Assembly (NCBI GenBank): GCA_019058315.1
Contig: JAHPZH010000002.1
Location: forward strand, 1,069,910 to 1,133,909
From: Candidatus Helarchaeota archaeon
GTDB lineage: Archaea > Asgardarchaeota > Lokiarchaeia > Helarchaeales > RDOG01
Direction of reading: 5' to 3'
Length of the DNA stretch: 64,000 bases
A model generated the notes under the pieces. The model saw nothing but the letters and a program-made list of their open reading frames with translations. It did no database searches and was not told the DNA's origin. Positions within the stretch are counted from its first letter, which is position 1. Each line of letters opens with the position of its first letter. Position numbers and translations under genes: made by a program. This document shows, in pieces, positions 1 through 64,000 of this stretch.

Positions 1-537
1 AAAGAATTACGCGACGCAATAAATAAAGCTCTTGCATTAGCAAAAATAGCTAATGAAAATAAAGAATATTCTAGAGTCAGTGACATTTATTATAGTATCG
101 CTTCAAAGTTATATGATCTTAAAGATGAAGAAACTGCAAAAAAATTTAGTGAAGCAGCTCGAAAATTTCGAGAAAAGGCAGCTTTGGAGGAAGTACCAAC
201 AGAAGTTAAACCTTCCGTACCCGCAGAAATACACGAATCAACTGATGTAGCACCAATTGATACATTCGCCTCGGCTTTGAAAATTGGAGTTGAAGCTCAA
301 AAAATCGAAGCTCCCCCTGTTAACGATAAAGTTCCATTTATTGAACCACCTACTAAAAAAGAACCAATAAAAATTCCACCAGCTAGTGCATTAGGGGAAA
401 TGGATATAAATTTGGATAAATTAGATCAATTTCTGCTGGATTTAGGGCTTAAATGTCCAAATTGTGGTAAAGAATTAACTGAAGAAGAATCAGCAACTCT
501 CACAAAATGTCCAAATTGTGGCCAAGATTTGGCTTAA
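1..537 (+). CDS. 5'-truncated protein: TPR/MIT-like helical hairpin, Pro-rich linker, C-terminal zinc ribbon
   Basis: Frame 1 is open from base 1 (KELRDAINKALALAKIANENKEYSRVSDIYYSIASKL...) into the 184..537 ORF and ends CPNCG...CPNCG. Confidence 0.75.
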   Translation, partial: KELRDAINKALALAKIANENKEYSRVSDIYYSIASKLYDLKDEETAKKFSEAARKFREKAALEEVPTEVKPSVPAEIHESTDVAPIDTFASALKIGVEAQKIEAPPVNDKVPFIEPPTKKEPIKIPPASALGEMDINLDKLDQFLLDLGLKCPNCGKELTEEESATLTKCPNCGQDLA

Positions 538-551
538 CATTATTATGTGAA

Positions 552-887
552 TTAATTCTCTGAAAAAAACTTTTTATTAAGGGATTTAATAGTTCCAGAT
601 ATACCAATAATATAAATTACTACTTCAGGTTGCTTTTTTCTTTCAAAGCTTATTATAGTGGCCAATGCAGTTCTTAATTTATCGAGTTCCTTCAAACTAC
701 ATCTTAGAATACCTTTTTTGCTTTTAGGATCATAATTCATAAGCCAAAGTCCCATTTTACTAGTTCCGTGTTCGCCATATAATGTATACAATTGATACCA
801 TATAGTATTTAATAACTGCTCTTCTGTAATTTCATTACTTTCTGATATAATTTCAAATGCAATATAACGATGCTTTTCTGCCTTCAA
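552..887 (-). CDS. rnp2: RNase P protein component 2 (Pop5/Rpp14)
   Basis: K-RYIAFEI motif, LYGE-G, GILRC and SGTIKSL; adjacent to Rpp30; TTG start. Confidence 0.93.
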   Translation of the reverse strand: MKAEKHRYIAFEIISESNEITEEQLLNTIWYQLYTLYGEHGTSKMGLWLMNYDPKSKKGILRCSLKELDKLRTALATIISFERKKQPEVVIYIIGISGTIKSLNKKFFSEN

Positions 888-890
888 AAA

Positions 891-1559
891 TCATAACCCC
901 CTATTCTTTATTATTTCTAAAGGAATATCTGACACCGCTTTTTTACATATCTCCTTTGGTAAATCTACTAGTCCTAAAATTGCGATTAATTCTCTGGCTG
1001 CTCTAATTTCATAAATTGATCTTGCACCTGAAGTTATGATAAAAGGTGTATTTGCACGAATAATATTATAACTCATTTTTCGTAGTAATCGGATTTGTTT
1101 TGAGCGATTCAAGCCTGAAAATATAATCAAAGGACGAACGAATATTTCAATGGCTTTGGAATTTCGCGTTGCCAGCTTTGCAGCCTCATATGTTAAAAGA
1201 TCAAAATTATTATAATCAAAAAATGTCAAAAAATCAATCCTAGAATCTTGAAGAGCCCAATTAAAAATTGCTTTTTTCCGGACTTTCAATGAAATAAGAT
1301 CAATATTTGGTCTGATATTTCTAAGTTCTTGCTTTATTCCTTTAATCTCTTCCCCAATTATTTCTGTTCCAGTTAAAACTTTAATTTTAGATTGAATATT
1401 GTTCTTAAACTCTTGAATTTTTTTTAAAGGTACATTATTAAAATCAGAAAAACTCACGTAAGAATATCCCAATTTAGAAGCCATATTAATCATATCAATT
1501 GGGGAATCAACACCATTAGAAATATTCGAATTAAGATGTAAGTCTGCATAAATTTTCAT
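891..1559 (-). CDS. rnp3: RNase P protein component 3 (Rpp30)
   Basis: PHP-like DLHL start, LGY, and IITSGA-S-YEIRA-RE motif; conserved neighbour of rpl15e and Pop5. Confidence 0.92.
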   Translation of the reverse strand: MKIYADLHLNSNISNGVDSPIDMINMASKLGYSYVSFSDFNNVPLKKIQEFKNNIQSKIKVLTGTEIIGEEIKGIKQELRNIRPNIDLISLKVRKKAIFNWALQDSRIDFLTFFDYNNFDLLTYEAAKLATRNSKAIEIFVRPLIIFSGLNRSKQIRLLRKMSYNIIRANTPFIITSGARSIYEIRAARELIAILGLVDLPKEICKKAVSDIPLEIIKNRGL

Positions 1560-1735
1560 TGCTTCACCGAAATATAACTTTCAAGATATTAACATCTGTT
1601 TTTTCTTATATAAGTAAGCTTCATGATAACAAAAAATTATCGTGATAATAAATTCTCAAATTATAGTTACAAACCAAAAAAGAAATAAAATATCTTTATT
1701 AAAGTTTAAACCATTAGATTAGAAATTTTAGACAT

Positions 1736-1981
1736 TTACAATGAATTTGTTTTTACAAGAATCTTATATTCATTTGAAAGATCTTTTATTTCTAGAACTT
1801 GGTGCCCCTCTTTTTGTAAAAATTTTTGTATATTTTCTTTTGCGGGTTGGAAATCTCCGATAATCTCAAGTATTTTTCCCGATCCAATTTCTCTTATTTT
1901 CTTTCGAGTTAATAAAACTGGCATCGGACAAGTTTTACCTCTAACGTCGAGATTTTCTTCTGGTTGTATAAAATCACCCAA
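1736..1981 (-). CDS. tusA: TusA/SirA-family sulfur carrier
   Basis: LDVRGKTCPMPV motif. Confidence 0.9.
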   Translation of the reverse strand: MGDFIQPEENLDVRGKTCPMPVLLTRKKIREIGSGKILEIIGDFQPAKENIQKFLQKEGHQVLEIKDLSNEYKILVKTNSL

Positions 1982-2179
1982 ATTTTAAATGATTTTAGAT
2001 ATTTTGTCAATAAAATAATGGCATTAAATTTTATAAGAATAACCATTAGTTTTTCTAATATAGATTGAATTGAATAATATAAATTGAAATAGAATCATAG
2101 ATAGAGCGATGAATACAACTAAAATTAGAAATAATTACTTAAGTTTTTACTGTTCTCGTTTAAGAGATCATAAAATGAG

Positions 2180-2767
2180 CTATTTGCCCCGAGTACCCCA
2201 ACTTCTAATTGAAGGTCTAAGCTTTTCTGCACCTAATCCCTTATTCCGTAACCCTCTCGATTTTTTACCAGCTGAAGTTAATCCTCGATGGACTCGTCCA
2301 GTGTGTTGAGGATCACCTATCCAATTAATTTTTGGGTCAACAACAATACTGGGAACAATTGGATCTACTAGTATTACTTCGAAAAATTTCCACTTTCCCT
2401 CTTCGCCTACCCAATAACTATTTAGAACCTCTAAATTTGGAAATTTTCTTGCCACGCGTTCTTCTGCAATCCACCGTAATGATTTTTTTGGGGTATATTT
2501 TTTAAAACCCATTTTTTTCGGTCGTCGCCCCATTTTCGGTCTAGTTTTTCTTCTACCACCTCTGCGAACTCTTGTTCGCACCAAAATATATCCAGGCTTT
2601 GCTTTATATCCTAAAGCTCTCGCTCGATCTAATCTGGTAGGGCGTGGTATTCTCAATACAACTGGTTGTTTTCTCCAAAGAATATAACGAGCTCTTTGTA
2701 GTTCTAAAACACCACTTTTTTTCTTATTCTTCCAAGCCTCGCTAATATAATGATACATTGATTTCAT
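2180..2767 (-). CDS. rpl15e: 50S ribosomal protein L15e
   Basis: [43 protein letters not shown]. Confidence 0.98.
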
Positions 2768-2826
2768 GATGTAACCTTCTATTTTGATAAAAAGAATTAC
2801 TTTATATTTTTTATCTTTTTTACTGA

Positions 2827-3756
2827 CTAAATTTTCTCCTTTAATATCTTAATGATTTTTTCAGCCAAGATAGTACTGACCGCCTCATTAGCTTCTATAG
2901 TTTGAGCTCCTATATGTGGTGTAGCAATAACATTAGGTAATTTAATTAATTTAGGATCAGGATTGGGTTCATTAAGGAAGACATCTAAAGCAGCTCCTGC
3001 AATTTTTCCATTTTTAAGAGCTTCATAAAGCGCAACTTCATCGACTATATCCCCACGTGCCGTATTTATAAGAAATGCTTTGGGTTTCATTAAATTAAAA
3101 AATTCTTTATTTATCATCTTTCTAGTATGATCGTTAAGGGGACAACATATTGCAATAATATCAGAATTTCTAGCTATTTCCTCAAGGGGAACACAAGAAC
3201 ATCCGAGCTCTTCTGCTTCCTCAACCGCCGATTCTACAACATCACATCCTAAGACTTCCATCTCAAATGCGAGGGCTCTTTTAGCTAATTCAATCCCGAC
3301 ATTACCGCAACCAATTACACCGATAGTCTTTCCTCGTAATTCAAATCCTTTGATTTGCTTTTTTATCCATTTATTATCTTTTAAACCTTGATTACCCGCT
3401 GGAATTGACCTTAATAAAGATAAAATAAGCCCTAAAATTAACTCAGCTACTGAAACTGAAGAGCCTTTTGGTGAACGAATAACTTCTATATTATATTTCT
3501 CAGCAGTTTTTAAATCAATATTATCTAAGCCAACTCCTGCACGACCAATGACTTTTAATCGGTTCTTTCCCGCTTCAATTATTTCTTTAGTTACTTTTGT
3601 TCGTGAACGGACAATTAATGCATCATAATTTTCAATAGTTTTAATTATTTTCTCTTGAGTCATTTTTGGCTCTTGAACTAACTCAAATCCTTCAGTTTTT
3701 AGTATTTCAACTGCTTTTGGATGGATTGGGTCTGTTATGAGTATCTTATGTACTAT
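2827..3756 (-). CDS. D-2-hydroxyacid / D-3-phosphoglycerate dehydrogenase (no ACT domain); probable ATA start
   Basis: [11 protein letters not shown], GxGxxG, INTARG, TPHIGA. The frame continues upstream of ATG 3663 as (I)[19 protein letters not shown] to ATA 3756, then TAG. SD AGGTGGT at 3764-3770. Confidence 0.88.
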
Positions 3757-3884
3757 TTTCTAAACCACCTAGTTACTTCACTTAAATTATAATAAAGGAT
3801 AAAATTATTAATCTAAATGAAAATGTTTTTTTAAATCTTAATAATCGATTCAATATTTGATTATAAAAGAATTTGGTGGAAAAA

Positions 3885-4274
3885 TTGAGTAACATTCCAG
3901 ATGATTTAAAATATATTGAACAACATCAATGGGCAAAGGCTGAAGGTGATAATGTTAGAATTGGGATAACCGATTACGCCCAAGCCGAGCTTAAAGAAAT
4001 AGTTCTTGTAGATTTCATGGTTGGCGTAGGTGATACTGTTGCTAAACAAGCTGATCCATTTGGTTCTATAGAAAGTACAAAGGCGGTTTCAGATGTTTTC
4101 TCTCCTGTATCTGGCGAAGTAGTAGAAATTAATTCTGCAGTTGAGGAAGAACCCGAAATTTTAAACCAAGATCCTTATGGCAAAGGTTGGTTAATTCTAG
4201 TAAAAGCATCGAACAAATCTGAACTGGATTCTCTTTGGTCTGCTGCACAATACAAAGATTTCATTTCTAAATAA
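3885..4274 (+). CDS. gcvH: Glycine cleavage system H protein
   Basis: IGITDYAQ, lipoyl motif IESTKAVSD, DPYGKGWL. TTG 3885 follows GGTGGA (alternative start 3873). Confidence 0.93.
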   Translation: MSNIPDDLKYIEQHQWAKAEGDNVRIGITDYAQAELKEIVLVDFMVGVGDTVAKQADPFGSIESTKAVSDVFSPVSGEVVEINSAVEEEPEILNQDPYGKGWLILVKASNKSELDSLWSAAQYKDFISK

Positions 4275-4442
4275 TTAGAAATCGTTTTTTCTTTATTTTT
4301 TTCTTATTTTATTTTTAAATTATGGGTAAGATCGCTATGCTAATGTCAATATAGTAGCTATCTTTAAAAAATTTAAAAAAAAGAAGAGATTTTAGAGATT
4401 ATACACCTATTTGAAAAATATCTGTTTATTTTCTTTGCTTAA

Positions 4443-5639
4443 TCATACAATTACCTTTGTTGCTAATATAATCAATAGCGCTATTGCAAACGAGGCAATT
4501 ATATAAATGTATGGGTAGTTGTCTTTTTTAATGATCCAGAATTCACCGTTTTGTTCTTCATAACCTTGAATAGTAAAGAACAATAGTAGCGGAATAGAGT
4601 ATATAATGCATTTTAGATTATAATCTAGGTTTGATGTGCCAATACAAAGAATTTGCAATATGATTAACCAAAAAAGCGAGATCTTATTTAATTTATTTTT
4701 ATCATAATTCAAGATCCCTTGAAATGCGAATGGTAGAAATAGTACTACGGCTGCGCCCAAGGCCAAAATATAAAAGATAAACGACGAAACACTAAAAGAC
4801 TTAAAAATTACGATACTACTGTAATTTATTAATCCTGCTATTGGATGTCCAATGACTATTCCATAAATAAGTAATGCAATCGCTGGACCTGCTGCAAAAA
4901 TTACCAAATAGAGCAATTCTTTGATTAATTTATCTCTAGAGTCTGAATATAGTAGTAATAGTAGTACTCCAAATGCATATGTTATTGGAATGATGAGCCC
5001 TAAATTGAAAGTAATGACCAATAGACCTGCTAGAATTAAGTAAATATTAATTGTACTCTTTGGTTCCTCAACTGGATCAAGTATATAATTTACACTGTGT
5101 GTCGAATTAATTTGTTTTAAGAATAGAAAGAGAATCAAAGGAATTAATGTGTAATATAAATTTGCTACATTTATATGGCTTGCAAAATAGATACCTACTA
5201 AGTTAAAAGTATATAAAATGGTCGAAACTGTTATCAACTCTTCATTTCGAGTTAGTTCTTTGATAAATAGATTGAAAGTAAATATTCCGAGAGAAGATAT
5301 GATTGCCAAAAAGATACGAGCACCATAAATTCCTCCCAATGCGAAGAAAGGCGAAATTATACTAGGGAAAAGAAATGCATTCCACGGATTTGAGATAGGT
5401 AAGTCGATATATCCAAAAGCCAGGTGAATTAATAGCAATGTATTGTCTCCATTAACCACAAGATGAATCAAAGATAAGTTAAAAGGAACTGAAAATCTTG
5501 TCTGCCCAATAAGCTGTAAATATGTACCTAATTCTTCAGTAAATATGTTTTGCTCAAAAAAACATAAGACGATCCGTACACCAATAGCAATTAGCCAAAT
5601 AAACCAGATTTTTTTCTCCATAAAGAAATCAACGCTCAA
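4443..5639 (-). CDS. Polytopic membrane protein, GT-C glycosyltransferase-like
   Basis: About 10 hydrophobic segments, an acidic FTEE loop after TM1, and a PMT-like GARIF segment; family call is tentative. Confidence 0.55.
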   Translation of the reverse strand: MSVDFFMEKKIWFIWLIAIGVRIVLCFFEQNIFTEELGTYLQLIGQTRFSVPFNLSLIHLVVNGDNTLLLIHLAFGYIDLPISNPWNAFLFPSIISPFFALGGIYGARIFLAIISSLGIFTFNLFIKELTRNEELITVSTILYTFNLVGIYFASHINVANLYYTLIPLILFLFLKQINSTHSVNYILDPVEEPKSTINIYLILAGLLVITFNLGLIIPITYAFGVLLLLLYSDSRDKLIKELLYLVIFAAGPAIALLIYGIVIGHPIAGLINYSSIVIFKSFSVSSFIFYILALGAAVVLFLPFAFQGILNYDKNKLNKISLFWLIILQILCIGTSNLDYNLKCIIYSIPLLLFFTIQGYEEQNGEFWIIKKDNYPYIYIIASFAIALLIILATKVIV

Positions 5640-5738
5640 GATCTACACCATTTAGCTCTTTTTTATTTTTTATTTTCTAATTTAAAAGTTTATATTTTTT
5701 TAATATAAATGATTAACTTAGTTTTTTAAAAGTATAGG

Positions 5739-6500
5739 ATGAAAAACAAATATATTTATGTGAATATTTTGGGAATTAATAACGATTTGAGCGAATATGA
5801 AGAAGATTTTTCGAAAAATATTATATTTAAAGTTAGCTTTATTTGTGTAATAGTTCTAATTATATATAATATTTTAAATTTAATATTTTATTATAGTTCT
5901 GTTGGTACAGGATTTAATTTTTTATCAATTTTAACAAATTCTAGTCTTGGAATTATCATAGGTCTTACTATATATAATTCTGCTATAAATTTTAACATAA
6001 AATCTGGTGAATATGCTGGAATTTCAAAAATTGTATTCGATTTTACGAGAATATCCATTTATCTTTATTATAATAACTATCTTGGTGAATTATATAATTC
6101 CTTAAATATATTCATTTTATTTCCAGGGTTTGATGAAGTAATTAAACTGGTTATTTTTTTTCAAGTTATGAGCTCAATAAGACCTCTCTGGATTGAAATA
6201 TTGGATTTTGTTAACCTAGGATTGAATTTATTCAGTATTTTACTAATTTCTTATTATTTTCATAATTTAGGAAAAGAAAGAAACAATAATTATTTTAAAA
6301 TGACTTCTATAGCTTACATATTTTCATTTATTCTGTTAATTATTTTCTCTCTAATTCCTGTTGCCATTTTTTATTTATCTTCAATACTTATAGAAAATAT
6401 TTTCTTGGCAATTTCATTCAATGTATTCTTAACTACAAAAATCAAAATTGTTGAACAATTAGATAAGAATTATAAACCAATTCATACCGAATATAAATAA
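5739..6500 (+). CDS. Hypothetical membrane protein
   Basis: 253-aa ORF with multiple hydrophobic helices. Confidence 0.6.
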   Translation: MKNKYIYVNILGINNDLSEYEEDFSKNIIFKVSFICVIVLIIYNILNLIFYYSSVGTGFNFLSILTNSSLGIIIGLTIYNSAINFNIKSGEYAGISKIVFDFTRISIYLYYNNYLGELYNSLNIFILFPGFDEVIKLVIFFQVMSSIRPLWIEILDFVNLGLNLFSILLISYYFHNLGKERNNNYFKMTSIAYIFSFILLIIFSLIPVAIFYLSSILIENIFLAISFNVFLTTKIKIVEQLDKNYKPIHTEYK

Positions 6501-6512
6501 TGGTGGATTATT

Positions 6513-7715
6513 ATGTTAATCGGAATTGTAGGAAAACCTAATTGTGGAAAAACGACGTTTTTAAATGCTGCATGTCTTACCACAGCAAAAGTGGCTGATT
6601 ATCCATTTACCACAATTGAACCGAACCTAGGAACTGCTTATGTTAGAAGCCAATGTGTTTGTAAAGAATTAAAAGTCCAAGATAAACCAAAGAATTCAAT
6701 TTGTATAAATGGAGTACGTTTAATCCCAATTGAACTTTTAGATGTTGCTGGTCTAGTCCCTGGAGCATGGGAAGGAAAAGGATTAGGAAATAAATTTCTT
6801 GATGATTTAAGAAGAGCTGATGCTTTAATTCACGTTGTTGATGCTTCAGGATCAACTGATGATAAAGGGAATTTAACTGAACCAGGATCTTGGGATCCAA
6901 TAGAAGATATTAAATTTCTTGAGTATGAAATAGCAATGTGGATTTCTAATATATTAAAACGCGATTGGCATAAATTTACGAGAAAAATTGAAGTAGAACG
7001 TCTCGATTTTGTAGATAAGATGGCACAACGACTATCTGGTTTGGCAATTAATAAATCCCACATAAATGAAGCATTAAAAACATCTAAATTAGTCGGCACA
7101 AAACCTGTCAAATGGAGTGATGAAGAAATTTTCAATTTCGCTGTTGCACTTCGAAAAATTGCTAAACCAATGATAATAATTGCTAATAAAGCGGATATGA
7201 AAACAGCGGATGAAAATATTAAAAGAATTAAAGAATTTACCAAAGATATTGTTGTTCCAGCATGTGTATTAGGAGAATTTTTTCTAAGAAAATTTGCCGA
7301 AGATGGAAGAATTAATTATATTCCTGGAGATTCATCATTTGAAATTATAAAATCAGAAAGCTTTTCAGATAATGAATTAAAAACCCTAAATAGTTTACAA
7401 GAATTAATAGACAAATTGGGTTCTACAGGAGTTCAATTAGCTTTAGATACTGCAGTTTTCAAATTATTAGATATGATTGTAGCATATCCAGTTCATGAAG
7501 TCTCAAACTTTTCCGATGCAGATGGAAATGTTCTGCCAGATGCTTTTTTAATTCCTAAAGGAACTCCAATTAAAGAATTCGCTTCAAAAGTCCATACAGA
7601 ATTAGCTGAAACGTTTATTCATGGAATTGATGCTAAAACAAAAAAGAGATTGGGTGATAATTATATAATACAAGATTGTGATGTAGTAAAATTCGTTTCA
7701 GCAAAAGGTCATTAA
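6513..7715 (+). CDS. ychF: Obg-family translation-associated NTPase YchF/Ola1 (archaeal type) with TGS domain
   Basis: GKPNCGKTT, DYPFTTIEPN, DVAGLV, ANKAD, C-terminal TGS (VHTELA). Confidence 0.93.
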   Translation: MLIGIVGKPNCGKTTFLNAACLTTAKVADYPFTTIEPNLGTAYVRSQCVCKELKVQDKPKNSICINGVRLIPIELLDVAGLVPGAWEGKGLGNKFLDDLRRADALIHVVDASGSTDDKGNLTEPGSWDPIEDIKFLEYEIAMWISNILKRDWHKFTRKIEVERLDFVDKMAQRLSGLAINKSHINEALKTSKLVGTKPVKWSDEEIFNFAVALRKIAKPMIIIANKADMKTADENIKRIKEFTKDIVVPACVLGEFFLRKFAEDGRINYIPGDSSFEIIKSESFSDNELKTLNSLQELIDKLGSTGVQLALDTAVFKLLDMIVAYPVHEVSNFSDADGNVLPDAFLIPKGTPIKEFASKVHTELAETFIHGIDAKTKKRLGDNYIIQDCDVVKFVSAKGH

Positions 7716-8152
7716 GAATCTTCATTATTGTATAAGTATTTTTTCAAATAATACCCAGGTTTTTTTTGAGATCCAAAGGATCTTAATCCCTCTGTTTCCA
7801 ATTGAATTTTTAATTTTTCAGCATATTCTTCCGTAATTTCGCCTTTTTTTAACATATAATCAATTATCTCGATTGCTTGTTCATCAAATTGACATCTACG
7901 AATAAAAGCTATTATATCAGGATTTTTTAACTCATCCAAATCTTCTTTATCTTTAGTTTTTTTTATATTCCAACGAATACCCTTCATTGATATCTTTGAT
8001 TCACTCAGTTCCATCTCTTTTGCCAAATTGGGAAATACATCTTCAAAATCCTTATCTGAATCCATATATTCTTTTGTCAATTCTTTAATTTTTTTATTTT
8101 TTTCTCGAATTGAGTCTTTCTTAGCAGAAGTAGAATTGGATTCGTCAGTCAA
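7712..8152 (-). CDS. DUF2095-family protein
   Basis: FPNLAKE, PDIIAFIRRC, GEI-EEYA, GLRSFG..K.PGYY. Confidence 0.75.
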   Translation of the reverse strand: MTDESNSTSAKKDSIREKNKKIKELTKEYMDSDKDFEDVFPNLAKEMELSESKISMKGIRWNIKKTKDKEDLDELKNPDIIAFIRRCQFDEQAIEIIDYMLKKGEITEEYAEKLKIQLETEGLRSFGSQKKPGYYLKKYLYNNEDS

Positions 8153-8229
8153 TAAAAATATCCTTCCTAAATATAATTAAAAATAGTTAAAATTAAAACC
8201 TATTTATCAAATATTTAAAAACTAAATTT

Positions 8230-8424
8230 CTATTTAAGCTCAAAGGCGATTTTAGAAATCTCATTTGTGCATTCTTTAACAAGATATATGGCAGTATTAA
8301 ATAATTCTTTTAAATTAGGGTCTACAGAATTCTGTAATTGCTCTATATTATTTTTTATAGCCACCATATCCTTTGTTAAATCTACTAGATGCTTGATAAC
8401 CTTATTATTGTCCACTGCTATCAC
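8230..8424 (-). CDS. Small helical hypothetical protein
   Basis: 64-aa amphipathic ORF filling an intergenic gap; no motif recognised. Confidence 0.4.
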   Translation of the reverse strand: MIAVDNNKVIKHLVDLTKDMVAIKNNIEQLQNSVDPNLKELFNTAIYLVKECTNEISKIAFELK

Positions 8425-8744
8425 TACAAAAATGGTGCAAATTTGAATCTGTTCTAAAATTTAGACTAACGATATTATAACAAAAATAAGCTTTTTCTTT
8501 TTAAAATTTTTGATACATCAATATTTTTACAAGAATCAATTTGATATTAATCTCTTTTTAATTTATTTCTAAACGAAAGGTTCTAGAATGAGTATTTTTT
8601 GAAAATCAGTTAATTCTATAAATTTAGGTTTTTTAAATTACAAAAAAATGAAAAATTTATTATTATTAAGAAATAAAAAATGGATTAATTAAGTTTAAAA
8701 AATGAAGTAATTATATTTTAAAAACTAAATCGAGTTGACAAACT

Positions 8745-9323
8745 TTGAATGGGGAAGAAATAACCCAACAAATGAAAAGATTGCTCTATTTAATTGCAGA
8801 ATATACTAAATCAGAGGAAAAATATGGTGTTCTAGCTATTAAAGAGTTACCAGTATTGTCGCTCATTTTCAGAGGAATATTAGAGAATATACTTGATTAT
8901 GATTATGCACCACAATCTGTAATGTATATGGACAATAGACGGTTTCTTAATATTAGCAAAGAAGGAGAAGATGATTTGGATGATCTTAGAGATGCAAAGC
9001 TATTGAAAAAGATACGATTAGCAACTCGTCGCCATGTCTTTATTTATGCCTACAATTTGACAGTATCTGGTATAAAATTCTTAGATTCAATCATGAAGGA
9101 AGATAAAAATGCAATAGATCAACTTATTTATTGTAAGTGTGGGGATTTATACAGTGTACAAGTTCAGCCTGAAGGGATATTCATGATATGTAATAAATGT
9201 AACATCAAAATTGATACTGAAATTACAGATATCGAAGACGTAGCTTATAAATGTTCACCAATAAGACTTAGGACACGGTTAACACGGAAATCAAGTAATA
9301 TTCGAGACGGTGAGAAAAAATGA
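8745..9323 (+). CDS. Winged-helix-like protein with C-terminal Cys-rich zinc ribbon (DYDYAP motif)
   Basis: DDLDDLRDAKLL...AYNLTVSGIKFL (wHTH wing pattern) and CKC...CNKC; overlaps the next gene by ATGA. Confidence 0.75.
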   Translation: MNGEEITQQMKRLLYLIAEYTKSEEKYGVLAIKELPVLSLIFRGILENILDYDYAPQSVMYMDNRRFLNISKEGEDDLDDLRDAKLLKKIRLATRRHVFIYAYNLTVSGIKFLDSIMKEDKNAIDQLIYCKCGDLYSVQVQPEGIFMICNKCNIKIDTEITDIEDVAYKCSPIRLRTRLTRKSSNIRDGEKK

Positions 9324-11047
9324 GCTCTATTAAGGATGAATTAATATCATATATTCATTTTAAAGATTTAAAAGTCTATATTTCAGAGTATATTCCCTTT
9401 GGAACTAATCATATAATTGCATTTAATGATGAGTTGGATAGTTTAAGTGATGTTAAGGAAGGATTAATGACTTCAATCATCGATACAGAACCTACTCGAG
9501 CCACATTTCCAATTGATGAAAGATTAATAAAAGTTACTGTGACTGAATACGACCCAAATGATTATGTCATCTTTGATGCTTCAATAGTATATGAAGAAGT
9601 TGTTGAGCAAATAGAAGAAATTTGCGTATATGTAGATAACTATGGTCGTGTTATTTATGGATGCGAAATGGATGAAATTGATGGAGATAAAACAAAACTT
9701 TCTTTAGACAAACTTACACGTGTTTATGCTGATCTAGTTCTCGATAGTTCAAAAATGATTCATAATCTATTAAGCACGTATCAACGACGCCTTCTTGATT
9801 TAGTCTATTTTGGGACTCCCGAATATAGGAATAAATTTATCATTCTAGCTGCGAAAGATATAACCCCTGATAAAAGGGCTGCGGAATTTAATGATGGCGA
9901 AGATTTAGAAAATGAACTAAATCAAATTCTATCTATTACCACCCATTTCCATGATATGAATAATAGTACTGATAAATTCTTTTATGGTTCTGAGGGTATG
10001 ATTTTAATTTCTCAAAATCCTGAAAAATATGAGGAATTAATTTCAATAATGGCATTCTATTTTGGACTCGACATCTTCCAGAAGAATTATTTTGATAAAA
10101 TGTTCATGTTATGGGATGATTTGAATCGAGCAAGGCAATTAATAGACATATGTGACGTTGATCCTACTTCAACAGGAACTGCAAAATCAATACTTTCCCA
10201 AGTTAGTGCATCAGTTGTTTTGATGAATGAATTATTATCTTTTATGCAAAAATCTGTTGAAAAAATGAATCAAGAATGGGACCAATTTGAAAGGACTGAC
10301 CCGGATATTCAAGAGTTAATAAAAGTTATTAATTTGGATGATTTTGTTGACAAAGCATTAGTTCGAATAGATGATGCTAGGATGGTTGTTTCTGGATTAA
10401 TCGAAGAAATTAATGGTATTAATGGTTTAATCAATTCAATGGCAGAAAAACAAATGACTAGAATGAATGAAACATTAAAAGATAGTATCGCATCCATGGA
10501 TGAAATGAACCGTAGTTCAAACAGGACTGGTGTGGCATTAAATATACTCGAAGTTATATTAGCCGGGTCAATTGCTTTTGATATTTTATTACTTATGATT
10601 GGAGATTATAGCATTCAATTCTTTGCAAATTGGGTTCAAGAAAATATAGCAATTTGGTTGACAATATGTATAGCTACTTTCCTTTTAGTAGGTATTGGGC
10701 TTTGGAAAACTATTAAATATATGGAACGTAGAGCTGAACCTAACTTAAGAACTAAAATTAATATTAGTAAAAAATATAATAAAGAAAATTTCAAGAGCTT
10801 TTTGGCAAGTAAAGAAATTATTACGAGAGAATCTCAGTTGATCGGAGAAAATATGATTGAAGAATTCACTTGGGATGAGAAAGATAAGAAATGGCATGGA
10901 AATAATGTACGTATAAAATTAAGAGCTGACACAAATAACTCATATATTCTATCTGCAATTATTAACATAGACAAACCAAAACATATTAATGCAAGACAAG
11001 TTTCATCTATTATGGGAGAATATATAAAAAATGAGAATATTTTATGA
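9320..11047 (+). CDS. Membrane protein with CorA-like topology (large soluble domain, long helices, 2 C-terminal TMs, extra tail domain)
   Basis: Long coiled helices followed by two hydrophobic segments (VALNILEVILAGSIAFDILLLMIG; IWLTICIATFLLVGIGLW); no GMN motif. Confidence 0.7.
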   Translation: MSSIKDELISYIHFKDLKVYISEYIPFGTNHIIAFNDELDSLSDVKEGLMTSIIDTEPTRATFPIDERLIKVTVTEYDPNDYVIFDASIVYEEVVEQIEEICVYVDNYGRVIYGCEMDEIDGDKTKLSLDKLTRVYADLVLDSSKMIHNLLSTYQRRLLDLVYFGTPEYRNKFIILAAKDITPDKRAAEFNDGEDLENELNQILSITTHFHDMNNSTDKFFYGSEGMILISQNPEKYEELISIMAFYFGLDIFQKNYFDKMFMLWDDLNRARQLIDICDVDPTSTGTAKSILSQVSASVVLMNELLSFMQKSVEKMNQEWDQFERTDPDIQELIKVINLDDFVDKALVRIDDARMVVSGLIEEINGINGLINSMAEKQMTRMNETLKDSIASMDEMNRSSNRTGVALNILEVILAGSIAFDILLLMIGDYSIQFFANWVQENIAIWLTICIATFLLVGIGLWKTIKYMERRAEPNLRTKINISKKYNKENFKSFLASKEIITRESQLIGENMIEEFTWDEKDKKWHGNNVRIKLRADTNNSYILSAIINIDKPKHINARQVSSIMGEYIKNENIL

Positions 11048-11072
11048 TTAAAAATAACTGATATAAGCTTAA

Positions 11073-11085
11073 TTTTTTTTTTTTT
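11073..11085 (+). terminator. Oligo-T archaeal terminator candidate
   Basis: T13 tract about 25 nt downstream of the 11047 stop. Confidence 0.45.
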
Positions 11086-11246
11086 ATAAAATTTCTAGAT
11101 TCATCCACCAGGTTAAAAGCTTTATAAATGGAGATCTTTCATTACCAAAAGAGATAAGCCTAAAAATACAAAATATTAATCAAATTTATTTAATAATCTG
11201 CTTTTGATACAGTAAATAAATACTTTGAAAAAAAAAGGATTTTCTA

Positions 11247-12557
11247 ATGGAAATTTCTAAAAATACCTCAAATTCTCATTTTCAAAGAGGAAAGATAGAT
11301 AAAAAACTAATTATTATCTATTTAATAATCTTCACTGAGGTACTTGGATTTAGTATGGTTATCCCAGTGCTTCCCTTTCTAGGATTATCCCTAGGATTGG
11401 ACTATACCCAAATCGGTTTGGTTTCAAGTGTTTTTAGTATTAGCCAACTCATTTCGAGTCCTATTTTTGGAAAACTGAGTGATCGATATGGTAGAAAGCC
11501 AATTTTACTAATAAGTCAGACAAGCACTTTTTTTGGTTTTGTCCTTCTAGGTTTGGCCAATTCTGTATGGATTTTAGTTCTAGCTAGGCTCGTCGATGGA
11601 CTTTTAGGGAGCAATATGACAGTCAGTCAGGCGTATATAAGTGATGTTACGGATGAAGAGAGTCGTACCAAAGCATATGGGCGGTCCAGCGCCGTCTTCG
11701 GTGCTGGTCTGATCTTCGGACCTTTAATCGGAGGTTTATTGTCTCCTGAAGGTTATAGTCCTTTACTTGAGGCGTTACTACCCCCAGTTTCCTATGCTGC
11801 TCCCATGTTTTTAGCTGCTGGAATATCATTTTTATCCATAGTTTTAGTAATTCTAATTCTTCCGGAATCTTTAGTTGATAAGAAAGATAGATTCAACGTT
11901 GAACTTAGTGATATAGTACCCATACAAGATATGAAGAAGTTTTTTCAAAACCCTCAAATACGTGGGAAAATTTTACTCTTCTTCATTTACAATATAGGGT
12001 TTATGCTTTTTATTTCATCATTCCCGTTATTTGCTAAGGAACAAATATCTATACAAGCACGTGAAGTTGGATTCTATATGACGTGGATAGGGATTTTAAG
12101 AGTTGTCTTACAAGCCTTAGCAATAAATCCATTAATAAAGAAACTTGGGGAAGACTTAATATTAAAAACTGGCATGATAGCATTAATTTCATGTATGGCA
12201 ATATTATCATTTTCAAGAGATTACTTGTTTGGTTTTGTTGCTCTCGCTTTTCTCGCTTTTGGCACTGGAGTTTGTCGACCTATCTTCACAAGCAAATTAT
12301 CCAAGAGTGTCGAAAAGAAGGAGACGGGCAGCTTATTTGGAGTCAATAATGCTCTTGTAAGCATAGGTCAAATAATAACACCTATAGCAGGAGGAATCTT
12401 ACTTCAATATATGCCTACTCCTGCACTTCCAATAATATCAGGGTTCTTTTTTTCGCTTATACTTGTTCTTTGGCGTTATGGATTTGGTTTCTCAAGTTCA
12501 TCTAAAGAAACCTATGAAATGAACCAAAAAACCGATAATATTAACATGAGCAAATAA
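11247..12557 (+). CDS. MFS transporter, TetA/DHA1 family
   Basis: GKLSDRYGRKP motif A, QAYISDVT, GLIFGPLIGG motif C. Confidence 0.92.
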   Translation: MEISKNTSNSHFQRGKIDKKLIIIYLIIFTEVLGFSMVIPVLPFLGLSLGLDYTQIGLVSSVFSISQLISSPIFGKLSDRYGRKPILLISQTSTFFGFVLLGLANSVWILVLARLVDGLLGSNMTVSQAYISDVTDEESRTKAYGRSSAVFGAGLIFGPLIGGLLSPEGYSPLLEALLPPVSYAAPMFLAAGISFLSIVLVILILPESLVDKKDRFNVELSDIVPIQDMKKFFQNPQIRGKILLFFIYNIGFMLFISSFPLFAKEQISIQAREVGFYMTWIGILRVVLQALAINPLIKKLGEDLILKTGMIALISCMAILSFSRDYLFGFVALAFLAFGTGVCRPIFTSKLSKSVEKKETGSLFGVNNALVSIGQIITPIAGGILLQYMPTPALPIISGFFFSLILVLWRYGFGFSSSSKETYEMNQKTDNINMSK

Positions 12558-12636
12558 TAGTAAAGCTGATAGACGGGAAAAAATAGTTTATAAATTCATG
12601 GTATATACATTATATATTTTTTTATAAAAAAAAAGA

Positions 12637-13173
12637 TTAAGGGACATAGGTTTGGACAAGTAGGGTAAAATCATCAAACCTTATGCTATTATCACTACCT
12701 CTAATTCCGATTGTAACAGTATGTGTTCCTGAGGATAGAGTTATAGAGGCCTGCAATGCACAAGATTGATAACCATTAGCGGTTACAGGGTCCATACCAA
12801 ATTCGACTTGTGGCGAGTATTTTTCTGCTCCATCAACAATAAAACGAACTATGGCGTTGTACGAACCACCCATAGGAAAATAAACATAACTAGTGAAACT
12901 TAAATACACAGACTCACCAGGATTTACCTTAAAAACTATGGTTATTTCATCAATAGGAATTGTGGTACCAAAAGGGTCTGTATATATTGAATACAGATAT
13001 TCACTATACCAAGTATTTTTCACTCCAGGTGGTGGAATAAATTTCTCAAGCAGATATAAAGTTTCACCAATGCCTAGGGATGGCGGTTGCATCTTATCAT
13101 ATACAATAAAACCTGTTGCGCCAGCAGCTATTAGGAGAGCAAATACTGCTACTGCTCCTGTTCCTTTACTCAT
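12637..13173 (-). CDS. Membrane-anchored or secreted beta-sandwich protein
   Basis: N-terminal hydrophobic anchor and beta-rich domain ending LSSGTHTVTI. Confidence 0.65.
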   Translation of the reverse strand: MSKGTGAVAVFALLIAAGATGFIVYDKMQPPSLGIGETLYLLEKFIPPPGVKNTWYSEYLYSIYTDPFGTTIPIDEITIVFKVNPGESVYLSFTSYVYFPMGGSYNAIVRFIVDGAEKYSPQVEFGMDPVTANGYQSCALQASITLSSGTHTVTIGIRGSDNSIRFDDFTLLVQTYVP

Positions 13174-13482
13174 TCATTATACCTCTTTTTTACTATTTTT
13201 AAAAATAATTTAGGTTAAATATGAAATCATATTTAACAGAATTTTTTGCATAAATAGTAATTTAAATTATTTGAAAACGGCAAAAAAATTTTATTTTTTT
13301 TCCAAAATTACATAGTTTTGCTGAATAAATTGTTATAATTAAACATATGCTAAAGAAAGAAATATATTGAATTTCCTTAAATTACCCGAAATTCCCTAAA
13401 AATTCATGAGTAAAGATGTTTGTATAAAAGATAAACGAATTCATTGAATTTATGTTTAATAAAAGTAAACTTTAGAAAATTA

Positions 13483-15084
13483 TTATATTACTGTATTAAG
13501 CCGATGATAGGTTTTCTTATTATTCTCATAAATATTTAAAAACTCTGTAAATAGCTCATCATAAATTTTTCTATTTTTTGGATTTGGTTTATATACATTT
13601 GAAATTTGGATTAATTTGGGAATTTCTTTAAGCTCTATATACCCCAAGGCTAAAGCAGCAATAAAGCCAGCTCCTCTAGCGTTAGCTTGGATAGGATCTT
13701 TAACTTGCCTTATAGTCCGATTTAATACGTCTGCGTAAATTTGACACCAAATATTTGAATTTGCGCCACCACCGATCATATTAAGTGGATCTAATTTTTT
13801 TCCTTTAGTGAATTTTTTTTCAACATACATCAACACCCAGCGACTATTGTAGGCGACACCTTCAAAAATAGCTCTTATCATATCCGCTCTTGTAGTATTT
13901 AATGAAATATTGAATAATGTACCCCTAACAGTATGATCTTCAATCGGAGTTCTTTCTCCATAAAGCCAAGGTGTGAAGATCAATTTATTACTTCCTGCTG
14001 GAACCGTCTCTACAATTCGATCAAATATTTTATAAACATCTGGTAAACGTTCTTCCCTCAGTAATTCGTCCTTATGATACAGAAGATTATCTCTCAAAAA
14101 AGTCAGACATGAACCAGCAGATTCTTGTTCATTAGCGACCATATATCTATCAGGAAGAGCACTAGGTAAAGAAGCCATATTATGATCTATATCCGTATCT
14201 TTATTAGGTATATGACAAGTAACCCAAGATGAAGTTCCTATATAAACATGACCTTGATAATTCTCTACAGCACCAGAACCAACGACTGCTGCTGGTATGT
14301 CAGGGGCTCCCATGATGACTGGAATATCTTTCTCCAATCCCAATTCGTCTGCCACGTCCCTTTTTATTGGACCTAGAATATCAGTACATCGTTTGAGTTC
14401 TGGAAATTTTTCTTTTTCAATTCCTGTCATTTTTATTAAGTCATCATTATAATGAACATTATTCAAATCTCGAGTGTCTGTTATCCAATTTAACATAATT
14501 GAACAATGTGAAGCAGCAAATTTGCCGGTAAATTTCAAATTGAGGTAATCTATACATTCAAGAAATTTATATGTCTTTTTATAAATCTCTGGAATCTCAT
14601 TTTTTATATATAGAATATGGGCAATTGGATCTTTTCCAGATCTTGTAGGGGCACCTCCCGTAATTTTCATCCATTTCAATACTTTGAATAGACCATAACC
14701 AGAAACATTAAGTAATTTTGATCTTACCACCTTTTTAATATAAGGCTCTCCTCGTGAATCCATCCATATTATTGCATTCCCCAAATTATTTCCATCTTTA
14801 TCTACTGGAACAGTTCCGGACCATTGTGAGGAACTACATACTGCTACAATATCTTCAATTGGGACTAATTCTTTATCTAAAAGTCTTTTAGAAGTAGTCA
14901 TTATCGCATCCCACCATTCTTCTGGTTTTTGTTCTGCTCCTCCACCAGATAATAAATATAAAGGAGTTTCTTCAAATTCAAAGTCCAGAACTTCACCCTG
15001 GGTGGAAACTATAGCTGCTTTACTTCCAGAAGTCCCATGATCATGTGCTAAAATATATTTTTTTTCTTTCTTACTAGATGACAA
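13483..15084 (-). CDS. FGGY-family carbohydrate kinase (xylulokinase-like)
   Basis: HDHGTSGSKA, IIWMDSRG, YIGTSSW, PWLYGERTP, IGGGANS; TTG start after AGGTG. Confidence 0.92.
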   Translation of the reverse strand: MSSSKKEKKYILAHDHGTSGSKAAIVSTQGEVLDFEFEETPLYLLSGGGAEQKPEEWWDAIMTTSKRLLDKELVPIEDIVAVCSSSQWSGTVPVDKDGNNLGNAIIWMDSRGEPYIKKVVRSKLLNVSGYGLFKVLKWMKITGGAPTRSGKDPIAHILYIKNEIPEIYKKTYKFLECIDYLNLKFTGKFAASHCSIMLNWITDTRDLNNVHYNDDLIKMTGIEKEKFPELKRCTDILGPIKRDVADELGLEKDIPVIMGAPDIPAAVVGSGAVENYQGHVYIGTSSWVTCHIPNKDTDIDHNMASLPSALPDRYMVANEQESAGSCLTFLRDNLLYHKDELLREERLPDVYKIFDRIVETVPAGSNKLIFTPWLYGERTPIEDHTVRGTLFNISLNTTRADMIRAIFEGVAYNSRWVLMYVEKKFTKGKKLDPLNMIGGGANSNIWCQIYADVLNRTIRQVKDPIQANARGAGFIAALALGYIELKEIPKLIQISNVYKPNPKNRKIYDELFTEFLNIYENNKKTYHRLNTVI

Positions 15085-15300
15085 TTAAAGCACCTTTTTG
15101 TTATTATATGTAAAATCTTTTTAATTTATCATTTTCCATAAACGTCAATTATTTAAATTATGATTAATTTTACTTAATGAGTTAATTATATTAGAGAAGG
15201 GGTAAAAAAATAATTGGGATTGGAATCATAAAAGCAAAATAGGGAAAGCAGAATGGCACTAAGCAAAGTACGGAAGTAATTGAAAAAAAGTGGATGAAAA

Positions 15301-15978
15301 ATGATAAACAATAAAGACCTTAAAAAAATTTTTGAGGGTATAGATTTGTCAAAAATAGAAAATCCAAAAATAAAAAATATTTGGATTTTTAGAATTTCGA
15401 ATAAAGTGCCAATATTTCAAGTTGCATTTTCCGATAATAAAGAATTAAAGAGGGTAACAATGGAAGATGACTTTCGAGGAGCCACTATTCAAGGGTTACC
15501 ACTACTTACAGTTGTTGATATATGGACTAAATTTAATGAACCAGAATTTAAAGGAAGAGACAAACCAAAATATTTTCAAGGGTATCAATATAGAGTTATT
15601 TATCGAGAGATGCCATTTAGTTATCCTGATGAATTGAAAATTTATTTATTGAATTTGATAAAATTTATGTTTAATTTTCCTAAAAGATATTTTGAATATA
15701 ATAGATATCCTATATACATTAAAGAAAGAGTTGCATGTATTATTAAAGTGGAATTTGATGATACTGAAGAGGGAGCATTTGAAAAAGCAAAATACTATAG
15801 TAGGTTATCTTGGTTAATTGCATCTTGTTTTTTCTCGAAATATGTTGATATTTTAGTAAAAAAATTTATGTATTGGGATGGGGATGTCACCGTTTTTCGT
15901 AAATTTGAGAATTGTTGTTTGGAGATAGTAAATGGAAATCTCTTTATAGATTGTACACCTCTAACCGCAAATTACTGA
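15301..15978 (+). CDS. Longin-like domain protein
   Basis: IKNIWIF..SNKVPIF N-terminal beta hairpin and C-terminal F.SKY..IL...WDGDV..F.KF motif resembling Asgard longins. Confidence 0.6.
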   Translation: MINNKDLKKIFEGIDLSKIENPKIKNIWIFRISNKVPIFQVAFSDNKELKRVTMEDDFRGATIQGLPLLTVVDIWTKFNEPEFKGRDKPKYFQGYQYRVIYREMPFSYPDELKIYLLNLIKFMFNFPKRYFEYNRYPIYIKERVACIIKVEFDDTEEGAFEKAKYYSRLSWLIASCFFSKYVDILVKKFMYWDGDVTVFRKFENCCLEIVNGNLFIDCTPLTANY

Positions 15979-16074
15979 GTTTTATTTTTAACAGTATTGA
16001 AGCTTGGCGAACCCTTTACAAAGTGTTGGAAAATTGGGAATGATTTAATGGATTGATTTTCTTAAATGATTTTT

Positions 16075-17292
16075 TTATATGGTTATCTTCTGAATAGTTC
16101 CTTTTTCATCTACTGATTCAATAATTAAAGGTGATCCCTTTCCTCCAACCTTCTCTAGTCTTAGAAATTTTTGAACGACTGAAAGGAAATCTAGAGGGTT
16201 GATACATCCCTCTGGTGGCAAAACTCCCTTTTCTTTTATCTTACCTTTGTTCATAAGAACTGCTCCAATAGCTGCCGGAATACCGGTTCCTTCACCCATT
16301 GCTTGACCTGTTGATGCCATCGAAAATATATATTGATGAGGTTTTCCTTTCTTTGTACCTGCAACAACAATCTTAACGCAACCTCGTTGCTCTCCAAAAT
16401 TTGTCTCCTTTAGAATCTTTTCTCTTTGATTGATAATATATGCAATAGTAAAATCAATGGGTGCAACACTTTGTCCCTTAACCTCAATCGGGTCTTCGCC
16501 AACTATCCCTAACCTTACTAAATTTCTTGTTAGAGAATAATATTCATCAGGTAAGACAGTACCTTTATTTGTTACACGTTTTACCCCTTTAATATATTTA
16601 GGAATCGTAATAATTTCAGGATGAGGATATGGAAACACCCTATAAGTTCCTATTTCATGAAAATCTACATCTTCTTCTAACATCATAGCCTCTCTTGTGA
16701 ATGATTTTACAGTCTTAAATTTTCCATCAAGGAAAACAGGAATATCAATAAGCATGGAATGAATTCTGTGCCAAATAACTCCTGCTCCTTCTGACGGTTC
16801 TCCGCCATGTGCATGATAAAGGTCAATGGTAAAGACTTCATCTAATAGTTGCTCGGCACCAAACTTTGCTAATAAATTGGTAACACCAGGAGAGCTTCCC
16901 ATTCCTATTAACGCAGTTATGCCTGCTTTTTTTGCAGAACCATCCATTTTTAATATTTCTCTAGTAACGTCTACATCATCGCATATATCCACATAATTGA
17001 TTCCAGATTCAATAACCGTTTTTAAGATTGTAGGAACAAATTTATAAAAAGGTCCTGTACAATTCAAAACCACATCAGAATCTTTAATAGCACTTTTAAT
17101 ACTTTTAGGGTCGAGTGCATCTACTCTAACTGCTGAAAGTTTCTCTGAGGCTAGTTGGGAGACCATCTCATTTGCTTTTTTAATATCGATGTCTCCAATT
17201 ATTACTTCTGAAAAATCTTTAACGGTCGTCAGTGTGCTAACTGCAACACTACCTACGACTCCACAACCACCTAAAACTATGACTCTTGACAT
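16075..17292 (-). CDS. Saccharopine dehydrogenase-like oxidoreductase
   Basis: VLGGCGVVG Rossmann motif, NCTGPFY, YVDICDD, GMGSSPGVTN, HPE. Confidence 0.9.
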   Translation of the reverse strand: MSRVIVLGGCGVVGSVAVSTLTTVKDFSEVIIGDIDIKKANEMVSQLASEKLSAVRVDALDPKSIKSAIKDSDVVLNCTGPFYKFVPTILKTVIESGINYVDICDDVDVTREILKMDGSAKKAGITALIGMGSSPGVTNLLAKFGAEQLLDEVFTIDLYHAHGGEPSEGAGVIWHRIHSMLIDIPVFLDGKFKTVKSFTREAMMLEEDVDFHEIGTYRVFPYPHPEIITIPKYIKGVKRVTNKGTVLPDEYYSLTRNLVRLGIVGEDPIEVKGQSVAPIDFTIAYIINQREKILKETNFGEQRGCVKIVVAGTKKGKPHQYIFSMASTGQAMGEGTGIPAAIGAVLMNKGKIKEKGVLPPEGCINPLDFLSVVQKFLRLEKVGGKGSPLIIESVDEKGTIQKITI

Positions 17293-17365
17293 TTTACATC
17301 AAAAAAATCTATTAATAGTTGACAATTTATCTTTTTAGATATTAAACAGTAAATTAGGATATATT

Positions 17366-17380
17366 AAAGATTTTATAAAT
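17366..17380 (+). promoter_or_regulatory. BRE/TATA promoter candidate for the MFS-amidohydrolase pair
   Basis: A-rich BRE followed by TTTATAAA about 35 nt upstream of ATG 17411. Confidence 0.4.
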
Positions 17381-17410
17381 TAAACCTGATCTCTGCTAAA
17401 GGTCATAAAA

Positions 17411-18721
17411 ATGGATGAATACGGTAAATTTAATAAGGTTTTTTTAATTGGGATTTTTATCTTTCTTATTAATTTAATGAATTTAGAGGTAGGTTATTTT
17501 TTAACTATATTTGATTCAATTTTAATAGATTTCAGGGTTGAACAAGGAGCAATTGGTTGGATACTCCTTGGATTTTTTTTAGTACAAGCCATTTCAACTA
17601 TATTATTTGGTTATTATTCAGATAAATTTCAGCGACGTAAACTCTTCGCTCTAGGGGCTTTTCTTTATTCATTTTTTTGTATTATTATCTATTTAAATAA
17701 ATTCACAGAGAATTTCATTATATTATTAATTTTTCGCTCTTTAGTTGCTATAGGTCTGGGATGTTCCACTCCCATAGGAATATCTATGATGGTTGACTTA
17801 ATTCCAAGTAAAAACCGTTCTCAAGTTTTTGCAATTTATATTGTATTTACCTATTTTGGTACAATCTGGGGTGTTCTGTTTGGTTTTGTGCCTAATTTAC
17901 TCGAAACAATAGTAATTTTAATCACAAGTAGTATTGATTGGGAAAATCTATATCTTTACATTGGAATTGCTGGATTTATTGGCTGTGGTGCTTTATTATT
18001 ATTCAAAGAACCTAAGCGAGCGGCAACTGAAGAACTCTTTATTGAAATGATATCCTCTGGAGAAAATTATGCATATAGAATTAAATCCGAAGATTTAAAA
18101 CAAATATATACTAGACGAAGTAATTTTTGGTTAATTGTCAATTTTATTGATACCATTGCACCAGGATTACTTGTAAATTGGATACTTTATTACGCAGAAC
18201 AAGATGTTATTTATCGTGGTATTTCCCCGATTCAAATTTTTATTTCGGTTGGAGTCGTAGTAGGCTGTTTAATAGGTGGAACATTTGTATTTGCAAAGAT
18301 CGGAGATCAGAGAAAACAATTTGACAAAACAGCTAGGGCAAAAATCGCAATTTATTGTGCAATATTTAATGTACCTTTAATTATTGTCGCTTTTTTATTT
18401 CCACGATTTGGATTAATTTTTACAATCTTTCTTGCTATTGGAATGGCTGTTGATTCAGGTATCGGACCTAATTGGTATTCGACTCTTATTGATGTAAATC
18501 CTCCCGAACTTCGGGGAACTATGGTAGCTATGGCATCCTTTTTAGATACGATTGGTAGGGGAATTGGAGGATTAATTGGTGGCTATTTTGGCTTAGAATT
18601 CTCAATTATATTCTTATTCTTAAGCATCTTTCCTTGGTTACCTGTTTTTAAGCATATTGAAAAAGATTTGGATGAAGTTGAGAATATTTTAAAAGAACGT
18701 GTAAGTAAAATGAGTAGTTAA
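17411..18721 (+). CDS. MFS transporter (Spinster-like)
   Basis: GYYSDKFQRRK, about 12 TMs, EPKRA..E loop motif, PELRGT. Confidence 0.85.
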   Translation: MDEYGKFNKVFLIGIFIFLINLMNLEVGYFLTIFDSILIDFRVEQGAIGWILLGFFLVQAISTILFGYYSDKFQRRKLFALGAFLYSFFCIIIYLNKFTENFIILLIFRSLVAIGLGCSTPIGISMMVDLIPSKNRSQVFAIYIVFTYFGTIWGVLFGFVPNLLETIVILITSSIDWENLYLYIGIAGFIGCGALLLFKEPKRAATEELFIEMISSGENYAYRIKSEDLKQIYTRRSNFWLIVNFIDTIAPGLLVNWILYYAEQDVIYRGISPIQIFISVGVVVGCLIGGTFVFAKIGDQRKQFDKTARAKIAIYCAIFNVPLIIVAFLFPRFGLIFTIFLAIGMAVDSGIGPNWYSTLIDVNPPELRGTMVAMASFLDTIGRGIGGLIGGYFGLEFSIIFLFLSIFPWLPVFKHIEKDLDEVENILKERVSKMSS

Positions 18722-18768
18722 AAAGTTTGTAATAATTAAAATTAGGAAAATAATTTAGGTCTATTAAA

Positions 18769-19638
18769 ATGAGAATAGATTTTCATTGTCATCTATTTTA
18801 TGAACAAATGACACCTAAATTCTTAAAAACACAATTTAAAACATTTGAGGGTTATACTTTTTTTAATAGAATGATACAAGGAATAGAACAATTAGAACCA
18901 ATTAATATTGATGATCCCATAAAAAAAACGATTATGATTGCAAAAAGAGCCCAATTAGATAAAATTGTGCTACTATCTACTAGTAAAAATGAAAATGAGC
19001 GAGTTAAAGATTGGGTTAAGATACAACCTGATTTATTTATCCCATTTTTCAATCCTCCCGAAAAGTCGGAAAATAAATCTGAAGTTCAAACTAATGTGAG
19101 TAAAGCCTTGATCGAGGATGGGTTTAAGGGATTGAAAATTATGTTGCCATTTCGAGGAAAGAAAATTAATAGTGAAAATCTCTTTCCTGCTTATGAAATC
19201 GCAGATGAGCAAAATGTACCTGTTTTATTTCATACAGGATACCCCCCTCCAGGAACACCTGGCAAGAGGATGTTTATGAGTCTAGCAAAACCAGTGTTCT
19301 TAGATTCTGTAGCAGCATCATTTCCTTCTCTAAAAATAATCATGGCTCATATGGGTTATCCTTGGATTGATGAAGCTATCTCTATGGCAACTCAATTTCC
19401 AAATTTTTATTTAGATATTAGTAATCTCACCTATATGCAACCTAATCGAATGCGTGATGCTATTCTATACGCAAAGGATATTATTGGTCTCGATAAAATA
19501 CTCTTCGGATCAGATGGTTTTTGTCCTGAAACAATTGAAGTCTGTGTTAAAGCATTTCTTGCGGTGGATTATCTTAAAAAAGATGAGATCAATAAAATTA
19601 TTGGGTTAAATGCAAAAAAAATATTAAATTTAAAGTGA
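18769..19638 (+). CDS. Amidohydrolase 2-family metallohydrolase
   Basis: DFHCH, LFHTG, MAHMGYPW, ILFGSD. Confidence 0.9.
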   Translation: MRIDFHCHLFYEQMTPKFLKTQFKTFEGYTFFNRMIQGIEQLEPINIDDPIKKTIMIAKRAQLDKIVLLSTSKNENERVKDWVKIQPDLFIPFFNPPEKSENKSEVQTNVSKALIEDGFKGLKIMLPFRGKKINSENLFPAYEIADEQNVPVLFHTGYPPPGTPGKRMFMSLAKPVFLDSVAASFPSLKIIMAHMGYPWIDEAISMATQFPNFYLDISNLTYMQPNRMRDAILYAKDIIGLDKILFGSDGFCPETIEVCVKAFLAVDYLKKDEINKIIGLNAKKILNLK

Positions 19639-19823
19639 TTTCATATTTTTATTTTAGGTTTTTAATAAAGTCCAAAAAAAAATTTATGATGTGAACCAAA
19701 AAAATAAAATCTATCTAAAAGATAAATTAAAAAGATTAAAAAAAAAGTTTTTATAAGTTATTTAAAATTATTTTCTAATATTATATCATTTAATTATTAA
19801 TTATAGTTTAAATGTGGAGAAAA

Positions 19824-21473
19824 ATGAAAAAACGCAATCTTATGGCTCTCATCATTACTGGAATTTTAGTAATTCCCGTATTTATTGCATTATATGAAGC
19901 TAATGCTTCTTCCAACTTGCCTATTACACTCCCTGCTAAGAATTCTTTCCAATTGTCGTCTCTAACATCATTTAATGATAATTGGACACTTCCTATTCCA
20001 AATCCAGGTATAGACGGTTTAGAATGTAGGATGGCTATTGATTCAAATGATATAATTCACATTGTTTATGTTAATGGTACAATTACTCAACAGATAATAT
20101 ATACTAATTCATCCAATTACACCAATATTCGAAAAGTTTCAAACAATCCAGCTGACTCCGTGGAGCCGGCAATTGCAGTTGGTGATAATACTGTATATAT
20201 TGTTTGGATGGCTACAATTGCGGCTGAATTTAATATTGTAATATCAAACAGTTCTGACTATTTTTCAACAAATTTAACAATATCAACAAATAATTCAGCA
20301 AGTAATTACAATCCCGATATCGCTGTGGATTCTAATGGTATTGTGCACGTTGTTTGGGCAGCACCTCATAACATTACTGGTTTCGGTGAAATTTGGTACA
20401 CAAATAGCAGTAGTAATTATAAAACAATTACAAAAATAACTAATAGTTCTAATGATGATGATAGGAATCCTAGTATTGCAGTAGGTTCTGATAATACCAT
20501 ACATATCGCTTGGAATATGGACCAAATTTTTTACGCTAATTCTACTGACAATTTTCAATCTATTCAAACGGTAAGTAAAAATCCTAGTAACCCTAATACA
20601 AACCCTGATATTGTCGCAACAAACCCAATCTTCATAACTTGGGCTGCTAATGTGGGTGCAGGAGTAGATGAAATTTTTCTTGCGAACAGTTCAAACAATT
20701 GGGAAAATATTACCATTTCTAAAAGTCCAACCAACAATAGTAAACACCCACGAATAATGAAATTTGGTGATATAATTCACATTGTATGGACTGCAGAATA
20801 TTTACCGTCCACGGATCTTGTATCTTATGCAAATAGTCTAGATAATTACCAAGAAAATACAACAATTAGTTTGAATTGTACTTTTGATAATTCTGCCGAT
20901 ATTGCTTTTACTAAAAATGGAAGAATCATTATTATTTGGCCATTTAATTTCACAATTTATTCTCGAAATTCAACTTATCCATCATCTCCTGCAGTAAGAC
21001 AGATAAAATCTATATTAATTCCAATGGAGCTGAACAAACCTGGAACTGCAATGCTTGCATTTGGCGAATTTTTTAATGAATTTTATATTGAAAAAGTAGA
21101 GATAATGTGGTCCACAAATACTGGCGTTTCATGGAATACTTTTCTAATGTTTGGCTCAGGAAATGGGACAAAATGGAAAGGCACAGGAGTGATTCCTGGT
21201 TATCAATACGGCGTTGTATTATTGTATAAGTATAAGATAACTGACAAGGCTGGAATTGAACATGAGACCACACAACAAATGTTTTACTATCCAGATACTA
21301 GGACTGAAAGCATAGTATTAATCATAATACTATTCGGAGTATTGGGAACTCTCACAGCACTATATCTTATTCCACAAACAAGGAACTTCTTTGGTAGGCT
21401 ATTTAGTCGTAAAGAAGATAAAACTACTGAAAAAGCAAAAAAGCCTGAAGTTAAGGAAACACCTGAATCTTAA
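19824..21473 (+). CDS. Secreted beta-propeller repeat glycoprotein with C-terminal TM anchor
   Basis: Signal peptide, about 7 repeats of P.IAV.S....HIVW, many NxS/T sequons, C-terminal TM and charged tail (start could be 19812). Confidence 0.8.
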   Translation: MKKRNLMALIITGILVIPVFIALYEANASSNLPITLPAKNSFQLSSLTSFNDNWTLPIPNPGIDGLECRMAIDSNDIIHIVYVNGTITQQIIYTNSSNYTNIRKVSNNPADSVEPAIAVGDNTVYIVWMATIAAEFNIVISNSSDYFSTNLTISTNNSASNYNPDIAVDSNGIVHVVWAAPHNITGFGEIWYTNSSSNYKTITKITNSSNDDDRNPSIAVGSDNTIHIAWNMDQIFYANSTDNFQSIQTVSKNPSNPNTNPDIVATNPIFITWAANVGAGVDEIFLANSSNNWENITISKSPTNNSKHPRIMKFGDIIHIVWTAEYLPSTDLVSYANSLDNYQENTTISLNCTFDNSADIAFTKNGRIIIIWPFNFTIYSRNSTYPSSPAVRQIKSILIPMELNKPGTAMLAFGEFFNEFYIEKVEIMWSTNTGVSWNTFLMFGSGNGTKWKGTGVIPGYQYGVVLLYKYKITDKAGIEHETTQQMFYYPDTRTESIVLIIILFGVLGTLTALYLIPQTRNFFGRLFSRKEDKTTEKAKKPEVKETPES

Positions 21474-21502
21474 ATTAATTTCTATTTTTTACTTATTTAA
21501 AG

Positions 21503-22918
21503 TTAAACTATCGGAATCAAATTAATATTTGGATAATCTACTTCTAAAGCTAACGGATATTTAAAGTAAGGTTTTATTATTTCTAAAATAACACATCCAT
21601 CCATTCTTTCTAAGTTAAAATGATAATCACATTGATTTAACGAATATTGTAAAGCTTTTGAACCTTTTTTTATAAATAAAACATTTAAATTTCCCCCCAT
21701 ACGTGATACTTCTATGTTTTTCTCTTGAATTGGGATGTAGACATCAAGGGGATACTTGATTTCTAATGATCCAAGACTAGAAAAAAGTTGAATAATGTGT
21801 CCATCTGAAGAATTATCTATTAAATATCTTGCAGTTTCATTGTAAAGATTAATATCCAATTCTAAATTGCTACCATGAGTATATTTAATAAAAGGCTTTT
21901 CTATTTTAAAAAAATTATTTTCCTCTTTAAAAATTAAGACTTTTTTATTAAATACTTCTTCCGAGACTAATGGAACAAGATCATTAAAATATTTCATGGC
22001 ATATTCCTCCCCAGCTGGAGCTATTGTGCAAGTTCGCCCATGTTTCAGAAAATTTAGAATGGTTTGATAGACTAGAGTCTTTGGAAATATATCTGAAATC
22101 CCATCTCCTATCTCGAAAACGATAAAGGATCCCTTTCTATAACCCCCATTTAGAATATTATCTAATTGATGATTTCCTGTCGAGAAACAATCTCCAGAAT
22201 CTTCTATTTTTTGAAAACTACCCTGTTTAATTTTTGGATATAGGGGTTCGAAATTTCTGAATCTGCCGTTATTTAAAGTGAATATATATTCATGCTGAGC
22301 TACTTCTACGCCTCTAAGCTTTTCAATATGCATTTCTCGGATTCTTTTTTTTCGAGCCCTTTTTCCAAACCCTATACGTTTCAAAGTTATGATTCCATCC
22401 ACTATATAGTCTAAATAGGTTTCACTTTCTGTTTCCGTAACTAAAAATAATTTAATCTTCTTTTGTCGAACCATTTCACTTAGAAATGATTCTATTTTAC
22501 CCTCGATAATTGAGGATGATTGGGAATATTTAAGGAGTGTACTCCATGCGTCGATAACGACAAAGGGGTGTTCTAGATTTTTAGTTCTGTGATAGATGAC
22601 TTGTAAGAATTCAGGTAGATCTTTGAACCTAATAATTGATTCAAAGTATGTTTCTGTATCTGTTGAAATATAAGCTAGTTGAGTGATATCAAACATATTT
22701 TCTGGTTTAATTGCATCTTTTATCCAAGGAAACTGATGTTTTAAAGAAAGAGGGCTAACTCTAGTTGAGAAATATAGTGGATTTTCCGATCTAGAAAGTA
22801 ATTCCAAAACTAATGTAGTTTTACCAGAACCTGCTATACCTTTTACTAAAATCGAATACCCATAGGGTTTATTAATAGCCTCGACTAATTCTTTCGGAAT
22901 ATTATCCATACCTCTCAC
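21503..22918 (-). CDS. KaiC/RAD55-like ATPase, GvpD-type (active N-terminal domain, degenerate second domain)
   Basis: Walker A GIAGSGKT, VVIDAW, LDYIVDGII.L, IEKLRG; second RecA domain begins STGN..LD.IL.GG but lacks Walker A. Confidence 0.85.
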   Translation of the reverse strand: MRGMDNIPKELVEAINKPYGYSILVKGIAGSGKTTLVLELLSRSENPLYFSTRVSPLSLKHQFPWIKDAIKPENMFDITQLAYISTDTETYFESIIRFKDLPEFLQVIYHRTKNLEHPFVVIDAWSTLLKYSQSSSIIEGKIESFLSEMVRQKKIKLFLVTETESETYLDYIVDGIITLKRIGFGKRARKKRIREMHIEKLRGVEVAQHEYIFTLNNGRFRNFEPLYPKIKQGSFQKIEDSGDCFSTGNHQLDNILNGGYRKGSFIVFEIGDGISDIFPKTLVYQTILNFLKHGRTCTIAPAGEEYAMKYFNDLVPLVSEEVFNKKVLIFKEENNFFKIEKPFIKYTHGSNLELDINLYNETARYLIDNSSDGHIIQLFSSLGSLEIKYPLDVYIPIQEKNIEVSRMGGNLNVLFIKKGSKALQYSLNQCDYHFNLERMDGCVILEIIKPYFKYPLALEVDYPNINLIPIV

Positions 22919-23152
22919 ATCCGAATAGGAATTGAATATTAAATCACGAAAATTTTGTTAAAGAAAATTAAATAAAATAATTAATTTTTTATTAGTAGTT
23001 TTTAGACCTCGTTTTTTAATTTTTTCCATTGAAGTGTGTGATTCCGATCATACTATGAGATATTAGTTCTTTTTGAGGTTTTTTAAGAAAGCTTTTAATT
23101 TAATGAAATCTAATTAAATAATAAAGATTGACAAAATGAGGAACTTTATGCG

Positions 23153-23389
23153 ATGTTTCAAATAGAAGAAGCACCCACGGGCACCACTAAATGTGATTGG
23201 TGTGGGGAGCTTATTAAAAAAGGCACACTTAGACTAAGATTTGCCCCGCCAAAAGGTTACAATTATTATTGGCATCAAGATTGCGGGATAAAATATTTGG
23301 AAGGACTAAAAATTATGTTAAAAAATGGCGAAAAAGGTCATATTGGTCGAGAAGAAGCAGATAAAGCTCGGAAAGATGTGAGGTTATAA
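23153..23389 (+). CDS. Stand-alone PARP-type zinc finger protein
   Basis: EEAPTG..KCDWC..LIKKG.LRL...WHQDC matches the zf-PARP CxxC...HxxC pattern; SD GAGG upstream. Confidence 0.7.
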   Translation: MFQIEEAPTGTTKCDWCGELIKKGTLRLRFAPPKGYNYYWHQDCGIKYLEGLKIMLKNGEKGHIGREEADKARKDVRL

Positions 23390-23662
23390 ATTTACGGTTA
23401 TGTTAACCTTTACTCCTGCATAATAATCAAGTAAAAGAAAATCAATTAATACAGAAACGGAAATTTAATTATTTTAATTTATGTCGATGAATTTCTAAAA
23501 AAACCGACCTTTCAAGGCTTTTTAGTCCAAATCCCACTTAAACTTCATCAAAAATAAGAAATACATGAGAAATTTTTATATTTGGTATAAAATTTTGACT
23601 TTTTTTTAAATTTTTCCTAAATAAAAACAATTAAATATTAAAAAAAATATATAAAATCATAA

Positions 23663-23682
23663 TTTATATAAATCTTAAGATT
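23663..23682 (+). promoter_or_regulatory. TATA box followed by a perfect 12-bp palindrome (candidate operator)
   Basis: TTTATATA at 23663-23670 abuts AATCTTAAGATT at 23671-23682, upstream of the HTH gene. Confidence 0.4.
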
Positions 23683-23730
23683 ACTTTAATACTTGATGAT
23701 TAGTCTTATCCACAATAAGGAAATGGTTAT

Positions 23731-25404
23731 TTGGATGAAATAAGTTTTTCTTCTGCTTTGAAAAAAATGAAAAAGGTTCGTATTATTCGTTTAAAAAGCA
23801 TTTTATTTGAATTATACGGTTTTGAAATGAATAAATATGAAGTAGCAAAAATTGTGGGAGTTACACCCCAAGCCATTGGACCAGAAATCGATTTTTTGGA
23901 GAATGTCGATCTTCTTAAGAAAACAAGGGTGGAGAAACGCAGAGGTCTTCCATCTTTTTATTATACATTAAATATTGAATCATTAATTGATAGTCTAAAT
24001 CTAGATAGCGATGAAAAAGGTATTTTAAAAGAGGGGCTTATTCGTCTTCAGAATGCTTACCGGCAATTAAAAAACTTGGAAAAAGACAGAAAAATTTCTA
24101 AGATAGAAAGCAGTTTGTATGAAGGAATAGTTCCAAATGACTATAAAATGTTTAATCTACAATTTATTAGTTCCATTTTAATAATTGCTGCACTTCTTTT
24201 CGATTTTGGATTTTCAATGCTACCTGATTTTCTTAAAAATAACCAACAATTGTTTTTTATTCTGCAAAATTATTCCAATGAATTACGAGATAACCTAAAA
24301 ATTGATGATCTGGATATGAATAACTGGATTAATGAAAATATCAAATCAATTAGTAATATTTACCAAAAAATTTGGAATGAGTTGATGCAGGCGATAGTAT
24401 TAAAATCAATTATTCAAGAGCCAAGTATGAAAATTATGGATAAGTTTGAAGAGACTAAGGAAGAAGATTTGAAGGTTAAGGTCGAAAAATTTCGAAATTA
24501 CAAAAAACAAAAGATAAAATTTAACGAAATTATTACAGAAGAAACAAATATTAAAAATAAATGTGATCAGAATTTAAGATCGACCGTTAATACCTTACTA
24601 GGGATTCAAAAGAAAGTATTAAAGGATAAAATAATTGGAAATAAATTAGATACTATTTATAATAAACTTTCATCTTTATCAACTAAATTAAAATCAACTT
24701 CTCTAGGAATGACATCATTTGGTACAGAAACAGAAAAAATCGAAGCAGTTAATATTAAAATTGCAATTCTTAAAGCATTAAATGAAGAAGTCGATGAATT
24801 AAAAGACCATTTAGCAAATATGGACCAATCAATTGACTATGGAAATTATGATGAAGTTGAAATACAAATAAAATCACTTTTTTCAATCACCCGAAATTTG
24901 GATAAATTTCAAAATTGGTATATAGATCCAAAAGAATTTCTTGAAAAACCTGCTGAAAAAACTAAAATTGATAAAAATGAATTGGATAATAAGATTTTAG
25001 CTTTAGTAAATAAAAATAAGCGTAATAATATAATTTTATTAAACGATTTTATTGCAGAATTTAGTTCAGCATATCCAAATTTTAGAATTACAAAGAACCA
25101 AATCGTCAAAGGAATACAAAGATTAAGTCAAAAATCAATTTATCCTCAAATTGAATCAATCAAATTGGAGAAGAAAAAAGAAAAGGTTATACGTTTGGAT
25201 TCGACAGATAAGGACCAAATTGAAATACTTCAAATTGCTAACGCTACAAATGGTAGGGTAACAATAGAAGGTCTACAACTACAATTAGATTGGCCTGTCT
25301 ATCGTGCAAAAGTTGTTTTGGAAGATTTAGTTAGTAACAATAAATTACATTTTAAAAGTACACGATCAGAGGGTGATGTGTATTATATTCCAGGAGTGTT
25401 ATAA
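23731..25404 (+). CDS. HTH DNA-binding domain + coiled coil + C-terminal ESCRT-II Vps22/Vps36 (EAP30)-like tandem winged helices
   Basis: N-terminus: MNKYEVAKIVGVTPQAI...L..V.LL...RRG.P..YY (ArsR/TrmB-like). C-terminus: DQIEILQIA..NGRVT...LQLQLDW...RAKVVLEDLV.......EG..YYIPG, which resembles the SNF8/Vps22 C-terminus. Confidence 0.8.
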   Translation: MDEISFSSALKKMKKVRIIRLKSILFELYGFEMNKYEVAKIVGVTPQAIGPEIDFLENVDLLKKTRVEKRRGLPSFYYTLNIESLIDSLNLDSDEKGILKEGLIRLQNAYRQLKNLEKDRKISKIESSLYEGIVPNDYKMFNLQFISSILIIAALLFDFGFSMLPDFLKNNQQLFFILQNYSNELRDNLKIDDLDMNNWINENIKSISNIYQKIWNELMQAIVLKSIIQEPSMKIMDKFEETKEEDLKVKVEKFRNYKKQKIKFNEIITEETNIKNKCDQNLRSTVNTLLGIQKKVLKDKIIGNKLDTIYNKLSSLSTKLKSTSLGMTSFGTETEKIEAVNIKIAILKALNEEVDELKDHLANMDQSIDYGNYDEVEIQIKSLFSITRNLDKFQNWYIDPKEFLEKPAEKTKIDKNELDNKILALVNKNKRNNIILLNDFIAEFSSAYPNFRITKNQIVKGIQRLSQKSIYPQIESIKLEKKKEKVIRLDSTDKDQIEILQIANATNGRVTIEGLQLQLDWPVYRAKVVLEDLVSNNKLHFKSTRSEGDVYYIPGVL

Positions 25405-25407
25405 AAA

Positions 25408-26115
25408 ATGAGTGATATGATAACTTGGGATTATGCAACTAATAAAGGCATAGTATATAGATGCCCTGTAGATAAGAAACATAAAGGATTTATTGTAAAA
25501 CAAGGTTTTGAGCAAGCTCTATGGATACGTAATGGAATTTTATATGATACGATTTCTGGAATTTCCTATAAATTTAAGAAAGGTGAAAAAGAGGGCAGTG
25601 AAATAATCTATGTAAAACTTGGAGATATTAAGATTAATTGGGGAATTCCTAAAAATAATGGTATAATCACAGTCGATGGAATAAAAATAGGCGGTCATGG
25701 AGATGTTATCGTTAAAATTTTAAATCCTGCAGATTTCGTATTTAATCTTGCAGGCTCAGTAGGTCAAGAATTTGTGGAATCAGTCGAAAAAGAAATATTC
25801 ATAAAAGGAGAGAAAAATAAGGAAAAAGTTCTTCGTAAAAAAGTGCAAAAAGACGAAATTGATGTTAAAGATGCGAAACGGGCATTAGAAGCTTTTTTAT
25901 TTACAAAAACTGATTTAAAAAATTGGCTAGTCAATGTTATTCGTAGTTCTCTACGTGACAAACTTTCAAAATTAACATTAAATGAACTTCTAAAAGTTGA
26001 CATAAGTGAAGTTGAAAGAGATTTACGTATAAAAAATACAGATGTATTTCAAAGTTGGGGTTTGGAGCTTAAATCTTTTAGTATAATCGGATGGCAATTA
26101 CCAAATAATTTCTGA
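25408..26115 (+). CDS. SPFH/Band-7 domain protein (YdjI/virion-core type, no TM)
   Basis: IVKQ..QALW.RNG, IKINWG, G.HG...VKI.NP..FV.NL.G, F.SWGLELKSFSI. Confidence 0.8.
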   Translation: MSDMITWDYATNKGIVYRCPVDKKHKGFIVKQGFEQALWIRNGILYDTISGISYKFKKGEKEGSEIIYVKLGDIKINWGIPKNNGIITVDGIKIGGHGDVIVKILNPADFVFNLAGSVGQEFVESVEKEIFIKGEKNKEKVLRKKVQKDEIDVKDAKRALEAFLFTKTDLKNWLVNVIRSSLRDKLSKLTLNELLKVDISEVERDLRIKNTDVFQSWGLELKSFSIIGWQLPNNF

Positions 26116-26117
26116 CG

Positions 26118-28478
26118 ATGATTTATATGAGTAATAACCCAGAAATTAAATATGACGGAGTTCTTTATTATCTTCCATTATATGAAGATGAAATCGTAAG
26201 AAATATAGTCAGTGCGGATAAACGAGTCAAAAGACGTAAGGATCTTGATGGCTATATCATTTTAACAAATTACAGATTTATCTTCATGGAAAGGAAAAAA
26301 GATTTAGAATATCACCTTTCAAGCTTTTTCTATTATAAAGATATTGAAAATATTAGACTTGGTGGAGTTGTCAATAAATTTATACAAATTAATGGTGTTC
26401 TATTTCATCCAAAGGATGTTTCAGTAGATTACTTAAGAAGTTCAATTAATAAATTCACAATAGAAGCAAAAAAACAAATCTTTTCATTTGAGCCAATGCC
26501 AGAAGAAGAACCCTTTCCTGAAGTTGAAATCAGCGATAAAAATATGTTTAATAAAGTTACAAACCTCTTCATTTCGATTTTTTCAACAATAATTGGACTT
26601 TTTTTAGTATTAAACTCTGCTTTATCTTTTTATTTTGGACCACATGCTTATTTGCCATTTGTAACCTCTATATTAGGAGTCGTTTTCTCTTCAATTATAA
26701 TGGGTGTCATAAATCATGAGAATAATAAAGATAATTTTTCAGAGGAATATTTTGATTCGCTAAAAAACACACTTTACTTTTCTATTTTAAGTCTTACATT
26801 TACTAGTGTAGGTTTGGGGCTTGATGGTCACTATGGACTGGCATTCAATTTATTTAGTATTAGATACAACTCCGCTCTCCTGATATTCGTCGTTTATTTA
26901 ACAATTGGAGTTCTTCTAATGTTTAAAAATGGAATTAATTTCTCAAATTTATTTAACGAGCCAGAGAATCCATATAATGAATTTAATAATAGAATTTTTG
27001 AAGAATTTGAATCTGAGAAGTTTCAAAACCGATCAAAAATGATATTTATTGTTTTTATCACTTTAATTGCAATACAAATGTTAATTTTAATCCTTTACAA
27101 CTTATTTCCTGGTGGCGGTATATATTTGGTCTTTTCATGGACTTTCTCTCAAACCCCAGCTCCCTTGGATGTTAGAAGTATCATTCCTGGTAATAGCTAT
27201 TATCTATTTAATCCTCTATTTTCAGGTGCAACAATTGTCGTTGGAATTTTTGGATTAATTTTAACTGCAATTATTCAAGCTCGAAATATTGGATATTTAA
27301 GATATTATTCTCTAGATATTTACAACACACTAAAAAACCGAGTTAGAGACAAAACCAATAGAATGAAATTGTTAAAAGAAAGAATTTTAAATAAAACACA
27401 AAATATTCTTAAACAAATGCATGCAGCTGTTACAGGAGTTGCAGAAAAGTCTATCCCAATAACGGAACAAGAAAGACGAATACCTATTGAAGTAAATGAT
27501 CAGAAAAAAATTGAAAAAATACATGTCGTGCCAAATTCAACAAATTCGAACTCTTTAATAAATCAAGTATCTGTTCAAGATAAATCTACTGAAATTCCAA
27601 TTATGGTAACTAAAGAAGAAGAAATCCCAATACCCGAAATAAAAAAACAAGAGCTCGTAGAGAGGATTATCGGAAAAATTGAAGTAAAACGTGGGGGACT
27701 AATAAAAGGAAGTGAATATTTATATAAAGTAAAAGTGGAAAATTTGTCTAATTCAGTAATCACCGATTTAAGAATCATAATAACTTCATATCCCGATGAT
27801 AGCTTAAAAATTGTAGGTTCAGAATTGCAAAAAAGATCAAAATTAACTCCTGGTGAAATGGTTTCCCCGTCTTTTACATTTCGGCCTACTGAAGATTGTA
27901 TTGTCGGAAAAATTAATTCAATTGTAACGTATTTAGATGCAAGAGGTGAATCACAACAAATAAGCATAGAACCTCTTATTATACGCTTTATTTGCGGTCT
28001 TTTAACTCCCCTTCCCATTAAAGCAGAAGAATTTGATCAAATAGTCAAAAAATTATTAAATTATTCGAATGCTGGGGAAGAGCTCGAATTGCCTCATAGC
28101 GCAAAGAGTATTTATGAAAAAGCAAAAGTATTATTGCCACAAAATAACTTTTATCTTATTTCCGCGGAGGATCATGAGGTTGCTTCTAATTTTATTGGTA
28201 TATTAAAAGGATTTGCTGCAGGACAATATTCTCATAAAAAAGTGGGTACACAAATAACTGTTACAGGTAAAAAAAATGAGAATTTTTGTGCTGCTCGAAT
28301 AGATGGATATACAGAAGATGCATCCATGTTAACACCTCTAATTTCGGAGCTAAAAAATGATATAAGAAGCTGGAATTGTGAGCAATGTGGAGCGCAATTA
28401 AGTGATACTCAAATTAAGAAAATATTAGATGGTAAAATTGTTCGATGTAAATATTGTGATGAGATATTAAAAATATAA
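26118..28478 (+). CDS. PH/GRAM-like domain + ~6 TM + adaptin/COP appendage-like domain + zinc ribbon
   Basis: GYIILTNYRFIF (PH/GRAM); TM block at about aa 147-390; KVKVEN.S...ITDL...KLTPGE...VTYLD..G (Ig sandwich) then LLTPLPI..EEF (platform); CEQC...CKYC. Confidence 0.75.
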   Translation: MIYMSNNPEIKYDGVLYYLPLYEDEIVRNIVSADKRVKRRKDLDGYIILTNYRFIFMERKKDLEYHLSSFFYYKDIENIRLGGVVNKFIQINGVLFHPKDVSVDYLRSSINKFTIEAKKQIFSFEPMPEEEPFPEVEISDKNMFNKVTNLFISIFSTIIGLFLVLNSALSFYFGPHAYLPFVTSILGVVFSSIIMGVINHENNKDNFSEEYFDSLKNTLYFSILSLTFTSVGLGLDGHYGLAFNLFSIRYNSALLIFVVYLTIGVLLMFKNGINFSNLFNEPENPYNEFNNRIFEEFESEKFQNRSKMIFIVFITLIAIQMLILILYNLFPGGGIYLVFSWTFSQTPAPLDVRSIIPGNSYYLFNPLFSGATIVVGIFGLILTAIIQARNIGYLRYYSLDIYNTLKNRVRDKTNRMKLLKERILNKTQNILKQMHAAVTGVAEKSIPITEQERRIPIEVNDQKKIEKIHVVPNSTNSNSLINQVSVQDKSTEIPIMVTKEEEIPIPEIKKQELVERIIGKIEVKRGGLIKGSEYLYKVKVENLSNSVITDLRIIITSYPDDSLKIVGSELQKRSKLTPGEMVSPSFTFRPTEDCIVGKINSIVTYLDARGESQQISIEPLIIRFICGLLTPLPIKAEEFDQIVKKLLNYSNAGEELELPHSAKSIYEKAKVLLPQNNFYLISAEDHEVASNFIGILKGFAAGQYSHKKVGTQITVTGKKNENFCAARIDGYTEDASMLTPLISELKNDIRSWNCEQCGAQLSDTQIKKILDGKIVRCKYCDEILKI

Positions 28479-28485
28479 AAATTCT

Positions 28486-30414
28486 TTATACTGGTAAACT
28501 TAAAGGTTCATAATCCTCAATTTTTTTCTGCTTTTTTTTCGTTTTGGTTATTTTTTTAGCCCGTTTTGTTTTTTTGACCTTTTTTATTTTTTTCTTTTTA
28601 ATTTTTCCTGTCTTTTTCTTTTTTTTAGTCTTTTTACTTATTTTCTTTTTACTTTTTATGACTTTTTTTGCTTTTTTAACCTTTTTAACCTTTATTTTCT
28701 TTGGTTTAGGTTTTTCAAAAGTTTTTTCTACCTTTTTCCCAATCGGCTTCGGAATTGGTTCAATTTCTATAGGTTCTTCTATTTTTTCAACCTTTAGCTC
28801 TTTTACTTTTTTAATTTTTTTATTTTTTTTAGCTTTTTTCTTTTTGATCTTTTTTATTTTTTTTGCTTTTTTAGCTTTTTTAACCTTAATTTTCTTTGGT
28901 TTAGGTTTTTCAATAATTTTTTCTACCTTTTTCTCAATTGGTTTCGGGATTGGTTCAATTTCTATGGGTTCTTCTATTTTTTCAACCTTTAGCTCTTTTA
29001 CTTTTTTAATTTTTTTAGCTTTTTTCTTTTTGATCTTCTTTATTTTTTTTGCTTTTTTAGCTTTTTTAACCTTAATTTTCTTTGGTTTAGGTTTTTCAAT
29101 AATTTTTTCTACCTTTTTCTCAATTGGTTTCGGGATTGGTTCAATTTCTATGGGTTCTTCTATTTTTTCAACCTTTAGCTCTTTTACTTTTTTAATTTTT
29201 TTAGCTTTTTTACCCTTCTTTATCCTTTTTACCTTTGGTTTTTTGATTTTCCTTATTTTTTTAGCTTTTTTCTTTTTGATCTTCTTTATTTTTTTAGCTT
29301 TTTTAGCCTTTTTAGCTTTAATTTTCTTCGGTTTAGGTTTTTCAATAATTTTTTCTACCTTTTTCTCAATAGGTTTCGGGATTGGTTCAATTTCTATGGG
29401 TTCTTCTATTTTTTCAACCTTTAGCTCTTCTACTTTCTTGATCTTTTTTATCTTTTTTATTTTTGGCTTTTTACGTTTCTTTACCTTTTTAATTTTTTTC
29501 TTTTTAACTTTTTTAACCTTTTTCTTCTTTATTTTTTTAACTTTTTTTGGTTTTGGCTTTACTTTTTTTACCTTTTTAACTTTAACCTTCTTTAATTTAG
29601 GTTTCTTAATCTCAACTTCTATAGGTTCTTCCTCGATTTTAATAGGAGGTTTGATTACTTCAGGAGGTGTTATAACTGGTTTAGTTATAGATTTTGAAAT
29701 TGGTTTAGTAATAAGTTTGGTTATGGGTTTGCTTACAGGTTTGGTTATTGGTCTTGTTACGGGTTTGATATTTGGTTTGGTTATAGGTTTAGTTACAGGT
29801 TTAGTTATGGATTTTGTTACGGGTTTAATAATTGGTTTGGTTATAGGTTCAGTTATGGGTTTTATTACGGGTTTAATAATTGGTTTGGTTATGGGCTTGG
29901 TTACAGGTTTAGTTATGGGTTTAGCAATTATTTTTTCTTTTATAATTTGTGTTGGTTCTGTATCAATGGGTGAACTTAATATCTCCTCCTCAAATTCTGA
30001 TGGATGAGTTAATTCTTCTACAATTTTATGAATTGATGCTGTCATTTCTAATTCAAGCATACCTTCTTCTTCATCAGATACTGGTTCAACAGTAGTTGTT
30101 AATTTTGGTTCTACAGTAGTTGTAACTTCTGGTTCTACAGTAGTTGTAACTTCTGGTTCTATAGTAGTTGTAATTTCTGGTTCTACAGTAGTTATAGAAG
30201 GTTCTACTTTCAAAGGGTCTTTAACGATTTCTAAAGTTGGTAATGGAGTCAAGAAGAAAATAAATTTTTCAGGACAATAATTTTCATGAATATTTAGAAA
30301 TTCTCTTCTAATTTTTTTGAAGGTTTGAACCATTTCTAACCTATGTAAAGTATAATCCGATCGAAATGCAAAATCAGAACCCTTTACTTCTCTAAACTTT
30401 ATCTCTTCCTTCAT
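28486..30414 (-). CDS. Low-complexity protein with Thr/Pro repeats and a histone-H1-like Lys-rich repeat region
   Basis: 642-aa ORF; EPEVTTTV and KP(I/V)T repeats, then about 370 aa dominated by K/I/A/V/E/P. Confidence 0.8.
   Translation of the reverse strand: MKEEIKFREVKGSDFAFRSDYTLHRLEMVQTFKKIRREFLNIHENYCPEKFIFFLTPLPTLEIVKDPLKVEPSITTVEPEITTTIEPEVTTTVEPEVTTTVEPKLTTTVEPVSDEEEGMLELEMTASIHKIVEELTHPSEFEEEILSSPIDTEPTQIIKEKIIAKPITKPVTKPITKPIIKPVIKPITEPITKPIIKPVTKSITKPVTKPITKPNIKPVTRPITKPVSKPITKLITKPISKSITKPVITPPEVIKPPIKIEEEPIEVEIKKPKLKKVKVKKVKKVKPKPKKVKKIKKKKVKKVKKKKIKKVKKRKKPKIKKIKKIKKVEELKVEKIEEPIEIEPIPKPIEKKVEKIIEKPKPKKIKAKKAKKAKKIKKIKKKKAKKIRKIKKPKVKRIKKGKKAKKIKKVKELKVEKIEEPIEIEPIPKPIEKKVEKIIEKPKPKKIKVKKAKKAKKIKKIKKKKAKKIKKVKELKVEKIEEPIEIEPIPKPIEKKVEKIIEKPKPKKIKVKKAKKAKKIKKIKKKKAKKNKKIKKVKELKVEKIEEPIEIEPIPKPIGKKVEKTFEKPKPKKIKVKKVKKAKKVIKSKKKISKKTKKKKKTGKIKKKKIKKVKKTKRAKKITKTKKKQKKIEDYEPLSLPV
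28690..29440 (-). repeat. Four near-identical coding repeats (ELKVEKIEEPIEIEPIPKPIEKKVEKIIEKPKPKKIK plus K-rich spacer)
   Basis: cctttagctc recurs at 28791, 28986, 29172 and 29418 (periods 195, 186, 246 bp). Confidence 0.9.
29670..29925 (-). repeat. 12-bp-period coding repeat KP(I/V)T, about 20 copies
   Basis: Repeated ggtttagttat/ggtttggttat units; protein KPITKPVTKPIT... Confidence 0.85.
30080..30200 (-). repeat. 24-bp-period coding repeat EPEVTTTV, about 5 copies
   Basis: Repeated tagttgtaacttctggttcta units. Confidence 0.85.
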
Positions 30415-30644
30415 AACTATATTTGGTAAAGAAGAACTTCCATCAATTAAAAACTTCTCATCTCTTTTTTAATAAATTGATTTGTTATTAATACAGACTC
30501 GAAATTTTAAGTATGATATCTTTAATTTTTCTTTATAGATTAATTATAAAAATTATTCTTTGACAAAGAACATATAATCTCTATGGATATAGGAAATTAA
30601 ATAAAAATAGCATTCATTGAATAAAACAATTTTGAGGTTTTTTT

Positions 30645-31796
30645 TTGAATTTAGAAATAAATCTGCTTGCAAAAAGAGATTATAACGAGCTAAAAAATCT
30701 CTATAATAAATTTATAAAATATTTAAGTGTTAACAAAGACCAAGATTACACTCCTTTTACTCTAGAATTTACTAAATATGATATTGAGAATTCTATCTCA
30801 GATGAAGGTTTTATCCTAGGTATTTATTCTGATAAAAAGCTAATTGGAACTATAGGAGCAAATTTAATCCCTGTTATGTTTCAAAATTCTAAATTAATAA
30901 GCTGTACTATTACTTTATATGCTATAGATCCTGACTTTCTCCCATTATCAAAAGATACACAATTAAAGATTTATCAAACCATTATTGATAAAATAAAAGA
31001 GACTCAATCTGATTTCATTTGGATAGTCTTTGACTTAGGAACTAGTTTTGGGGAATATAAAGTCTTCAGAGATGACCTAGATTTTGTAAAGATAAATCCA
31101 AATGTGGAACCTTTAACCAAATTATTGGGAAGCTATGGTATTGATATACTTAAAAAGAAGAAAGGCTTAAGTGCAGTGCTTGCACAATTAGCTAAATTGA
31201 TGGCAAAAATGCAAAAAATCTCCCTTCCCAGTGGAAATATTCGAGAAGCAACTCCTGAAGATTATCCTCAAATTGTTGAATTATTAAATGGGTATTCAGA
31301 AATATTGGATATCGCACAGATCTGGACCGTGGAATCGTTTAAAAAATATCTCGAAATTAGCTCACAAGTAAATAATATCGATCATTCATACTTGGAGGCG
31401 GAATATCCAGATACAAATTGTGGTTTTTTTATCAAAGTTTGGGAATGTGAAAATAAAATTGTTGCTGTATTAACTTATCGAGTAATGGGAGTACAATTTA
31501 AAAAAGGCAAAGCACCGTTATGTTATTGGGATTACCTTGTATTTTCTCAAAATTTAACTATGGATGATAAAAAAGCCTTCATTGTTAATATGTATAACGA
31601 AGTCTATCATAAAGCAAGTACAATTACAGCATTTTTTCCTTATTATGAAGCCAAAGCTCTAAAAAAATCTGGATTCATGTCAAGCCAAATGAAAACTCCT
31701 ATGTACATCTACCCGATAACAGAAAATGGCAAAAAACTTCTTGAACTTAAAAAAATCTCAAAGTTCTATTTGCCATATATAGGTTTTCTTATCTAA
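30645..31796 (+). CDS. Tandem-GNAT acyltransferase, N-myristoyltransferase-like
   Basis: KLIGTIGA..IPV.F; IREATPEDYPQIVELLNGY...DIAQIWT.ESF; hydrophobic C-terminus IGFLI. Confidence 0.7.
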   Translation: MNLEINLLAKRDYNELKNLYNKFIKYLSVNKDQDYTPFTLEFTKYDIENSISDEGFILGIYSDKKLIGTIGANLIPVMFQNSKLISCTITLYAIDPDFLPLSKDTQLKIYQTIIDKIKETQSDFIWIVFDLGTSFGEYKVFRDDLDFVKINPNVEPLTKLLGSYGIDILKKKKGLSAVLAQLAKLMAKMQKISLPSGNIREATPEDYPQIVELLNGYSEILDIAQIWTVESFKKYLEISSQVNNIDHSYLEAEYPDTNCGFFIKVWECENKIVAVLTYRVMGVQFKKGKAPLCYWDYLVFSQNLTMDDKKAFIVNMYNEVYHKASTITAFFPYYEAKALKKSGFMSSQMKTPMYIYPITENGKKLLELKKISKFYLPYIGFLI

Positions 31797-31818
31797 ATCA
31801 ATATAGGATGTTATTTAT

Positions 31819-32553
31819 ATCTGTGAACTTCTAGCTTTATCTTCTAATAAAAAAAGAGAAATTGAAGAAATATATTTAGAATTTAGATCTCATTCTGACT
31901 TTCATAAAGATGGTTGGGGAATTGCATTCCATGAACCTCGAACTTTTAACATTATAAAAGAAGCCAAACCTGCTTATCAAAGTAACCTATCAGAATATAT
32001 GGCTAAATATATCAAAAGCCATTTAATTATAGCACACATTAGAAAAGCATCTCGAGGAAAGGTCACCTTAAGAAATACACATCCATTTCAACGTGAATTA
32101 TTTGGAAAATCTTGGGTTTTTGCTCATAATGGAACTGTATTTGAGAGACCTGAATTAAGAAATTTTACCTTATCACACTATTTTCCAATCGGAACAACCG
32201 ATTCTGAATTGGCTTTTTGTTATATACTTAATAAATTAAAAGATAAAGGATATGATTTAACATTTGAACAAACACTCAATTTGATAATAGATTCAATTAA
32301 TGCAATTGATGTAGGTGCCTTTGGTTTTAATTTCTTAATGTCCGATTCGCAAAATCTTTATGTATATCGAGGGAAACGTGGTCCAACTCTTCATTATATT
32401 CATTTATCGAACGAAAATTCTGATAAATTAATAATCGTATCCACTAAGAAGCTTAAAAAAATCGGTGTTAATAAGGAATGGATTCGGATGAGGCGAGGGC
32501 AATTTTTAACTATTAAAGAGGGGTTAATAATTAAAGATTTAAATTTAAGATGA
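31819..32553 (+). CDS. Class II glutamine amidotransferase (YafJ/EgtC-like); ATC start
   Basis: The upstream frame reads (I)CELLALS...HKDGWGIA before AHIRKAS, NTHPF, FAHNG and GTTDSE. The Ntn Cys follows ATC 31819; in-frame TAG at 31804. Confidence 0.88.
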   Translation: MCELLALSSNKKREIEEIYLEFRSHSDFHKDGWGIAFHEPRTFNIIKEAKPAYQSNLSEYMAKYIKSHLIIAHIRKASRGKVTLRNTHPFQRELFGKSWVFAHNGTVFERPELRNFTLSHYFPIGTTDSELAFCYILNKLKDKGYDLTFEQTLNLIIDSINAIDVGAFGFNFLMSDSQNLYVYRGKRGPTLHYIHLSNENSDKLIIVSTKKLKKIGVNKEWIRMRRGQFLTIKEGLIIKDLNLR

Positions 32554-32578
32554 GTTTTTATTAAAATGGTGGTAAATT

Positions 32579-33730
32579 CTGGAATCAAATAATTATATTA
32601 GGGTCCAATCGATAGATTTTATTCGTGGGCTTGCAATTATATTAATGATCTGGGCTCATTTAATGTGGTGGCTTGTTGATAGGCGTATAATTTATGCTTA
32701 TTTTGGTTTTGGAAGCCCAATCGACATACAATTTTCATACACCGGCATCCCCTTATTTCTGCATCTTCTGGCTAATTACTATCCCGTTCCAGTATTTTTT
32801 ACATTAACTGGAATATCTTTAATCCTATCTATAGAAAATAAGAAATCAAGCGGTATAACCGACTCAAATATTAGGATATATGTAATAAAAAGAACTGCAA
32901 TTATTTTAATAATCAGTTATTTTGTTTTTAATTTATTAATAAAGGGACCAATTAGTGTCTTTTATCATTCCTTCAATATGCTCCATTTAATCGCTCTAGG
33001 GGGGCTGATTACTTATTTTTTGTTAAAATTTTCAAAAAAAATTCGTCTGGTAATAGCATCTATTATTTTAATAATCAGTCCTTTTATTCAAATTTTATTT
33101 AATTACGAGGAAATTCATTATCTATATCCTGTTCAAGGTGGAATTCTAAGCAATATGATTTATTCAGGAGAATTCCCAATATTTCCATGGCTTTTTTTTG
33201 TAATAATTGGGTCAATATTTGGAGAATTACTAAACGAAGCGTCAATAAATGAGAAAATTATTCCATTTTTGAAAAAAGAATTAATTTTAGGAATAATATT
33301 CACCATTTTAGGTGTAATAATTACTATATTTAATTATCCGCCTTTCACGTCATTTGAAAAATATCCATGCTCAATCCCTTATATTGTTTTTTTTACGGGA
33401 ACTGTCTTAATTACTCTCTCATTAACTTATTATTTCTTTGATTATCGAAAGAAAAAAGCCGGTTTTAGCGAACCTTTTATTCTCTATGGCACTTTTTCAT
33501 TAACAATTTTTATTGGCCATTATTATATAGGGTATAGACTGACAAAAATACTAGGAATTTATGAGAAATTTTCATATAGTTCCGCAGGAATTTTGACTTT
33601 AAGTTTTTACCTCACCTGTTGGGTGTTTTTAATAATTTGGGCAAATTATAATAATTACAAACTTTCTCTTGAATGGATTATGAAGAAAATAAGTTATAGA
33701 CATTTTAAAAAGAATGGAAAAGAAGAATAA
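32579..33730 (+). CDS. DUF1624 / heparan-alpha-glucosaminide N-acetyltransferase-like membrane protein; CTG (or ATT) start
   Basis: The family motif RVQSIDFIRGLAIILMI..H lies upstream of ATG 32645; also FPIFPW, SL..F..HY, LEW; in-frame TAA at 32573. Confidence 0.8.
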   Translation: MESNNYIRVQSIDFIRGLAIILMIWAHLMWWLVDRRIIYAYFGFGSPIDIQFSYTGIPLFLHLLANYYPVPVFFTLTGISLILSIENKKSSGITDSNIRIYVIKRTAIILIISYFVFNLLIKGPISVFYHSFNMLHLIALGGLITYFLLKFSKKIRLVIASIILIISPFIQILFNYEEIHYLYPVQGGILSNMIYSGEFPIFPWLFFVIIGSIFGELLNEASINEKIIPFLKKELILGIIFTILGVIITIFNYPPFTSFEKYPCSIPYIVFFTGTVLITLSLTYYFFDYRKKKAGFSEPFILYGTFSLTIFIGHYYIGYRLTKILGIYEKFSYSSAGILTLSFYLTCWVFLIIWANYNNYKLSLEWIMKKISYRHFKKNGKEE

Positions 33731-33735
33731 ATCTT

Positions 33736-35283
33736 TCAATTATCAGATTTTGCTTTAATATATTCATTAATTATGCCTTTTTTCCTAATCTCCAGTTCAA
33801 TAAAATCCCATGGTAAATCGAAATCCAATTTATAAGTTTTAGGAGTAAAATCGGAATCTTTTAATGCTTTATTCCAAGCTCCTAACCCTCCACCTAATTT
33901 AGCCACCATAGATATTATATCTCCAAATTTTGTATCTCCCAGAGATAGATAAGTTTGAATTCTAGCCCATCGAGGATCTAAAAAATTAGTTTTGACTTTT
34001 AAAATTTTCTTTAATTCTTTTATTTTATTTCTTAATATTTCTAAATCAATACTAGATTCCCATTGAAATGGTGTATGTGGTTTGGGAATGAAACTATTTA
34101 TACTCAATTTTAAATTAGATTCTCTAAAACCTCCTTGAATTACTTTTTGAACTAAATTTCCAATTGCTTCTACGTCTTCTGAAGTTTCTGAAGGTAAATT
34201 TAACATAAAATATAATTTCAAGTTCACAATTCCATTTTGTTTAACATTATATATGGCTGTAAGAACATCATTTATTGAAAAACCTTTATGAATAACTTTT
34301 AATAATCTCTCGGAGCCAACTTCCGGAGCCAATGTTAATGATTTCTGATTTCCTTTCTTTAATGCTTGAAGTAAGTCATCAGTAATGCAATCTACTCTCA
34401 AAGACGGAAGGGATAATTCTAAACCATTATTTACAATATACCAACAAATATCTTCTAAATTAGGATGATCAGACAATCCAGATCCAATTAATGATACTTT
34501 TTTTAATTGGGTAATTTCAATTCCTTCAGAAATTATCTGTTGGATCTGTTTGAATGACCGAAACCTAATAGGTCGTCCTTGATAACCTATTAAACAAAAT
34601 CTACAACCTCTATTACATCCTCTAGAAATTTCTAATAGAAATGATTTTCCAAGACTTGGAAAAAAAGGACTTTTAGGTTCGACTTGTGGCACAATTTGGC
34701 TGATTGAATGGGGACAATTATCTAAATTAGGTTCATAAATTTTTTTAACTTTGCCTTTAACATATTCAGGGACATAAAATCCTTCAAAACTTGCACATTG
34801 CTCCAAAAAATCTCGTTTATCATTTGCATTATTATAAGTATCTACAATTTTTTTTGCAACTGGCTCGAAATCTCCGATTACAAATAAATCAATAAAGGAA
34901 CTTAAAGGTAATGGATTTACCGAAAGAGGACCTCCTGCAATTAAAATTGGATGTGTTGTGTCTCTTTCTTTAGAATAAATGGGTATATTTGTTTTTAATA
35001 GAATTTTGAGTAAATTTATGTAATTTATTTCGAAATGTAAAGAAAAGGCTATAAAATCAAAACTTTCCAAACGTTGGTTAGATTCTAATGAGTAAGGGGC
35101 TGAATTATCAATTGGCAGGAATACTCGTTCACAAGATACATTTTCAAAAGAATTTAAAATATTATAAATTGTATGCATGGCTAAAGAACTCATTCCCACT
35201 CTATAAATTGAGGGAATACATAAGGCAAATTTAATTTTATTCCTTAAATCTTTTTTAATCGAATTAAATTCTAAAATTTTCAT
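33736..35283 (-). CDS. B12-binding-domain radical SAM protein (TIGR03960-like)
   Basis: YRVGMSSL, CERVF, EISRGCNRGCRFC, LPSLR.D, FIPKPHTPFQW, LPWDFI. Confidence 0.9.
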   Translation of the reverse strand: MKILEFNSIKKDLRNKIKFALCIPSIYRVGMSSLAMHTIYNILNSFENVSCERVFLPIDNSAPYSLESNQRLESFDFIAFSLHFEINYINLLKILLKTNIPIYSKERDTTHPILIAGGPLSVNPLPLSSFIDLFVIGDFEPVAKKIVDTYNNANDKRDFLEQCASFEGFYVPEYVKGKVKKIYEPNLDNCPHSISQIVPQVEPKSPFFPSLGKSFLLEISRGCNRGCRFCLIGYQGRPIRFRSFKQIQQIISEGIEITQLKKVSLIGSGLSDHPNLEDICWYIVNNGLELSLPSLRVDCITDDLLQALKKGNQKSLTLAPEVGSERLLKVIHKGFSINDVLTAIYNVKQNGIVNLKLYFMLNLPSETSEDVEAIGNLVQKVIQGGFRESNLKLSINSFIPKPHTPFQWESSIDLEILRNKIKELKKILKVKTNFLDPRWARIQTYLSLGDTKFGDIISMVAKLGGGLGAWNKALKDSDFTPKTYKLDFDLPWDFIELEIRKKGIINEYIKAKSDN

Positions 35284-35443
35284 CAATTTTACTCCAAATT
35301 AATATACGATTGTATCAAATTCTATAAATTATTAGTTAAAATTAGAATATCGTAAAGTTGAAATTCTATTGTTAGTTTCTGATATTACTAAGATTAAAAA
35401 CTAATTATTATTTATAATGGTTAGCTAATGGACATGTCTTTGA

Positions 35444-38400
35444 TTGATTTATATGAATGGTAGTGTTAACTTAATAAAAAGGTGCTCTTTTAGGAAAAGG
35501 GCTGCATTAATGATTACTTTGTTTTTAATGATAACTAATTTTATTATCCCCATTGTTATAGAATCAAGCAAAAATTCGGAAAACTATGTTCAAGATTTTA
35601 TTAATCTCGATAATTTTAATACTCCTAAAAAAAAGAATCCAATTACAGACCCAAATATACCTCTGAAGACTTTAAGTAATGGGGAATTTACAGGATATGG
35701 AAATAATAGATCAGTTACTGCATTTTTTGACAGTTACGGTTCTACTAATGGGAATAGCACTAATTTAGAAATTGATACAAATGGATGGGACTTTTCGGCT
35801 ATAAATTTTACAATTGATCAACTTACAGCCTACAACCATACTAAAATTCTTGAGGATCAAGCCAGCTTCTCTTATGATGTAGCAACTGACCTATATTTAA
35901 TGTCTTTTAACATTTCGCAAGATGCTAATTTAACAAAAATAAGTTTTCTATTAAGAAGTCAAGCAGATAACACGACAATCTTTATATATTCTGCAAATGC
36001 AAGTTTAGCTCCCGATTCAGTTCTCTATAAAATAAATACCAGTGGATTTGATGCTGGATTAGGAAGCGGAACTTGGATTAATTTTACACTAACAGAAAAT
36101 AATTCCTTACAGCTTAGTCAAACAAATAATGGAACTTTTTTTATTGGTATTAATAGAACAGTCTCTACTTTACAATGGAGAGGTGAAAATGATGGAGTTG
36201 ATGGAGGAAAAGTATTTCGACAAGTAGGGATCGTTTGGGAAGAAGATCCAGGTATAGATTTAACATTAAAATTAAAATTTACTCCTTTAAATGAGACACC
36301 AAATCCAACTGATGTTAATTTAAGGATAAATGGACAAAGCGTGCTAAATAATTTCACATGGAAAAATAATTCGCGGTTAAATGCTACGGGATCTGCTGTT
36401 ATTTTCGATATAGATTCCTCATGGGGCAATTTAACTTATAGAGCAAATTGGACCGCTAATTTAATTCAAAATTTAAATGGAATAACAAATTTTTCTGCTA
36501 ACGCGACTCAAAATATCGTGAACTGGAATATATCTATTTCAAATTTAGATTTTGGAGCAATATCTTCAAACAAACAAATTAATGTAAGTTTACCAATAAG
36601 CTGGAATATTAGCACAGTATTTAGAGATTCGACTCCATATGGAAATTTTGATAATGTAACAGAAAATAATTTAAAAATATTAAGGATTTTTGACCCACCA
36701 AATTCGAGTTGGAATATTGGTGCAGAATCTCAAAATTATATTACTTCAATAAAATTATATAAAGGGAGTAATGAAGTAAATTCTTCTATAATGTTCGAAC
36801 AAATTACCGTAAATGGTTCTTTAAAGAACAAATGCTTTGATACTTCAAACTTAACAATAATACTTGGTGGAGTGGAGAAGAATACAACTATTCTTACCCC
36901 TAATGAAAATATCTCAATTGATGTGGTACTCAATGATAGTTTCGGGATTGTAACAAATGGAAATTACACTTTTAGATTGACATTCAATAATGGAACCGAT
37001 GTTGGTTTAAATCAGACATATCTTTATGTTTTAAATAAAACTTATTTGAATGATATTTCTCCAGAAGCGCAAAGAACAATATATTATTCTGGTGCAATAC
37101 TAAATATTACAGTTAATTTCACCATGTCTTATTGGGATGGTTTAAACTTTACCGAACAACCAATTGATAATCTAAGCGGCGGTAATATAACTTATAATCT
37201 GCCTGAAATCACCGGAAATAATTGGATACCACTTAATTTTAATCCTACGAAGAAGATTTGGACAATAACGATTTTATTAAACATGGATATTGGTAAATAT
37301 ACCATTTATGTTAATGCATCAAAGAATGGTGCTGAGTACCAATCTTTTTCTAGAACTATAGAAATAATTTATTTTAACGGTACCATTAAAGGGAATGGTG
37401 ATCAACGACCAATAATAATTCAAGGTTATGAGAATGGTACATATCTATTCGGGGATGAATCAGAAATTCAATTACCTGTTCATGGTCATAATTTGACTTA
37501 CGCAAATTTTACAATATTTAATTTATCTTCAATTAATAAGAAAATTCTTGAAACCAATATTAATTTTAATTCATATAATATCACAGAAAAGACATATGCG
37601 ATGAAATTTAATATTAGCGCACCATCGTTCATTACAAAAATTGGATTTCATCTTTATATAAATCATGCTACATTTACACAATTAACGAATTTAAATGTTT
37701 ATTTATGGAATGCTTCATGGACTGGTTCTCGTATTGAACCGGATAAAATAATATGGAATAATATAAATAACTTGGCTACTATTGGCCCACTTAATCAAAA
37801 AATATTCGAACTTAATATTCCCAATTTATTTTTAGATACCATTCTAACTAGCAATAATTCTTATTTTTTGACTCTTAACGGCACACCAGTAGGTTTACCC
37901 AACTTATCACCTAACTGGCTTTATACTAATGATAGTATAGACGGTATTAATAATGGTGAAGCCTATAACTTTACTGGAGGAAGTTGGACACTTCTTGATA
38001 AAGACTTTTGGATGAATGTAACTTTAATTGAATTTAAAAATGCTTCTCAACTTTCTTTAAATATTTCTAATATTCCCGTTTCTGATAATCCAAATTTAAA
38101 ATATTCTGGATTCTGGGAGTCCAGCAATACATTTCTTGCTGATTTAACTGGTAATGTAAGCCTTTCTGTCCAAGCAAATGAATCTGATATCAGTTATATT
38201 ATCAATTATACAATTATATATGAGAATAGTTCCGTTGACTCACTAACTAAATATTCTTTTAATGTTACTAAAAATGTTATTAAGTGGAATGTTAGCTTTA
38301 TTGCTGGTTTACCCGATAATGCATTCAACGGATCTATTAATATTACCTATCCAAAATCATGGAATGCCTCTTTAATTTATACACCAAATAAACTGAATTA

Positions 38401-41400
38401 TACCAACACAGAAATACTAAATTTGGGTAATTTAAAATTACTTCTGATAAAAAATATTAATTCTTCATACAATGGTAGTTGGAATTTAATATTTTATAGC
38501 AATAAAGTTATTAGTAATATTTGGATTTGGAACAATACGGGTGGGGGCTATCAGCAAGTCAATAACGCATATATAACTAATACTATTAAAATTAATGCTA
38601 CAGTTACAAATGCTATAAATGGTTGGGGAAACATTTCTATATTCAATTCAAAAGATACTTTGAATAATTTGATATCTTTAACTTCTCCTACACAAAATAG
38701 TGATTATGATTTTTCAGACTATACATTAATGGACAACCTAACGACTGATGGAAATTGTACGGTATTATTTTTATGGAGTAATGGAACTGAAGTATCAGCA
38801 GAACTGGAATTTCTTTATGTCCGAAATGTGAGTTCACTCGTTATAATTTCGCCAGAATCCCCGGAATTGCAAGGAAACTTAATTGAAGGAATTAAAGGTA
38901 GCACTTTTAATTTGACTCTATATTTTAATATGTCATATTGGGATAGTGGTTGGACTTCTGTAGCTATAAATGATTCACCTTCAACTTTAGTCTCTTATCA
39001 AACAAATAGTTTGGATATTGCAAATCCAACATCTGGGAATCTAACCTTTATCGGTAACGGAACGTGGACAAAGATATTTAATGTGCCTACAGTAAATGCA
39101 TCATATTACCTCTTTATTAATGCAAGCGGTGAAAACATTCGCGCAAGCAGTAGAAATTTTACTATAATTGTGTCTAATAGTTCTAATTTGGAATTAATAC
39201 CGCCTATACAATCAGTCTTTTGGGGTGAAAACGTGACTTTCTCCCTTAATTATACTGATCAAATTAGTGGCTCCCCAATTATTGGTGCAAATATAACTGA
39301 AGTTAATTATACAATATTTAGTTTAGCGCAATCGGGGTTGTTTTTAGAGAATATCAATTATACTACAACTTCACAAAACGGAATTTATAATATCACAATA
39401 ATTTCTAGAACACTTTTGAATTATACTTATAATATAACATTTAAAATTAATATAATCGGCTTCCAGACTCAATCACAAACTGGAACTTTATTTGTAAACA
39501 ACCGTTCAACAACATTAACACTCGTATTAGCACCAATACCCATTTTTCTAGGTGATAATGTTAGTTTTGTAATATTCTACGAAGATACAATTAACAATTC
39601 TGGAATTTCAGATGCAATAATTATGACAAATGCTTCAACATTGCTTGATTTTACGTTGAGCCAAGTAGCTGGTGAGCCAGGGAATTATAGTATAAATTTG
39701 GATTCTAGTAATTTCAATAATATAGGTACATTTTTAATAGAGTTTAATGCGTCTAAAAATCTCTATGATATTGCTTATCTAAATGTTTTTGTTCAAGTTT
39801 CTTTGTTTTATACAAATCTAACTCCAATTTCTGGAGTTAATGGAACAATATATGATTGGAATATCAGTGTTATGTTGAATTCTTCTCATAAAGTTCAAGT
39901 AAAATACTTAAATTTATGGGATAATAGCCCTGTTGAGGATGCTTTGATCGATGCTTATTTGGAAGACACACTATTATCTACTTCACAGCTAGGAAATGGA
40001 AACTATTCGATTACTTTAGATGCATCAGTAATTTCAAATCCTGACATCAATGAGAATTATACATTAAATGTAACTATGTATAAAACTGGATATGAAACCC
40101 AAACGATCAATATTACAGTTAAATTCGTCCCATTAACAACAATTTTAACCCCTATTCAAGATTATATTAATGCATCTCACAATGATGTAATTTCCATCGA
40201 TGTTATTCTAACTAATATTAATTTGGAAAATATTGCACCTAGTTTTGGGATAATTACTTATAATATTACTAATTCAAGTGGGGGGTATTACAAAAATGGG
40301 ACTCTGAATTATCAAACTGGATATTATACTGGTTCAGTTCAACTCTTATCAACCGAACTGGCAAATGGAACTTATGATATTATTGTCAATTTTAGCTCAA
40401 ATTATAATTTCTATTTGAATTCATCATGTACTATAGCATTAAATTTCTCTGTGGAAACACCCATAATTCCAACAGTAATAGAATTCGTAAATCTACCAAC
40501 GATTGTAAATGAGTCCAGTTATGTTGATATTATTATTAATGTAACAAATGCGCAAAAAACAGAGACGATACCATTCGGATTAGTCGAAATAACAATAATA
40601 GCTTCATTCGGGGATGGTTCAACTCAAACTAATATTATAAATACAAATACGAGTGCCTCAGGAGATGCCAATATATCCTATTTCGTCCCATACGAATCCA
40701 TCTCAATAAGTATAACTGCTAATTATTACGGCTCATCTCAATTTGAACAATCTTCGAATTCAACTAGTATTTTAGTTGTTCGTCAAAAAATAGATTTAAC
40801 TCTATTGTTATTGCCACCATTATTTGTTCCAGAAGGATTGCCATTATTTATAACTGGTCAAATTAAAACTACAAATGGCACTGTTCTAAATGGAACCATT
40901 GTTTTAAGCATATCTATCGCTTTATCAATCTCTTCATTACCCATATTACATACATTTAGTATTAATTTTACTCCGTCTTCAGATGGATTATTTATATTCA
41001 TCCTACCCATTCCTGAAAATATTTTTTCAGTATCAGTTTCAGCAACTTACTATGGAACAAGGGGATATAAAGTCGAAGCTTCTCCAAGAGCTGTTGCAAT
41101 ATTAAATGAACTTGAATATTTTATTCGTGAAAACTTCTTTTTACTTTTAATAATTTTCTTAATTATTGCACTAGTTATTATTGGGATAGTAACTTACTTT
41201 AAAGCTATCAGACCAAAAACAGAACCATTAACTGCAAAAAAGAAGAGGCTTATGAGTCAAAGAATGGAAACGACTAAAGAACTAGCTAAAATAACCAAAG
41301 AATTAGATAAATTGAGAAGCGATACCTTGATACAAGCACAGAAAGCAGAAAGAGATGGATTATATGAAGAAGCTGCAAAAGCTTATGAGAAGGTGGGTAA

Positions 41401-42937
41401 TCTCTCATTGGAATTAGCAGAGAAAAGTATAGCAAAAGATTACTTTGCAAGATCTAGAGTGTTACTGAAGAAAGTCGCTAAAGACGAATTAATCTCCAAG
41501 AGAGAACAGGAGAGAAAAGAACTTATTGAATCAGCACGTATGGCATTAAGAGAAAGAAAAGTTCTAGAAGCTTCTAAATATTATTCGAAGATTGTATCAA
41601 TTTCTATACAATTAGGCGATCTAGAAACCGCACAGAAGTTCTCTAACTTAATGGCCTCCACCGAAGACCAACTTAAATTGTTAAAAGACCAAGAATTAAG
41701 AACAGAATTAAAAGATATTCTCCAAAAAGCTGATAAGGCAATGGGTAAACAAAAATTCGATGCAGCAGCGAAATACTTCGAAGAGGCTTCTCGTTTATTA
41801 TTACTCCTTGATGAGCCAGAAGGTGTAAGAAAGTTTTCTAGTTGGGCTAAACTTTCACGAGAACGTCAAGAATTATTTTCTGAAGAAGTAACGGATTGGA
41901 AAGCTGATTTAAATAAAATTATAGATGAAACTGAAAAAGTTGTGGAAAAGAAAAAGGAGGAAGCAGACTACGACCAAGTTATTTTAAATCTGCTTAAAAT
42001 TGCAATTTATTATTTAGAACTTGAAGATGAAAATAAATTTAGAGAATATCGTCAAATGGCCAAAAGTTATTCTGATAAGCTGAAAATATTTAGAACCGAT
42101 AGAAGGGCAGATATAGAATCAGAAAAACTTAAGATTCTGCAAAAAGCAGAGCAGGCAGAATCTAAAAATGATTTTAAAAATGCAGCGGAATTATATGAAA
42201 AAGCAGCAAAATTGGCAATTGATCTCGGAGATCGCTATGAAGGAAGGTCAATTATGGAAAAGGCACAAATACTTTTTAAACAAGCAAAGAAATGGGCTGA
42301 AAGTGAAAAAATAGAAGAATTAATGAAACCAATTAAACCTGCTCCAAAAGAAATTTCTAAGCCTCCTAAACCTAGACTTATGACTGAATTACCTAAACCT
42401 AAACCAATTAAACCCTTAATTGAAAGAATTAAACCTACAGAACTTCCTGAAATAAAAGTGATATCTGAACCAATTGAACCAGAAAAAATCATTACAAAAC
42501 CAATTGTTGAAAAACCAATTCCTAAAGTGATTCCTAAAGAACCACTACCCACAATAGAAGAACAAAAAATTAAGAATATTCGAAATCAGATAGATAAATT
42601 ACATACTCTAGTTTTTGACTGTCAAAAAAATAATAGAATTAATACAGCCATTCATTATTATAAACAAGCATCCATTTTAGCTAATCAAATCAACGATAAA
42701 CGATTGGCTGACTCTTATTTTCTTAAAATAGAGGAATTAAAAGTTTCAAAGCCTAAAAAGATTGAATCAAGGGATAGATTGCAAAAATTAATGGAATCTT
42801 CTGAGAATCATATAAGGCAGAAAAAGTTTGCTAAGGCAATTGAAGAATTAAAAGATATTGCAGAAATATTTTTCTCACAGGGTGATGAAGAAGCGGGAAT
42901 TGATTTTTTGGATAGAATTAAAGAAATTCAAGAATAA
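35444..42937 (+). CDS. Giant single-pass surface protein: glycosylated Ig-like ectodomain, TM, cytoplasmic TPR/SNAP-like repeats
   Basis: N-terminal hydrophobic anchor, about 1850 aa beta-rich region dense in NxS/T, TM at about 41134-41200, about 7 A...E....Y..AA..Y helical repeats and a Pro-rich linker. Confidence 0.85.
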   Translation: MIYMNGSVNLIKRCSFRKRAALMITLFLMITNFIIPIVIESSKNSENYVQDFINLDNFNTPKKKNPITDPNIPLKTLSNGEFTGYGNNRSVTAFFDSYGSTNGNSTNLEIDTNGWDFSAINFTIDQLTAYNHTKILEDQASFSYDVATDLYLMSFNISQDANLTKISFLLRSQADNTTIFIYSANASLAPDSVLYKINTSGFDAGLGSGTWINFTLTENNSLQLSQTNNGTFFIGINRTVSTLQWRGENDGVDGGKVFRQVGIVWEEDPGIDLTLKLKFTPLNETPNPTDVNLRINGQSVLNNFTWKNNSRLNATGSAVIFDIDSSWGNLTYRANWTANLIQNLNGITNFSANATQNIVNWNISISNLDFGAISSNKQINVSLPISWNISTVFRDSTPYGNFDNVTENNLKILRIFDPPNSSWNIGAESQNYITSIKLYKGSNEVNSSIMFEQITVNGSLKNKCFDTSNLTIILGGVEKNTTILTPNENISIDVVLNDSFGIVTNGNYTFRLTFNNGTDVGLNQTYLYVLNKTYLNDISPEAQRTIYYSGAILNITVNFTMSYWDGLNFTEQPIDNLSGGNITYNLPEITGNNWIPLNFNPTKKIWTITILLNMDIGKYTIYVNASKNGAEYQSFSRTIEIIYFNGTIKGNGDQRPIIIQGYENGTYLFGDESEIQLPVHGHNLTYANFTIFNLSSINKKILETNINFNSYNITEKTYAMKFNISAPSFITKIGFHLYINHATFTQLTNLNVYLWNASWTGSRIEPDKIIWNNINNLATIGPLNQKIFELNIPNLFLDTILTSNNSYFLTLNGTPVGLPNLSPNWLYTNDSIDGINNGEAYNFTGGSWTLLDKDFWMNVTLIEFKNASQLSLNISNIPVSDNPNLKYSGFWESSNTFLADLTGNVSLSVQANESDISYIINYTIIYENSSVDSLTKYSFNVTKNVIKWNVSFIAGLPDNAFNGSINITYPKSWNASLIYTPNKLNYTNTEILNLGNLKLLLIKNINSSYNGSWNLIFYSNKVISNIWIWNNTGGGYQQVNNAYITNTIKINATVTNAINGWGNISIFNSKDTLNNLISLTSPTQNSDYDFSDYTLMDNLTTDGNCTVLFLWSNGTEVSAELEFLYVRNVSSLVIISPESPELQGNLIEGIKGSTFNLTLYFNMSYWDSGWTSVAINDSPSTLVSYQTNSLDIANPTSGNLTFIGNGTWTKIFNVPTVNASYYLFINASGENIRASSRNFTIIVSNSSNLELIPPIQSVFWGENVTFSLNYTDQISGSPIIGANITEVNYTIFSLAQSGLFLENINYTTTSQNGIYNITIISRTLLNYTYNITFKINIIGFQTQSQTGTLFVNNRSTTLTLVLAPIPIFLGDNVSFVIFYEDTINNSGISDAIIMTNASTLLDFTLSQVAGEPGNYSINLDSSNFNNIGTFLIEFNASKNLYDIAYLNVFVQVSLFYTNLTPISGVNGTIYDWNISVMLNSSHKVQVKYLNLWDNSPVEDALIDAYLEDTLLSTSQLGNGNYSITLDASVISNPDINENYTLNVTMYKTGYETQTINITVKFVPLTTILTPIQDYINASHNDVISIDVILTNINLENIAPSFGIITYNITNSSGGYYKNGTLNYQTGYYTGSVQLLSTELANGTYDIIVNFSSNYNFYLNSSCTIALNFSVETPIIPTVIEFVNLPTIVNESSYVDIIINVTNAQKTETIPFGLVEITIIASFGDGSTQTNIINTNTSASGDANISYFVPYESISISITANYYGSSQFEQSSNSTSILVVRQKIDLTLLLLPPLFVPEGLPLFITGQIKTTNGTVLNGTIVLSISIALSISSLPILHTFSINFTPSSDGLFIFILPIPENIFSVSVSATYYGTRGYKVEASPRAVAILNELEYFIRENFFLLLIIFLIIALVIIGIVTYFKAIRPKTEPLTAKKKRLMSQRMETTKELAKITKELDKLRSDTLIQAQKAERDGLYEEAAKAYEKVGNLSLELAEKSIAKDYFARSRVLLKKVAKDELISKREQERKELIESARMALRERKVLEASKYYSKIVSISIQLGDLETAQKFSNLMASTEDQLKLLKDQELRTELKDILQKADKAMGKQKFDAAAKYFEEASRLLLLLDEPEGVRKFSSWAKLSRERQELFSEEVTDWKADLNKIIDETEKVVEKKKEEADYDQVILNLLKIAIYYLELEDENKFREYRQMAKSYSDKLKIFRTDRRADIESEKLKILQKAEQAESKNDFKNAAELYEKAAKLAIDLGDRYEGRSIMEKAQILFKQAKKWAESEKIEELMKPIKPAPKEISKPPKPRLMTELPKPKPIKPLIERIKPTELPEIKVISEPIEPEKIITKPIVEKPIPKVIPKEPLPTIEEQKIKNIRNQIDKLHTLVFDCQKNNRINTAIHYYKQASILANQINDKRLADSYFLKIEELKVSKPKKIESRDRLQKLMESSENHIRQKKFAKAIEELKDIAEIFFSQGDEEAGIDFLDRIKEIQE

Positions 42938-42944
42938 CAATATT

Positions 42945-44228
42945 TTATTTTTTAAACGTCCAATCCTTCTTAATAGTATCTTCTTTTGGTAATATTAAAG
43001 TATCATTGGGAATATCTTCCCATATATTCATATTTGGTCCTATAACACAATTTACCCCAATAATTACTCCTGGCATAAAAGTCACTCCTATTCCAGATTG
43101 GCTATTATCTCCAATAATTGCACCGAGTTTTTTTCTTCTACTATCAACCCGTTTATCTTTTATATTGGCTTTAACAGAACCTTTGGTAAATTTAAGGTTT
43201 GCAGTAATTGTTCCTGCACCTAAATTAACATTTCTTCCTATTATTGAATCACCTATGTAACTTAAATGGGGAGCTTTCGAATTACTCATCACTAAACTGG
43301 CTTTTATCTCACAAGCATTTCCTATTCTTACTCTATCTCCTAGGACAGTATTGGATCTTAGGTAACAATTGGGTCCAATATCACAATTTTTTCCTATTAA
43401 TACAGGTCCATCTATATATGTGCCGGAACGAATAATAGTACCTTCACCGATCCCAACAGGATCTTTAATAGTTACATTGTTTTCTATAGTTCCTCTGTTT
43501 TCTAAAGGCCAATTAGGAAGTAACAATTCATTTGCCTCCAACAAATCCCATGGAACTCCAATATCTTTCCATATTGAACTAATTTCAAAGTCAATAATGT
43601 CAAAATCGTCATCAATTAACATTTGAATTGAGTCGGTTATTTCATATTCATTTCGTTTTGACAATTTTGTCCTTTTAATCGCATTAAATATTTCATGGCC
43701 AAAAATATAAACTCCTGCATTGGCTAAATTAGTAGGTGCAGTTCCAGGTTCAGGTTTTTCAATAATTTTTTTAATTTTATCATTTTCTTTAGCAATTACT
43801 CCATATTTAGAGGGATCTTCCACAGGGTAAACTGATAATAAAGAATGAGGTTTCTTAGTGTTAAATTTATTTACAATCGACTTATATACATCGGGAGAAA
43901 TTAAAACATCTCCATATTGCATAAAAAAAGGTTCAGAACCTATTAACTTTTCAGCTAGACCTACTGCTTGAGCTGTACCCTTCGGATCATCTTGATTCAC
44001 AAATTCTATATTAACTCCAAACTCAGAACCATCCCCAAGATATTCTTTAATTAATTTGTCAAGATAACCAATAAGAATTATTATATCTTTGATTCCTGCG
44101 GATTTTAATCCATCGATTATGTGCTTAATCAATGGCTTGCCCACAATTGGAAGAAGATGTTTAGGTCTGGTAAATGTGAACGGTCTTAATCTTGTCCCTT
44201 TACCTGCACATAAGAGTAGAGCTTTAAT
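42945..44228 (-). CDS. glmU: Bifunctional sugar-1-phosphate nucleotidylyltransferase/acetyltransferase (archaeal GlmU-like); ATT start
   Basis: The upstream frame gives (I)KALLLCAGKGTRLRPFT..RPK.LLP; also EKP, EYEITD and hexapeptide repeats (HLSYIGDS, GAGTITAN). Confidence 0.88.
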   Translation of the reverse strand: MKALLLCAGKGTRLRPFTFTRPKHLLPIVGKPLIKHIIDGLKSAGIKDIIILIGYLDKLIKEYLGDGSEFGVNIEFVNQDDPKGTAQAVGLAEKLIGSEPFFMQYGDVLISPDVYKSIVNKFNTKKPHSLLSVYPVEDPSKYGVIAKENDKIKKIIEKPEPGTAPTNLANAGVYIFGHEIFNAIKRTKLSKRNEYEITDSIQMLIDDDFDIIDFEISSIWKDIGVPWDLLEANELLLPNWPLENRGTIENNVTIKDPVGIGEGTIIRSGTYIDGPVLIGKNCDIGPNCYLRSNTVLGDRVRIGNACEIKASLVMSNSKAPHLSYIGDSIIGRNVNLGAGTITANLKFTKGSVKANIKDKRVDSRRKKLGAIIGDNSQSGIGVTFMPGVIIGVNCVIGPNMNIWEDIPNDTLILPKEDTIKKDWTFKK

Positions 44229-44271
44229 ATTAATCGCCTTTAGTACTTTATTAATTCCTTATTAAAATAAA

Positions 44272-44895
44272 TTATAAGACAATAGAACTTAATAATCTGC
44301 GAGTTTTTAGTTCTTTATCCTCCATATTTTTTAAAGTTTCTTCTAATCTCGCCTCTAATTCGACAATATCAAGTGATAAATTTACATTTTCTGCTTTAAC
44401 CTTATCAAATTCATTGTATAATTTTTGAATAGTAACATTTCTCTTATTCATTTCATCTACTAATCTTGTACAAATTACGGGAAGAAGATCAACTTGTTTC
44501 TGTAATTCTTCGATTTTTCTTGATTGTTCTAATATTCTTTTTGATTGTTCAATTATTGTTTTTTTAAATTCGCTATGATCATTTTGAGGTTCGTAAAGTA
44601 TTTGAGAAGCTCTTTCTTCTTGAAGCCTAGCCGAATTAGCTCTAATTTGTTGAATAATTTCTCTTTGTTCTACAATTTGAATATCTTTTTCTATTACTCT
44701 TTTCTCTAATCTTTCTATTTCTCCCTTTAATGCTTGAATTGTCTCCGCCATCTGAGGAGCAATATCTTCTTTAAAGGTTATGATTTGGGCTTCTTGTGAA
44801 TCTATTTGAGTTTGTAGTTTTTCTACCATACTGTTTATTTCTGTTCTTTGTTCTTCCTCTGTCTGCATTTTCTTTTTACGCTTAAAAAATCTCAT
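44272..44895 (-). CDS. All-coiled-coil hypothetical protein
   Basis: Heptad-rich E/Q/K/L sequence; ATG 44895 follows GAGG. Confidence 0.7.
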   Translation of the reverse strand: MRFFKRKKKMQTEEEQRTEINSMVEKLQTQIDSQEAQIITFKEDIAPQMAETIQALKGEIERLEKRVIEKDIQIVEQREIIQQIRANSARLQEERASQILYEPQNDHSEFKKTIIEQSKRILEQSRKIEELQKQVDLLPVICTRLVDEMNKRNVTIQKLYNEFDKVKAENVNLSLDIVELEARLEETLKNMEDKELKTRRLLSSIVL

Positions 44896-44965
44896 TAAGA
44901 CCGTCCTCAAAAACCTAAGGACAATTGTTATTAAAATAGTTTTTTATTTATGTAAAATTTGATTT

Positions 44966-45589
44966 TTAAGAAGCCGCAGAGCTCTCTTTAGGCATTTTAA
45001 CTAATTTTATCTTCATTACTTCTGAACGACGAATTGGATATATTTTCTCGCATCGTTGGGTAATTTCTTTTGCAATATTCCCATATACTGCGTTATATGA
45101 AAATTCAGAAAAAGACAACGTAGTTGCAGCTCTCTCTATTATTTCACTCATGATATTTCGAATTTCTTTTTGTTGATTAGTTTTTGCTCGCCTCTGAGTA
45201 AGGACCATTGCTGTGACTCTTATAAAATATCCGTCTTTTGTAGTTAAATTAAAAATTCCATCAATTCTTGATGTAGTACGCCTTACCAAACTTCGAAGAT
45301 AATCTCGAGTAAAATCAGAGCCAATAAACATTGTTTTTATTGTATTTGAAGCATCTAAAAGCTCATTGAATTTAAACTTCAAAATAATATGAGTGTGGTT
45401 AAAATCACCTGTTAGATCATAAAGAGTTGCTTCAAACACTCTATCATTTAATTTTTTATTCCCCTCAAATGCTGGTGTTTTACCAATAATTTTATTTTGA
45501 AAAACTTTAGGAGCTTCTATGGTGTACCATATCTTATCTTTAAATTTATCTCCTGCTGATTTCTTTTCTTTTCGTCTCGATTTTCCCAA
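44966..45589 (-). CDS. rps3ae: 30S ribosomal protein S3Ae (eS1)
   Basis: DKFKDKIWY.I.AP, RDYLRSLVRR..SRID, KIYPIRRSEV.K; probable TTG start at 45589. Confidence 0.96.
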   Translation of the reverse strand: MGKSRRKEKKSAGDKFKDKIWYTIEAPKVFQNKIIGKTPAFEGNKKLNDRVFEATLYDLTGDFNHTHIILKFKFNELLDASNTIKTMFIGSDFTRDYLRSLVRRTTSRIDGIFNLTTKDGYFIRVTAMVLTQRRAKTNQQKEIRNIMSEIIERAATTLSFSEFSYNAVYGNIAKEITQRCEKIYPIRRSEVMKIKLVKMPKESSAAS

Positions 45590-45653
45590 TTTCTTTGCTT
45601 CCAAATATATTAAAGAAAATTTGAATTTAATAGGATGAATAGAGAGATGGTAT

Positions 45654-47102
45654 TTATAAATTTCTATTTTTATTTGAAATCTGTTTTTCAATAATAGTAT
45701 CCAATGTTTCTAAAAATTTTTCCTCAAGATTTGTAGGAATTTGTCCACCAGCGGCAATATTATGTCCTCCAGCTTCTCCTTCAATTTCTAAATTTTTAAT
45801 TGTTTCCCTTAATGCCTCACCTAAATCCAGACCCTTTTCAATGAGCTCAGGAAATCCTCTTGCCGAAATTTTACTCATGTTTTCAGCATCTTTTATATAT
45901 GCAATACCAATAAGAGGTTTATCTGATTTTATCAAATTAGAAGAGGTTACGATTGATGTTATGGTCCCTATCATTTTATCAATTATTTTATTTCCACCAT
46001 GAAAATGATATATCGCTTTTTTTTCTTTAAGAACATCCTGTTCCTGAAACCAATTAAGGTATTCAGCTATCTTTTTTCTATATTCTGTTAAACTTTTTAA
46101 TGCTTCTTTAAAACTGTCAGCATCTCCCATACATATAGAAACTCCTAAACCTCCTTTACTCATTCGTCCACATGCGTTTAAAAGTGAAGAAAATTCCCTA
46201 GCATCTCTTAATACACTCCCTTTCTCTTGATCTAAAAAATTATAAGATGTTCCTATCAAATTTAAAGCTTCTTTTCGATCTAAACCCTTTTTTAATGCAA
46301 ATTTAACAATTTCAGAGTTAAGTTTTACTTTTTCATCTTGAGATAGATCAGAAATAGTTCTCCATTTTTTATCTTCTTTAGGTTTAATCCCTGCCGCCAT
46401 TAAAAGTCTTATACAATTTTCTTCGTTCCCAGAAATCCCGGGAATAAAAGGTTCAGTTGTATATTTTAAAGAAAGATGAATAGGCCTCGATTCTTTTCCA
46501 AAAAATCGTAAATCTCTTTCAACTTTTAATATTCCAGCATTACTTCCATCTTTTATAATTAAATCATTAAGTCCCGAAAGAGAATAATATTTACCTTTGT
46601 CTTGTCGATCTCCAATTCCTCCTACAATAGCTAAATTAGCAAGATCGATATTTTGTTCATTCAATGCTTTAGCTACAAAATACACAATGCCTGCTCCACT
46701 AATTTCTGTAACACCATTAATTCCAAAAAGATGAGGATTTACATGTATAAATGGTGTTTTATTTTCATTCATTGGTTTATGATGATCAAGTATAATTACC
46801 TTAGTATCTATTAGATATTCTTTCAAATAATCAATTTGACCTGAGCCCATATCTAAGAATATATAATTTTTTCTTTTTTCATCTACTAACTCATTTATAA
46901 AAGATTTTTCTAATTGTCGTATTATTCGTAAATGAAATTTTCCCCCTTCTCTATATAATGCTTGAGATATAATTCCACCAGCTGAAAGACCGTCTGCATC
47001 TAAATGAGTCGTAATACGGATTATTTCATCATTATGGATCCAGTTGTGAATCTCATCTGCTGCTTTCTTTATATAATTAAAAAATTCTGAATACTCTTCC
47101 AA
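45654..47102 (-). CDS. DHH-family RecJ/GAN/Cdc45-like protein
   Basis: HLDADG, DMGSG, LDHH, GGIGD, NACGR, GGHNIAAG; sits between rps15 and rps3ae. Confidence 0.92.
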   Translation of the reverse strand: MEEYSEFFNYIKKAADEIHNWIHNDEIIRITTHLDADGLSAGGIISQALYREGGKFHLRIIRQLEKSFINELVDEKRKNYIFLDMGSGQIDYLKEYLIDTKVIILDHHKPMNENKTPFIHVNPHLFGINGVTEISGAGIVYFVAKALNEQNIDLANLAIVGGIGDRQDKGKYYSLSGLNDLIIKDGSNAGILKVERDLRFFGKESRPIHLSLKYTTEPFIPGISGNEENCIRLLMAAGIKPKEDKKWRTISDLSQDEKVKLNSEIVKFALKKGLDRKEALNLIGTSYNFLDQEKGSVLRDAREFSSLLNACGRMSKGGLGVSICMGDADSFKEALKSLTEYRKKIAEYLNWFQEQDVLKEKKAIYHFHGGNKIIDKMIGTITSIVTSSNLIKSDKPLIGIAYIKDAENMSKISARGFPELIEKGLDLGEALRETIKNLEIEGEAGGHNIAAGGQIPTNLEEKFLETLDTIIEKQISNKNRNL

Positions 47103-47191
47103 TCGATCACCGAAATGGAAAATAGAACTAAAAATCCTAAACTAAATATTAAATTGCTCATCCATCACGGAATAAAAATTTTTAATATAAA

Positions 47192-47647
47192 TTATCTTAT
47201 CAACATTGCCGCATCTTTATAACTATATTTCCAAGTTGGGTCTAAAACGCCCTTTCGTTTATAATATTTGGCAAGTCTCCTAACTTTGCTTTCAACTAAT
47301 GTTAATCCCCTTTTAGAACTAAGATCCTTAGGATTCTCTTCTAAATGTCTTCGAAGGTTAACTGCTTTCTTGATTAAATTTAAAATATCATCTGGTAGTG
47401 TTGGTAATAAATCTCTATCTTTTAATATCTCTGAAATTGTTTTTCCAGTTACTAATCGCGTAAAAGGAACTCCATATGAATCCCTTAAAATTATTCCAAT
47501 CATTGATTTAGATTTACCTTCCTTAGATAGACGGATTATAATATCCTCTACTTCTTCAGGAGATCTATTACACCAGTCTGGTAAAGTGGGTCTGGGGGGT
47601 CTTTTAGAACCCGATTTTCCCTTTCTCCTAGTATGCATACGTGCCAT
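47192..47647 (-). CDS. rps15: 30S ribosomal protein S15 (uS15)
   Basis: MARMHTRRKGKSGSKRP, ILRDSYGVP, RRLAKYYK. Confidence 0.98.
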   Translation of the reverse strand: MARMHTRRKGKSGSKRPPRPTLPDWCNRSPEEVEDIIIRLSKEGKSKSMIGIILRDSYGVPFTRLVTGKTISEILKDRDLLPTLPDDILNLIKKAVNLRRHLEENPKDLSSKRGLTLVESKVRRLAKYYKRKGVLDPTWKYSYKDAAMLIR

Positions 47648-47705
47648 TTTCGCAACTCACAATTTATTCATCTTATCTTTATAATGAACTTGCAATTTAT
47701 TAATT

Positions 47706-48269
47706 TTATCTACCTTTAAACCATATTCCAAATTTTTCTAAACTCTTCTTTCTATGTGAGATTTTATTTTTTTCTTCTAAGCCCATTTCTGCATAAGTTT
47801 TGTTATTTCCCTCTTTTGGTAAAAAGATTGGATCAAAACCCCAACCTCCATTATTTCCTTTTAAAATTTTGGTTGAGATTGTTCCAGAAGTTTGACCAAT
47901 AAATGTTATAATAAAATCCTCGGATTCGCAATACGCGATTACAGACTTAAAAATTGCATTTTTATTTGTTTTATCTTTAATTAATTTTAAAATTCCATCA
48001 TTTCCTATTGTCTTATAAACATAAGATGAATATGGACCTGGAAATCCACTTAAGACCTCTATAAATAATCCAGAATCTTCAACGAATACGGGTTTCTTAA
48101 TTTCTTTAAATGCATATTTCACACTAAATTTAGAAATTTCTTCCAGGTCATTTGATTGGATTTCAGGGCATTCCAACAATATAGATTCAACTTTTATTTT
48201 ATATATTGCTAAAATCTTTGTTGCTTCTTTCAATTTATTTTTATTACTTGAAGCAAAATGAATTTTCAA
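47706..48269 (-). CDS. rdgB: Non-canonical purine NTP pyrophosphatase (HAM1/RdgB)
   Basis: SSNKNKLKE, VEDSGL, FPGPYS, WGFDPIF, KNKISHR. Confidence 0.95.
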   Translation of the reverse strand: MKIHFASSNKNKLKEATKILAIYKIKVESILLECPEIQSNDLEEISKFSVKYAFKEIKKPVFVEDSGLFIEVLSGFPGPYSSYVYKTIGNDGILKLIKDKTNKNAIFKSVIAYCESEDFIITFIGQTSGTISTKILKGNNGGWGFDPIFLPKEGNNKTYAEMGLEEKNKISHRKKSLEKFGIWFKGR

Positions 48270-48856
48270 TCAGTATCACTCCCTTCTTCCCCAAAGGTTT
48301 TTTTTTCTTTTTTAAATTTTTTGTTTTCTTTTGAATCCTTAATATATTTAACTTTAATTTCTTTTCTCTCAGGTAAAACAAATATAGTCCCATCATCTGG
48401 ATACTCAAAATGTCCATCTAATAGCTCATCTGCCATAAGTAAAACAATAATATCCTCAATTTTATCTATATCGAAATTTGTTTTTTTCTCTATTGCAGAT
48501 AATGAAATTTTATTACCTTTTATTTTTGAAAGTGAGTGGATTATACTTAAAACACGCATTTTTTCATTTTCAAAGAGTGCTTCTTCAAAAATCTCGTCCT
48601 CTGTTAGATCCGGTTTAATAACCTCTTTAACTTGTTCCTTTTCTCTCTCAGAATATAAAGCTCTTATGTAAGATAAAACTGAATATATAAGAATAAGTGA
48701 AATGATTGGAATTATAGTTGTTAAAACAACCCATCTACCTTGAACATCAAAATTTAGTTGTTCCATAATTCTTATAGTTGGTGGGACAATTAGAAGAAAT
48801 ACAAATAATATCACACCAATAGTGGCTCCAATATAAATAAAATTTACCTTTTTCAT
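48266..48856 (-). CDS. Two-TM membrane protein with a PCI/winged-helix-like cytoplasmic domain
   Basis: Two hydrophobic helices; ISLSAIEKKTNFDIDKIEDIIVLLMADELLDGHF fits the PCI C-terminal pattern. Confidence 0.65.
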   Translation of the reverse strand: MKKVNFIYIGATIGVILFVFLLIVPPTIRIMEQLNFDVQGRWVVLTTIIPIISLILIYSVLSYIRALYSEREKEQVKEVIKPDLTEDEIFEEALFENEKMRVLSIIHSLSKIKGNKISLSAIEKKTNFDIDKIEDIIVLLMADELLDGHFEYPDDGTIFVLPERKEIKVKYIKDSKENKKFKKEKKTFGEEGSDTD

Positions 48857-48863
48857 CCTTTTA

Positions 48864-49490
48864 TCATTCTTTTTGTCTTATAACATATCTTCCTCTATTA
48901 AGAATTTCATCCAATCTATCTATTACCTCAGATCCTTTAGTCTCCATTTCTATTAAATATTGATTTTTAATTTGCTGAAAATAACTCTTAGCATTTTTAA
49001 AATGTGTCGATTGTAATGCTCTTCTTAATAAATGTAAATCAATTCCAAAATCTTCAATTGAATTGGAAAAATCTCCCAATCCAAAATCTATTAAAATTAT
49101 TTTACCCCTTGATAAAATCATATTTGATGTGGTTAAATCTCCATGAATAATCCCATTATTATGTAAGCGACCAACCAAATAACCAATTTTCTTACAAATC
49201 TCCATTGAATTATTTGAGTTAAGAAATAATTCTTTAATTCTTTCTCCTTCTATATATTCCATTATAATTGTCGTATTTGGAATATCCACTTGATAAATTA
49301 TGGGAGTAGAAACCCCTATTCTTCGAGCTTCTGCTAAAAGTTTCGCTTCATGAATGGTTCTATATGTTCGAATTTGTTGATCAAGTGCTTCTATACGATA
49401 GTTTTTTGGTCTTCTAAATTTTCGAATTATCTGTTTTCCATACCAGGTTTCTTTATATAGATATGCTTCGGCTCCTTTTTTTATTAACAT
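48864..49490 (-). CDS. bud32: KEOPS kinase/ATPase Bud32
   Basis: KGAEA, RTIHEA, IHGDLTTSN, IDFGL, RGRY. Confidence 0.96.
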   Translation of the reverse strand: MLIKKGAEAYLYKETWYGKQIIRKFRRPKNYRIEALDQQIRTYRTIHEAKLLAEARRIGVSTPIIYQVDIPNTTIIMEYIEGERIKELFLNSNNSMEICKKIGYLVGRLHNNGIIHGDLTTSNMILSRGKIILIDFGLGDFSNSIEDFGIDLHLLRRALQSTHFKNAKSYFQQIKNQYLIEMETKGSEVIDRLDEILNRGRYVIRQKE

Positions 49491-49506
49491 AACTTTTAAC
49501 CCACTA

Positions 49507-50493
49507 TCACTTTGTTATCCAAGGAATTTCAATTTCATCTAACCGCCATTTAGCTTTTATTTTTGTTTCTGCCAAATTTAATTTCATTCCATGTTGATAT
49601 TGTAAAATTCCAGTCCATGCAATCATTGCTCCATTATCACCCGCCAATTTTGGAGAAACGACATAAAAGTTCACATTATGTTCTTCTGAAATTGATTTTA
49701 ACATTTCCTGTAACCGTTTATTTGCAGCTACTCCCCCCGTTAATAAAATTGAATCTTTTTCGGTGTGTGCTAAAGCTCTCTCTGTTATTTCAGTTAGCAT
49801 TGAAAATGTGACCTCTTGTAGACTATAACAAAGATCATTTAAATTGGCACCTTCTGTAAATTTGTTATTAGCTGCGGTTAATAAACCAGAATAAGATAAA
49901 TCCATTCCTTTAACGACATAAGGTAATTTAATAAAATTTTTACCATTCTTAGCTAATTTCTCAACTTTAGGTCCTCCAGGATGTTGTAATCCTACATGTC
50001 TGGCGAATGTATCAAGTAAATTTCCGATTGGGATATCTAATGTCTCTCCAAATATCCTATATCTACCTTCTTCAAAGCCTGTTACCATTGAATTTCCACC
50101 AGAAACATATAATACAATTGGATCGATATGATTTCCAATCTCTTTTCTACCAATTTCAATATGGGCTAGACAATGATTTACACCAACTAAATCTTTAGAT
50201 AACAACTGGGAAAGTGATCTTGCTGCAACGGCTACAGATCTCAAACAAGGTCCCAACCCCGGTCCTTGTGAAAAGGCAATTAAATCAATATTTTTCATAC
50301 TCAAATTTGCTTTTTTTAGAGCTTCAATTAATAAAGGTTTAAAACATTTAGTGTGATGCTCAACTGCTTCTCTTGGATGTATCCCTCCAGTTTCAGGAAT
50401 ATATTGATCACTAATATTTACTAAAATTTTCTCATCTTGGATTATTCCAAAACTTAAGGTATGTGCAGTTCCTTCTATTCCTAAAGTTATCAT
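49507..50493 (-). CDS. kae1: KEOPS t6A synthase Kae1/TsaD
   Basis: GIEGTAHT, GGIHPRE, GPGLGPCL, HC.AHIE, YVSGGN, DNGAMIAW. Confidence 0.97.
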   Translation of the reverse strand: MITLGIEGTAHTLSFGIIQDEKILVNISDQYIPETGGIHPREAVEHHTKCFKPLLIEALKKANLSMKNIDLIAFSQGPGLGPCLRSVAVAARSLSQLLSKDLVGVNHCLAHIEIGRKEIGNHIDPIVLYVSGGNSMVTGFEEGRYRIFGETLDIPIGNLLDTFARHVGLQHPGGPKVEKLAKNGKNFIKLPYVVKGMDLSYSGLLTAANNKFTEGANLNDLCYSLQEVTFSMLTEITERALAHTEKDSILLTGGVAANKRLQEMLKSISEEHNVNFYVVSPKLAGDNGAMIAWTGILQYQHGMKLNLAETKIKAKWRLDEIEIPWITK

Positions 50494-50582
50494 TTATTAT
50501 CACTAAACTTAATAAAAAACTATAAACTTAAAAAATTTGAAATGGATTTTAATAAAATTTAAAACAGAAATTTAGGATTTAA

Positions 50583-50918
50583 TTAAATCAAAATTTCTTC
50601 TATTACCCAAAAATTTGTATGTGCCCCTATTTTACCTTTTTTAGCAAACATTGATGGAGCTGGCTTATTCTGATCACCAAAAATTAAGTTCTTTAATTCC
50701 CCAATTTTATTTTCTTTTTTAAGATAATCAACAAAATCTCTTAATAAATAAATATTTCTTTTGTTGGGTGCTATATCAAATCCCATAGTAGTTGTTGTGG
50801 TTATTAAACCTACAACAGAATAAATATTAGTTTTAGCATTTGGGATTCTAGAAAATTTAGCAGTTATATAACTAATTTTTAAATCCTTTGAAGGTGCTCT
50901 TTCGATTCTCATATCCAT
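50583..50918 (-). CDS. Hypothetical protein
   Basis: 111-aa ORF co-oriented in the operon; no motif recognised. Confidence 0.6.
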   Translation of the reverse strand: MDMRIERAPSKDLKISYITAKFSRIPNAKTNIYSVVGLITTTTTMGFDIAPNKRNIYLLRDFVDYLKKENKIGELKNLIFGDQNKPAPSMFAKKGKIGAHTNFWVIEEILI

Positions 50919-51031
50919 TATTTCAACTATCCTTATTAATAATTAATTTAGTCCATATCTTATTAGAAAAACATACTATAAATCAGTTAAGTTTTATAAA
51001 ATAATTTTTTAAATAATAAAATTCGATTCTC

Positions 51032-51343
51032 CTAATCGATCAAAAATCTAAGGACATTAATTATTGTGCTTATTTTCTCTATTTCGTCTGAATAATATAA
51101 TAAATTCCATAACTGTATGCTGCTAGAAATAAATACCAATACAAGATAGGGTAGAATATATCTTAATCTCATTTTTTTTTCTATATTTTCTCTTTTTTTC
51201 AGCATAATGACATAAATAACTAATATAATTGGTCCAATTAACATAAGAATAAGAGATATGAGCCTCAAAGCACTTTCTAGGGCCTCCATTTCATCTTTTA
51301 TTACTTTAAGATAAACGTATACTATTAAAACATCTATTCTCAA
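51032..51343 (-). CDS. Small membrane protein
   Basis: Two hydrophobic helices; TTG after AGGTG. Confidence 0.5.
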   Translation of the reverse strand: MRIDVLIVYVYLKVIKDEMEALESALRLISLILMLIGPIILVIYVIMLKKRENIEKKMRLRYILPYLVLVFISSSIQLWNLLYYSDEIEKISTIINVLRFLID

Positions 51344-51385
51344 TTAAATGCACCTTTCTAGTCGACATTTTTCTTTACTAATTGG

Positions 51386-52207
51386 TTATTTAGGAATAAA
51401 TTTTGGTAATTTCCAATTATAAAAATATGATAATATATAAAACATACAAATAAAAATTATAAAAAACCAACCAAAATAGATTAGATAGGGAATATCATAA
51501 GGTCCTAAAACCATTATTGGATTATTTGAATTATAACTCCAAATTGGGGAATGAGATCCAACACCATAAAATTCTATTCCCCAACCCAAGGGAGTAATAG
51601 TCAGCGCAGAAGCGGCAATTAAGATAAATTTTCCAAAACTTTTTAATTCTTTATGTTTTTTCCATTCAAAAAGAAATAAACATACTAACACGCCGTATAT
51701 CATAACAGAAAGCCAAAGAAAATATGAAAACAATGGTAAACCTATTATATCAGATATGAGCCAAGTATGGCTTGCTAATACACCATAATTATTTTGCAGC
51801 CAATTATTTATATAATATCCAACAGAAATTATTGCAAGACCCCAAGAAACAGGGAAGGTATAAATAGCACCTACCTCTATAAGCATTTTTATTTTATCTC
51901 TTCTTGTTAAAGGTAAATTGGTATTATTTACTAATTCTAAAAGACGAGTTATCGTGATAGATCCATAAAGCATGACGAAGAACCAACCAAACCATATTGG
52001 CAGTGGAAGCCCAAAAATTGGAATTAATTGTTTTATTGAATAGGAAAAAAAACCTAATTGTATAGATATTATTTCCAAAATCCATCCAATGGGTGCTGAA
52101 AGAAGAGTTGCTAAAATTATCATTCTTTTATTTCGACAAATTAAAAAAAAACCAATATCTCCAGCTACAATAGTTGTTGCAAAAATTTGAGTAATAACAT
52201 GAACCAT
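51386..52207 (-). CDS. Polytopic membrane protein, CruF/DUF422-like with internal duplication
   Basis: Repeated P.GW..E....(W/F)SY....(G/D).P...(F)GWF units. Confidence 0.55.
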   Translation of the reverse strand: MVHVITQIFATTIVAGDIGFFLICRNKRMIILATLLSAPIGWILEIISIQLGFFSYSIKQLIPIFGLPLPIWFGWFFVMLYGSITITRLLELVNNTNLPLTRRDKIKMLIEVGAIYTFPVSWGLAIISVGYYINNWLQNNYGVLASHTWLISDIIGLPLFSYFLWLSVMIYGVLVCLFLFEWKKHKELKSFGKFILIAASALTITPLGWGIEFYGVGSHSPIWSYNSNNPIMVLGPYDIPYLIYFGWFFIIFICMFYILSYFYNWKLPKFIPK

Positions 52208-52273
52208 ATTTAAACCGGAGAATGATTTTAATAATTAAAAAAAAATCTAAAATTTTTAATTAAAAAACCTAAA

Positions 52274-52543
52274 TTATCTTTTTCTTTTCTTCTTAGGTTT
52301 TGCTATTGTTTTTGTTGGTTTTTCTCTTGGTTTAGCTTTTTTTTCTGTTTCTTCAGGTTCTTCTCTAACTTTTTTTGGTTGTTTTTTCTTAAATTCAGTG
52401 AATCCGCAATGCCCACATACTATTCTATCGTACATTTCGGCCATAAATGTTCCAGGACCACATCTTGGACAAAATTTTCTAGTTCTTTTTAAGGTTTCTC
52501 CATCTTCAGAAACTTTATAATATTTTCCTACTCCTTTTGACAA
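52274..52543 (-). CDS. rps27ae: 30S ribosomal protein S27ae (eS31), not ubiquitin-fused, with a basic C-terminal extension
   Basis: [11 protein letters not shown]...DR..CG.CGFTE. Confidence 0.96.
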
Positions 52544-52546
52544 TAT

Positions 52547-52849
52547 TTATTCCTCTTTCTTCTTTTCTGTTTTTTCTTGATTTCTCTTAATAATATGTTT
52601 TGGTTCAACAAGTTTTGCTCGTTCTTCTGATTCATAAATTCTTACAAGTCCAATAGTTTTAGGTAATCCAAATTTGGATTTCAAAGATTTAACATAAGTA
52701 TTTTCTAATGGAACATTAAGTTGCGCGGCAATTTTTTTACGTATTTCAAATCTTGTTGGAGTACTTTTTTTATCATGTTCAATTTCGAAAGATATTTCCT
52801 TTCTTTTTAATAAAACATTTTCCTTTTCTGAAAGGATGTTGATTGCCAA
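52547..52849 (-). CDS. rps24e: 30S ribosomal protein S24e
   Basis: N.LLKRKEI, TPTR.EIR, FG......RIY, EP.HI..RN. Confidence 0.96.
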   Translation of the reverse strand: MAINILSEKENVLLKRKEISFEIEHDKKSTPTRFEIRKKIAAQLNVPLENTYVKSLKSKFGLPKTIGLVRIYESEERAKLVEPKHIIKRNQEKTEKKKEE

Positions 52850-52868
52850 TATTTATCACCAATTTCTA

Positions 52869-53402
52869 CTATATTTTATTCATTTGATCAATATAACCTT
52901 GAAATTCCTTCTTTTTTTCATCATTAACCTTAATCATAACAACTCCAGAAGGTCCTGCTATGGGAGGTTGTCCATAAAACACTAATGACCCATTCGGTGC
53001 GAGCATAACCGCAGGGAGGGCTAATAAATCTTCTTCGCCCTCTACACGAATTTCAACTAATTCTTTTAATGAATAGGCTTTTTTTAAGATTTCCCAACTA
53101 TTTTTTTCAATTAAAGCTGGGCGATTTTTTAAATGTAAGACATGTATTCCAGCTTTTCCAACCTCTTCTTTTGAGGTTCGTAAAGTTTTCCCGTCTATTA
53201 CGAAAACATTTATTTCTACTTTTGCTTTCAACAAATTTCTAGAAACAATATCTCCAACGGCAACTATTAAGGGAGGTTTCAACTCTTTTATATAATTTTT
53301 AACAATTTTGATTGTTTCTTCAGGGTCTCCTTCTATTAAAATCCCTAAGGGTTTTTTTAATACTTGTCTTAAATGCTTTGTTATTTCTAAATTATATTCC
53401 AA
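52869..53402 (-). CDS. GTP-dependent dephospho-CoA kinase (DUF359)
   Basis: LK.PLG, VGDIVS, DGKT.R, GEEDLL.LP, YGQP. Confidence 0.92.
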   Translation of the reverse strand: MEYNLEITKHLRQVLKKPLGILIEGDPEETIKIVKNYIKELKPPLIVAVGDIVSRNLLKAKVEINVFVIDGKTLRTSKEEVGKAGIHVLHLKNRPALIEKNSWEILKKAYSLKELVEIRVEGEEDLLALPAVMLAPNGSLVFYGQPPIAGPSGVVMIKVNDEKKKEFQGYIDQMNKI

Positions 53403-53424
53403 GATATTTTCACTTATAAAAAAA

Positions 53425-53610
53425 TTAACGGACTTTTAAAGCATATTTACCTGGTTCACTGACATTTAATTTACTGGCTATTAGTGAATTCGTCGGATCT
53501 ATTATGACTACCACACCAACAAAGTTTTCTGATAAATTTGAAGTCTTACATTTTGGACAATGGCTACTTTCTGTTATTCTATGACAGGTTCTACAGGCTT
53601 TTTCTTTAAT
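53425..53610 (-). CDS. spt4: Transcription elongation factor Spt4 (RpoE''); ATT start; absent from the ORF track
   Basis: Translates as (I)KEKACRTCHRITESSHCPKCKTSNLSENFVGVVVIIDPTNSLIASKLNVSEPGKYALKVR. SD GAGGTG at 53618-53623; TAA immediately precedes the ATT in frame. Confidence 0.95.
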   Translation of the reverse strand: MKEKACRTCHRITESSHCPKCKTSNLSENFVGVVVIIDPTNSLIASKLNVSEPGKYALKVR

Positions 53611-53623
53611 TTAAGAGCACCTC

Positions 53624-54259
53624 TTATCTTTTTCGTTTTTTCTTTCTTTTCGATTCTTTTGCAGGTTTTTGGGTTTCCTTCTTATCTTCTTTGGTAATCC
53701 GTTCAGGTTCGATTCCTAAAATTTTATCTTGTATCCAATCGGTTTTTCCTAAATATGGTGTTCTCATGGTTAATCCTAATTTCCCAGATCTTGAGCCTCC
53801 TGTCCCTATAGAAACAGCAACAATTCGAGCTCGTACCTGATCTCCTTCCATAATCACTCTACCAGTTTCTTTTGCTAATAAAGTTCCTTTTTTAATATCA
53901 AATGAAATATAGTCGTCTGTAACTTGAGAAACATGAATTAAACCGTCCAATGGTCCAAGCCGAACAAATAATCCAAATTCTACGATTTCTACAACTTCGC
54001 CCTCAACGATCTCATACATATCAGGCTTAAATGTTAAGACTTGGAACGTTACATGATTATAAGAGGCACCATCCCCCGGTAAAAGCTTTCCAATTCCTAC
54101 ATCCACGACTTTTACAACAGCAATAATAAATCCTAAATTTGGTGTAATTTTATCCTCGTATTCAAGCTTCAATATCTCTTGAGCAACTTCTTTAAGGTCT
54201 CCACCAAATCGATTAGGCGGAATTCTGACTACATCTTTCACAGTAATTAATTTAAACAT
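53624..54259 (-). CDS. rpoE: RNA polymerase subunit E' (Rpo7)
   Basis: VRIPP..F, G.L.PGDGA, EVVE.VEFG.FV.LGP.DGLIHVSQ, GLTMR.PYLGK..W. Confidence 0.97.
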   Translation of the reverse strand: MFKLITVKDVVRIPPNRFGGDLKEVAQEILKLEYEDKITPNLGFIIAVVKVVDVGIGKLLPGDGASYNHVTFQVLTFKPDMYEIVEGEVVEIVEFGLFVRLGPLDGLIHVSQVTDDYISFDIKKGTLLAKETGRVIMEGDQVRARIVAVSIGTGGSRSGKLGLTMRTPYLGKTDWIQDKILGIEPERITKEDKKETQKPAKESKRKKKRKR

Positions 54260-54417
54260 TATATCTTTGACCTTTAATTTAAAATTTATATTTTTTTATA
54301 ATTCTCTTACTAAAGTTAAGAAATTTTTAACCTTAAATAAAAATTATACTAAAGAATTAAAGTTCCTTATTGTTTTATTATTTTAAATATTTCCAATTAG
54401 ATGAGTTTAATAGATTA

Positions 54418-54834
54418 TTAAAATGTAAATCCTTCAAGAATTAGGTATTTCTTTTGTCTTAAATAAATAATTGGAACTCCATGACTTTTTAATTTCTTTT
54501 TTAAAACTTTATCATTCGTAGCTACGATCCGATTTTTTTCTTTAGCAATTCTTAAAATGAATTCATCAATACTTTCTTTCGGTAAAGGAGAATCGTCATG
54601 AATTTCGCATTTTTCAGTTATTTTTAACGCCATCTGGATTCTTTTTTTCCATATCACAGAATCTTTTTTTGTACCTAGCTTTTTTAATTCTTCGATAATA
54701 GCTGGAAAAGTTAATAATCTATAAGTCGTTGGAATTATCCTATCAAATTCTTCAAATATATCAATTTTAAAATCAAATAGAATAAAGAAAAAGTTTGTAT
54801 CCATAATTACTCCTAAAAAGTCCAAATCTTTCAC
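54418..54834 (-). CDS. PIN-domain protein (Fcf1/Utp23-like)
   Basis: MDTNF, IIEEL, IDE.I, VATNDK.LKK.L...GVPIIYLR. Confidence 0.88.
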   Translation of the reverse strand: MKDLDFLGVIMDTNFFFILFDFKIDIFEEFDRIIPTTYRLLTFPAIIEELKKLGTKKDSVIWKKRIQMALKITEKCEIHDDSPLPKESIDEFILRIAKEKNRIVATNDKVLKKKLKSHGVPIIYLRQKKYLILEGFTF

Positions 54835-54880
54835 AATTGAAATTCTTATTTTTTAATTTCTCTAATTTAATATCTTCGTA

Positions 54881-56146
54881 TTATTCTATGATTACTCCAT
54901 ATCCAATTAGTCTCCAACGACCGCTTATTTGTCGACTTATGGCAACACGTTGACCAACTTCGGCACAAACTGGTCTTTTAAGTGCTATTTCTATAACTTT
55001 CTTTTTTATTGAAGTAACCGGACCTACCGTCATTTCAATTCCAACATTAAGCATCAGAATTTCTTTATTAGCGATTTCCTTTACTTTTATTAATTCTCTA
55101 GCTCCAACAACTCTTTCTAGTAATTTCTTTTCTAGACGTAAATTCTGCCAAGTTGGTGGTAATGTTCCCGGTTTGCCTGCTACATTGCCAATTAGACTAT
55201 CTGCTTTTGTTAAGGCAGGATCTAATTTAGTTCCAATACCAATTAATCCTCCTGCGACAGCTTCATTCAAACCGCGTATATCTCCCGCTTGAAGTGAAGT
55301 AACTTCGGTTAATATTGGTTCATATTTAGTCTTATCTTTCATGGGGTTTATAATGCCTGGCCGTATTTCAATCTCATCTCCCAGTTTCACCTTACCCCTT
55401 GCAATTGTACAACCTAAAACTCCTCCAACAAGGTCTTTTGGACTAGTTCCTGGTTTACAAATATCAAATGACCGCGCCACATAGCAAAGAAATGGTTTAT
55501 CAAGATCTCTATCAGGAGTGGGTATTTTTTCCTCAATTGCTTGAAGTAAAACATCTAAATTTGCCTTATGAATTGCTGATATGGGAATTATAGGTATGCC
55601 ATTATTTTTATTATCGATAAACTTCGCAATATCTCGATAGTTTTCCATATTTTGTTCGAAAGAACGTAATTCGATCTTATTTTGAACTGCGACAATATTT
55701 GCTACGTTAGTAATTTTTATTGTTTCATAATGTTCCCTTGTTTGAGGCATAGGACATTTTTCATTCGCAGCAATAACTAAAATGGCACCATCCATTATAA
55801 AAGCACCAGAAATCGTGGTCGCCATAAATATTTCATGACCTGGTGCATCTACAAATGAAACTCTTCGTTTTAATTCGAGTTTACTACCACATTTATTACA
55901 TTTATTCTTCGGACTTAATTCTGGAGTAGAATAGGCCTCAGGAGGTTCGCAAGTGGGACATTTTAATATATCCACATCTGCATAACCTAATTTAATTGAA
56001 ATACCTCTTTTTATTTCATCGGAATGTCTATCGGTCCATTCACCAGATAAACTCTGAACTAAAGTAGTCTTTCCATGGTCTACATGACCGATCATACCTA
56101 TATTTACTTCTGCTTGTCTAGGTTCAACTTTCTTACTCTTGGGCAT
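54881..56146 (-). CDS. eif2g: Translation initiation factor aIF2 gamma
   Basis: GHVDHGKTT, RGISIKLGYA, zinc knuckle, DAPGHE, QNKIE, RWRLIGYG. Confidence 0.97.
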   Translation of the reverse strand: MPKSKKVEPRQAEVNIGMIGHVDHGKTTLVQSLSGEWTDRHSDEIKRGISIKLGYADVDILKCPTCEPPEAYSTPELSPKNKCNKCGSKLELKRRVSFVDAPGHEIFMATTISGAFIMDGAILVIAANEKCPMPQTREHYETIKITNVANIVAVQNKIELRSFEQNMENYRDIAKFIDNKNNGIPIIPISAIHKANLDVLLQAIEEKIPTPDRDLDKPFLCYVARSFDICKPGTSPKDLVGGVLGCTIARGKVKLGDEIEIRPGIINPMKDKTKYEPILTEVTSLQAGDIRGLNEAVAGGLIGIGTKLDPALTKADSLIGNVAGKPGTLPPTWQNLRLEKKLLERVVGARELIKVKEIANKEILMLNVGIEMTVGPVTSIKKKVIEIALKRPVCAEVGQRVAISRQISGRWRLIGYGVIIE

Positions 56147-56155
56147 TTCAATCAA

Positions 56156-56581
56156 TTATTTCTTTGATTTTTCTTCTTTAACTTTTTTTTCTTCTTTAAA
56201 AATGGGTTCTTTACCCCATTTAGTAATTATAAGGTTAATTTGGGCGATATCTTCGGTTATAATATTGCCCCTTATCATTTTCTTCTTCCTAATTCCCTTT
56301 CTCTTCAATTTACTGGGTTTGAATCCAACTCCTTTAGAAACATATAGTCTTTTTCGTATACCACCATGAACATCAGCACGCATTGGAACTCCGTCTGCAT
56401 CAGAACCTCCTGAAATTTTAAATTCGTATCCTTGAAATTCAAACATGGTACCTGAAACTATCTCTCCTATTTTTAGACCGATTAAGCTTCGAATTTTTTC
56501 CTCTGCAACTTCTTTTTGAAGTGACTTTCCTAATTTTGGGTCGCTAATAACTATTTTAATACCAGCTTGAGCTTTTGACAA
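56156..56581 (-). CDS. rps6e: 30S ribosomal protein S6e
   Basis: ISDP..G, KISGGSD.DG.PM, RK..IRGN.I...I.QIN. Confidence 0.96.
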   Translation of the reverse strand: MSKAQAGIKIVISDPKLGKSLQKEVAEEKIRSLIGLKIGEIVSGTMFEFQGYEFKISGGSDADGVPMRADVHGGIRKRLYVSKGVGFKPSKLKRKGIRKKKMIRGNIITEDIAQINLIITKWGKEPIFKEEKKVKEEKSKK

Positions 56582-56778
56582 TAATTTAGCCTCTTTAATA
56601 ATTTTGAATTTACAAAATTTTTATTATAATACTAATTGGGTTTTTTAATGGTTAAAATAAATTTTTTGGAGAAAATTATAATTCTTTATAATTCTAAATT
56701 CAAAAATAAATTTAAAAGTAATTAAAACAGTTTTTAAAAATATTTTAAAATAAATTTAAGATTATTAATAGATTTAAA

Positions 56779-58566
56779 TTACATACCCCAATATGACTTT
56801 GTCTTTCTTTTAATTTTAGCCAAGTCCTCCAATAAGTCTTGTTCTTCCATAGATAATTCATCCCAAAATTTACTTTTTAAAATTTTAAAATGATGTTCTG
56901 GTAAATCTATAATCAATTCATCTTCTTCTTTAAAAGATCGTCCCGCTGTTGCACCTCTTATTGAAATTGCAACCTCTTGACCTAAATTGGCTAAATCTAG
57001 ATTCTGACCTTTATCTTGGATTTCTCTAATTAATCCAATAATTTTATTTTCGCTGGAAATTAATCTAACTTTTGGTTTGATTTTACCTACTAAAACAGCA
57101 ACTCCTACTATCGCGGGATCATTTCGACGAAATATACATCCTCTTAAAACCTTTACTTTTCCTGGATATATAACATCCTTTAATTGAAGTTTTTTTAATT
57201 CCTCTTTTGTTTTAAGATACCACTCTTTATAATCTTCAACCAATCGATAAATGATTTGGTTCTCAAATATTGGAATTTCGAGAGCTTCTGCTTCTTCTTT
57301 TGCATCTGGTAGCAGCTTTGAGTTAAAAGACAATATTACTGCTCTTAAAGGATCAGATTCTTTTACAACCGAAGCTTCAATAATGTCTCGCTTTGAAATT
57401 GCTCCAACATCAGCAATCCTGATAGGGATATCTTCTTCTTTAAAAAAATCCACTATGGCTTCTAAGGAACCTAAAGTATCTGCTTTTAAAATCACTCCTG
57501 ACTTATCAACATCAATTTTTATTTTGCTAATTTCACTTTGAATCTCTTCAATAACACTTGGAAGCTCAGATTCATCACTAACACCTCGTAAAGGAGCACC
57601 TGCCATTACCTCATCTAAATTAGGGCCAACTATCTTGACTCCTGCAGCTGCAGAAATTTGATTCACAGGATTAAATTTCTCTCTCGGATCTCTTATTTCA
57701 TCCAACGGCTTAGGAAGTAATAGCGCACGAATTCTTGTTACAATGGCATCCTCAGCACCACCCACCACTATTTTATCATCTTTTTTAATTACACCTTCAT
57801 AAATAATAGTGTCTAAGGTTATACCTAAACCAGGTTCCTCTTTAACTTCTAAAACAGTTCCTTTAGCATTCCCTTTGGAAATTTTTATTCGATCCTTTAA
57901 ATACTGTTGACTTAGACCTGCTAAGACCATTAATATTTCTGGAATTCCTTCTCCCGTCTTCGCAGAGGTTGGGACAATTGCAATGTTCTGTGTAAAATCC
58001 TCTATTCTATCAAATCTATCTGATATATATTTAAGCTCTGAAAACTCTCCTATCAACTCATAAATTTTTTCATCGACTGCTTGCTGAACAAAAGGGTCTT
58101 GAAGGCTAAAGGATTCCAAAAAAGAATTAGTATCTTGAGCTTTCCACCCAGAAATTCTATCAATTTTATTAGCAGCAACTAGAAATGGGGTTTTTCGAGC
58201 CTTAAGTATATTTAAGCTTTCACGTGTCTGGACTTGAATTCCATCCAAAATATCAATAACTAATATTGCAATATCAGCTACAGCGCCACCTCGAGTTCTT
58301 AAATTCATGAATGCCGCATGGCCTGGAGTATCAATAATAAGTAAACCAGGTATATTCAATTTTGAAATACCTAACTTTTTTAGGAGAGGACCACAAATTT
58401 CTTCTATCGTTGAAGCAGGAAAAAAACTAGCCCCGATATGTTGGGTGATTCCTCCAGCCTCGCGCCTCTGAACACTAGTACCTCTGATTTTATCTAATAT
58501 ACTAGTTTTTCCAGAATCTATATGTCCTAATACTGTTACAATAGGTTGACGAACTTCTTGTGTCAT
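56779..58566 (-). CDS. infB: Translation initiation factor aIF5B (IF-2)
   Basis: RQPIV.VLGH.DSGKT, EAGGITQHIGA, DTPGH, NKID, KADTLGSLEA. Confidence 0.97.
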   Translation of the reverse strand: MTQEVRQPIVTVLGHIDSGKTSILDKIRGTSVQRREAGGITQHIGASFFPASTIEEICGPLLKKLGISKLNIPGLLIIDTPGHAAFMNLRTRGGAVADIAILVIDILDGIQVQTRESLNILKARKTPFLVAANKIDRISGWKAQDTNSFLESFSLQDPFVQQAVDEKIYELIGEFSELKYISDRFDRIEDFTQNIAIVPTSAKTGEGIPEILMVLAGLSQQYLKDRIKISKGNAKGTVLEVKEEPGLGITLDTIIYEGVIKKDDKIVVGGAEDAIVTRIRALLLPKPLDEIRDPREKFNPVNQISAAAGVKIVGPNLDEVMAGAPLRGVSDESELPSVIEEIQSEISKIKIDVDKSGVILKADTLGSLEAIVDFFKEEDIPIRIADVGAISKRDIIEASVVKESDPLRAVILSFNSKLLPDAKEEAEALEIPIFENQIIYRLVEDYKEWYLKTKEELKKLQLKDVIYPGKVKVLRGCIFRRNDPAIVGVAVLVGKIKPKVRLISSENKIIGLIREIQDKGQNLDLANLGQEVAISIRGATAGRSFKEEDELIIDLPEHHFKILKSKFWDELSMEEQDLLEDLAKIKRKTKSYWGM

Positions 58567-58659
58567 AGTGTAAAACCTCTTTTCTGTAAAAGTAAAATAA
58601 ATTAAAAATTTTCATTAAATTAATAACAATATCAAGAATTACTAAATAAAAATCAAATT

Positions 58660-59271
58660 TTAAATTTTCAATAGATTTGAAATTATTTTTTTAACTTGTC
58701 CAAAAGTATCATCAATAGCCCGATCTGAATTGATTAAATAGATTTCAAATGGATATTTCTTGTCTATTGTCATTTGTTTGAATTTTTGGCGAACCTCCTC
58801 TAAGAGCTCGAGATTCTCCCACTTTTCAAACTTTCCTTTTTTTCTCTCCAGACCTATTTTTACTGGAACATCCAAAATAATAACTGCATCTGGAAAAATA
58901 AACGTATCAGAAGCGAGAACCATATCAAAATCTTTAACCTCAAAATAAATATTATGGAGATCAAATAGATTTCCAATTAGTATAGATGATTGGTAAGCAA
59001 ATGTAGATAAAAAACACCTTTCAGCCAGAATTATTTTATCGTCAGATAATTTTTCTAACGCTTTTTGCTGTATTAACCTATCTGCTACAAATAATAGCGT
59101 ATCTATTCTATCATCTATATCATATGTTCCGACAACCTCACGAATTTTTTCACTTGGTTCTTCTAGGTTATAAACGTCAAAATTTAAAGAGTTCAACCAT
59201 TCAGTTACTTTTGAAATCATTAAACTCTTCCCTGAACCAGCAACGCCCTCAAATACAATATATTTCTTCAT
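58660..59271 (-). CDS. tmk: Thymidylate kinase
   Basis: YIVFEG..GSGKS, EP, LFVADR, ER...S..AYQ; probable ATG at 59271. Confidence 0.88.
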   Translation of the reverse strand: MKKYIVFEGVAGSGKSLMISKVTEWLNSLNFDVYNLEEPSEKIREVVGTYDIDDRIDTLLFVADRLIQQKALEKLSDDKIILAERCFLSTFAYQSSILIGNLFDLHNIYFEVKDFDMVLASDTFIFPDAVIILDVPVKIGLERKKGKFEKWENLELLEEVRQKFKQMTIDKKYPFEIYLINSDRAIDDTFGQVKKIISNLLKI

Positions 59272-59362
59272 TATAATACTATCATCCTTTAACAAGTTAA
59301 AATATCTAATAATTCGAATAATTTCTTTTATATATAAATATAATAATTAGTAAAATCTATAA

Positions 59363-60001
59363 TTACAGAACAAATTTTGTTTTTTTCTTCTTTTTTTCTC
59401 CTTCCACTTTCTCCTCCCCTTCCTCCTCCTCCTCTTCTTCCTCTTTTCCAAACATCTCTTTCAAGACTTCTTCCTCTAACTTTTTTTCTTTCTCCACAAC
59501 TTTTTCGGGCTTTATTTCTTTTTTAACCTCACCTTCAGGTTCTCCCTCTTCTTTACTCATAATCTTTTTAATATAATCTGCATGAACTTTAATTGGAATC
59601 GGGTGAGTAGATTCGAATAATTCTAAAATAACTTCATCTTTAGTTGTATCAACTCGGGTGATTTTTGCTTTTTCACCTTTAAATGGTCCTCCAATAATCT
59701 CCACTATATCGCCCACCTCTACGCCTTCAGTAGATTTTTTAGCAATTAGGAATTCCTCTAACTCAGCTATGTTTACTTGTCCAATAAGCCGTCCTCGAAC
59801 ATGTGGTATCTTCACAAGCTCTTGATTTACAATTTGTGGTTCATGAGTTTCAACAAAAATATATCCACGAAGAGTTTCTGGTACTAAAATTGCTTTTAAT
59901 GCCTCTTTCATCCTTCCTTGCATCATGAAATCAATTACAGCTTTTTCTTGACCTATTGTTGTTTTAATAGCAAAAATTTGTGGTTTACTTCCTCCTTTCA
60001 A
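59363..60001 (-). CDS. spt5: Transcription elongation factor Spt5/NusG with an acidic then basic C-terminal tail
   Basis: TT.GQE, L.GYIFVE, KOW motif GD.VEII.GPFKGEKA; follows secE. Confidence 0.95.
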   Translation of the reverse strand: MKGGSKPQIFAIKTTIGQEKAVIDFMMQGRMKEALKAILVPETLRGYIFVETHEPQIVNQELVKIPHVRGRLIGQVNIAELEEFLIAKKSTEGVEVGDIVEIIGGPFKGEKAKITRVDTTKDEVILELFESTHPIPIKVHADYIKKIMSKEEGEPEGEVKKEIKPEKVVEKEKKLEEEVLKEMFGKEEEEEEEEGEEKVEGEKKKKKTKFVL

Positions 60002-60011
60002 TCCAAATATC

Positions 60012-60203
60012 TTAAATCACCCCCACTATAAGACCTATTATTAATTTAACGACAAAACCAACTGCACCAATGACAACAACTCCTAATCCCGTGATGCGCA
60101 ATATGAGGCGCATTTCCTTTACGGTGGGCTTTCTTGCCATTTTCATGACACGTTTTGAATTAGCCCAAAATGTTTTAACTCGAGCTTCTATATCAAACGG
60201 CAT
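60012..60203 (-). CDS. secE: Protein translocase SecE/Sec61 gamma
   Basis: RV.K.ARKPT..E, G...IG.VGF.V. Confidence 0.92.
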   Translation of the reverse strand: MPFDIEARVKTFWANSKRVMKMARKPTVKEMRLILRITGLGVVVIGAVGFVVKLIIGLIVGVI

Positions 60204-60346
60204 TTTCTACTTTCTTCAATTTTTTGCTTTTAATAAAATATAGAATTTAAAAATAAAAGAACAATAATAGATTAAAAATATTACTTTTTAAAACTTAGAT
60301 GTTATATTAAGGAATAAAAAGGAGAAAAGAAAAGAATTTGACTTGT

Positions 60347-61519
60347 TTAACCAAATTTATGTATTCCAAGATCAAATACTTGATCTCTTGTTGATTTTTT
60401 TTGTGATGGTTCGAATAGATTGTTTGATTTGATTCCGCTTATTAATGTGGTTACTCTAATTGTGTTTTTAAGCTCCGGATCTATTAATGCGCCCCAAATA
60501 ATTTCAGTTTCAGGATTTAATTCTTCTGTTATCGTATTTATTACTGTTTTAGTATCTTGCAATGACATGTTACAATTGCCCATAACATTGATCAAAGCTC
60601 CCCTTGCATTATAAATATCTAAATCAAGTAAAGGATTATTCAGAGAATTCAAAGCCGCCTCTTCAGGATTTTGTGATTCACCAAGACCAATCAAAGCTTC
60701 ACCAGATTCTAAAAGAATAGTACGAACATCTGCAAAGTCAACGTTTACTAATCCAGGTCTTGTAACAAGATCTGCTATACCTTTTACACCTCTAATTAAA
60801 ATCTCATCCACTACAGCAAATGATTCAGCCAAGGATAAATCTGGTGCAATGTCCAATAGTTTTTCATTTGGAATAACAACGATTGTATCCGAAACTTGGC
60901 TTAAACGTTCTAAACCCCATATAGCATTTTTCTTTTTCTTCAACCCCTCCACCTGAAAAGGTAATGTGCAAATTGAAACCACCAATGCTCCTAAATCCTT
61001 TGCTATTTCTGCAAGAACATGTGATGCTCCCGTTCCAGTTCCACCACCTAAACCGCAAGTAATGAATAGCATATCTACATTGAGAAGATTCCTAATCTCA
61101 TCCGCACTTTCTAAAGCAGCAGCCTGTCCAATTTCAGGATTATTACCTGCTCCAAGTCCTCCAGTTAAGCGTTTTCCTATTAAGAATTTTTCATCTGCAC
61201 TGGTGTATAAGAGGTCCTTTGCATCAGTATTAATTGCAAAAGTTGTAGCTCCTTCAATTCCAAGCTCAAATAACCGTGAAATTGCATTATTTCCAGCTCC
61301 GCCTACTCCTGCACATTTAATTCTAGCTGTAGACCTGTTCAGAATTTCTTCTAATTCTAGATCCACATTATTTTGCTTATAAATGTAATTTGGTGCAATT
61401 TGGCTTTGGTTAGTATTCCTTTCTTTTCTTTCATAATTTGGCAAGATTTGTACTTGGTTCGTGTCTCTTTCTTTTCTTTCATCCTCAATAATTTTCTTTA
61501 TAATTGATTGCAAACTCAT
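60347..61519 (-). CDS. ftsZ: Cell division protein FtsZ
   Basis: GVGGAGNNA, INTDA, GLGAG.NP, GLGGGTGTG, GLVNVDFAD. Confidence 0.97.
   Translation of the reverse strand: MSLQSIIKKIIEDERKERDTNQVQILPNYERKERNTNQSQIAPNYIYKQNNVDLELEEILNRSTARIKCAGVGGAGNNAISRLFELGIEGATTFAINTDAKDLLYTSADEKFLIGKRLTGGLGAGNNPEIGQAAALESADEIRNLLNVDMLFITCGLGGGTGTGASHVLAEIAKDLGALVVSICTLPFQVEGLKKKKNAIWGLERLSQVSDTIVVIPNEKLLDIAPDLSLAESFAVVDEILIRGVKGIADLVTRPGLVNVDFADVRTILLESGEALIGLGESQNPEEAALNSLNNPLLDLDIYNARGALINVMGNCNMSLQDTKTVINTITEELNPETEIIWGALIDPELKNTIRVTTLISGIKSNNLFEPSQKKSTRDQVFDLGIHKFG
61385..61480 (-). repeat. 48-bp tandem duplication in the FtsZ N-terminal tail
   Basis: ERKERDTNQVQILPNY followed by ERKERNTNQSQIAPNY. Confidence 0.85.
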
Positions 61520-61706
61520 AAACCTACCATTATCTTAAACTAATATCTCTCTCCTCACTATAACCATATAAGACTAGAGAATATGATCCACTATAGCTCA
61601 AGAATATCACATGATATAAAAAAAAGGTCAGCTTTTGAATTAATTAGTATTCAGAGGCGATAAGATAAAAAATTTAAAAATATTGAAATAATAAAAAACG
61701 ATTAAA

Positions 61707-62369
61707 CTATTTTTTAGACTTTTGTTCTGCTGCATCTTTTATAAAATATTTTCCCCAATAATAATTATTTAAAACTCCTACTGGATTATGAGAGTTAGCT
61801 CTATCCTTAGCGATTAATGTAGTAACAGGTGCTTTTGAGTATTTTGTAAAGACTGCATCATGCCCCACGCATAACCCAATAAGTACATTTAAATCTGTGC
61901 CACATTCATTTAGAAGTAAAGCTTGCCCGACAGGATTACAAGCAACAAAACCAATCATGTAACCAGTTTTTGAAGTCATTTGATATTCTTTTGGAACCTC
62001 ATGATCATCTTTTTTAACGCTTCCAGTTTTACACATTATAGAATATACATCAAAACCGTAATTCTCTAAAATTTTTGCCACTTCCGAAGTCTCATTTATT
62101 AAACCAACACAACATGCCAATCCAATTTTGTTATAATTCATTAATCTAGCAAATTCAATAGTATCCTTTAACCGTGGCCATACTCTGTAACCAGTTGCTT
62201 CTACAATGGCAGCATTTTTTGTCATTTCTCGAATTTCTGGCTCGGATTCATATATTTTCTTTGCTTCATCTAAAACTTCATTATGTGTTTCTCTAGGACA
62301 ATTTAAAGGTCTTCTCCTGGAATCAGTTATGCAAGCAAGCCTCTTACAGAATGCACATTGAATTTTCAT
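61707..62369 (-). CDS. DUF1847-family Cys-rich metal-binding protein
   Basis: C..C...AC, R..TIEFA, IGLA.C.GL, CNPVGQA, GLCVGHD, P.TTL..KD...HNP. Confidence 0.88.
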   Translation of the reverse strand: MKIQCAFCKRLACITDSRRRPLNCPRETHNEVLDEAKKIYESEPEIREMTKNAAIVEATGYRVWPRLKDTIEFARLMNYNKIGLACCVGLINETSEVAKILENYGFDVYSIMCKTGSVKKDDHEVPKEYQMTSKTGYMIGFVACNPVGQALLLNECGTDLNVLIGLCVGHDAVFTKYSKAPVTTLIAKDRANSHNPVGVLNNYYWGKYFIKDAAEQKSKK

Positions 62370-62383
62370 ATTAATTCATCCCT

Positions 62384-63859
62384 CTAATTTAATTTTTCTT
62401 TTTTTTTATTATTTAAAATATTCAATAGACAAGTAGGATCACTTTTTGTTAAGCTTTTCTCGAAAATAAATACTTTAGCACGACAACCTCCACATATAAT
62501 TTTATATATGCAATTGCCACACTCACCATCAAATTTTAAATTGCGATATTTACCTAATACAGTCGAGTGGATCCAAACGTCTTGAATATTATTTTTCCTT
62601 ATGTTACCAATAACACAAGGATTAAGAGGACATGGAGTCAATTCGCCATTTGGTTTGATATGAATAACATAAATCCCCGATTCACAACCTGTAATAAATG
62701 GGGAAAATGGGGATTGTTCACTAAAAATTCCTTTAGAAAGTCTATTTGAAAAATTAAAAAATTTTAAAGCAGTTCTTGGAAAATTTCCTTTAAAGAACGG
62801 AATAACTTGAGAATTAGGCATTCTTTGTGCTAAGATTTTATTGAAAATGGGATTTTTATAAGATAATGTTAAAGGATAATCATCAGTCATTAATTTTTGC
62901 CAAATATCACATAAAATACTTCCAAACTTTTCTACTTGAAGTGATGACAATGCATAATGTTCTTTATTCACTGCTTTTTGAGAAGGGACGAAGTCTAAAA
63001 GTTCTAATTTCTGAACCTTAAGCTCTTTAGCTAACTCAACTAGTGGATAAATTTGATTTGCATTTAATTTAGTAACTACAACATCCATACTAACATATAA
63101 TCCGGCATTTAAACAATTTTTAATTCCTTCGATTGCATTTTGAAAACTTCCTTTCCCCCTACTTTTATCGTGTAAGTTTTCTAATCCATCAATACTAATT
63201 TGAATATAACCAAGTCCTGATTTCTTTAATCTTTGTGCTATATTCGGGGAAATTAAGATTCCATTCGTAGCAAGAGCTGTTCTCATGGGTTTTTTCGTAA
63301 TATATTTTATTAAATCAAATATATCTTCTCGTAGTAATGGTTCCCCTCCCGTGAAACCAACTACTAAATTTTTTGCATCATATAATTGATCTATAACATT
63401 ACATGCTTCGTCATAGGTCAACTCTTTATTACCTGTATTATTATGAATATAGCAATGAGGACAGCTTAAATTGCATTTATCAGTTATTGACCAAATTGTA
63501 ATTATTGGTCCAGCAGGAATTTGTGGAATTTTTAATCCAAATATACCAATTCCTTCAATATATGATTGTAATAGTCTTTTAATGGAAATATTTTCTTTTA
63601 AAATTCGTTTAAATCCACCATTTGGCATTTTAAGTGCATGAGATACTAAATTTAATGAAATTGAAATTAATTTAGAAAGAAATCTTGCTTTAATTTTACA
63701 ATTTCTACATGTAATATGTTCATCAAGATAAAAATTGATGAAAGTTTCTGAATATTTTCTTCCACATGTCTTACAATTTCCTGAAAATATTTTAAAAGGA
63801 TTCAGAATATCAATTTTATTGACAAGATTCCACATTAATAAATCTAGCACATTATTCAC
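62384..63859 (-). CDS. Radical SAM/SPASM-domain protein with an N-terminal Cys motif
   Basis: CNLSCPHC, TGGEPL.R.D, QISIDG, SPASM motifs GC..G...I.PNG...PCP and CG.C.Y...CGGCRA. Confidence 0.92.
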   Translation of the reverse strand: MNNVLDLLMWNLVNKIDILNPFKIFSGNCKTCGRKYSETFINFYLDEHITCRNCKIKARFLSKLISISLNLVSHALKMPNGGFKRILKENISIKRLLQSYIEGIGIFGLKIPQIPAGPIITIWSITDKCNLSCPHCYIHNNTGNKELTYDEACNVIDQLYDAKNLVVGFTGGEPLLREDIFDLIKYITKKPMRTALATNGILISPNIAQRLKKSGLGYIQISIDGLENLHDKSRGKGSFQNAIEGIKNCLNAGLYVSMDVVVTKLNANQIYPLVELAKELKVQKLELLDFVPSQKAVNKEHYALSSLQVEKFGSILCDIWQKLMTDDYPLTLSYKNPIFNKILAQRMPNSQVIPFFKGNFPRTALKFFNFSNRLSKGIFSEQSPFSPFITGCESGIYVIHIKPNGELTPCPLNPCVIGNIRKNNIQDVWIHSTVLGKYRNLKFDGECGNCIYKIICGGCRAKVFIFEKSLTKSDPTCLLNILNNKKKEKLN

Positions 63860-64000
63860 AAAGTTTTGACAATCTTTTAATCAAAAAAAGAATAAACTTT
63901 TAATAAACATTTGTATACGTGCAAAACATATAATTGCTTTTTGCAACTCGTTCCTCATCTGAAATTTATTTGTCATATCATTTGAAAATTTGTTTTTAAT

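Follow-up and report, generated by a model that had tools for sequence, protein, structure and literature searches.

Apparent initiation at near-cognate codons on conserved genes of a Helarchaeota archaeon

The window analyzed here, i.e., 64,000 nucleotides of contig JAHPZH010000002.1 from a Candidatus Helarchaeota archaeon, carries five conserved genes for which an initial annotation had proposed starts at ATT, ATA, ATC or CTG, as well as a number of genes starting at TTG. Contigs approximately 97% identical to the stretch and covering parts of it are present in three further sediment metagenomes. Searches of the window with Rfam and ARAGORN returned no matches. The five genes, together with the Shine-Dalgarno (SD) element of the first, are as follows.

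53425 to 53610 (stop codon included), minus strand: spt4 (RNA polymerase subunit E''), 61 aa, start ATT at 53610-53608; from direct reading and profile.
53618 to 53623, minus strand: SD element GAGGTG, 7 nt 5' of the spt4 ATT, overlapping the 3' end of the rpoE'-like gene that precedes spt4 (stop at 53626-53624).
42945 to 44228, minus strand: archaeal GlmU-like sugar-1-phosphate nucleotidylyl/acetyltransferase, 427 aa, start ATT at 44228; from reading, TIGR03992 and relatives.
2827 to 3756, minus strand: short-form D-3-phosphoglycerate/2-hydroxyacid dehydrogenase, 309 aa, start ATA at 3756; from reading, profiles and relatives.
31819 to 32553, plus strand: class II (Ntn) glutamine amidotransferase, 244 aa, start ATC at 31819; from reading, GATase_4 and two orthologues.
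32579 to 33730, plus strand: DUF1624/HGSNAT-like membrane acyltransferase, 383 aa, start CTG at 32579 (or ATT at 32576); from reading, HGSNAT_cat and paralogues.

Direct reading, together with profile matches, confirmed that none of the five genes has an in-frame ATG, GTG or TTG between the upstream stop and the family-defining N-terminal motif, an in-frame stop lying 0-10 codons 5' of the proposed start in each case. All five open reading frames (ORFs) are full-length, uninterrupted by stops or frameshifts and covered by their profiles from one end to the other, and the extended proteins are matched by Pfam or NCBIfam profiles from residue 1-8 onwards, at profile position 1-2.

In spt4, an in-frame TAA (53613-53611) immediately precedes the ATT, which is followed by K-E-K-A-C-R-T-C-H...C-P-K-C, a Cys4 zinc ribbon; the first canonical codon, a GTG at ~53520, is located 3' of this ribbon. 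Residues 1-61 correspond to positions 1-61 of the NF006224 profile, and the gene is single-copy in this genome. The upstream stop of the glmU-like gene is located at 44261-44259, and its leader holds two more in-frame ATT codons (44255 and 44234) besides ATT 44228, which is followed by K-A-L-L-L-C-A-G-K-G-T-R-L-R-P; residues 2-400 correspond to positions 2-391 of the 393 in TIGR03992, and no canonical codon occurs before GTG 44144. In the dehydrogenase gene, GGTGG (3769-3765) is followed by TAG (3762-3760), AAA and ATA 3756, with the first canonical codon, ATG 3663, 31 codons 3' of the ATA. The TIGR01327 profile (positions 1-304) covers residues 4-308 of this protein, and 2-Hacid_dh begins at residue 5.

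The amidotransferase gene reads TAG (31804-31806), GAT GTT ATT TAT, ATC 31819 and then the catalytic Cys codon (C-E-L-L), GATase_4 positions 1-254 corresponding to residues 1-238. Its first canonical codon is ATG 31999, and the sole alternative start candidate, ATT 31813, is likewise near-cognate. An out-of-frame ATG at 31808 meets a stop after eight codons, and the orthologues begin M-C or V-C, so that a frameshift reading was dropped. In the DUF1624 gene, GGTGG (32568-32572) is followed by an in-frame TAA, ATT 32576 and CTG 32579. The R-x-x-S-I-D-x-x-R-G motif is encoded 5' of ATG 32645, and HGSNAT_cat positions 1-192 correspond to residues 8-227.

The initial annotation had assigned an SD-like element at normal spacing to every one of these genes. 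This held for spt4, the dehydrogenase and DUF1624 (7, 8 and 6 nt, respectively), whereas the motifs of the glmU-like gene (GGCGAT, 4 nt 5' of ATT 44228) and the amidotransferase (AGGATG) are weak. The 3' end of the 16S rRNA of this genome reads GGATCACCTCCT.

Heavy use of TTG, likewise noted at the outset, was also seen. TTG is the first canonical codon of ~23 main ORFs of the window and accounts for about a quarter of canonical starts genome-wide. In eight named proteins, the domain begins 2-28 residues after the TTG, the distance being 2-10 residues in seven (Rpp14/Pop5, FGGY kinase, Ham1, S24e, S27a, S6e and Spt5-NGN) and 28 in the DHH/RecJ-like protein. Two examples are given below.

52547 to 52849, minus strand: rps24e, TTG-initiated; residues 5-98 correspond to Ribosomal_S24e profile positions 2-95.
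59363 to 60001, minus strand: spt5 (NGN-KOW), TTG-initiated; Spt5-NGN begins at residue 8.

Translation of the five genes could instead begin at the first downstream ATG, GTG or TTG, giving shortened yet working proteins, with the conserved upstream codons as untranslated remnants. A canonical codon is indeed present downstream in every gene, and some candidates found elsewhere in the genome (HdrA-like, PadR, radical SAM) lie only 5-8 codons from one, so that either start is plausible. From such starts, however, Spt4 would lose three of its four zinc-ribbon cysteines, the amidotransferase would lose its catalytic N-terminal Cys and 60 residues, and the GlmU-like protein, the dehydrogenase and DUF1624 would lack the G-x-G-T-R-L-x-P nucleotide loop, the first beta-alpha unit and the R-x-x-S-I-D-x-x-R-G motif, respectively. 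Moreover, the upstream codons are still protein-like and can be aligned to orthologues and paralogues. We regard downstream initiation as quite improbable.

Orthologue N-termini, which the initial annotation had proposed to align, coincide with the proposed start in the glmU-like gene and the amidotransferase and lie on or near it in spt4, whereas those of the dehydrogenase begin two codons downstream. For spt4, an ATT at the same position, behind a leader with no canonical codon, was found in four related genomes, its recurrence taking in three genera of a different family within the order plus a single genome of another; other orthologues start on the ATT position or a few codons from it. 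The codon corresponding to ATT 44228 is ATG in 28 of 29 relatives (M-K-A-V). Nearly all dehydrogenase relatives begin M-K-(I/V)-L-I-S-D with ATG (one with GTG), at a position that is CAT here, two codons 3' of the ATA. The two amidotransferase orthologues found among the 40 relatives searched have ATG-TGT and GTG-TGT at the ATC-Cys codons. A search of the same 40 relatives yielded no DUF1624 orthologue, and the comparison is with paralogues of this genome, which have TTG or ATG leaders. Taken singly, each of the non-conserved cases, i.e., the glmU-like gene, the dehydrogenase and the amidotransferase, could be a recent start-loss mutation.

In four of the five genes, all but spt4, the near-cognate codon is thus peculiar to this genome, since relatives or paralogues have ATG, GTG or TTG. 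From these comparisons, the odd codons of those four genes look like tolerated start-codon drift, not a set of five conserved regulatory devices. On the strength of the sequence comparisons, we regard all five genes as intact and functional and consider it likely that they are translated from near-cognate codons by the ordinary initiator Met-tRNA, as part of a genome-wide habit. Once the small subunit had been positioned by the SD in the usual way, this tRNA would read ATT, ATT, ATA, ATC and CTG, the first residue presumably being methionine. As the odd codon is mostly a one-base derivative of the relatives' ATG or GTG at the same position, low initiation stringency that tolerates mutational erosion of start codons would be the simplest reading; AT-biased mutation would then erode the start codon and the gene would survive.

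Genome-wide tests, which were run on this Asgard genome alone, put near-cognate starts at ~120-260 of 4,166 long ORFs (SD-register test, mixture model and per-ORF test), i.e., roughly 3-6%, or about one gene in twenty-five. An SD 5-mer stood in the correct register at 9 of 75 ACG, 6 of 79 CTG and 35 of 1,385 ATT leader codons, compared with 183 of 15,045 other leader codons; a correctly placed SD is therefore far commoner at near-cognate codons, above chance. By best SD site per ORF, 54 cases were observed against 19 expected. The mixture model estimated ~120 ATT, ~64 ATA, ~28 CTG, ~23 ACG and ~23 ATC starts, but control codons AAA and TTA score too and the genome-wide numbers are thus rough. 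A paralogue test that makes no use of the SD gave 80 near-cognate starts in 1,985 (4.0%). All four codons listed in the initial annotation appear to be used, ATT being dominant, and the list was short by one, ACG. Ten further candidates start at Pfam position 1-2 (DAO/FAD, DHquinase_I, Ras, NAD_binding_7, POR_N, AFOR_N, DUF2229, AAA_26, DUF2804 and GT2). The ACG of AroD is ATG in four relatives, and relatives likewise have ATG for the CTG of DUF2804 and GTG for the ATA of KorA.

Start selection had initially been described as relaxed and SD-driven. The genome-wide enrichment agrees with the first part. An SD of at least 4 nt precedes 36 of the 82 best near-cognate candidates in the SD-free paralogue set, compared with ~52% of well-placed ATG starts. 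The SD is about as frequent at near-cognate as at ATG starts, and a requirement for an unusually strong SD is unsupported; 'SD-driven' therefore means ordinary SD-guided initiation here.

Near-cognate codons might be used solely through termination-reinitiation coupled to an upstream gene, with no general relaxation. Four of the sites follow an upstream same-strand ORF at short distance (spt4 ATT, 10 nt after the rpoE' stop; amidotransferase ATC, 22 nt; DUF1624 CTG, 25 nt; glmU-like ATT, 43 nt), and the ATA of the aIF1 gene, described below, overlaps the TAG of a 12-codon uORF. The dehydrogenase gene, however, heads a divergent intergenic region, and near-cognate candidates are no nearer to upstream gene ends than ATG starts are, 19% lying within 30 nt compared with 20% of all ATG starts and 32% of those with an SD. 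Coupling was rejected as a general mechanism on these genome-wide distances, and as an explanation of the near-cognate starts it has, in our view, little probability.

The initial annotation had also pointed to aIF1 as a gene to inspect. In this genome, aIF1 is a single-copy core gene (contig C7, 109723-110019, minus strand) that has no canonical start before the zinc knuckle and begins at an ATA, 9 nt after AGGAG. A canonical start before the knuckle is likewise absent in ~62 of 80 related genomes and in three further Asgard families. The start is a conserved ATT or ATC in ~60 Lokiarchaeia genomes, ATA in two Asgard families and CTG in another; the remaining Asgard families examined, and Woesearchaeota, have ATG, GTG or TTG. 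The S. solfataricus aIF1 rejects AUU, and both infC and eIF1 are autoregulated via weak starts (PMC4705826). If aIF1 is the factor that rejects non-AUG codons here, its own near-cognate start would limit its synthesis, in the manner of the AUU of bacterial IF3. By this analogy, the set-point of initiation stringency is probably tied to aIF1, to which we would ascribe a regulatory role. More tentatively, many Asgard archaea may have lower-stringency initiation, with a set-point controlled by aIF1 from a conserved near-cognate start (AUU, AUC, AUA or CUG, depending on lineage), which would constitute a third independent loop of the IF3/eIF1 type.

No clean initiator tRNA gene was found using ARAGORN, whether or not introns were allowed, the Rfam tRNA model over the whole genome, or anticodon-arm patterns, and only 27-40 tRNA genes were recovered. 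One intron-bearing tRNA candidate, with a GGGCTCATAA anticodon arm, is located at C5:113,900.

Loss of the start codon in decaying or redundant genes, i.e., young pseudogenes, would fit both the confinement of the odd codon to this genome in four of the five genes and the presence of paralogues of the glmU-like and dehydrogenase genes. Yet the five ORFs are undisrupted and matched over their full length, the near-cognate starts of spt4 and aIF1, both core genes present in one copy, are conserved, and neither a 3-6% start loss in otherwise intact genes nor SD enrichment at these codons is predicted by decay, which we judge very unlikely. Misread or misassembled initiator codons, conceivable in a metagenome-derived assembly of 12 contigs with some N runs, can be set aside almost entirely, as the initial annotation had argued: a separate Logan assembly of the probable source run shows 0 differences over 31700-51699 (depth ~18), 20 kb that include three of the five sites, the codons of spt4 and aIF1 are seen again in other genomes that were assembled independently, and an error rate hitting ~4% of start codons would wreck ORFs.

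Initiation at near-cognate codons by an ordinary initiator Met-tRNA has partial counterparts elsewhere. NCBI table 11 formally includes ATT, ATC, ATA and CTG as initiators, and AUN initiation (AUU, AUA, AUC) is regular in the AT-rich genomes of mitochondria and Mollicutes (NCBI tables 2, 4 and 5). The mitochondrial AUN system rests on a modified tRNA-Met, whereas the standard code otherwise applies here. In E. coli, an AUU-class codon behind an SD is the sole start of the intact conserved genes infC (IF3) and pcnB, as here, and in infC as in aIF1 the gene for the fidelity factor itself carries the near-cognate start. However, a handful of E. coli genes have such starts compared with a few percent here, the aIF1 fold is unrelated to IF3, and feedback is proven for infC whereas we infer it for aIF1. 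Translational autocontrol of infC was described by Butler et al. (1987), as cited in PMC4705826. In Deinococcus, N-terminal proteomics identified non-canonical starts on dnaA (ATC), rpsL (CTG), infC and one more gene (PMC2830850). There, as here, ATC and CTG occur lineage-wide on conserved housekeeping genes and gene callers misplace the starts, but those are four bacterial genes backed by peptides, compared with ~100-250 archaeal genes read from sequence.

In eukaryotes, eIF1 autoregulates via a poor-context AUG, and the levels of eIF1 and eIF5 tune initiation at near-cognate CUG, ACG and GUG (PMC4705826, PMC3326321). Like aIF1, eIF1 polices start codons through a SUI1 fold, and its own weak start would raise its synthesis as stringency falls; both settings include CUG and ACG among their start codons. 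Eukaryotes, however, rely on scanning and Kozak context, whereas the starts described here are positioned by the SD and the codon itself is weak. The standard account of initiation in archaea has AUG, GUG and UUG as start codons (PMC7531240). The only published Asgard near-cognate start that we found in the literature searched is on a tubulin gene, the AtubA of Kariarchaeaceae, for which a 'rare ATT start codon' was proposed (PMC13394414). As in canonical calls of our five genes, the deposited protein lacked its N-terminus, in that case the first beta-strand, which is restored by an upstream ATT well spaced from a ribosome-binding site; AtubA was treated as an isolated curiosity and was placed in neither a genome-wide nor an aIF1 context.

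As the initial annotation had anticipated, standard gene callers shorten proteins because the starts are near-cognate: canonical calling cuts all five genes of the window, and callers that accept only ATG, GTG and TTG would, by our estimate, shorten or overlook ~100-250 proteins, often removing catalytic or metal-binding N-termini. Such truncation, on account of which the AtubA start had to be repaired by hand (PMC13394414), skews Asgard protein catalogues, predicted structures and surveys of eukaryotic signature proteins. Routine use of AUU, AUA, AUC, CUG and ACG in a lineage near the ancestor of eukaryotes, together with the placing of its SUI1-family proofreading factor behind a codon of this kind, would provide a testable link between the autocontrol of IF3 and that of eIF1. 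If the stringency set-point does lie with aIF1, several percent of the genes would form a set that rises or falls with the aIF1 level, and stringency control by a self-limiting SUI1-family factor would be older than eukaryotes.

The five genes to which the initial annotation had assigned near-cognate starts lie in a window of 30% GC archaeal DNA, part of contig C5 in a genome of 5.79 Mb and 12 contigs. Reading the sites directly, we found an in-frame stop 0-10 codons 5' of the proposed start in all five, with no canonical start (ATG, GTG or TTG) between that stop and the family-defining N-terminal motif. For Spt4 the motif encoded ahead of any canonical codon was the Cys4 ribbon; for the glmU-like nucleotidyltransferase, the G-x-G-T-R-L-x-P loop; for the 2-hydroxyacid dehydrogenase, its first strand; for the class II amidotransferase, the catalytic Cys (ATC being the codon just before it); and for DUF1624, the R-x-x-S-I-D-x-x-R-G motif. 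Profile searches agreed with this reading, since a residue between 1 and 8 of each extended protein aligned with profile position 1-2.

Proposed start codons of the five genes and profile matches of the extended proteins
53610, ATT: Spt4, match to positions 1-61 of 61 of the NF006224 profile
44228, ATT: glmU-like, residues 2-400 to positions 2-391 of the Arch_glmU profile
3756, ATA: 2-hydroxyacid dehydrogenase, residues 4-308 to positions 1-304 of the PGDH profile
31819, ATC: class II amidotransferase, residues 1-238 to positions 1-254 of the GATase_4 profile
32579, CTG: DUF1624, residues 8-227 to positions 1-192 of the HGSNAT_cat profile

The concern that gene callers would truncate such genes was justified, as an ordinary ORF list begins all five farther downstream than the proposed codons. 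The genes named as TTG-initiated were also as described. The PGDH model has 525 positions, of which the 309 aa of the dehydrogenase (2827-3756, minus strand) span 1-304, making it a short form without the C-terminal regulatory part. Elsewhere in the window, 35444-42937 (plus strand) is a single ORF of 2,497 aa whose first canonical codon is TTG. A possible ATA start behind GTGAT at 22939 (minus strand) precedes a P-loop (KaiC/RecA-like) ORF (21503-22918), for which a canonical start at ATG or at the GTG 7 codons downstream is equally plausible.

In the Logan assembly of the probable source run, positions 31700-51699 were recovered on one contig with 0 differences at a depth of ~18. The spt4 ATT recurs at the aligned position in three genera of another family in the same order (G003, G005, G006) and in a genome of a different family (G021), the leaders of all four containing zero canonical codons; in other relatives' genomes the position is ATG or TTG. 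For the glmU-like gene, exactly the same codon is ATG in 28 of 29 relatives, and the two amidotransferase orthologues found read ATG-TGT and GTG-TGT vs ATC-TGT here. Nearly all relatives of the dehydrogenase have ATG (one GTG) two codons past the ATA, where CAT stands here, while the comparison sequences found for DUF1624 were paralogues only. Orthologues thus place the glmU-like and amidotransferase starts on the same codon, but the near-cognate codon itself is kept only for spt4; the other start codons derive from canonical ones by changes of one or two bases.

The wider proposal of relaxed start selection throughout the genome was supported by SD-register, per-ORF and SD-free paralogue tests on 4,166 stop-to-stop ORFs that do not overlap and are 150 codons or longer. 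The 16S rRNA 3' end is GGATCACCTCCT, and SD motifs are in use in this genome: GAGG peaks 11 nt 5' of first ATGs, while an in-register Shine-Dalgarno (SD) 5-mer precedes the first ATG or TTG in 18-19% of cases. An in-register match of at least 4 nt was seen at about half of well-placed ATG starts. Among leader codons at least 5 codons ahead of the first canonical start, in-register SD 5-mers accompanied ACG (9/75, 12%) and CTG (6/79, 7.6%), the two highest shares of all codons, and ATT (35/1,385, 2.5%), vs 183/15,045 (1.2%) for all other leader codons. A mixture model of SD length and sequence context estimated ~120 ATT, 64 ATA, 28 CTG, 23 ACG and 23 ATC starts, numbers that are rough because the control codons AAA and TTA were inflated too, probably as neighbours of true starts. 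By the same model ~2,037 ATG, 801 TTG and 131 GTG first-canonical codons resemble true starts, making TTG ~27% of canonical starts. The best site per ORF was near-cognate in 54 cases vs 19 expected, an excess that scales to ~120-190 genes, and in the SD-free test 80 of the 1,985 ORFs aligned to a paralogue's N-terminus (4.0%) had homology starting at least 8 residues ahead of the first canonical codon. Individual checks added ten further near-cognate candidates that start at Pfam position 1-2. In Helarchaeales relatives, ATG replaces the ACG of AroD and the CTG of DUF2804, and GTG the ATA of KorA. The observation behind the proposed near-cognate starts is real, and its interpretation as relaxed selection is supported by these sequence comparisons.

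Obligatory reinitiation was rejected as the general mechanism, as the candidates are no closer than ATG starts to the ends of upstream genes. The suggestion that selection is SD-driven held in part: in-register SDs are enriched at near-cognate leader codons, and with the candidate near-cognate starts they occur at roughly the frequency seen with ATG starts. Given these two results, the simplest mechanism would be SD-positioned initiation of the ordinary type with a tolerant codon check. In Lokiarchaeia relatives the upstream regions of the same genes are AT-rich and SD-free (loci L073-L095, L099-L125), in agreement with the low prevalence of SD motifs described for Prometheoarchaeum in reviews, where archaeal starts are given as AUG, GUG and UUG (PMC7531240, PMC12993045). 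The sole published Asgard near-cognate start found in the literature searched is that of a tubulin gene, for which a "rare ATT start codon" was proposed (PMC13394414); bacterial experimental precedents include infC and, in Deinococcus, dnaA (ATC) and rpsL (CTG) (PMC2830850).

Two tRNA loci outside the window were also observed. At C3:627,500-631,800 (minus strand), a dense array of ~20 tRNA genes in <5 kb, several with introns and encoded CCA, includes a tRNA-Met(CAT) whose GGG/CCC anticodon stem resembles that of an initiator; since the array holds about half of the genome's tRNA matches, it is possibly a tRNA island of mobile or viral origin. At C5:113,868-114,000 (plus strand), a GGGCTCATAA anticodon arm is followed after ~30 nt by ACCC...GGTTCGAATCC, a possible intron-containing initiator tRNA not reported by ARAGORN or by the Rfam tRNA model.

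Among the factors that the initial annotation had proposed to inspect was aIF1, the SUI1-family start-codon proofreading factor, whose single gene itself proved to have no canonical start ahead of its zinc knuckle.

Location of the aIF1 gene
C7:109723-110064, minus strand: aIF1/SUI1 gene and leader, outside the window (loci L031/L036)

No canonical codon occurs until after the knuckle (I-C-P-K-C...C-M-C), and AGGAG is followed 9 nt later by an ATA. An out-of-frame uORF of 12 codons ends in a TAG that overlaps this ATA (ATATAG); this uORF lacks conservation in the sister genus, where the aIF1 start is also ATA. Another Helarchaeales family has TTG. In the Lokiarchaeia family the leader is almost invariant and without canonical start, with ATT (ATC in a few genomes), and its SD-like element is kept despite SD-free upstream regions elsewhere. 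Immediately 5' of the ATT in this leader (AAAGGTTGTGA; loci L165-L234) is an in-frame TTG-TGA "start-stop" pair, perhaps a degenerate SD (AGGT..GTGAT) or else a minimal reinitiation uORF. A pattern search found aIF1 without any canonical start in ~62 of 80 GTDB genomes, the Woesearchaeota matches having ATG. In a phylum-wide sample, two further families have ATA behind AGGAGG and one has CTG behind AAGGTG, other families having ATG or GTG. In S. solfataricus, AUU is reportedly rejected by aIF1, and weak starts mediate the autoregulation of both IF3 and eIF1 (PMC4705826); a fidelity role of aIF1 has also been reported (PMC6237735). The codon shifts by lineage yet stays non-canonical in many, as would be predicted if a weak start were selected for, and by analogy with IF3 and eIF1 we infer that aIF1 may be under autoregulatory feedback in this lineage.

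Follow-up and report, generated by a model that had tools for sequence, protein, structure and literature searches.

A stretch of 64,000 nucleotides from a Helarchaeota (Asgard archaeon) genome, here called the window, contains three closely spaced genes that a first-pass annotation put forward as a candidate for a new kind of membrane-remodelling operon, and the question is whether these genes encode what was proposed and whether their products could act together. The gene trio is real: the genes are co-oriented, with intergenic gaps of 3 nt and then 2 nt, and lie exactly where the annotation had placed them (Table 1). Orthologues of gene 1 bear out its TTG start, as their own sequences open with MDE... 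at that position and D2, F6 and L10 do not vary; the database copy of gene 3 is 783 aa long and starts three codons later than the ORF listed. Genes for Vps25, ESCRT-III, Vps4 and ubiquitin had been noted as missing from the window, and none was found there; in this genome they are located on contig C10, and the window is on contig C5.

Table 1. Positions of the three genes and their features, numbered from the first nucleotide of the window.
Feature	Gene residues	Position	Strand	Basis
Gene 1		23731..25404	+	ORF, 557 aa, TTG start; AF2 model m2cfb81c375d2
ArsR-like winged helix-turn-helix (wHTH)	gene 1, 22-114	23794..24072	+	profile A4 vs PH1932
Conserved hydrophobic segment	gene 1, 138-165	24142..24225	+	Kyte-Doolittle, alignment, AF2 helix
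Complete Asgard Vps22 (EAP30) unit	gene 1, 338-557	24742..25401	+	HMM, hhalign, Pfam, Foldseek
Gene 2		25408..26115	+	ORF, 235 aa
Gene 3		26118..28478	+	ORF, 786 aa; AF2 model me151509057a7, mean pLDDT 82
PH/GRAM-like domain	gene 3, 12-121	26151..26480	+	VIA
Six transmembrane (TM) helices	gene 3, 141-385	26538..27272	+	AF2 model, hydrophobic windows
Disordered linker, hinge analogue (~70 aa)	gene 3, 441-511	27438..27650	+	pLDDT <50
Adaptin/COPI appendage	gene 3, 518-751	27669..28370	+	Foldseek, VIA
C4 zinc ribbon (CxxC...CxxC)	gene 3, 752-786	28371..28475	+	alignment

The C-terminus of gene 1 had been likened to Vps22, and this resemblance is specific to Vps22/EAP30 (PF04157; asCOG cog.002769), not one of generic winged helices. 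A local HMM built from 10 canonical Asgard Vps22 proteins matches with an E-value of 3.3e-17 and aligns nearly the whole of Asgard Vps22 (HMM positions 19-239) to gene 1 residues 338-556, and hhalign of the gene 1 unit (A7) against canonical Asgard Vps22 (A2) gives 98.7% and an E-value of 3.8e-16. Pfam EAP30 matches residues 417-537 at E 8.6e-6 with 26.1 bits against a cut-off of 26.8, and scores 27.2 bits in a six-frame search. The tandem winged helices (residues 413-557) superpose on ESCRT-II structures: all of the top seven Foldseek matches are ESCRT-II, and VIA aligns gene 1 with human VPS36 at Z 13.7 over 141 residues. The C-terminal motif S-x-G-[ED]-x-[WY]-[YF]-[IF]-P-G of canonical Vps22 is also kept. 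Gene 1 differs from canonical Vps22 in its length (over twofold greater, with 337 additional residues at the N-terminus), in carrying a predicted membrane anchor, and in adjoining an SPFH gene instead of Vps23, Vps28 or Vps25 genes; it lies on a long branch in the Vps22 tree.

Full-length canonical Vps22 was not found in this genome (G000) or in G301, the one family relative searched, both of which are incomplete MAG-type genomes (94% complete each). Four other genomes of the class have canonical Vps22 scoring 45-83 bits, and both G000 and G301 contain Vps25. With no canonical Vps22 seen in the family, the role of Vps22 in this lineage may be filled by gene 1 or by a 176-aa Vps22-like protein encoded on contig C3.

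The central part of gene 1 is helical in the AF2 model, and two further elements precede it. A profile of the N-terminal 135 aa matches the ArsR-type wHTH regulator PH1932 (1uly) with an E-value of 6.5e-4, and the wHTH is the best-conserved portion of the protein. About 25 residues past the matched region is a single, strongly conserved hydrophobic helix: a Kyte-Doolittle window exceeds 1.6 at residue 138, the AF2 model has a helix at 138-156, and F141, L143, Q144, I146, S147, S148, L150, I151, L155, D158 and P165 are invariant. This segment is probably a membrane anchor. The helix had been overlooked in the first-pass annotation.

Such a layout is also that of a membrane-tethered one-component transcription regulator with ToxR/CadC-like topology, in which a cytoplasmic ArsR-type wHTH would be joined through one TM helix to a C-terminal part for sensing or oligomerisation; the SPFH and six-TM proteins would pass membrane-state signals to gene 1, which would control its own operon, and ESCRT-III would be uninvolved. 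A 483-aa homologue of gene 1 in another genome (G049) also seems, as judged by eye, to open with a wHTH-like stretch, and a Bacillus SPFH operon links membrane stress to a regulatory outcome (PMC13713150). We nonetheless consider a regulator unlikely. An extracytoplasmic location would be unprecedented for the C-terminal 220 residues, given their homology to an ESCRT-II subunit that is cytoplasmic, and the wHTH match is marginal, with no HTH match in a Pfam search of gene 1 and poor AF2 confidence across the region (pLDDT 30-50). The upstream DNA has no convincing operator palindrome, only AT-rich low-complexity repeats, and the hydrophobic helix is absent from the other SPFH-linked Vps22-like proteins.

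Gene 2 encodes a minimal SPFH domain, which has a charged insertion of ~42 aa but no C-terminal coiled coil. Its description as a TM-less Band-7 protein holds, with Pfam Band_7 scoring 29.3 bits (cut-off 23.6) and a scan of hydrophobic windows finding none. A local Asgard SPFH HMM matches at E 1.8e-30, and BLASTP against a 342-aa SPFH protein of the same genome gives an E-value of 2e-12, with the gap in the alignment corresponding to the gene 2 insertion. In the original label 'YdjI-type SPFH', the YdjI-type part is weak, as Band_7_1 reaches no more than 17 bits where the cut-off is 24.

For gene 3, VIA aligns the PH-like domain with the TBC1D23 PH (Z 13.8), Lam6 PH-like (13.2) and MTMR2 GRAM-PH (12.2) domains and, further, with EAP45 GLUE (11.3) and Vps36 PH (11.0). 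The model has helices at 141-171, 175-199, 209-235, 252-276, 299-329 and from 361 onward. Since their number is even, both ends should be on the same side of the membrane, and the Zn ribbon together with the lack of a signal peptide suggests that this side is cytoplasmic; gene 3 is therefore predicted to be a polytopic membrane protein with both ends in the cytoplasm. Its C-terminus contains a full appendage fold, made of an Ig sandwich (521-631) and a platform (636-750). The top 14 Foldseek matches are alpha-/beta2-adaptin and COPI appendages (1w80_A, E 5.9e-8), and VIA gives Z 13.5-15.4 over 207-224 residues, from beta2-adaptin (Z 13.5, rmsd 4.0) through alpha-adaptin (about Z 14) to the COPI appendage 9qpq_H (Z 15.4, 224 aligned); Pfam appendage families have no match on gene 3. 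In the ribbon that follows, C754, C757, C777 and C780 are near-invariant in a 97-row alignment, and Zn-ribbon Pfam matches are weak. The two-subdomain fold on a disordered hinge is that of the AP2 alpha/beta2-adaptin and COPI beta/gamma appendages ('ears'), but sequence identity is 9-13%, and the domain is carried by a polytopic membrane protein, not a HEAT-repeat trunk, and is followed by a Zn ribbon. All of the domain calls first made for the three genes, including the PH/GRAM-like domain, the TM helices and the appendage of gene 3, are borne out, and no sequence-based result went against the annotation on the points that it had named as decisive.

The expectation that the genes co-occur elsewhere was also correct. 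Eight gene 1 orthologues were found, all in Helarchaeota-type MAGs, and the trio is kept in several of these. Close relatives (L006, L008) also share the flanking KaiC/GvpD-like ATPase, GATase, HGSNAT and radical SAM genes, so conservation among those alone is uninformative and would suit adjacency by chance or shared local synteny, without joint function. Such an explanation is very improbable, as the trio is also kept in divergent relatives (L010/L011, L007 and L045 of G301) with different flanks and gene 1 identities of 34-36%, trios with different flanks persist at 34-50% identity, the gaps are only 2-3 nt, and other families have the same component types in different gene orders. The operon is real and conserved, and is that of one Helarchaeota family.

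Related arrangements have a wider distribution. This genome contains a second SPFH and EAP30 locus (C3:248952-251811), in G301 paralogues of genes 1 and 2 adjoin a large secreted protein (L046), and at L012 the neighbour of a paralogous SPFH gene encodes a soluble protein of 719 aa that has the same Ig and Zn-ribbon tail. Among the 30 best Asgard SPFH loci, 12 are immediately preceded by a Vps22-like ORF in the same orientation, and these come from five families (f1, f4, f8, f19, f25); an SPFH neighbour was seen at none of eight canonical Vps22 loci examined. In some lineages the pair is accompanied by a protein with a weakly related platform-helix/Zn-ribbon tail (hhalign 65-75%). Loci analogous to the operon are present in G049 (L057) and G041 (L096), the latter with a protein giving a weak appendage/Zn-ribbon match upstream of the Vps22-like and SPFH genes. 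The operon thus elaborates, in one lineage, a gene pair that is Asgard-wide, a Vps22-like gene followed by an SPFH gene.

The domain parts are real, and we infer from them a joint action of the three proteins. Our best overall explanation, to which we give a probability of about 0.5, is that they assemble on the cytoplasmic face of the membrane, where the TM-less SPFH protein would be retained through gene 3 and the gene 1 hydrophobic helix, in the manner of Bacillus SamI (YdjI), which SamG/SamH (YdjG/YdjH) keep at the membrane. The SPFH protein would organise a membrane patch, the appendage and PH domains of gene 3 would bind cargo, lipid or accessory proteins, and the tandem winged helices of the Vps22-like unit would draw in Vps25 of this genome, which in turn would bring in ESCRT-III and Vps4 from genes on another contig, resulting in local membrane remodelling, sorting or repair. 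Several results count against this: no ESCRT-III, Vps4 or Vps25 gene is in or near the operon, the EAP30 Pfam score of gene 1 is at threshold, the tandem winged helices of SelB also align with gene 1 (Z 10.4), the tree does not firmly place gene 1 as a descendant of the SPFH-linked Vps22 paralogues, and gene 2 is missing the long C-terminal helix required by SPFH proteins that form baskets (bioRxiv 10.1101/2025.11.06.686947). The main caveat of the whole reading is the topology of gene 1. If helix 138-156 is a single-pass TM segment, the wHTH and the Vps22-like unit would be on opposite sides of the membrane, and the recruitment model would fail unless the helix is re-entrant or peripheral. 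The interpretation offered in the first-pass annotation is, as a whole, partly supported; its assembly order, self-regulation through the HTH and role in stress, repair or sorting we likewise treat as inference.

The same components could form an SPFH-based membrane scaffold or quality-control platform independent of the ESCRT machinery, with the Vps22-like winged helices and the appendage acting as generic protein-protein adaptors for lineage-specific clients only. SPFH proteins have many ESCRT-independent roles (bioRxiv 10.1101/2025.11.06.686947), the operon is unlinked to ESCRT-III, Vps4 and Vps25, and the appendage/Zn-ribbon module (626 cluster representatives in Asgards, mostly right after the last TM helix) is a tail reused on Asgard membrane proteins of unrelated kinds, which number in the hundreds, and its two paralogues in this genome have no SPFH neighbour. 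We regard an ESCRT-independent scaffold as rather unlikely, however, because it is specifically SPFH and a Vps22 paralogue that pair recurrently in five Asgard families, the pair in G040 is just downstream of E1-, JAB- and E2-like ubiquitin-system genes, Vps25 is kept in the two family genomes searched, where no full-length canonical Vps22 was found, and methanogen Vps4/ESCRT-III loci contain SPFH and appendage proteins (PMC10936438).

These methanogen loci, the Meth_adaptin archaeal ESCRT system of Methanosalsum and Methanococcoides with Vps4, ESCRT-III, SPFH (arCOG15283) and adaptin (TRAP-beta) appendage proteins (arCOG15284), are the closest published system to the operon (Makarova et al. 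2024, mBio, PMC10936438). Going by the published description, in both an SPFH gene directly adjoins that for an adaptin appendage (Ig and platform) protein and there is a contextual tie to ESCRT components; one methanogen appendage protein also has a Zn ribbon, another uses a TM linker to a second domain, and the weak Pfam TRAP_beta match of gene 3 fits the 'TRAP-beta' label. In contrast, the Helarchaeota operon lacks Vps4, ESCRT-III, ProX and GOLD, its ESCRT part, a Vps22 (ESCRT-II) homologue, carries a fused wHTH and hydrophobic helix, its SPFH protein has neither coiled coil nor Zn ribbon, and its appendage protein combines a PH-like domain with six TM helices. Because a contextual association of ESCRT with SPFH and a Zn-ribbon-bearing adaptin appendage is already published for methanogens, and ESCRT-related proteins bearing appendages for Asgards (PMC10936438), calling the operon new was an overstatement.

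The operon also resembles pspA-ydjGHI (samGHI) of Bacillus subtilis, where membrane proteins encoded alongside a TM-less SPFH protein could hold it at the membrane and there is a link to an ESCRT-superfamily component; recruitment of a cytosolic SPFH protein by membrane proteins is described for Bacillus (PMC13713150). The ESCRT-related partner is PspA (ESCRT-III superfamily) in Bacillus and Vps22-like (ESCRT-II) in Helarchaeota, gene 2 falls below the Band_7_1 cut-off, and no homology to YdjG or YdjH was noticed for genes 1 and 3. YdjG of B. subtilis carries a Zn ribbon.

The three genes lie on the + strand and encode a Vps22-like fusion protein (gene 1, 557 aa), an SPFH protein (gene 2, 235 aa), and a protein with a PH-like domain, six transmembrane (TM) helices and an appendage (gene 3, 786 aa). 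They are separated by 3 nt (genes 1 and 2) and 2 nt (genes 2 and 3), and the boundaries, co-orientation and gaps proposed in the first-pass annotation match the open reading frames exactly. The TTG start of gene 1 is backed by its orthologues, which share this start position and have conserved residues there. The host genome, G000, is 5.79 Mb in 12 contigs and is 94% complete, and the genome collection used holds a sole relative at the family level, G301. Among 5.8 billion clusters, each trio protein has only about 8–11 close relatives, and these all come from Helarchaeota-type MAGs. Two loci of close relatives (L006 and L008) retain both the trio and its flanks, so conservation of the trio there proves little. 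The three genes do co-occur elsewhere, a check that the first-pass annotation had called for; at L010/L011, at L007 and at L045 of G301 the trio is retained at 34–50% identity and the flanks are different. In G301, genes 1 and 2 are also present as a further, paralogous copy, with a gene for a large secreted protein after them (L046), and another MAG has a paralogous SPFH gene followed by one for a 719-aa soluble protein that carries the Ig part and Zn ribbon of a gene 3-type tail (L012). We searched five further genomes of the order for gene 2 orthologues and 300 further Asgard species representatives for full-length gene 1 and found neither, so the exact trio is restricted to one family.

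Coordinates of the operon and its neighbours, of the predicted parts of the gene 3 protein, and of related loci (C1, C3 and C10 are contigs of G000; G040 is another Asgard genome)
Feature	Position	Strand	Basis or content
Gene 1	window 23731-25404	+	ORF
Gene 2	window 25408-26115	+	ORF
Gene 3	window 26118-28478	+	ORF
Gene 3 PH-like sandwich and capping helix	residues 27-119		model: strands 27-98, helix 103-119
Gene 3 six TM helices	residues 141-385		model
Gene 3 long helix	to residue 438		model
Gene 3 disordered hinge	residues 441-511		model
Gene 3 Ig sandwich	residues 521-631		model
Gene 3 platform	residues 636-750		model
Gene 3 CxxC...CxxC ribbon	residues 752-786		model
Gene 3 appendage and Zn ribbon	window 27669-28475		paralogues at G000 C3:1427340-1428197 and C1:266551-267414
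KaiC/GvpD-like ATPase	window 21503-22918	-	divergent, upstream of operon
78-aa ORF	window 23153-23389	+	upstream of gene 1
642-aa ORF	window 28486-30414	-	convergent on gene 3
2497-aa ORF	window 35444-42937	+	
Second SPFH and Vps22-like locus of G000	C3:248952-251811 (L024:4953-7812)	-	order: 166-aa helical protein, 342-aa SPFH, 176-aa EAP30 protein, 245-aa multi-Zn-ribbon protein
Vps25 of G000	C10:106607-107437		
SPFH and Vps22-like locus of G040	C36 (L058:3452-8912)		350-aa Vps22-like, 401-aa SPFH

Two upstream neighbours were rejected as members of the operon, as both are absent at the divergent loci. One is the 78-aa ORF, which matches zf-PARP weakly (E 9.7e-4; 20.3 bits, cut-off 39.3) and is not kept 5' of the trio in those loci; the other is the KaiC/GvpD-like P-loop ATPase (GvpD_P-loop, E 1.5e-16), whose position is kept only in the close relatives (L006 and L008) and is missing from L010. 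On the other side, the 642-aa ORF has no Pfam match and lies within an extreme AT skew (-0.41 over 28001–30000), and a 487-aa + strand ORF overlapping it is probably a repeat artefact. The 2497-aa ORF has a counterpart of 2501 aa kept by the same neighbourhood in a relative (L008). A search of sequencing runs for the locus listed DNA contigs of sediment metagenomes and no RNA runs.

The C-terminus of gene 1, described in the first-pass annotation as resembling Vps22 winged helices, is specifically ESCRT-II-like rather than a generic winged helix. EAP30 (PF04157) matches at E 8.6e-6 and 26.1 bits, under the cut-off of 26.8 and over profile positions 91–213 of 219 only, and in a six-frame search it scores 27.2 bits, over the cut-off. 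A local HMM of ten canonical Asgard Vps22 proteins of about 245 aa gives E 3.3e-17, with positions 19–239 of 242 aligned to aa 338–556, and profile-profile comparison (hhalign) with canonical Asgard Vps22 (cog.002769) gives 98.7% and E 3.8e-16 over 162 columns, reaching the C-terminal ...SEGDVYYIPG motif. As these alignments run nearly the full length to the C-terminal motif, gene 1 includes a whole Vps22 unit, placed behind 337 extra residues. The unit is well modelled (pLDDT about 88). Foldseek ranks 1–7 for its tandem winged helices are all Vps22 or Vps36 chains (3cuq_A, E 4.2e-5), and VIA aligns it with human VPS36 (2zme_B; Z 13.7, rmsd 3.4, 141 aligned), the tandem winged helices of SelB coming next after ESCRT-II at Z 10.4.

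The helix-turn-helix (HTH) assigned to the N-terminus of gene 1 holds as a probable one. Residues 22–114 match the ArsR-type regulator PH1932 (1uly; E 6.5e-4) in a search with a profile of the N-terminal 135 aa, but Pfam finds no HTH there and AlphaFold models the region poorly (pLDDT 30–50), so an N-terminal winged HTH is likely, not firm. A strongly conserved hydrophobic segment at residues 138–165 had been overlooked; residues 166–404 are helical, and 258–404 resemble four-helix bundles generally, which is non-diagnostic. This single hydrophobic helix is the main threat to an ESCRT role for gene 1: a true single-pass TM helix would part the winged HTH from the Vps22 unit, with the two on opposite sides of the membrane, and would favour a ToxR-like tethered regulator. 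Looking for an operator 5' of gene 1, we saw only AT-rich, low-complexity inverted repeats, and a palindrome at the TATA box has no support.

The canonical ESCRT genes of G000 are located outside the window, in line with the absence noted in the first-pass annotation. The window covers C5:1069910–1133909. The ESCRT cluster, found on contig C10, contains Vps25, Vps4, three Snf7-family genes, a UEV/E2-like gene, and an E1 fused to ubiquitin. Neither G000 nor G301, each 94% complete, gave a canonical Vps22 of full length (about 245 aa), which is not proof of loss; the EAP30 and canonical Vps22 profiles give partial or fused matches only in these two genomes. Elsewhere in the class, a Vps22 of 240–247 aa, scoring 45–83 bits, is encoded by four genomes, and Vps25 is retained in both G000 and G301.

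Gene 2 is a TM-less Band-7 protein, as first annotated: Band_7 (PF01145) reaches 29.3 bits (cut-off 23.6), a local SPFH HMM gives E 1.8e-30, and there is no hydrophobic segment. Its designation as YdjI-type was not borne out, Band_7_1 (PF13421) scoring 17.0 bits, below the cut-off of 24. Gene 2 has no match to PDB sequences, and NCBIfam was uninformative for all three operon proteins. It aligns to the other SPFH protein of G000 (342 aa) over the whole domain, apart from a charged insertion of about 42 residues. SPFH proteins use a long C-terminal helix or coiled coil in ring and basket assembly; gene 2 stops at aa 235, directly after the SPFH domain, and therefore does not have the long helix used for basket assembly. 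Complex predictions with gene 2 as the partner of gene 1 aa 395–557 and of gene 3 aa 500–786 scored 0.18 and 0.27, against a mark of 0.32 and with no controls.

All three folds proposed for gene 3 hold on a confident AlphaFold model (mean pLDDT 82), computed from a 97-row alignment. A search with a profile of the C-terminal 287 residues gave 626 cluster representatives, and the alignment was made from the top 150 of these. Residues 12–121 give VIA Z scores of 11.0–13.8 against PH, GRAM and GLUE domains (a seven-stranded sandwich with a C-terminal helix) and point to no single subtype, and the six TM helices would put both ends of the protein on the same side. The Ig sandwich and platform, with pLDDT >90, are matched as one unit, 207–224 residues within model residues 518–754. 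Foldseek ranks 1–14 for this unit are alpha- and beta2-adaptin and COPI appendages (1w80_A, E 5.9e-8), and VIA gives Z 15.4 for the COPI appendage (224 aligned), about Z 14 for alpha-adaptin, and Z 13.5 with rmsd 4.0 for beta2-adaptin. The Pfam appendage families (Alpha_adaptinC2, Alpha_adaptin_C and B2-adapt-app_C) give no match at E <1, and the only appendage-related Pfam match is TRAP_beta (E 0.019); a language-model search finds eukaryotic appendage clusters at 0.76 only, which we treat as a lead. The predicted fold of the gene 3 C-terminus is that of an adaptin/COPI-type appendage.

Pairing of Vps22-like and SPFH genes extends beyond this operon. When 101 Asgard genomes were searched with an SPFH profile and the flanks scanned at the 30 best loci, a Vps22-like ORF was directly upstream on the same strand at 12 of the 30, in five families (f1, f4, f8, f19 and f25). 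None of eight canonical Vps22 loci from other Asgards has an SPFH neighbour, and at those loci Vps22 comes after a recurring set of small co-directional genes. G000 itself has a second SPFH and Vps22-like locus, on C3, encoding the 342-aa SPFH protein (Band_7, E 1.7e-18), a 176-aa EAP30 protein (33.3 bits) and a 245-aa multi-Zn-ribbon protein (DZR, E 5.6e-14). The Vps22 profile match extends 5' of the 176-aa ORF across two TAA stops, so the N-terminal part of this protein may be truncated; BLASTP gives no alignment between it and the C-terminus of gene 1, the relation being seen by profiles only. The 166-aa helical protein encoded 5' of the C3 SPFH gene has no PspA or ESCRT-III identity by PDB sequence search or ESM Atlas. 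The pair in the Lokiarchaeia-class genome G040 lies directly 3' of ThiF-type E1, JAB and UFC1-like E2 genes, and is tied to a ubiquitin-like modification cluster. In G041 a 495-aa protein encoded 5' of the pair weakly matches the Zn ribbon and the end of the platform (hhalign 65%), and in G049 two proteins encoded after the pair have the helix and Zn-ribbon part of the gene 3-type tail (hhalign 74.5%). These loci show the window operon to be a lineage-specific version of a Vps22-paralogue/SPFH module that occurs Asgard-wide; what sets the operon apart is the hydrophobic helix in gene 1 together with the PH and six-TM body of gene 3. In a tree of the winged-helix region the gene 1 family forms a 100/99 clade on a long branch, and one clade of all SPFH-linked proteins with gene 1 is neither shown by the tree nor rejected (p-AU 0.28).

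The operon had been put forward as new, but a contextual link of ESCRT, SPFH and appendage (with a Zn ribbon) is already described in methanogens, where SPFH adjoins adaptin-appendage proteins within Vps4/ESCRT-III loci (the Methanococcoides locus being arCOG15283 then arCOG15284), as are Asgard multidomain ESCRT-related proteins bearing an appendage and extensive diversification of ESCRT-II in Lokiarchaeia and Helarchaeia (Makarova et al. 2024, PMC10936438). SPFH has no entry among the Asgard neighbourhoods in the part of that supplement covered. The methanogen system (Meth_adaptin) is similar in gene order, with SPFH adjoining the appendage gene, as do genes 2 and 3 here, 2 nt apart, but it has Vps4 and ESCRT-III in its locus, whereas neither is present in the 64-kb window. 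Gene 1 lies outside the ESCRT-I/II gene cluster and on a different contig. As regards the YdjI/SamI system, gene 2 is TM-less and membrane proteins are co-encoded; no PspA or ESCRT-III gene is present in the operon or the window. Three points are of real interest: the recurrent Asgard Vps22-paralogue/SPFH pairing, the Vps22 fusion with its probable membrane anchor, and a family that seems to have no canonical Vps22.

Our functional model draws on gene neighbourhood and two published parallels, the methanogen loci (PMC10936438) and the recruitment of cytosolic SamI by membrane proteins in Bacillus (PMC13713150); all the other results given here come from sequence and predicted structure. As the three proteins are co-encoded, an ESCRT-II subunit homologue, a flotillin-type scaffold and a coat-adaptor 'ear' probably co-operate. 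Genes 1 and 3 would anchor the TM-less SPFH protein at the membrane, and the Vps22 unit of gene 1 would then recruit Vps25 and ESCRT-III. We give roughly one chance in five to the fuller reading that the family lost soluble canonical Vps22 and moved its ESCRT-II role to SPFH-coupled paralogues, including the membrane-anchored gene 1, which together with its PH and adaptin-ear partner would select sites or cargo and bring Vps25 and ESCRT-III to SPFH-marked patches. If so, ESCRT, flotillin-like and coat-adaptor modules would be combined into a single machine in an organism closely related to eukaryotes. No known organisms are closer to eukaryotes than the Asgard archaea, and the operon and the wider Vps22-like/SPFH pair offer a concrete, testable case for how eukaryotic trafficking modules first combined. 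They also suggest a candidate route for ESCRT-II to membranes in archaea without Vps36/GLUE, and a lineage in which Vps25 persists while canonical Vps22 is not found is a further lead. Should the proteins not interact, the operon would simply add to the patchy domain shuffling that is on record for ESCRT-related genes of Asgards.

The appendage and Zn-ribbon module of gene 3 belongs to a large family of 626 cluster representatives, 156 of them at E <1e-30, with named members from Thorarchaeota and Helarchaeota and strong matches in 7 of 61 Asgard species sampled. Neither of the two full paralogues in G000 has an SPFH neighbour. The module forms the C-terminal tail of very diverse proteins of 264–2867 aa, usually directly after the last TM helix and sometimes as a tandem duplicate. 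Asgard membrane proteins with a cytoplasmic appendage and Zn-ribbon tail are a large class that appears to be undescribed. Two cysteines in the Ig part of the appendage, C594 and C626, are invariant.
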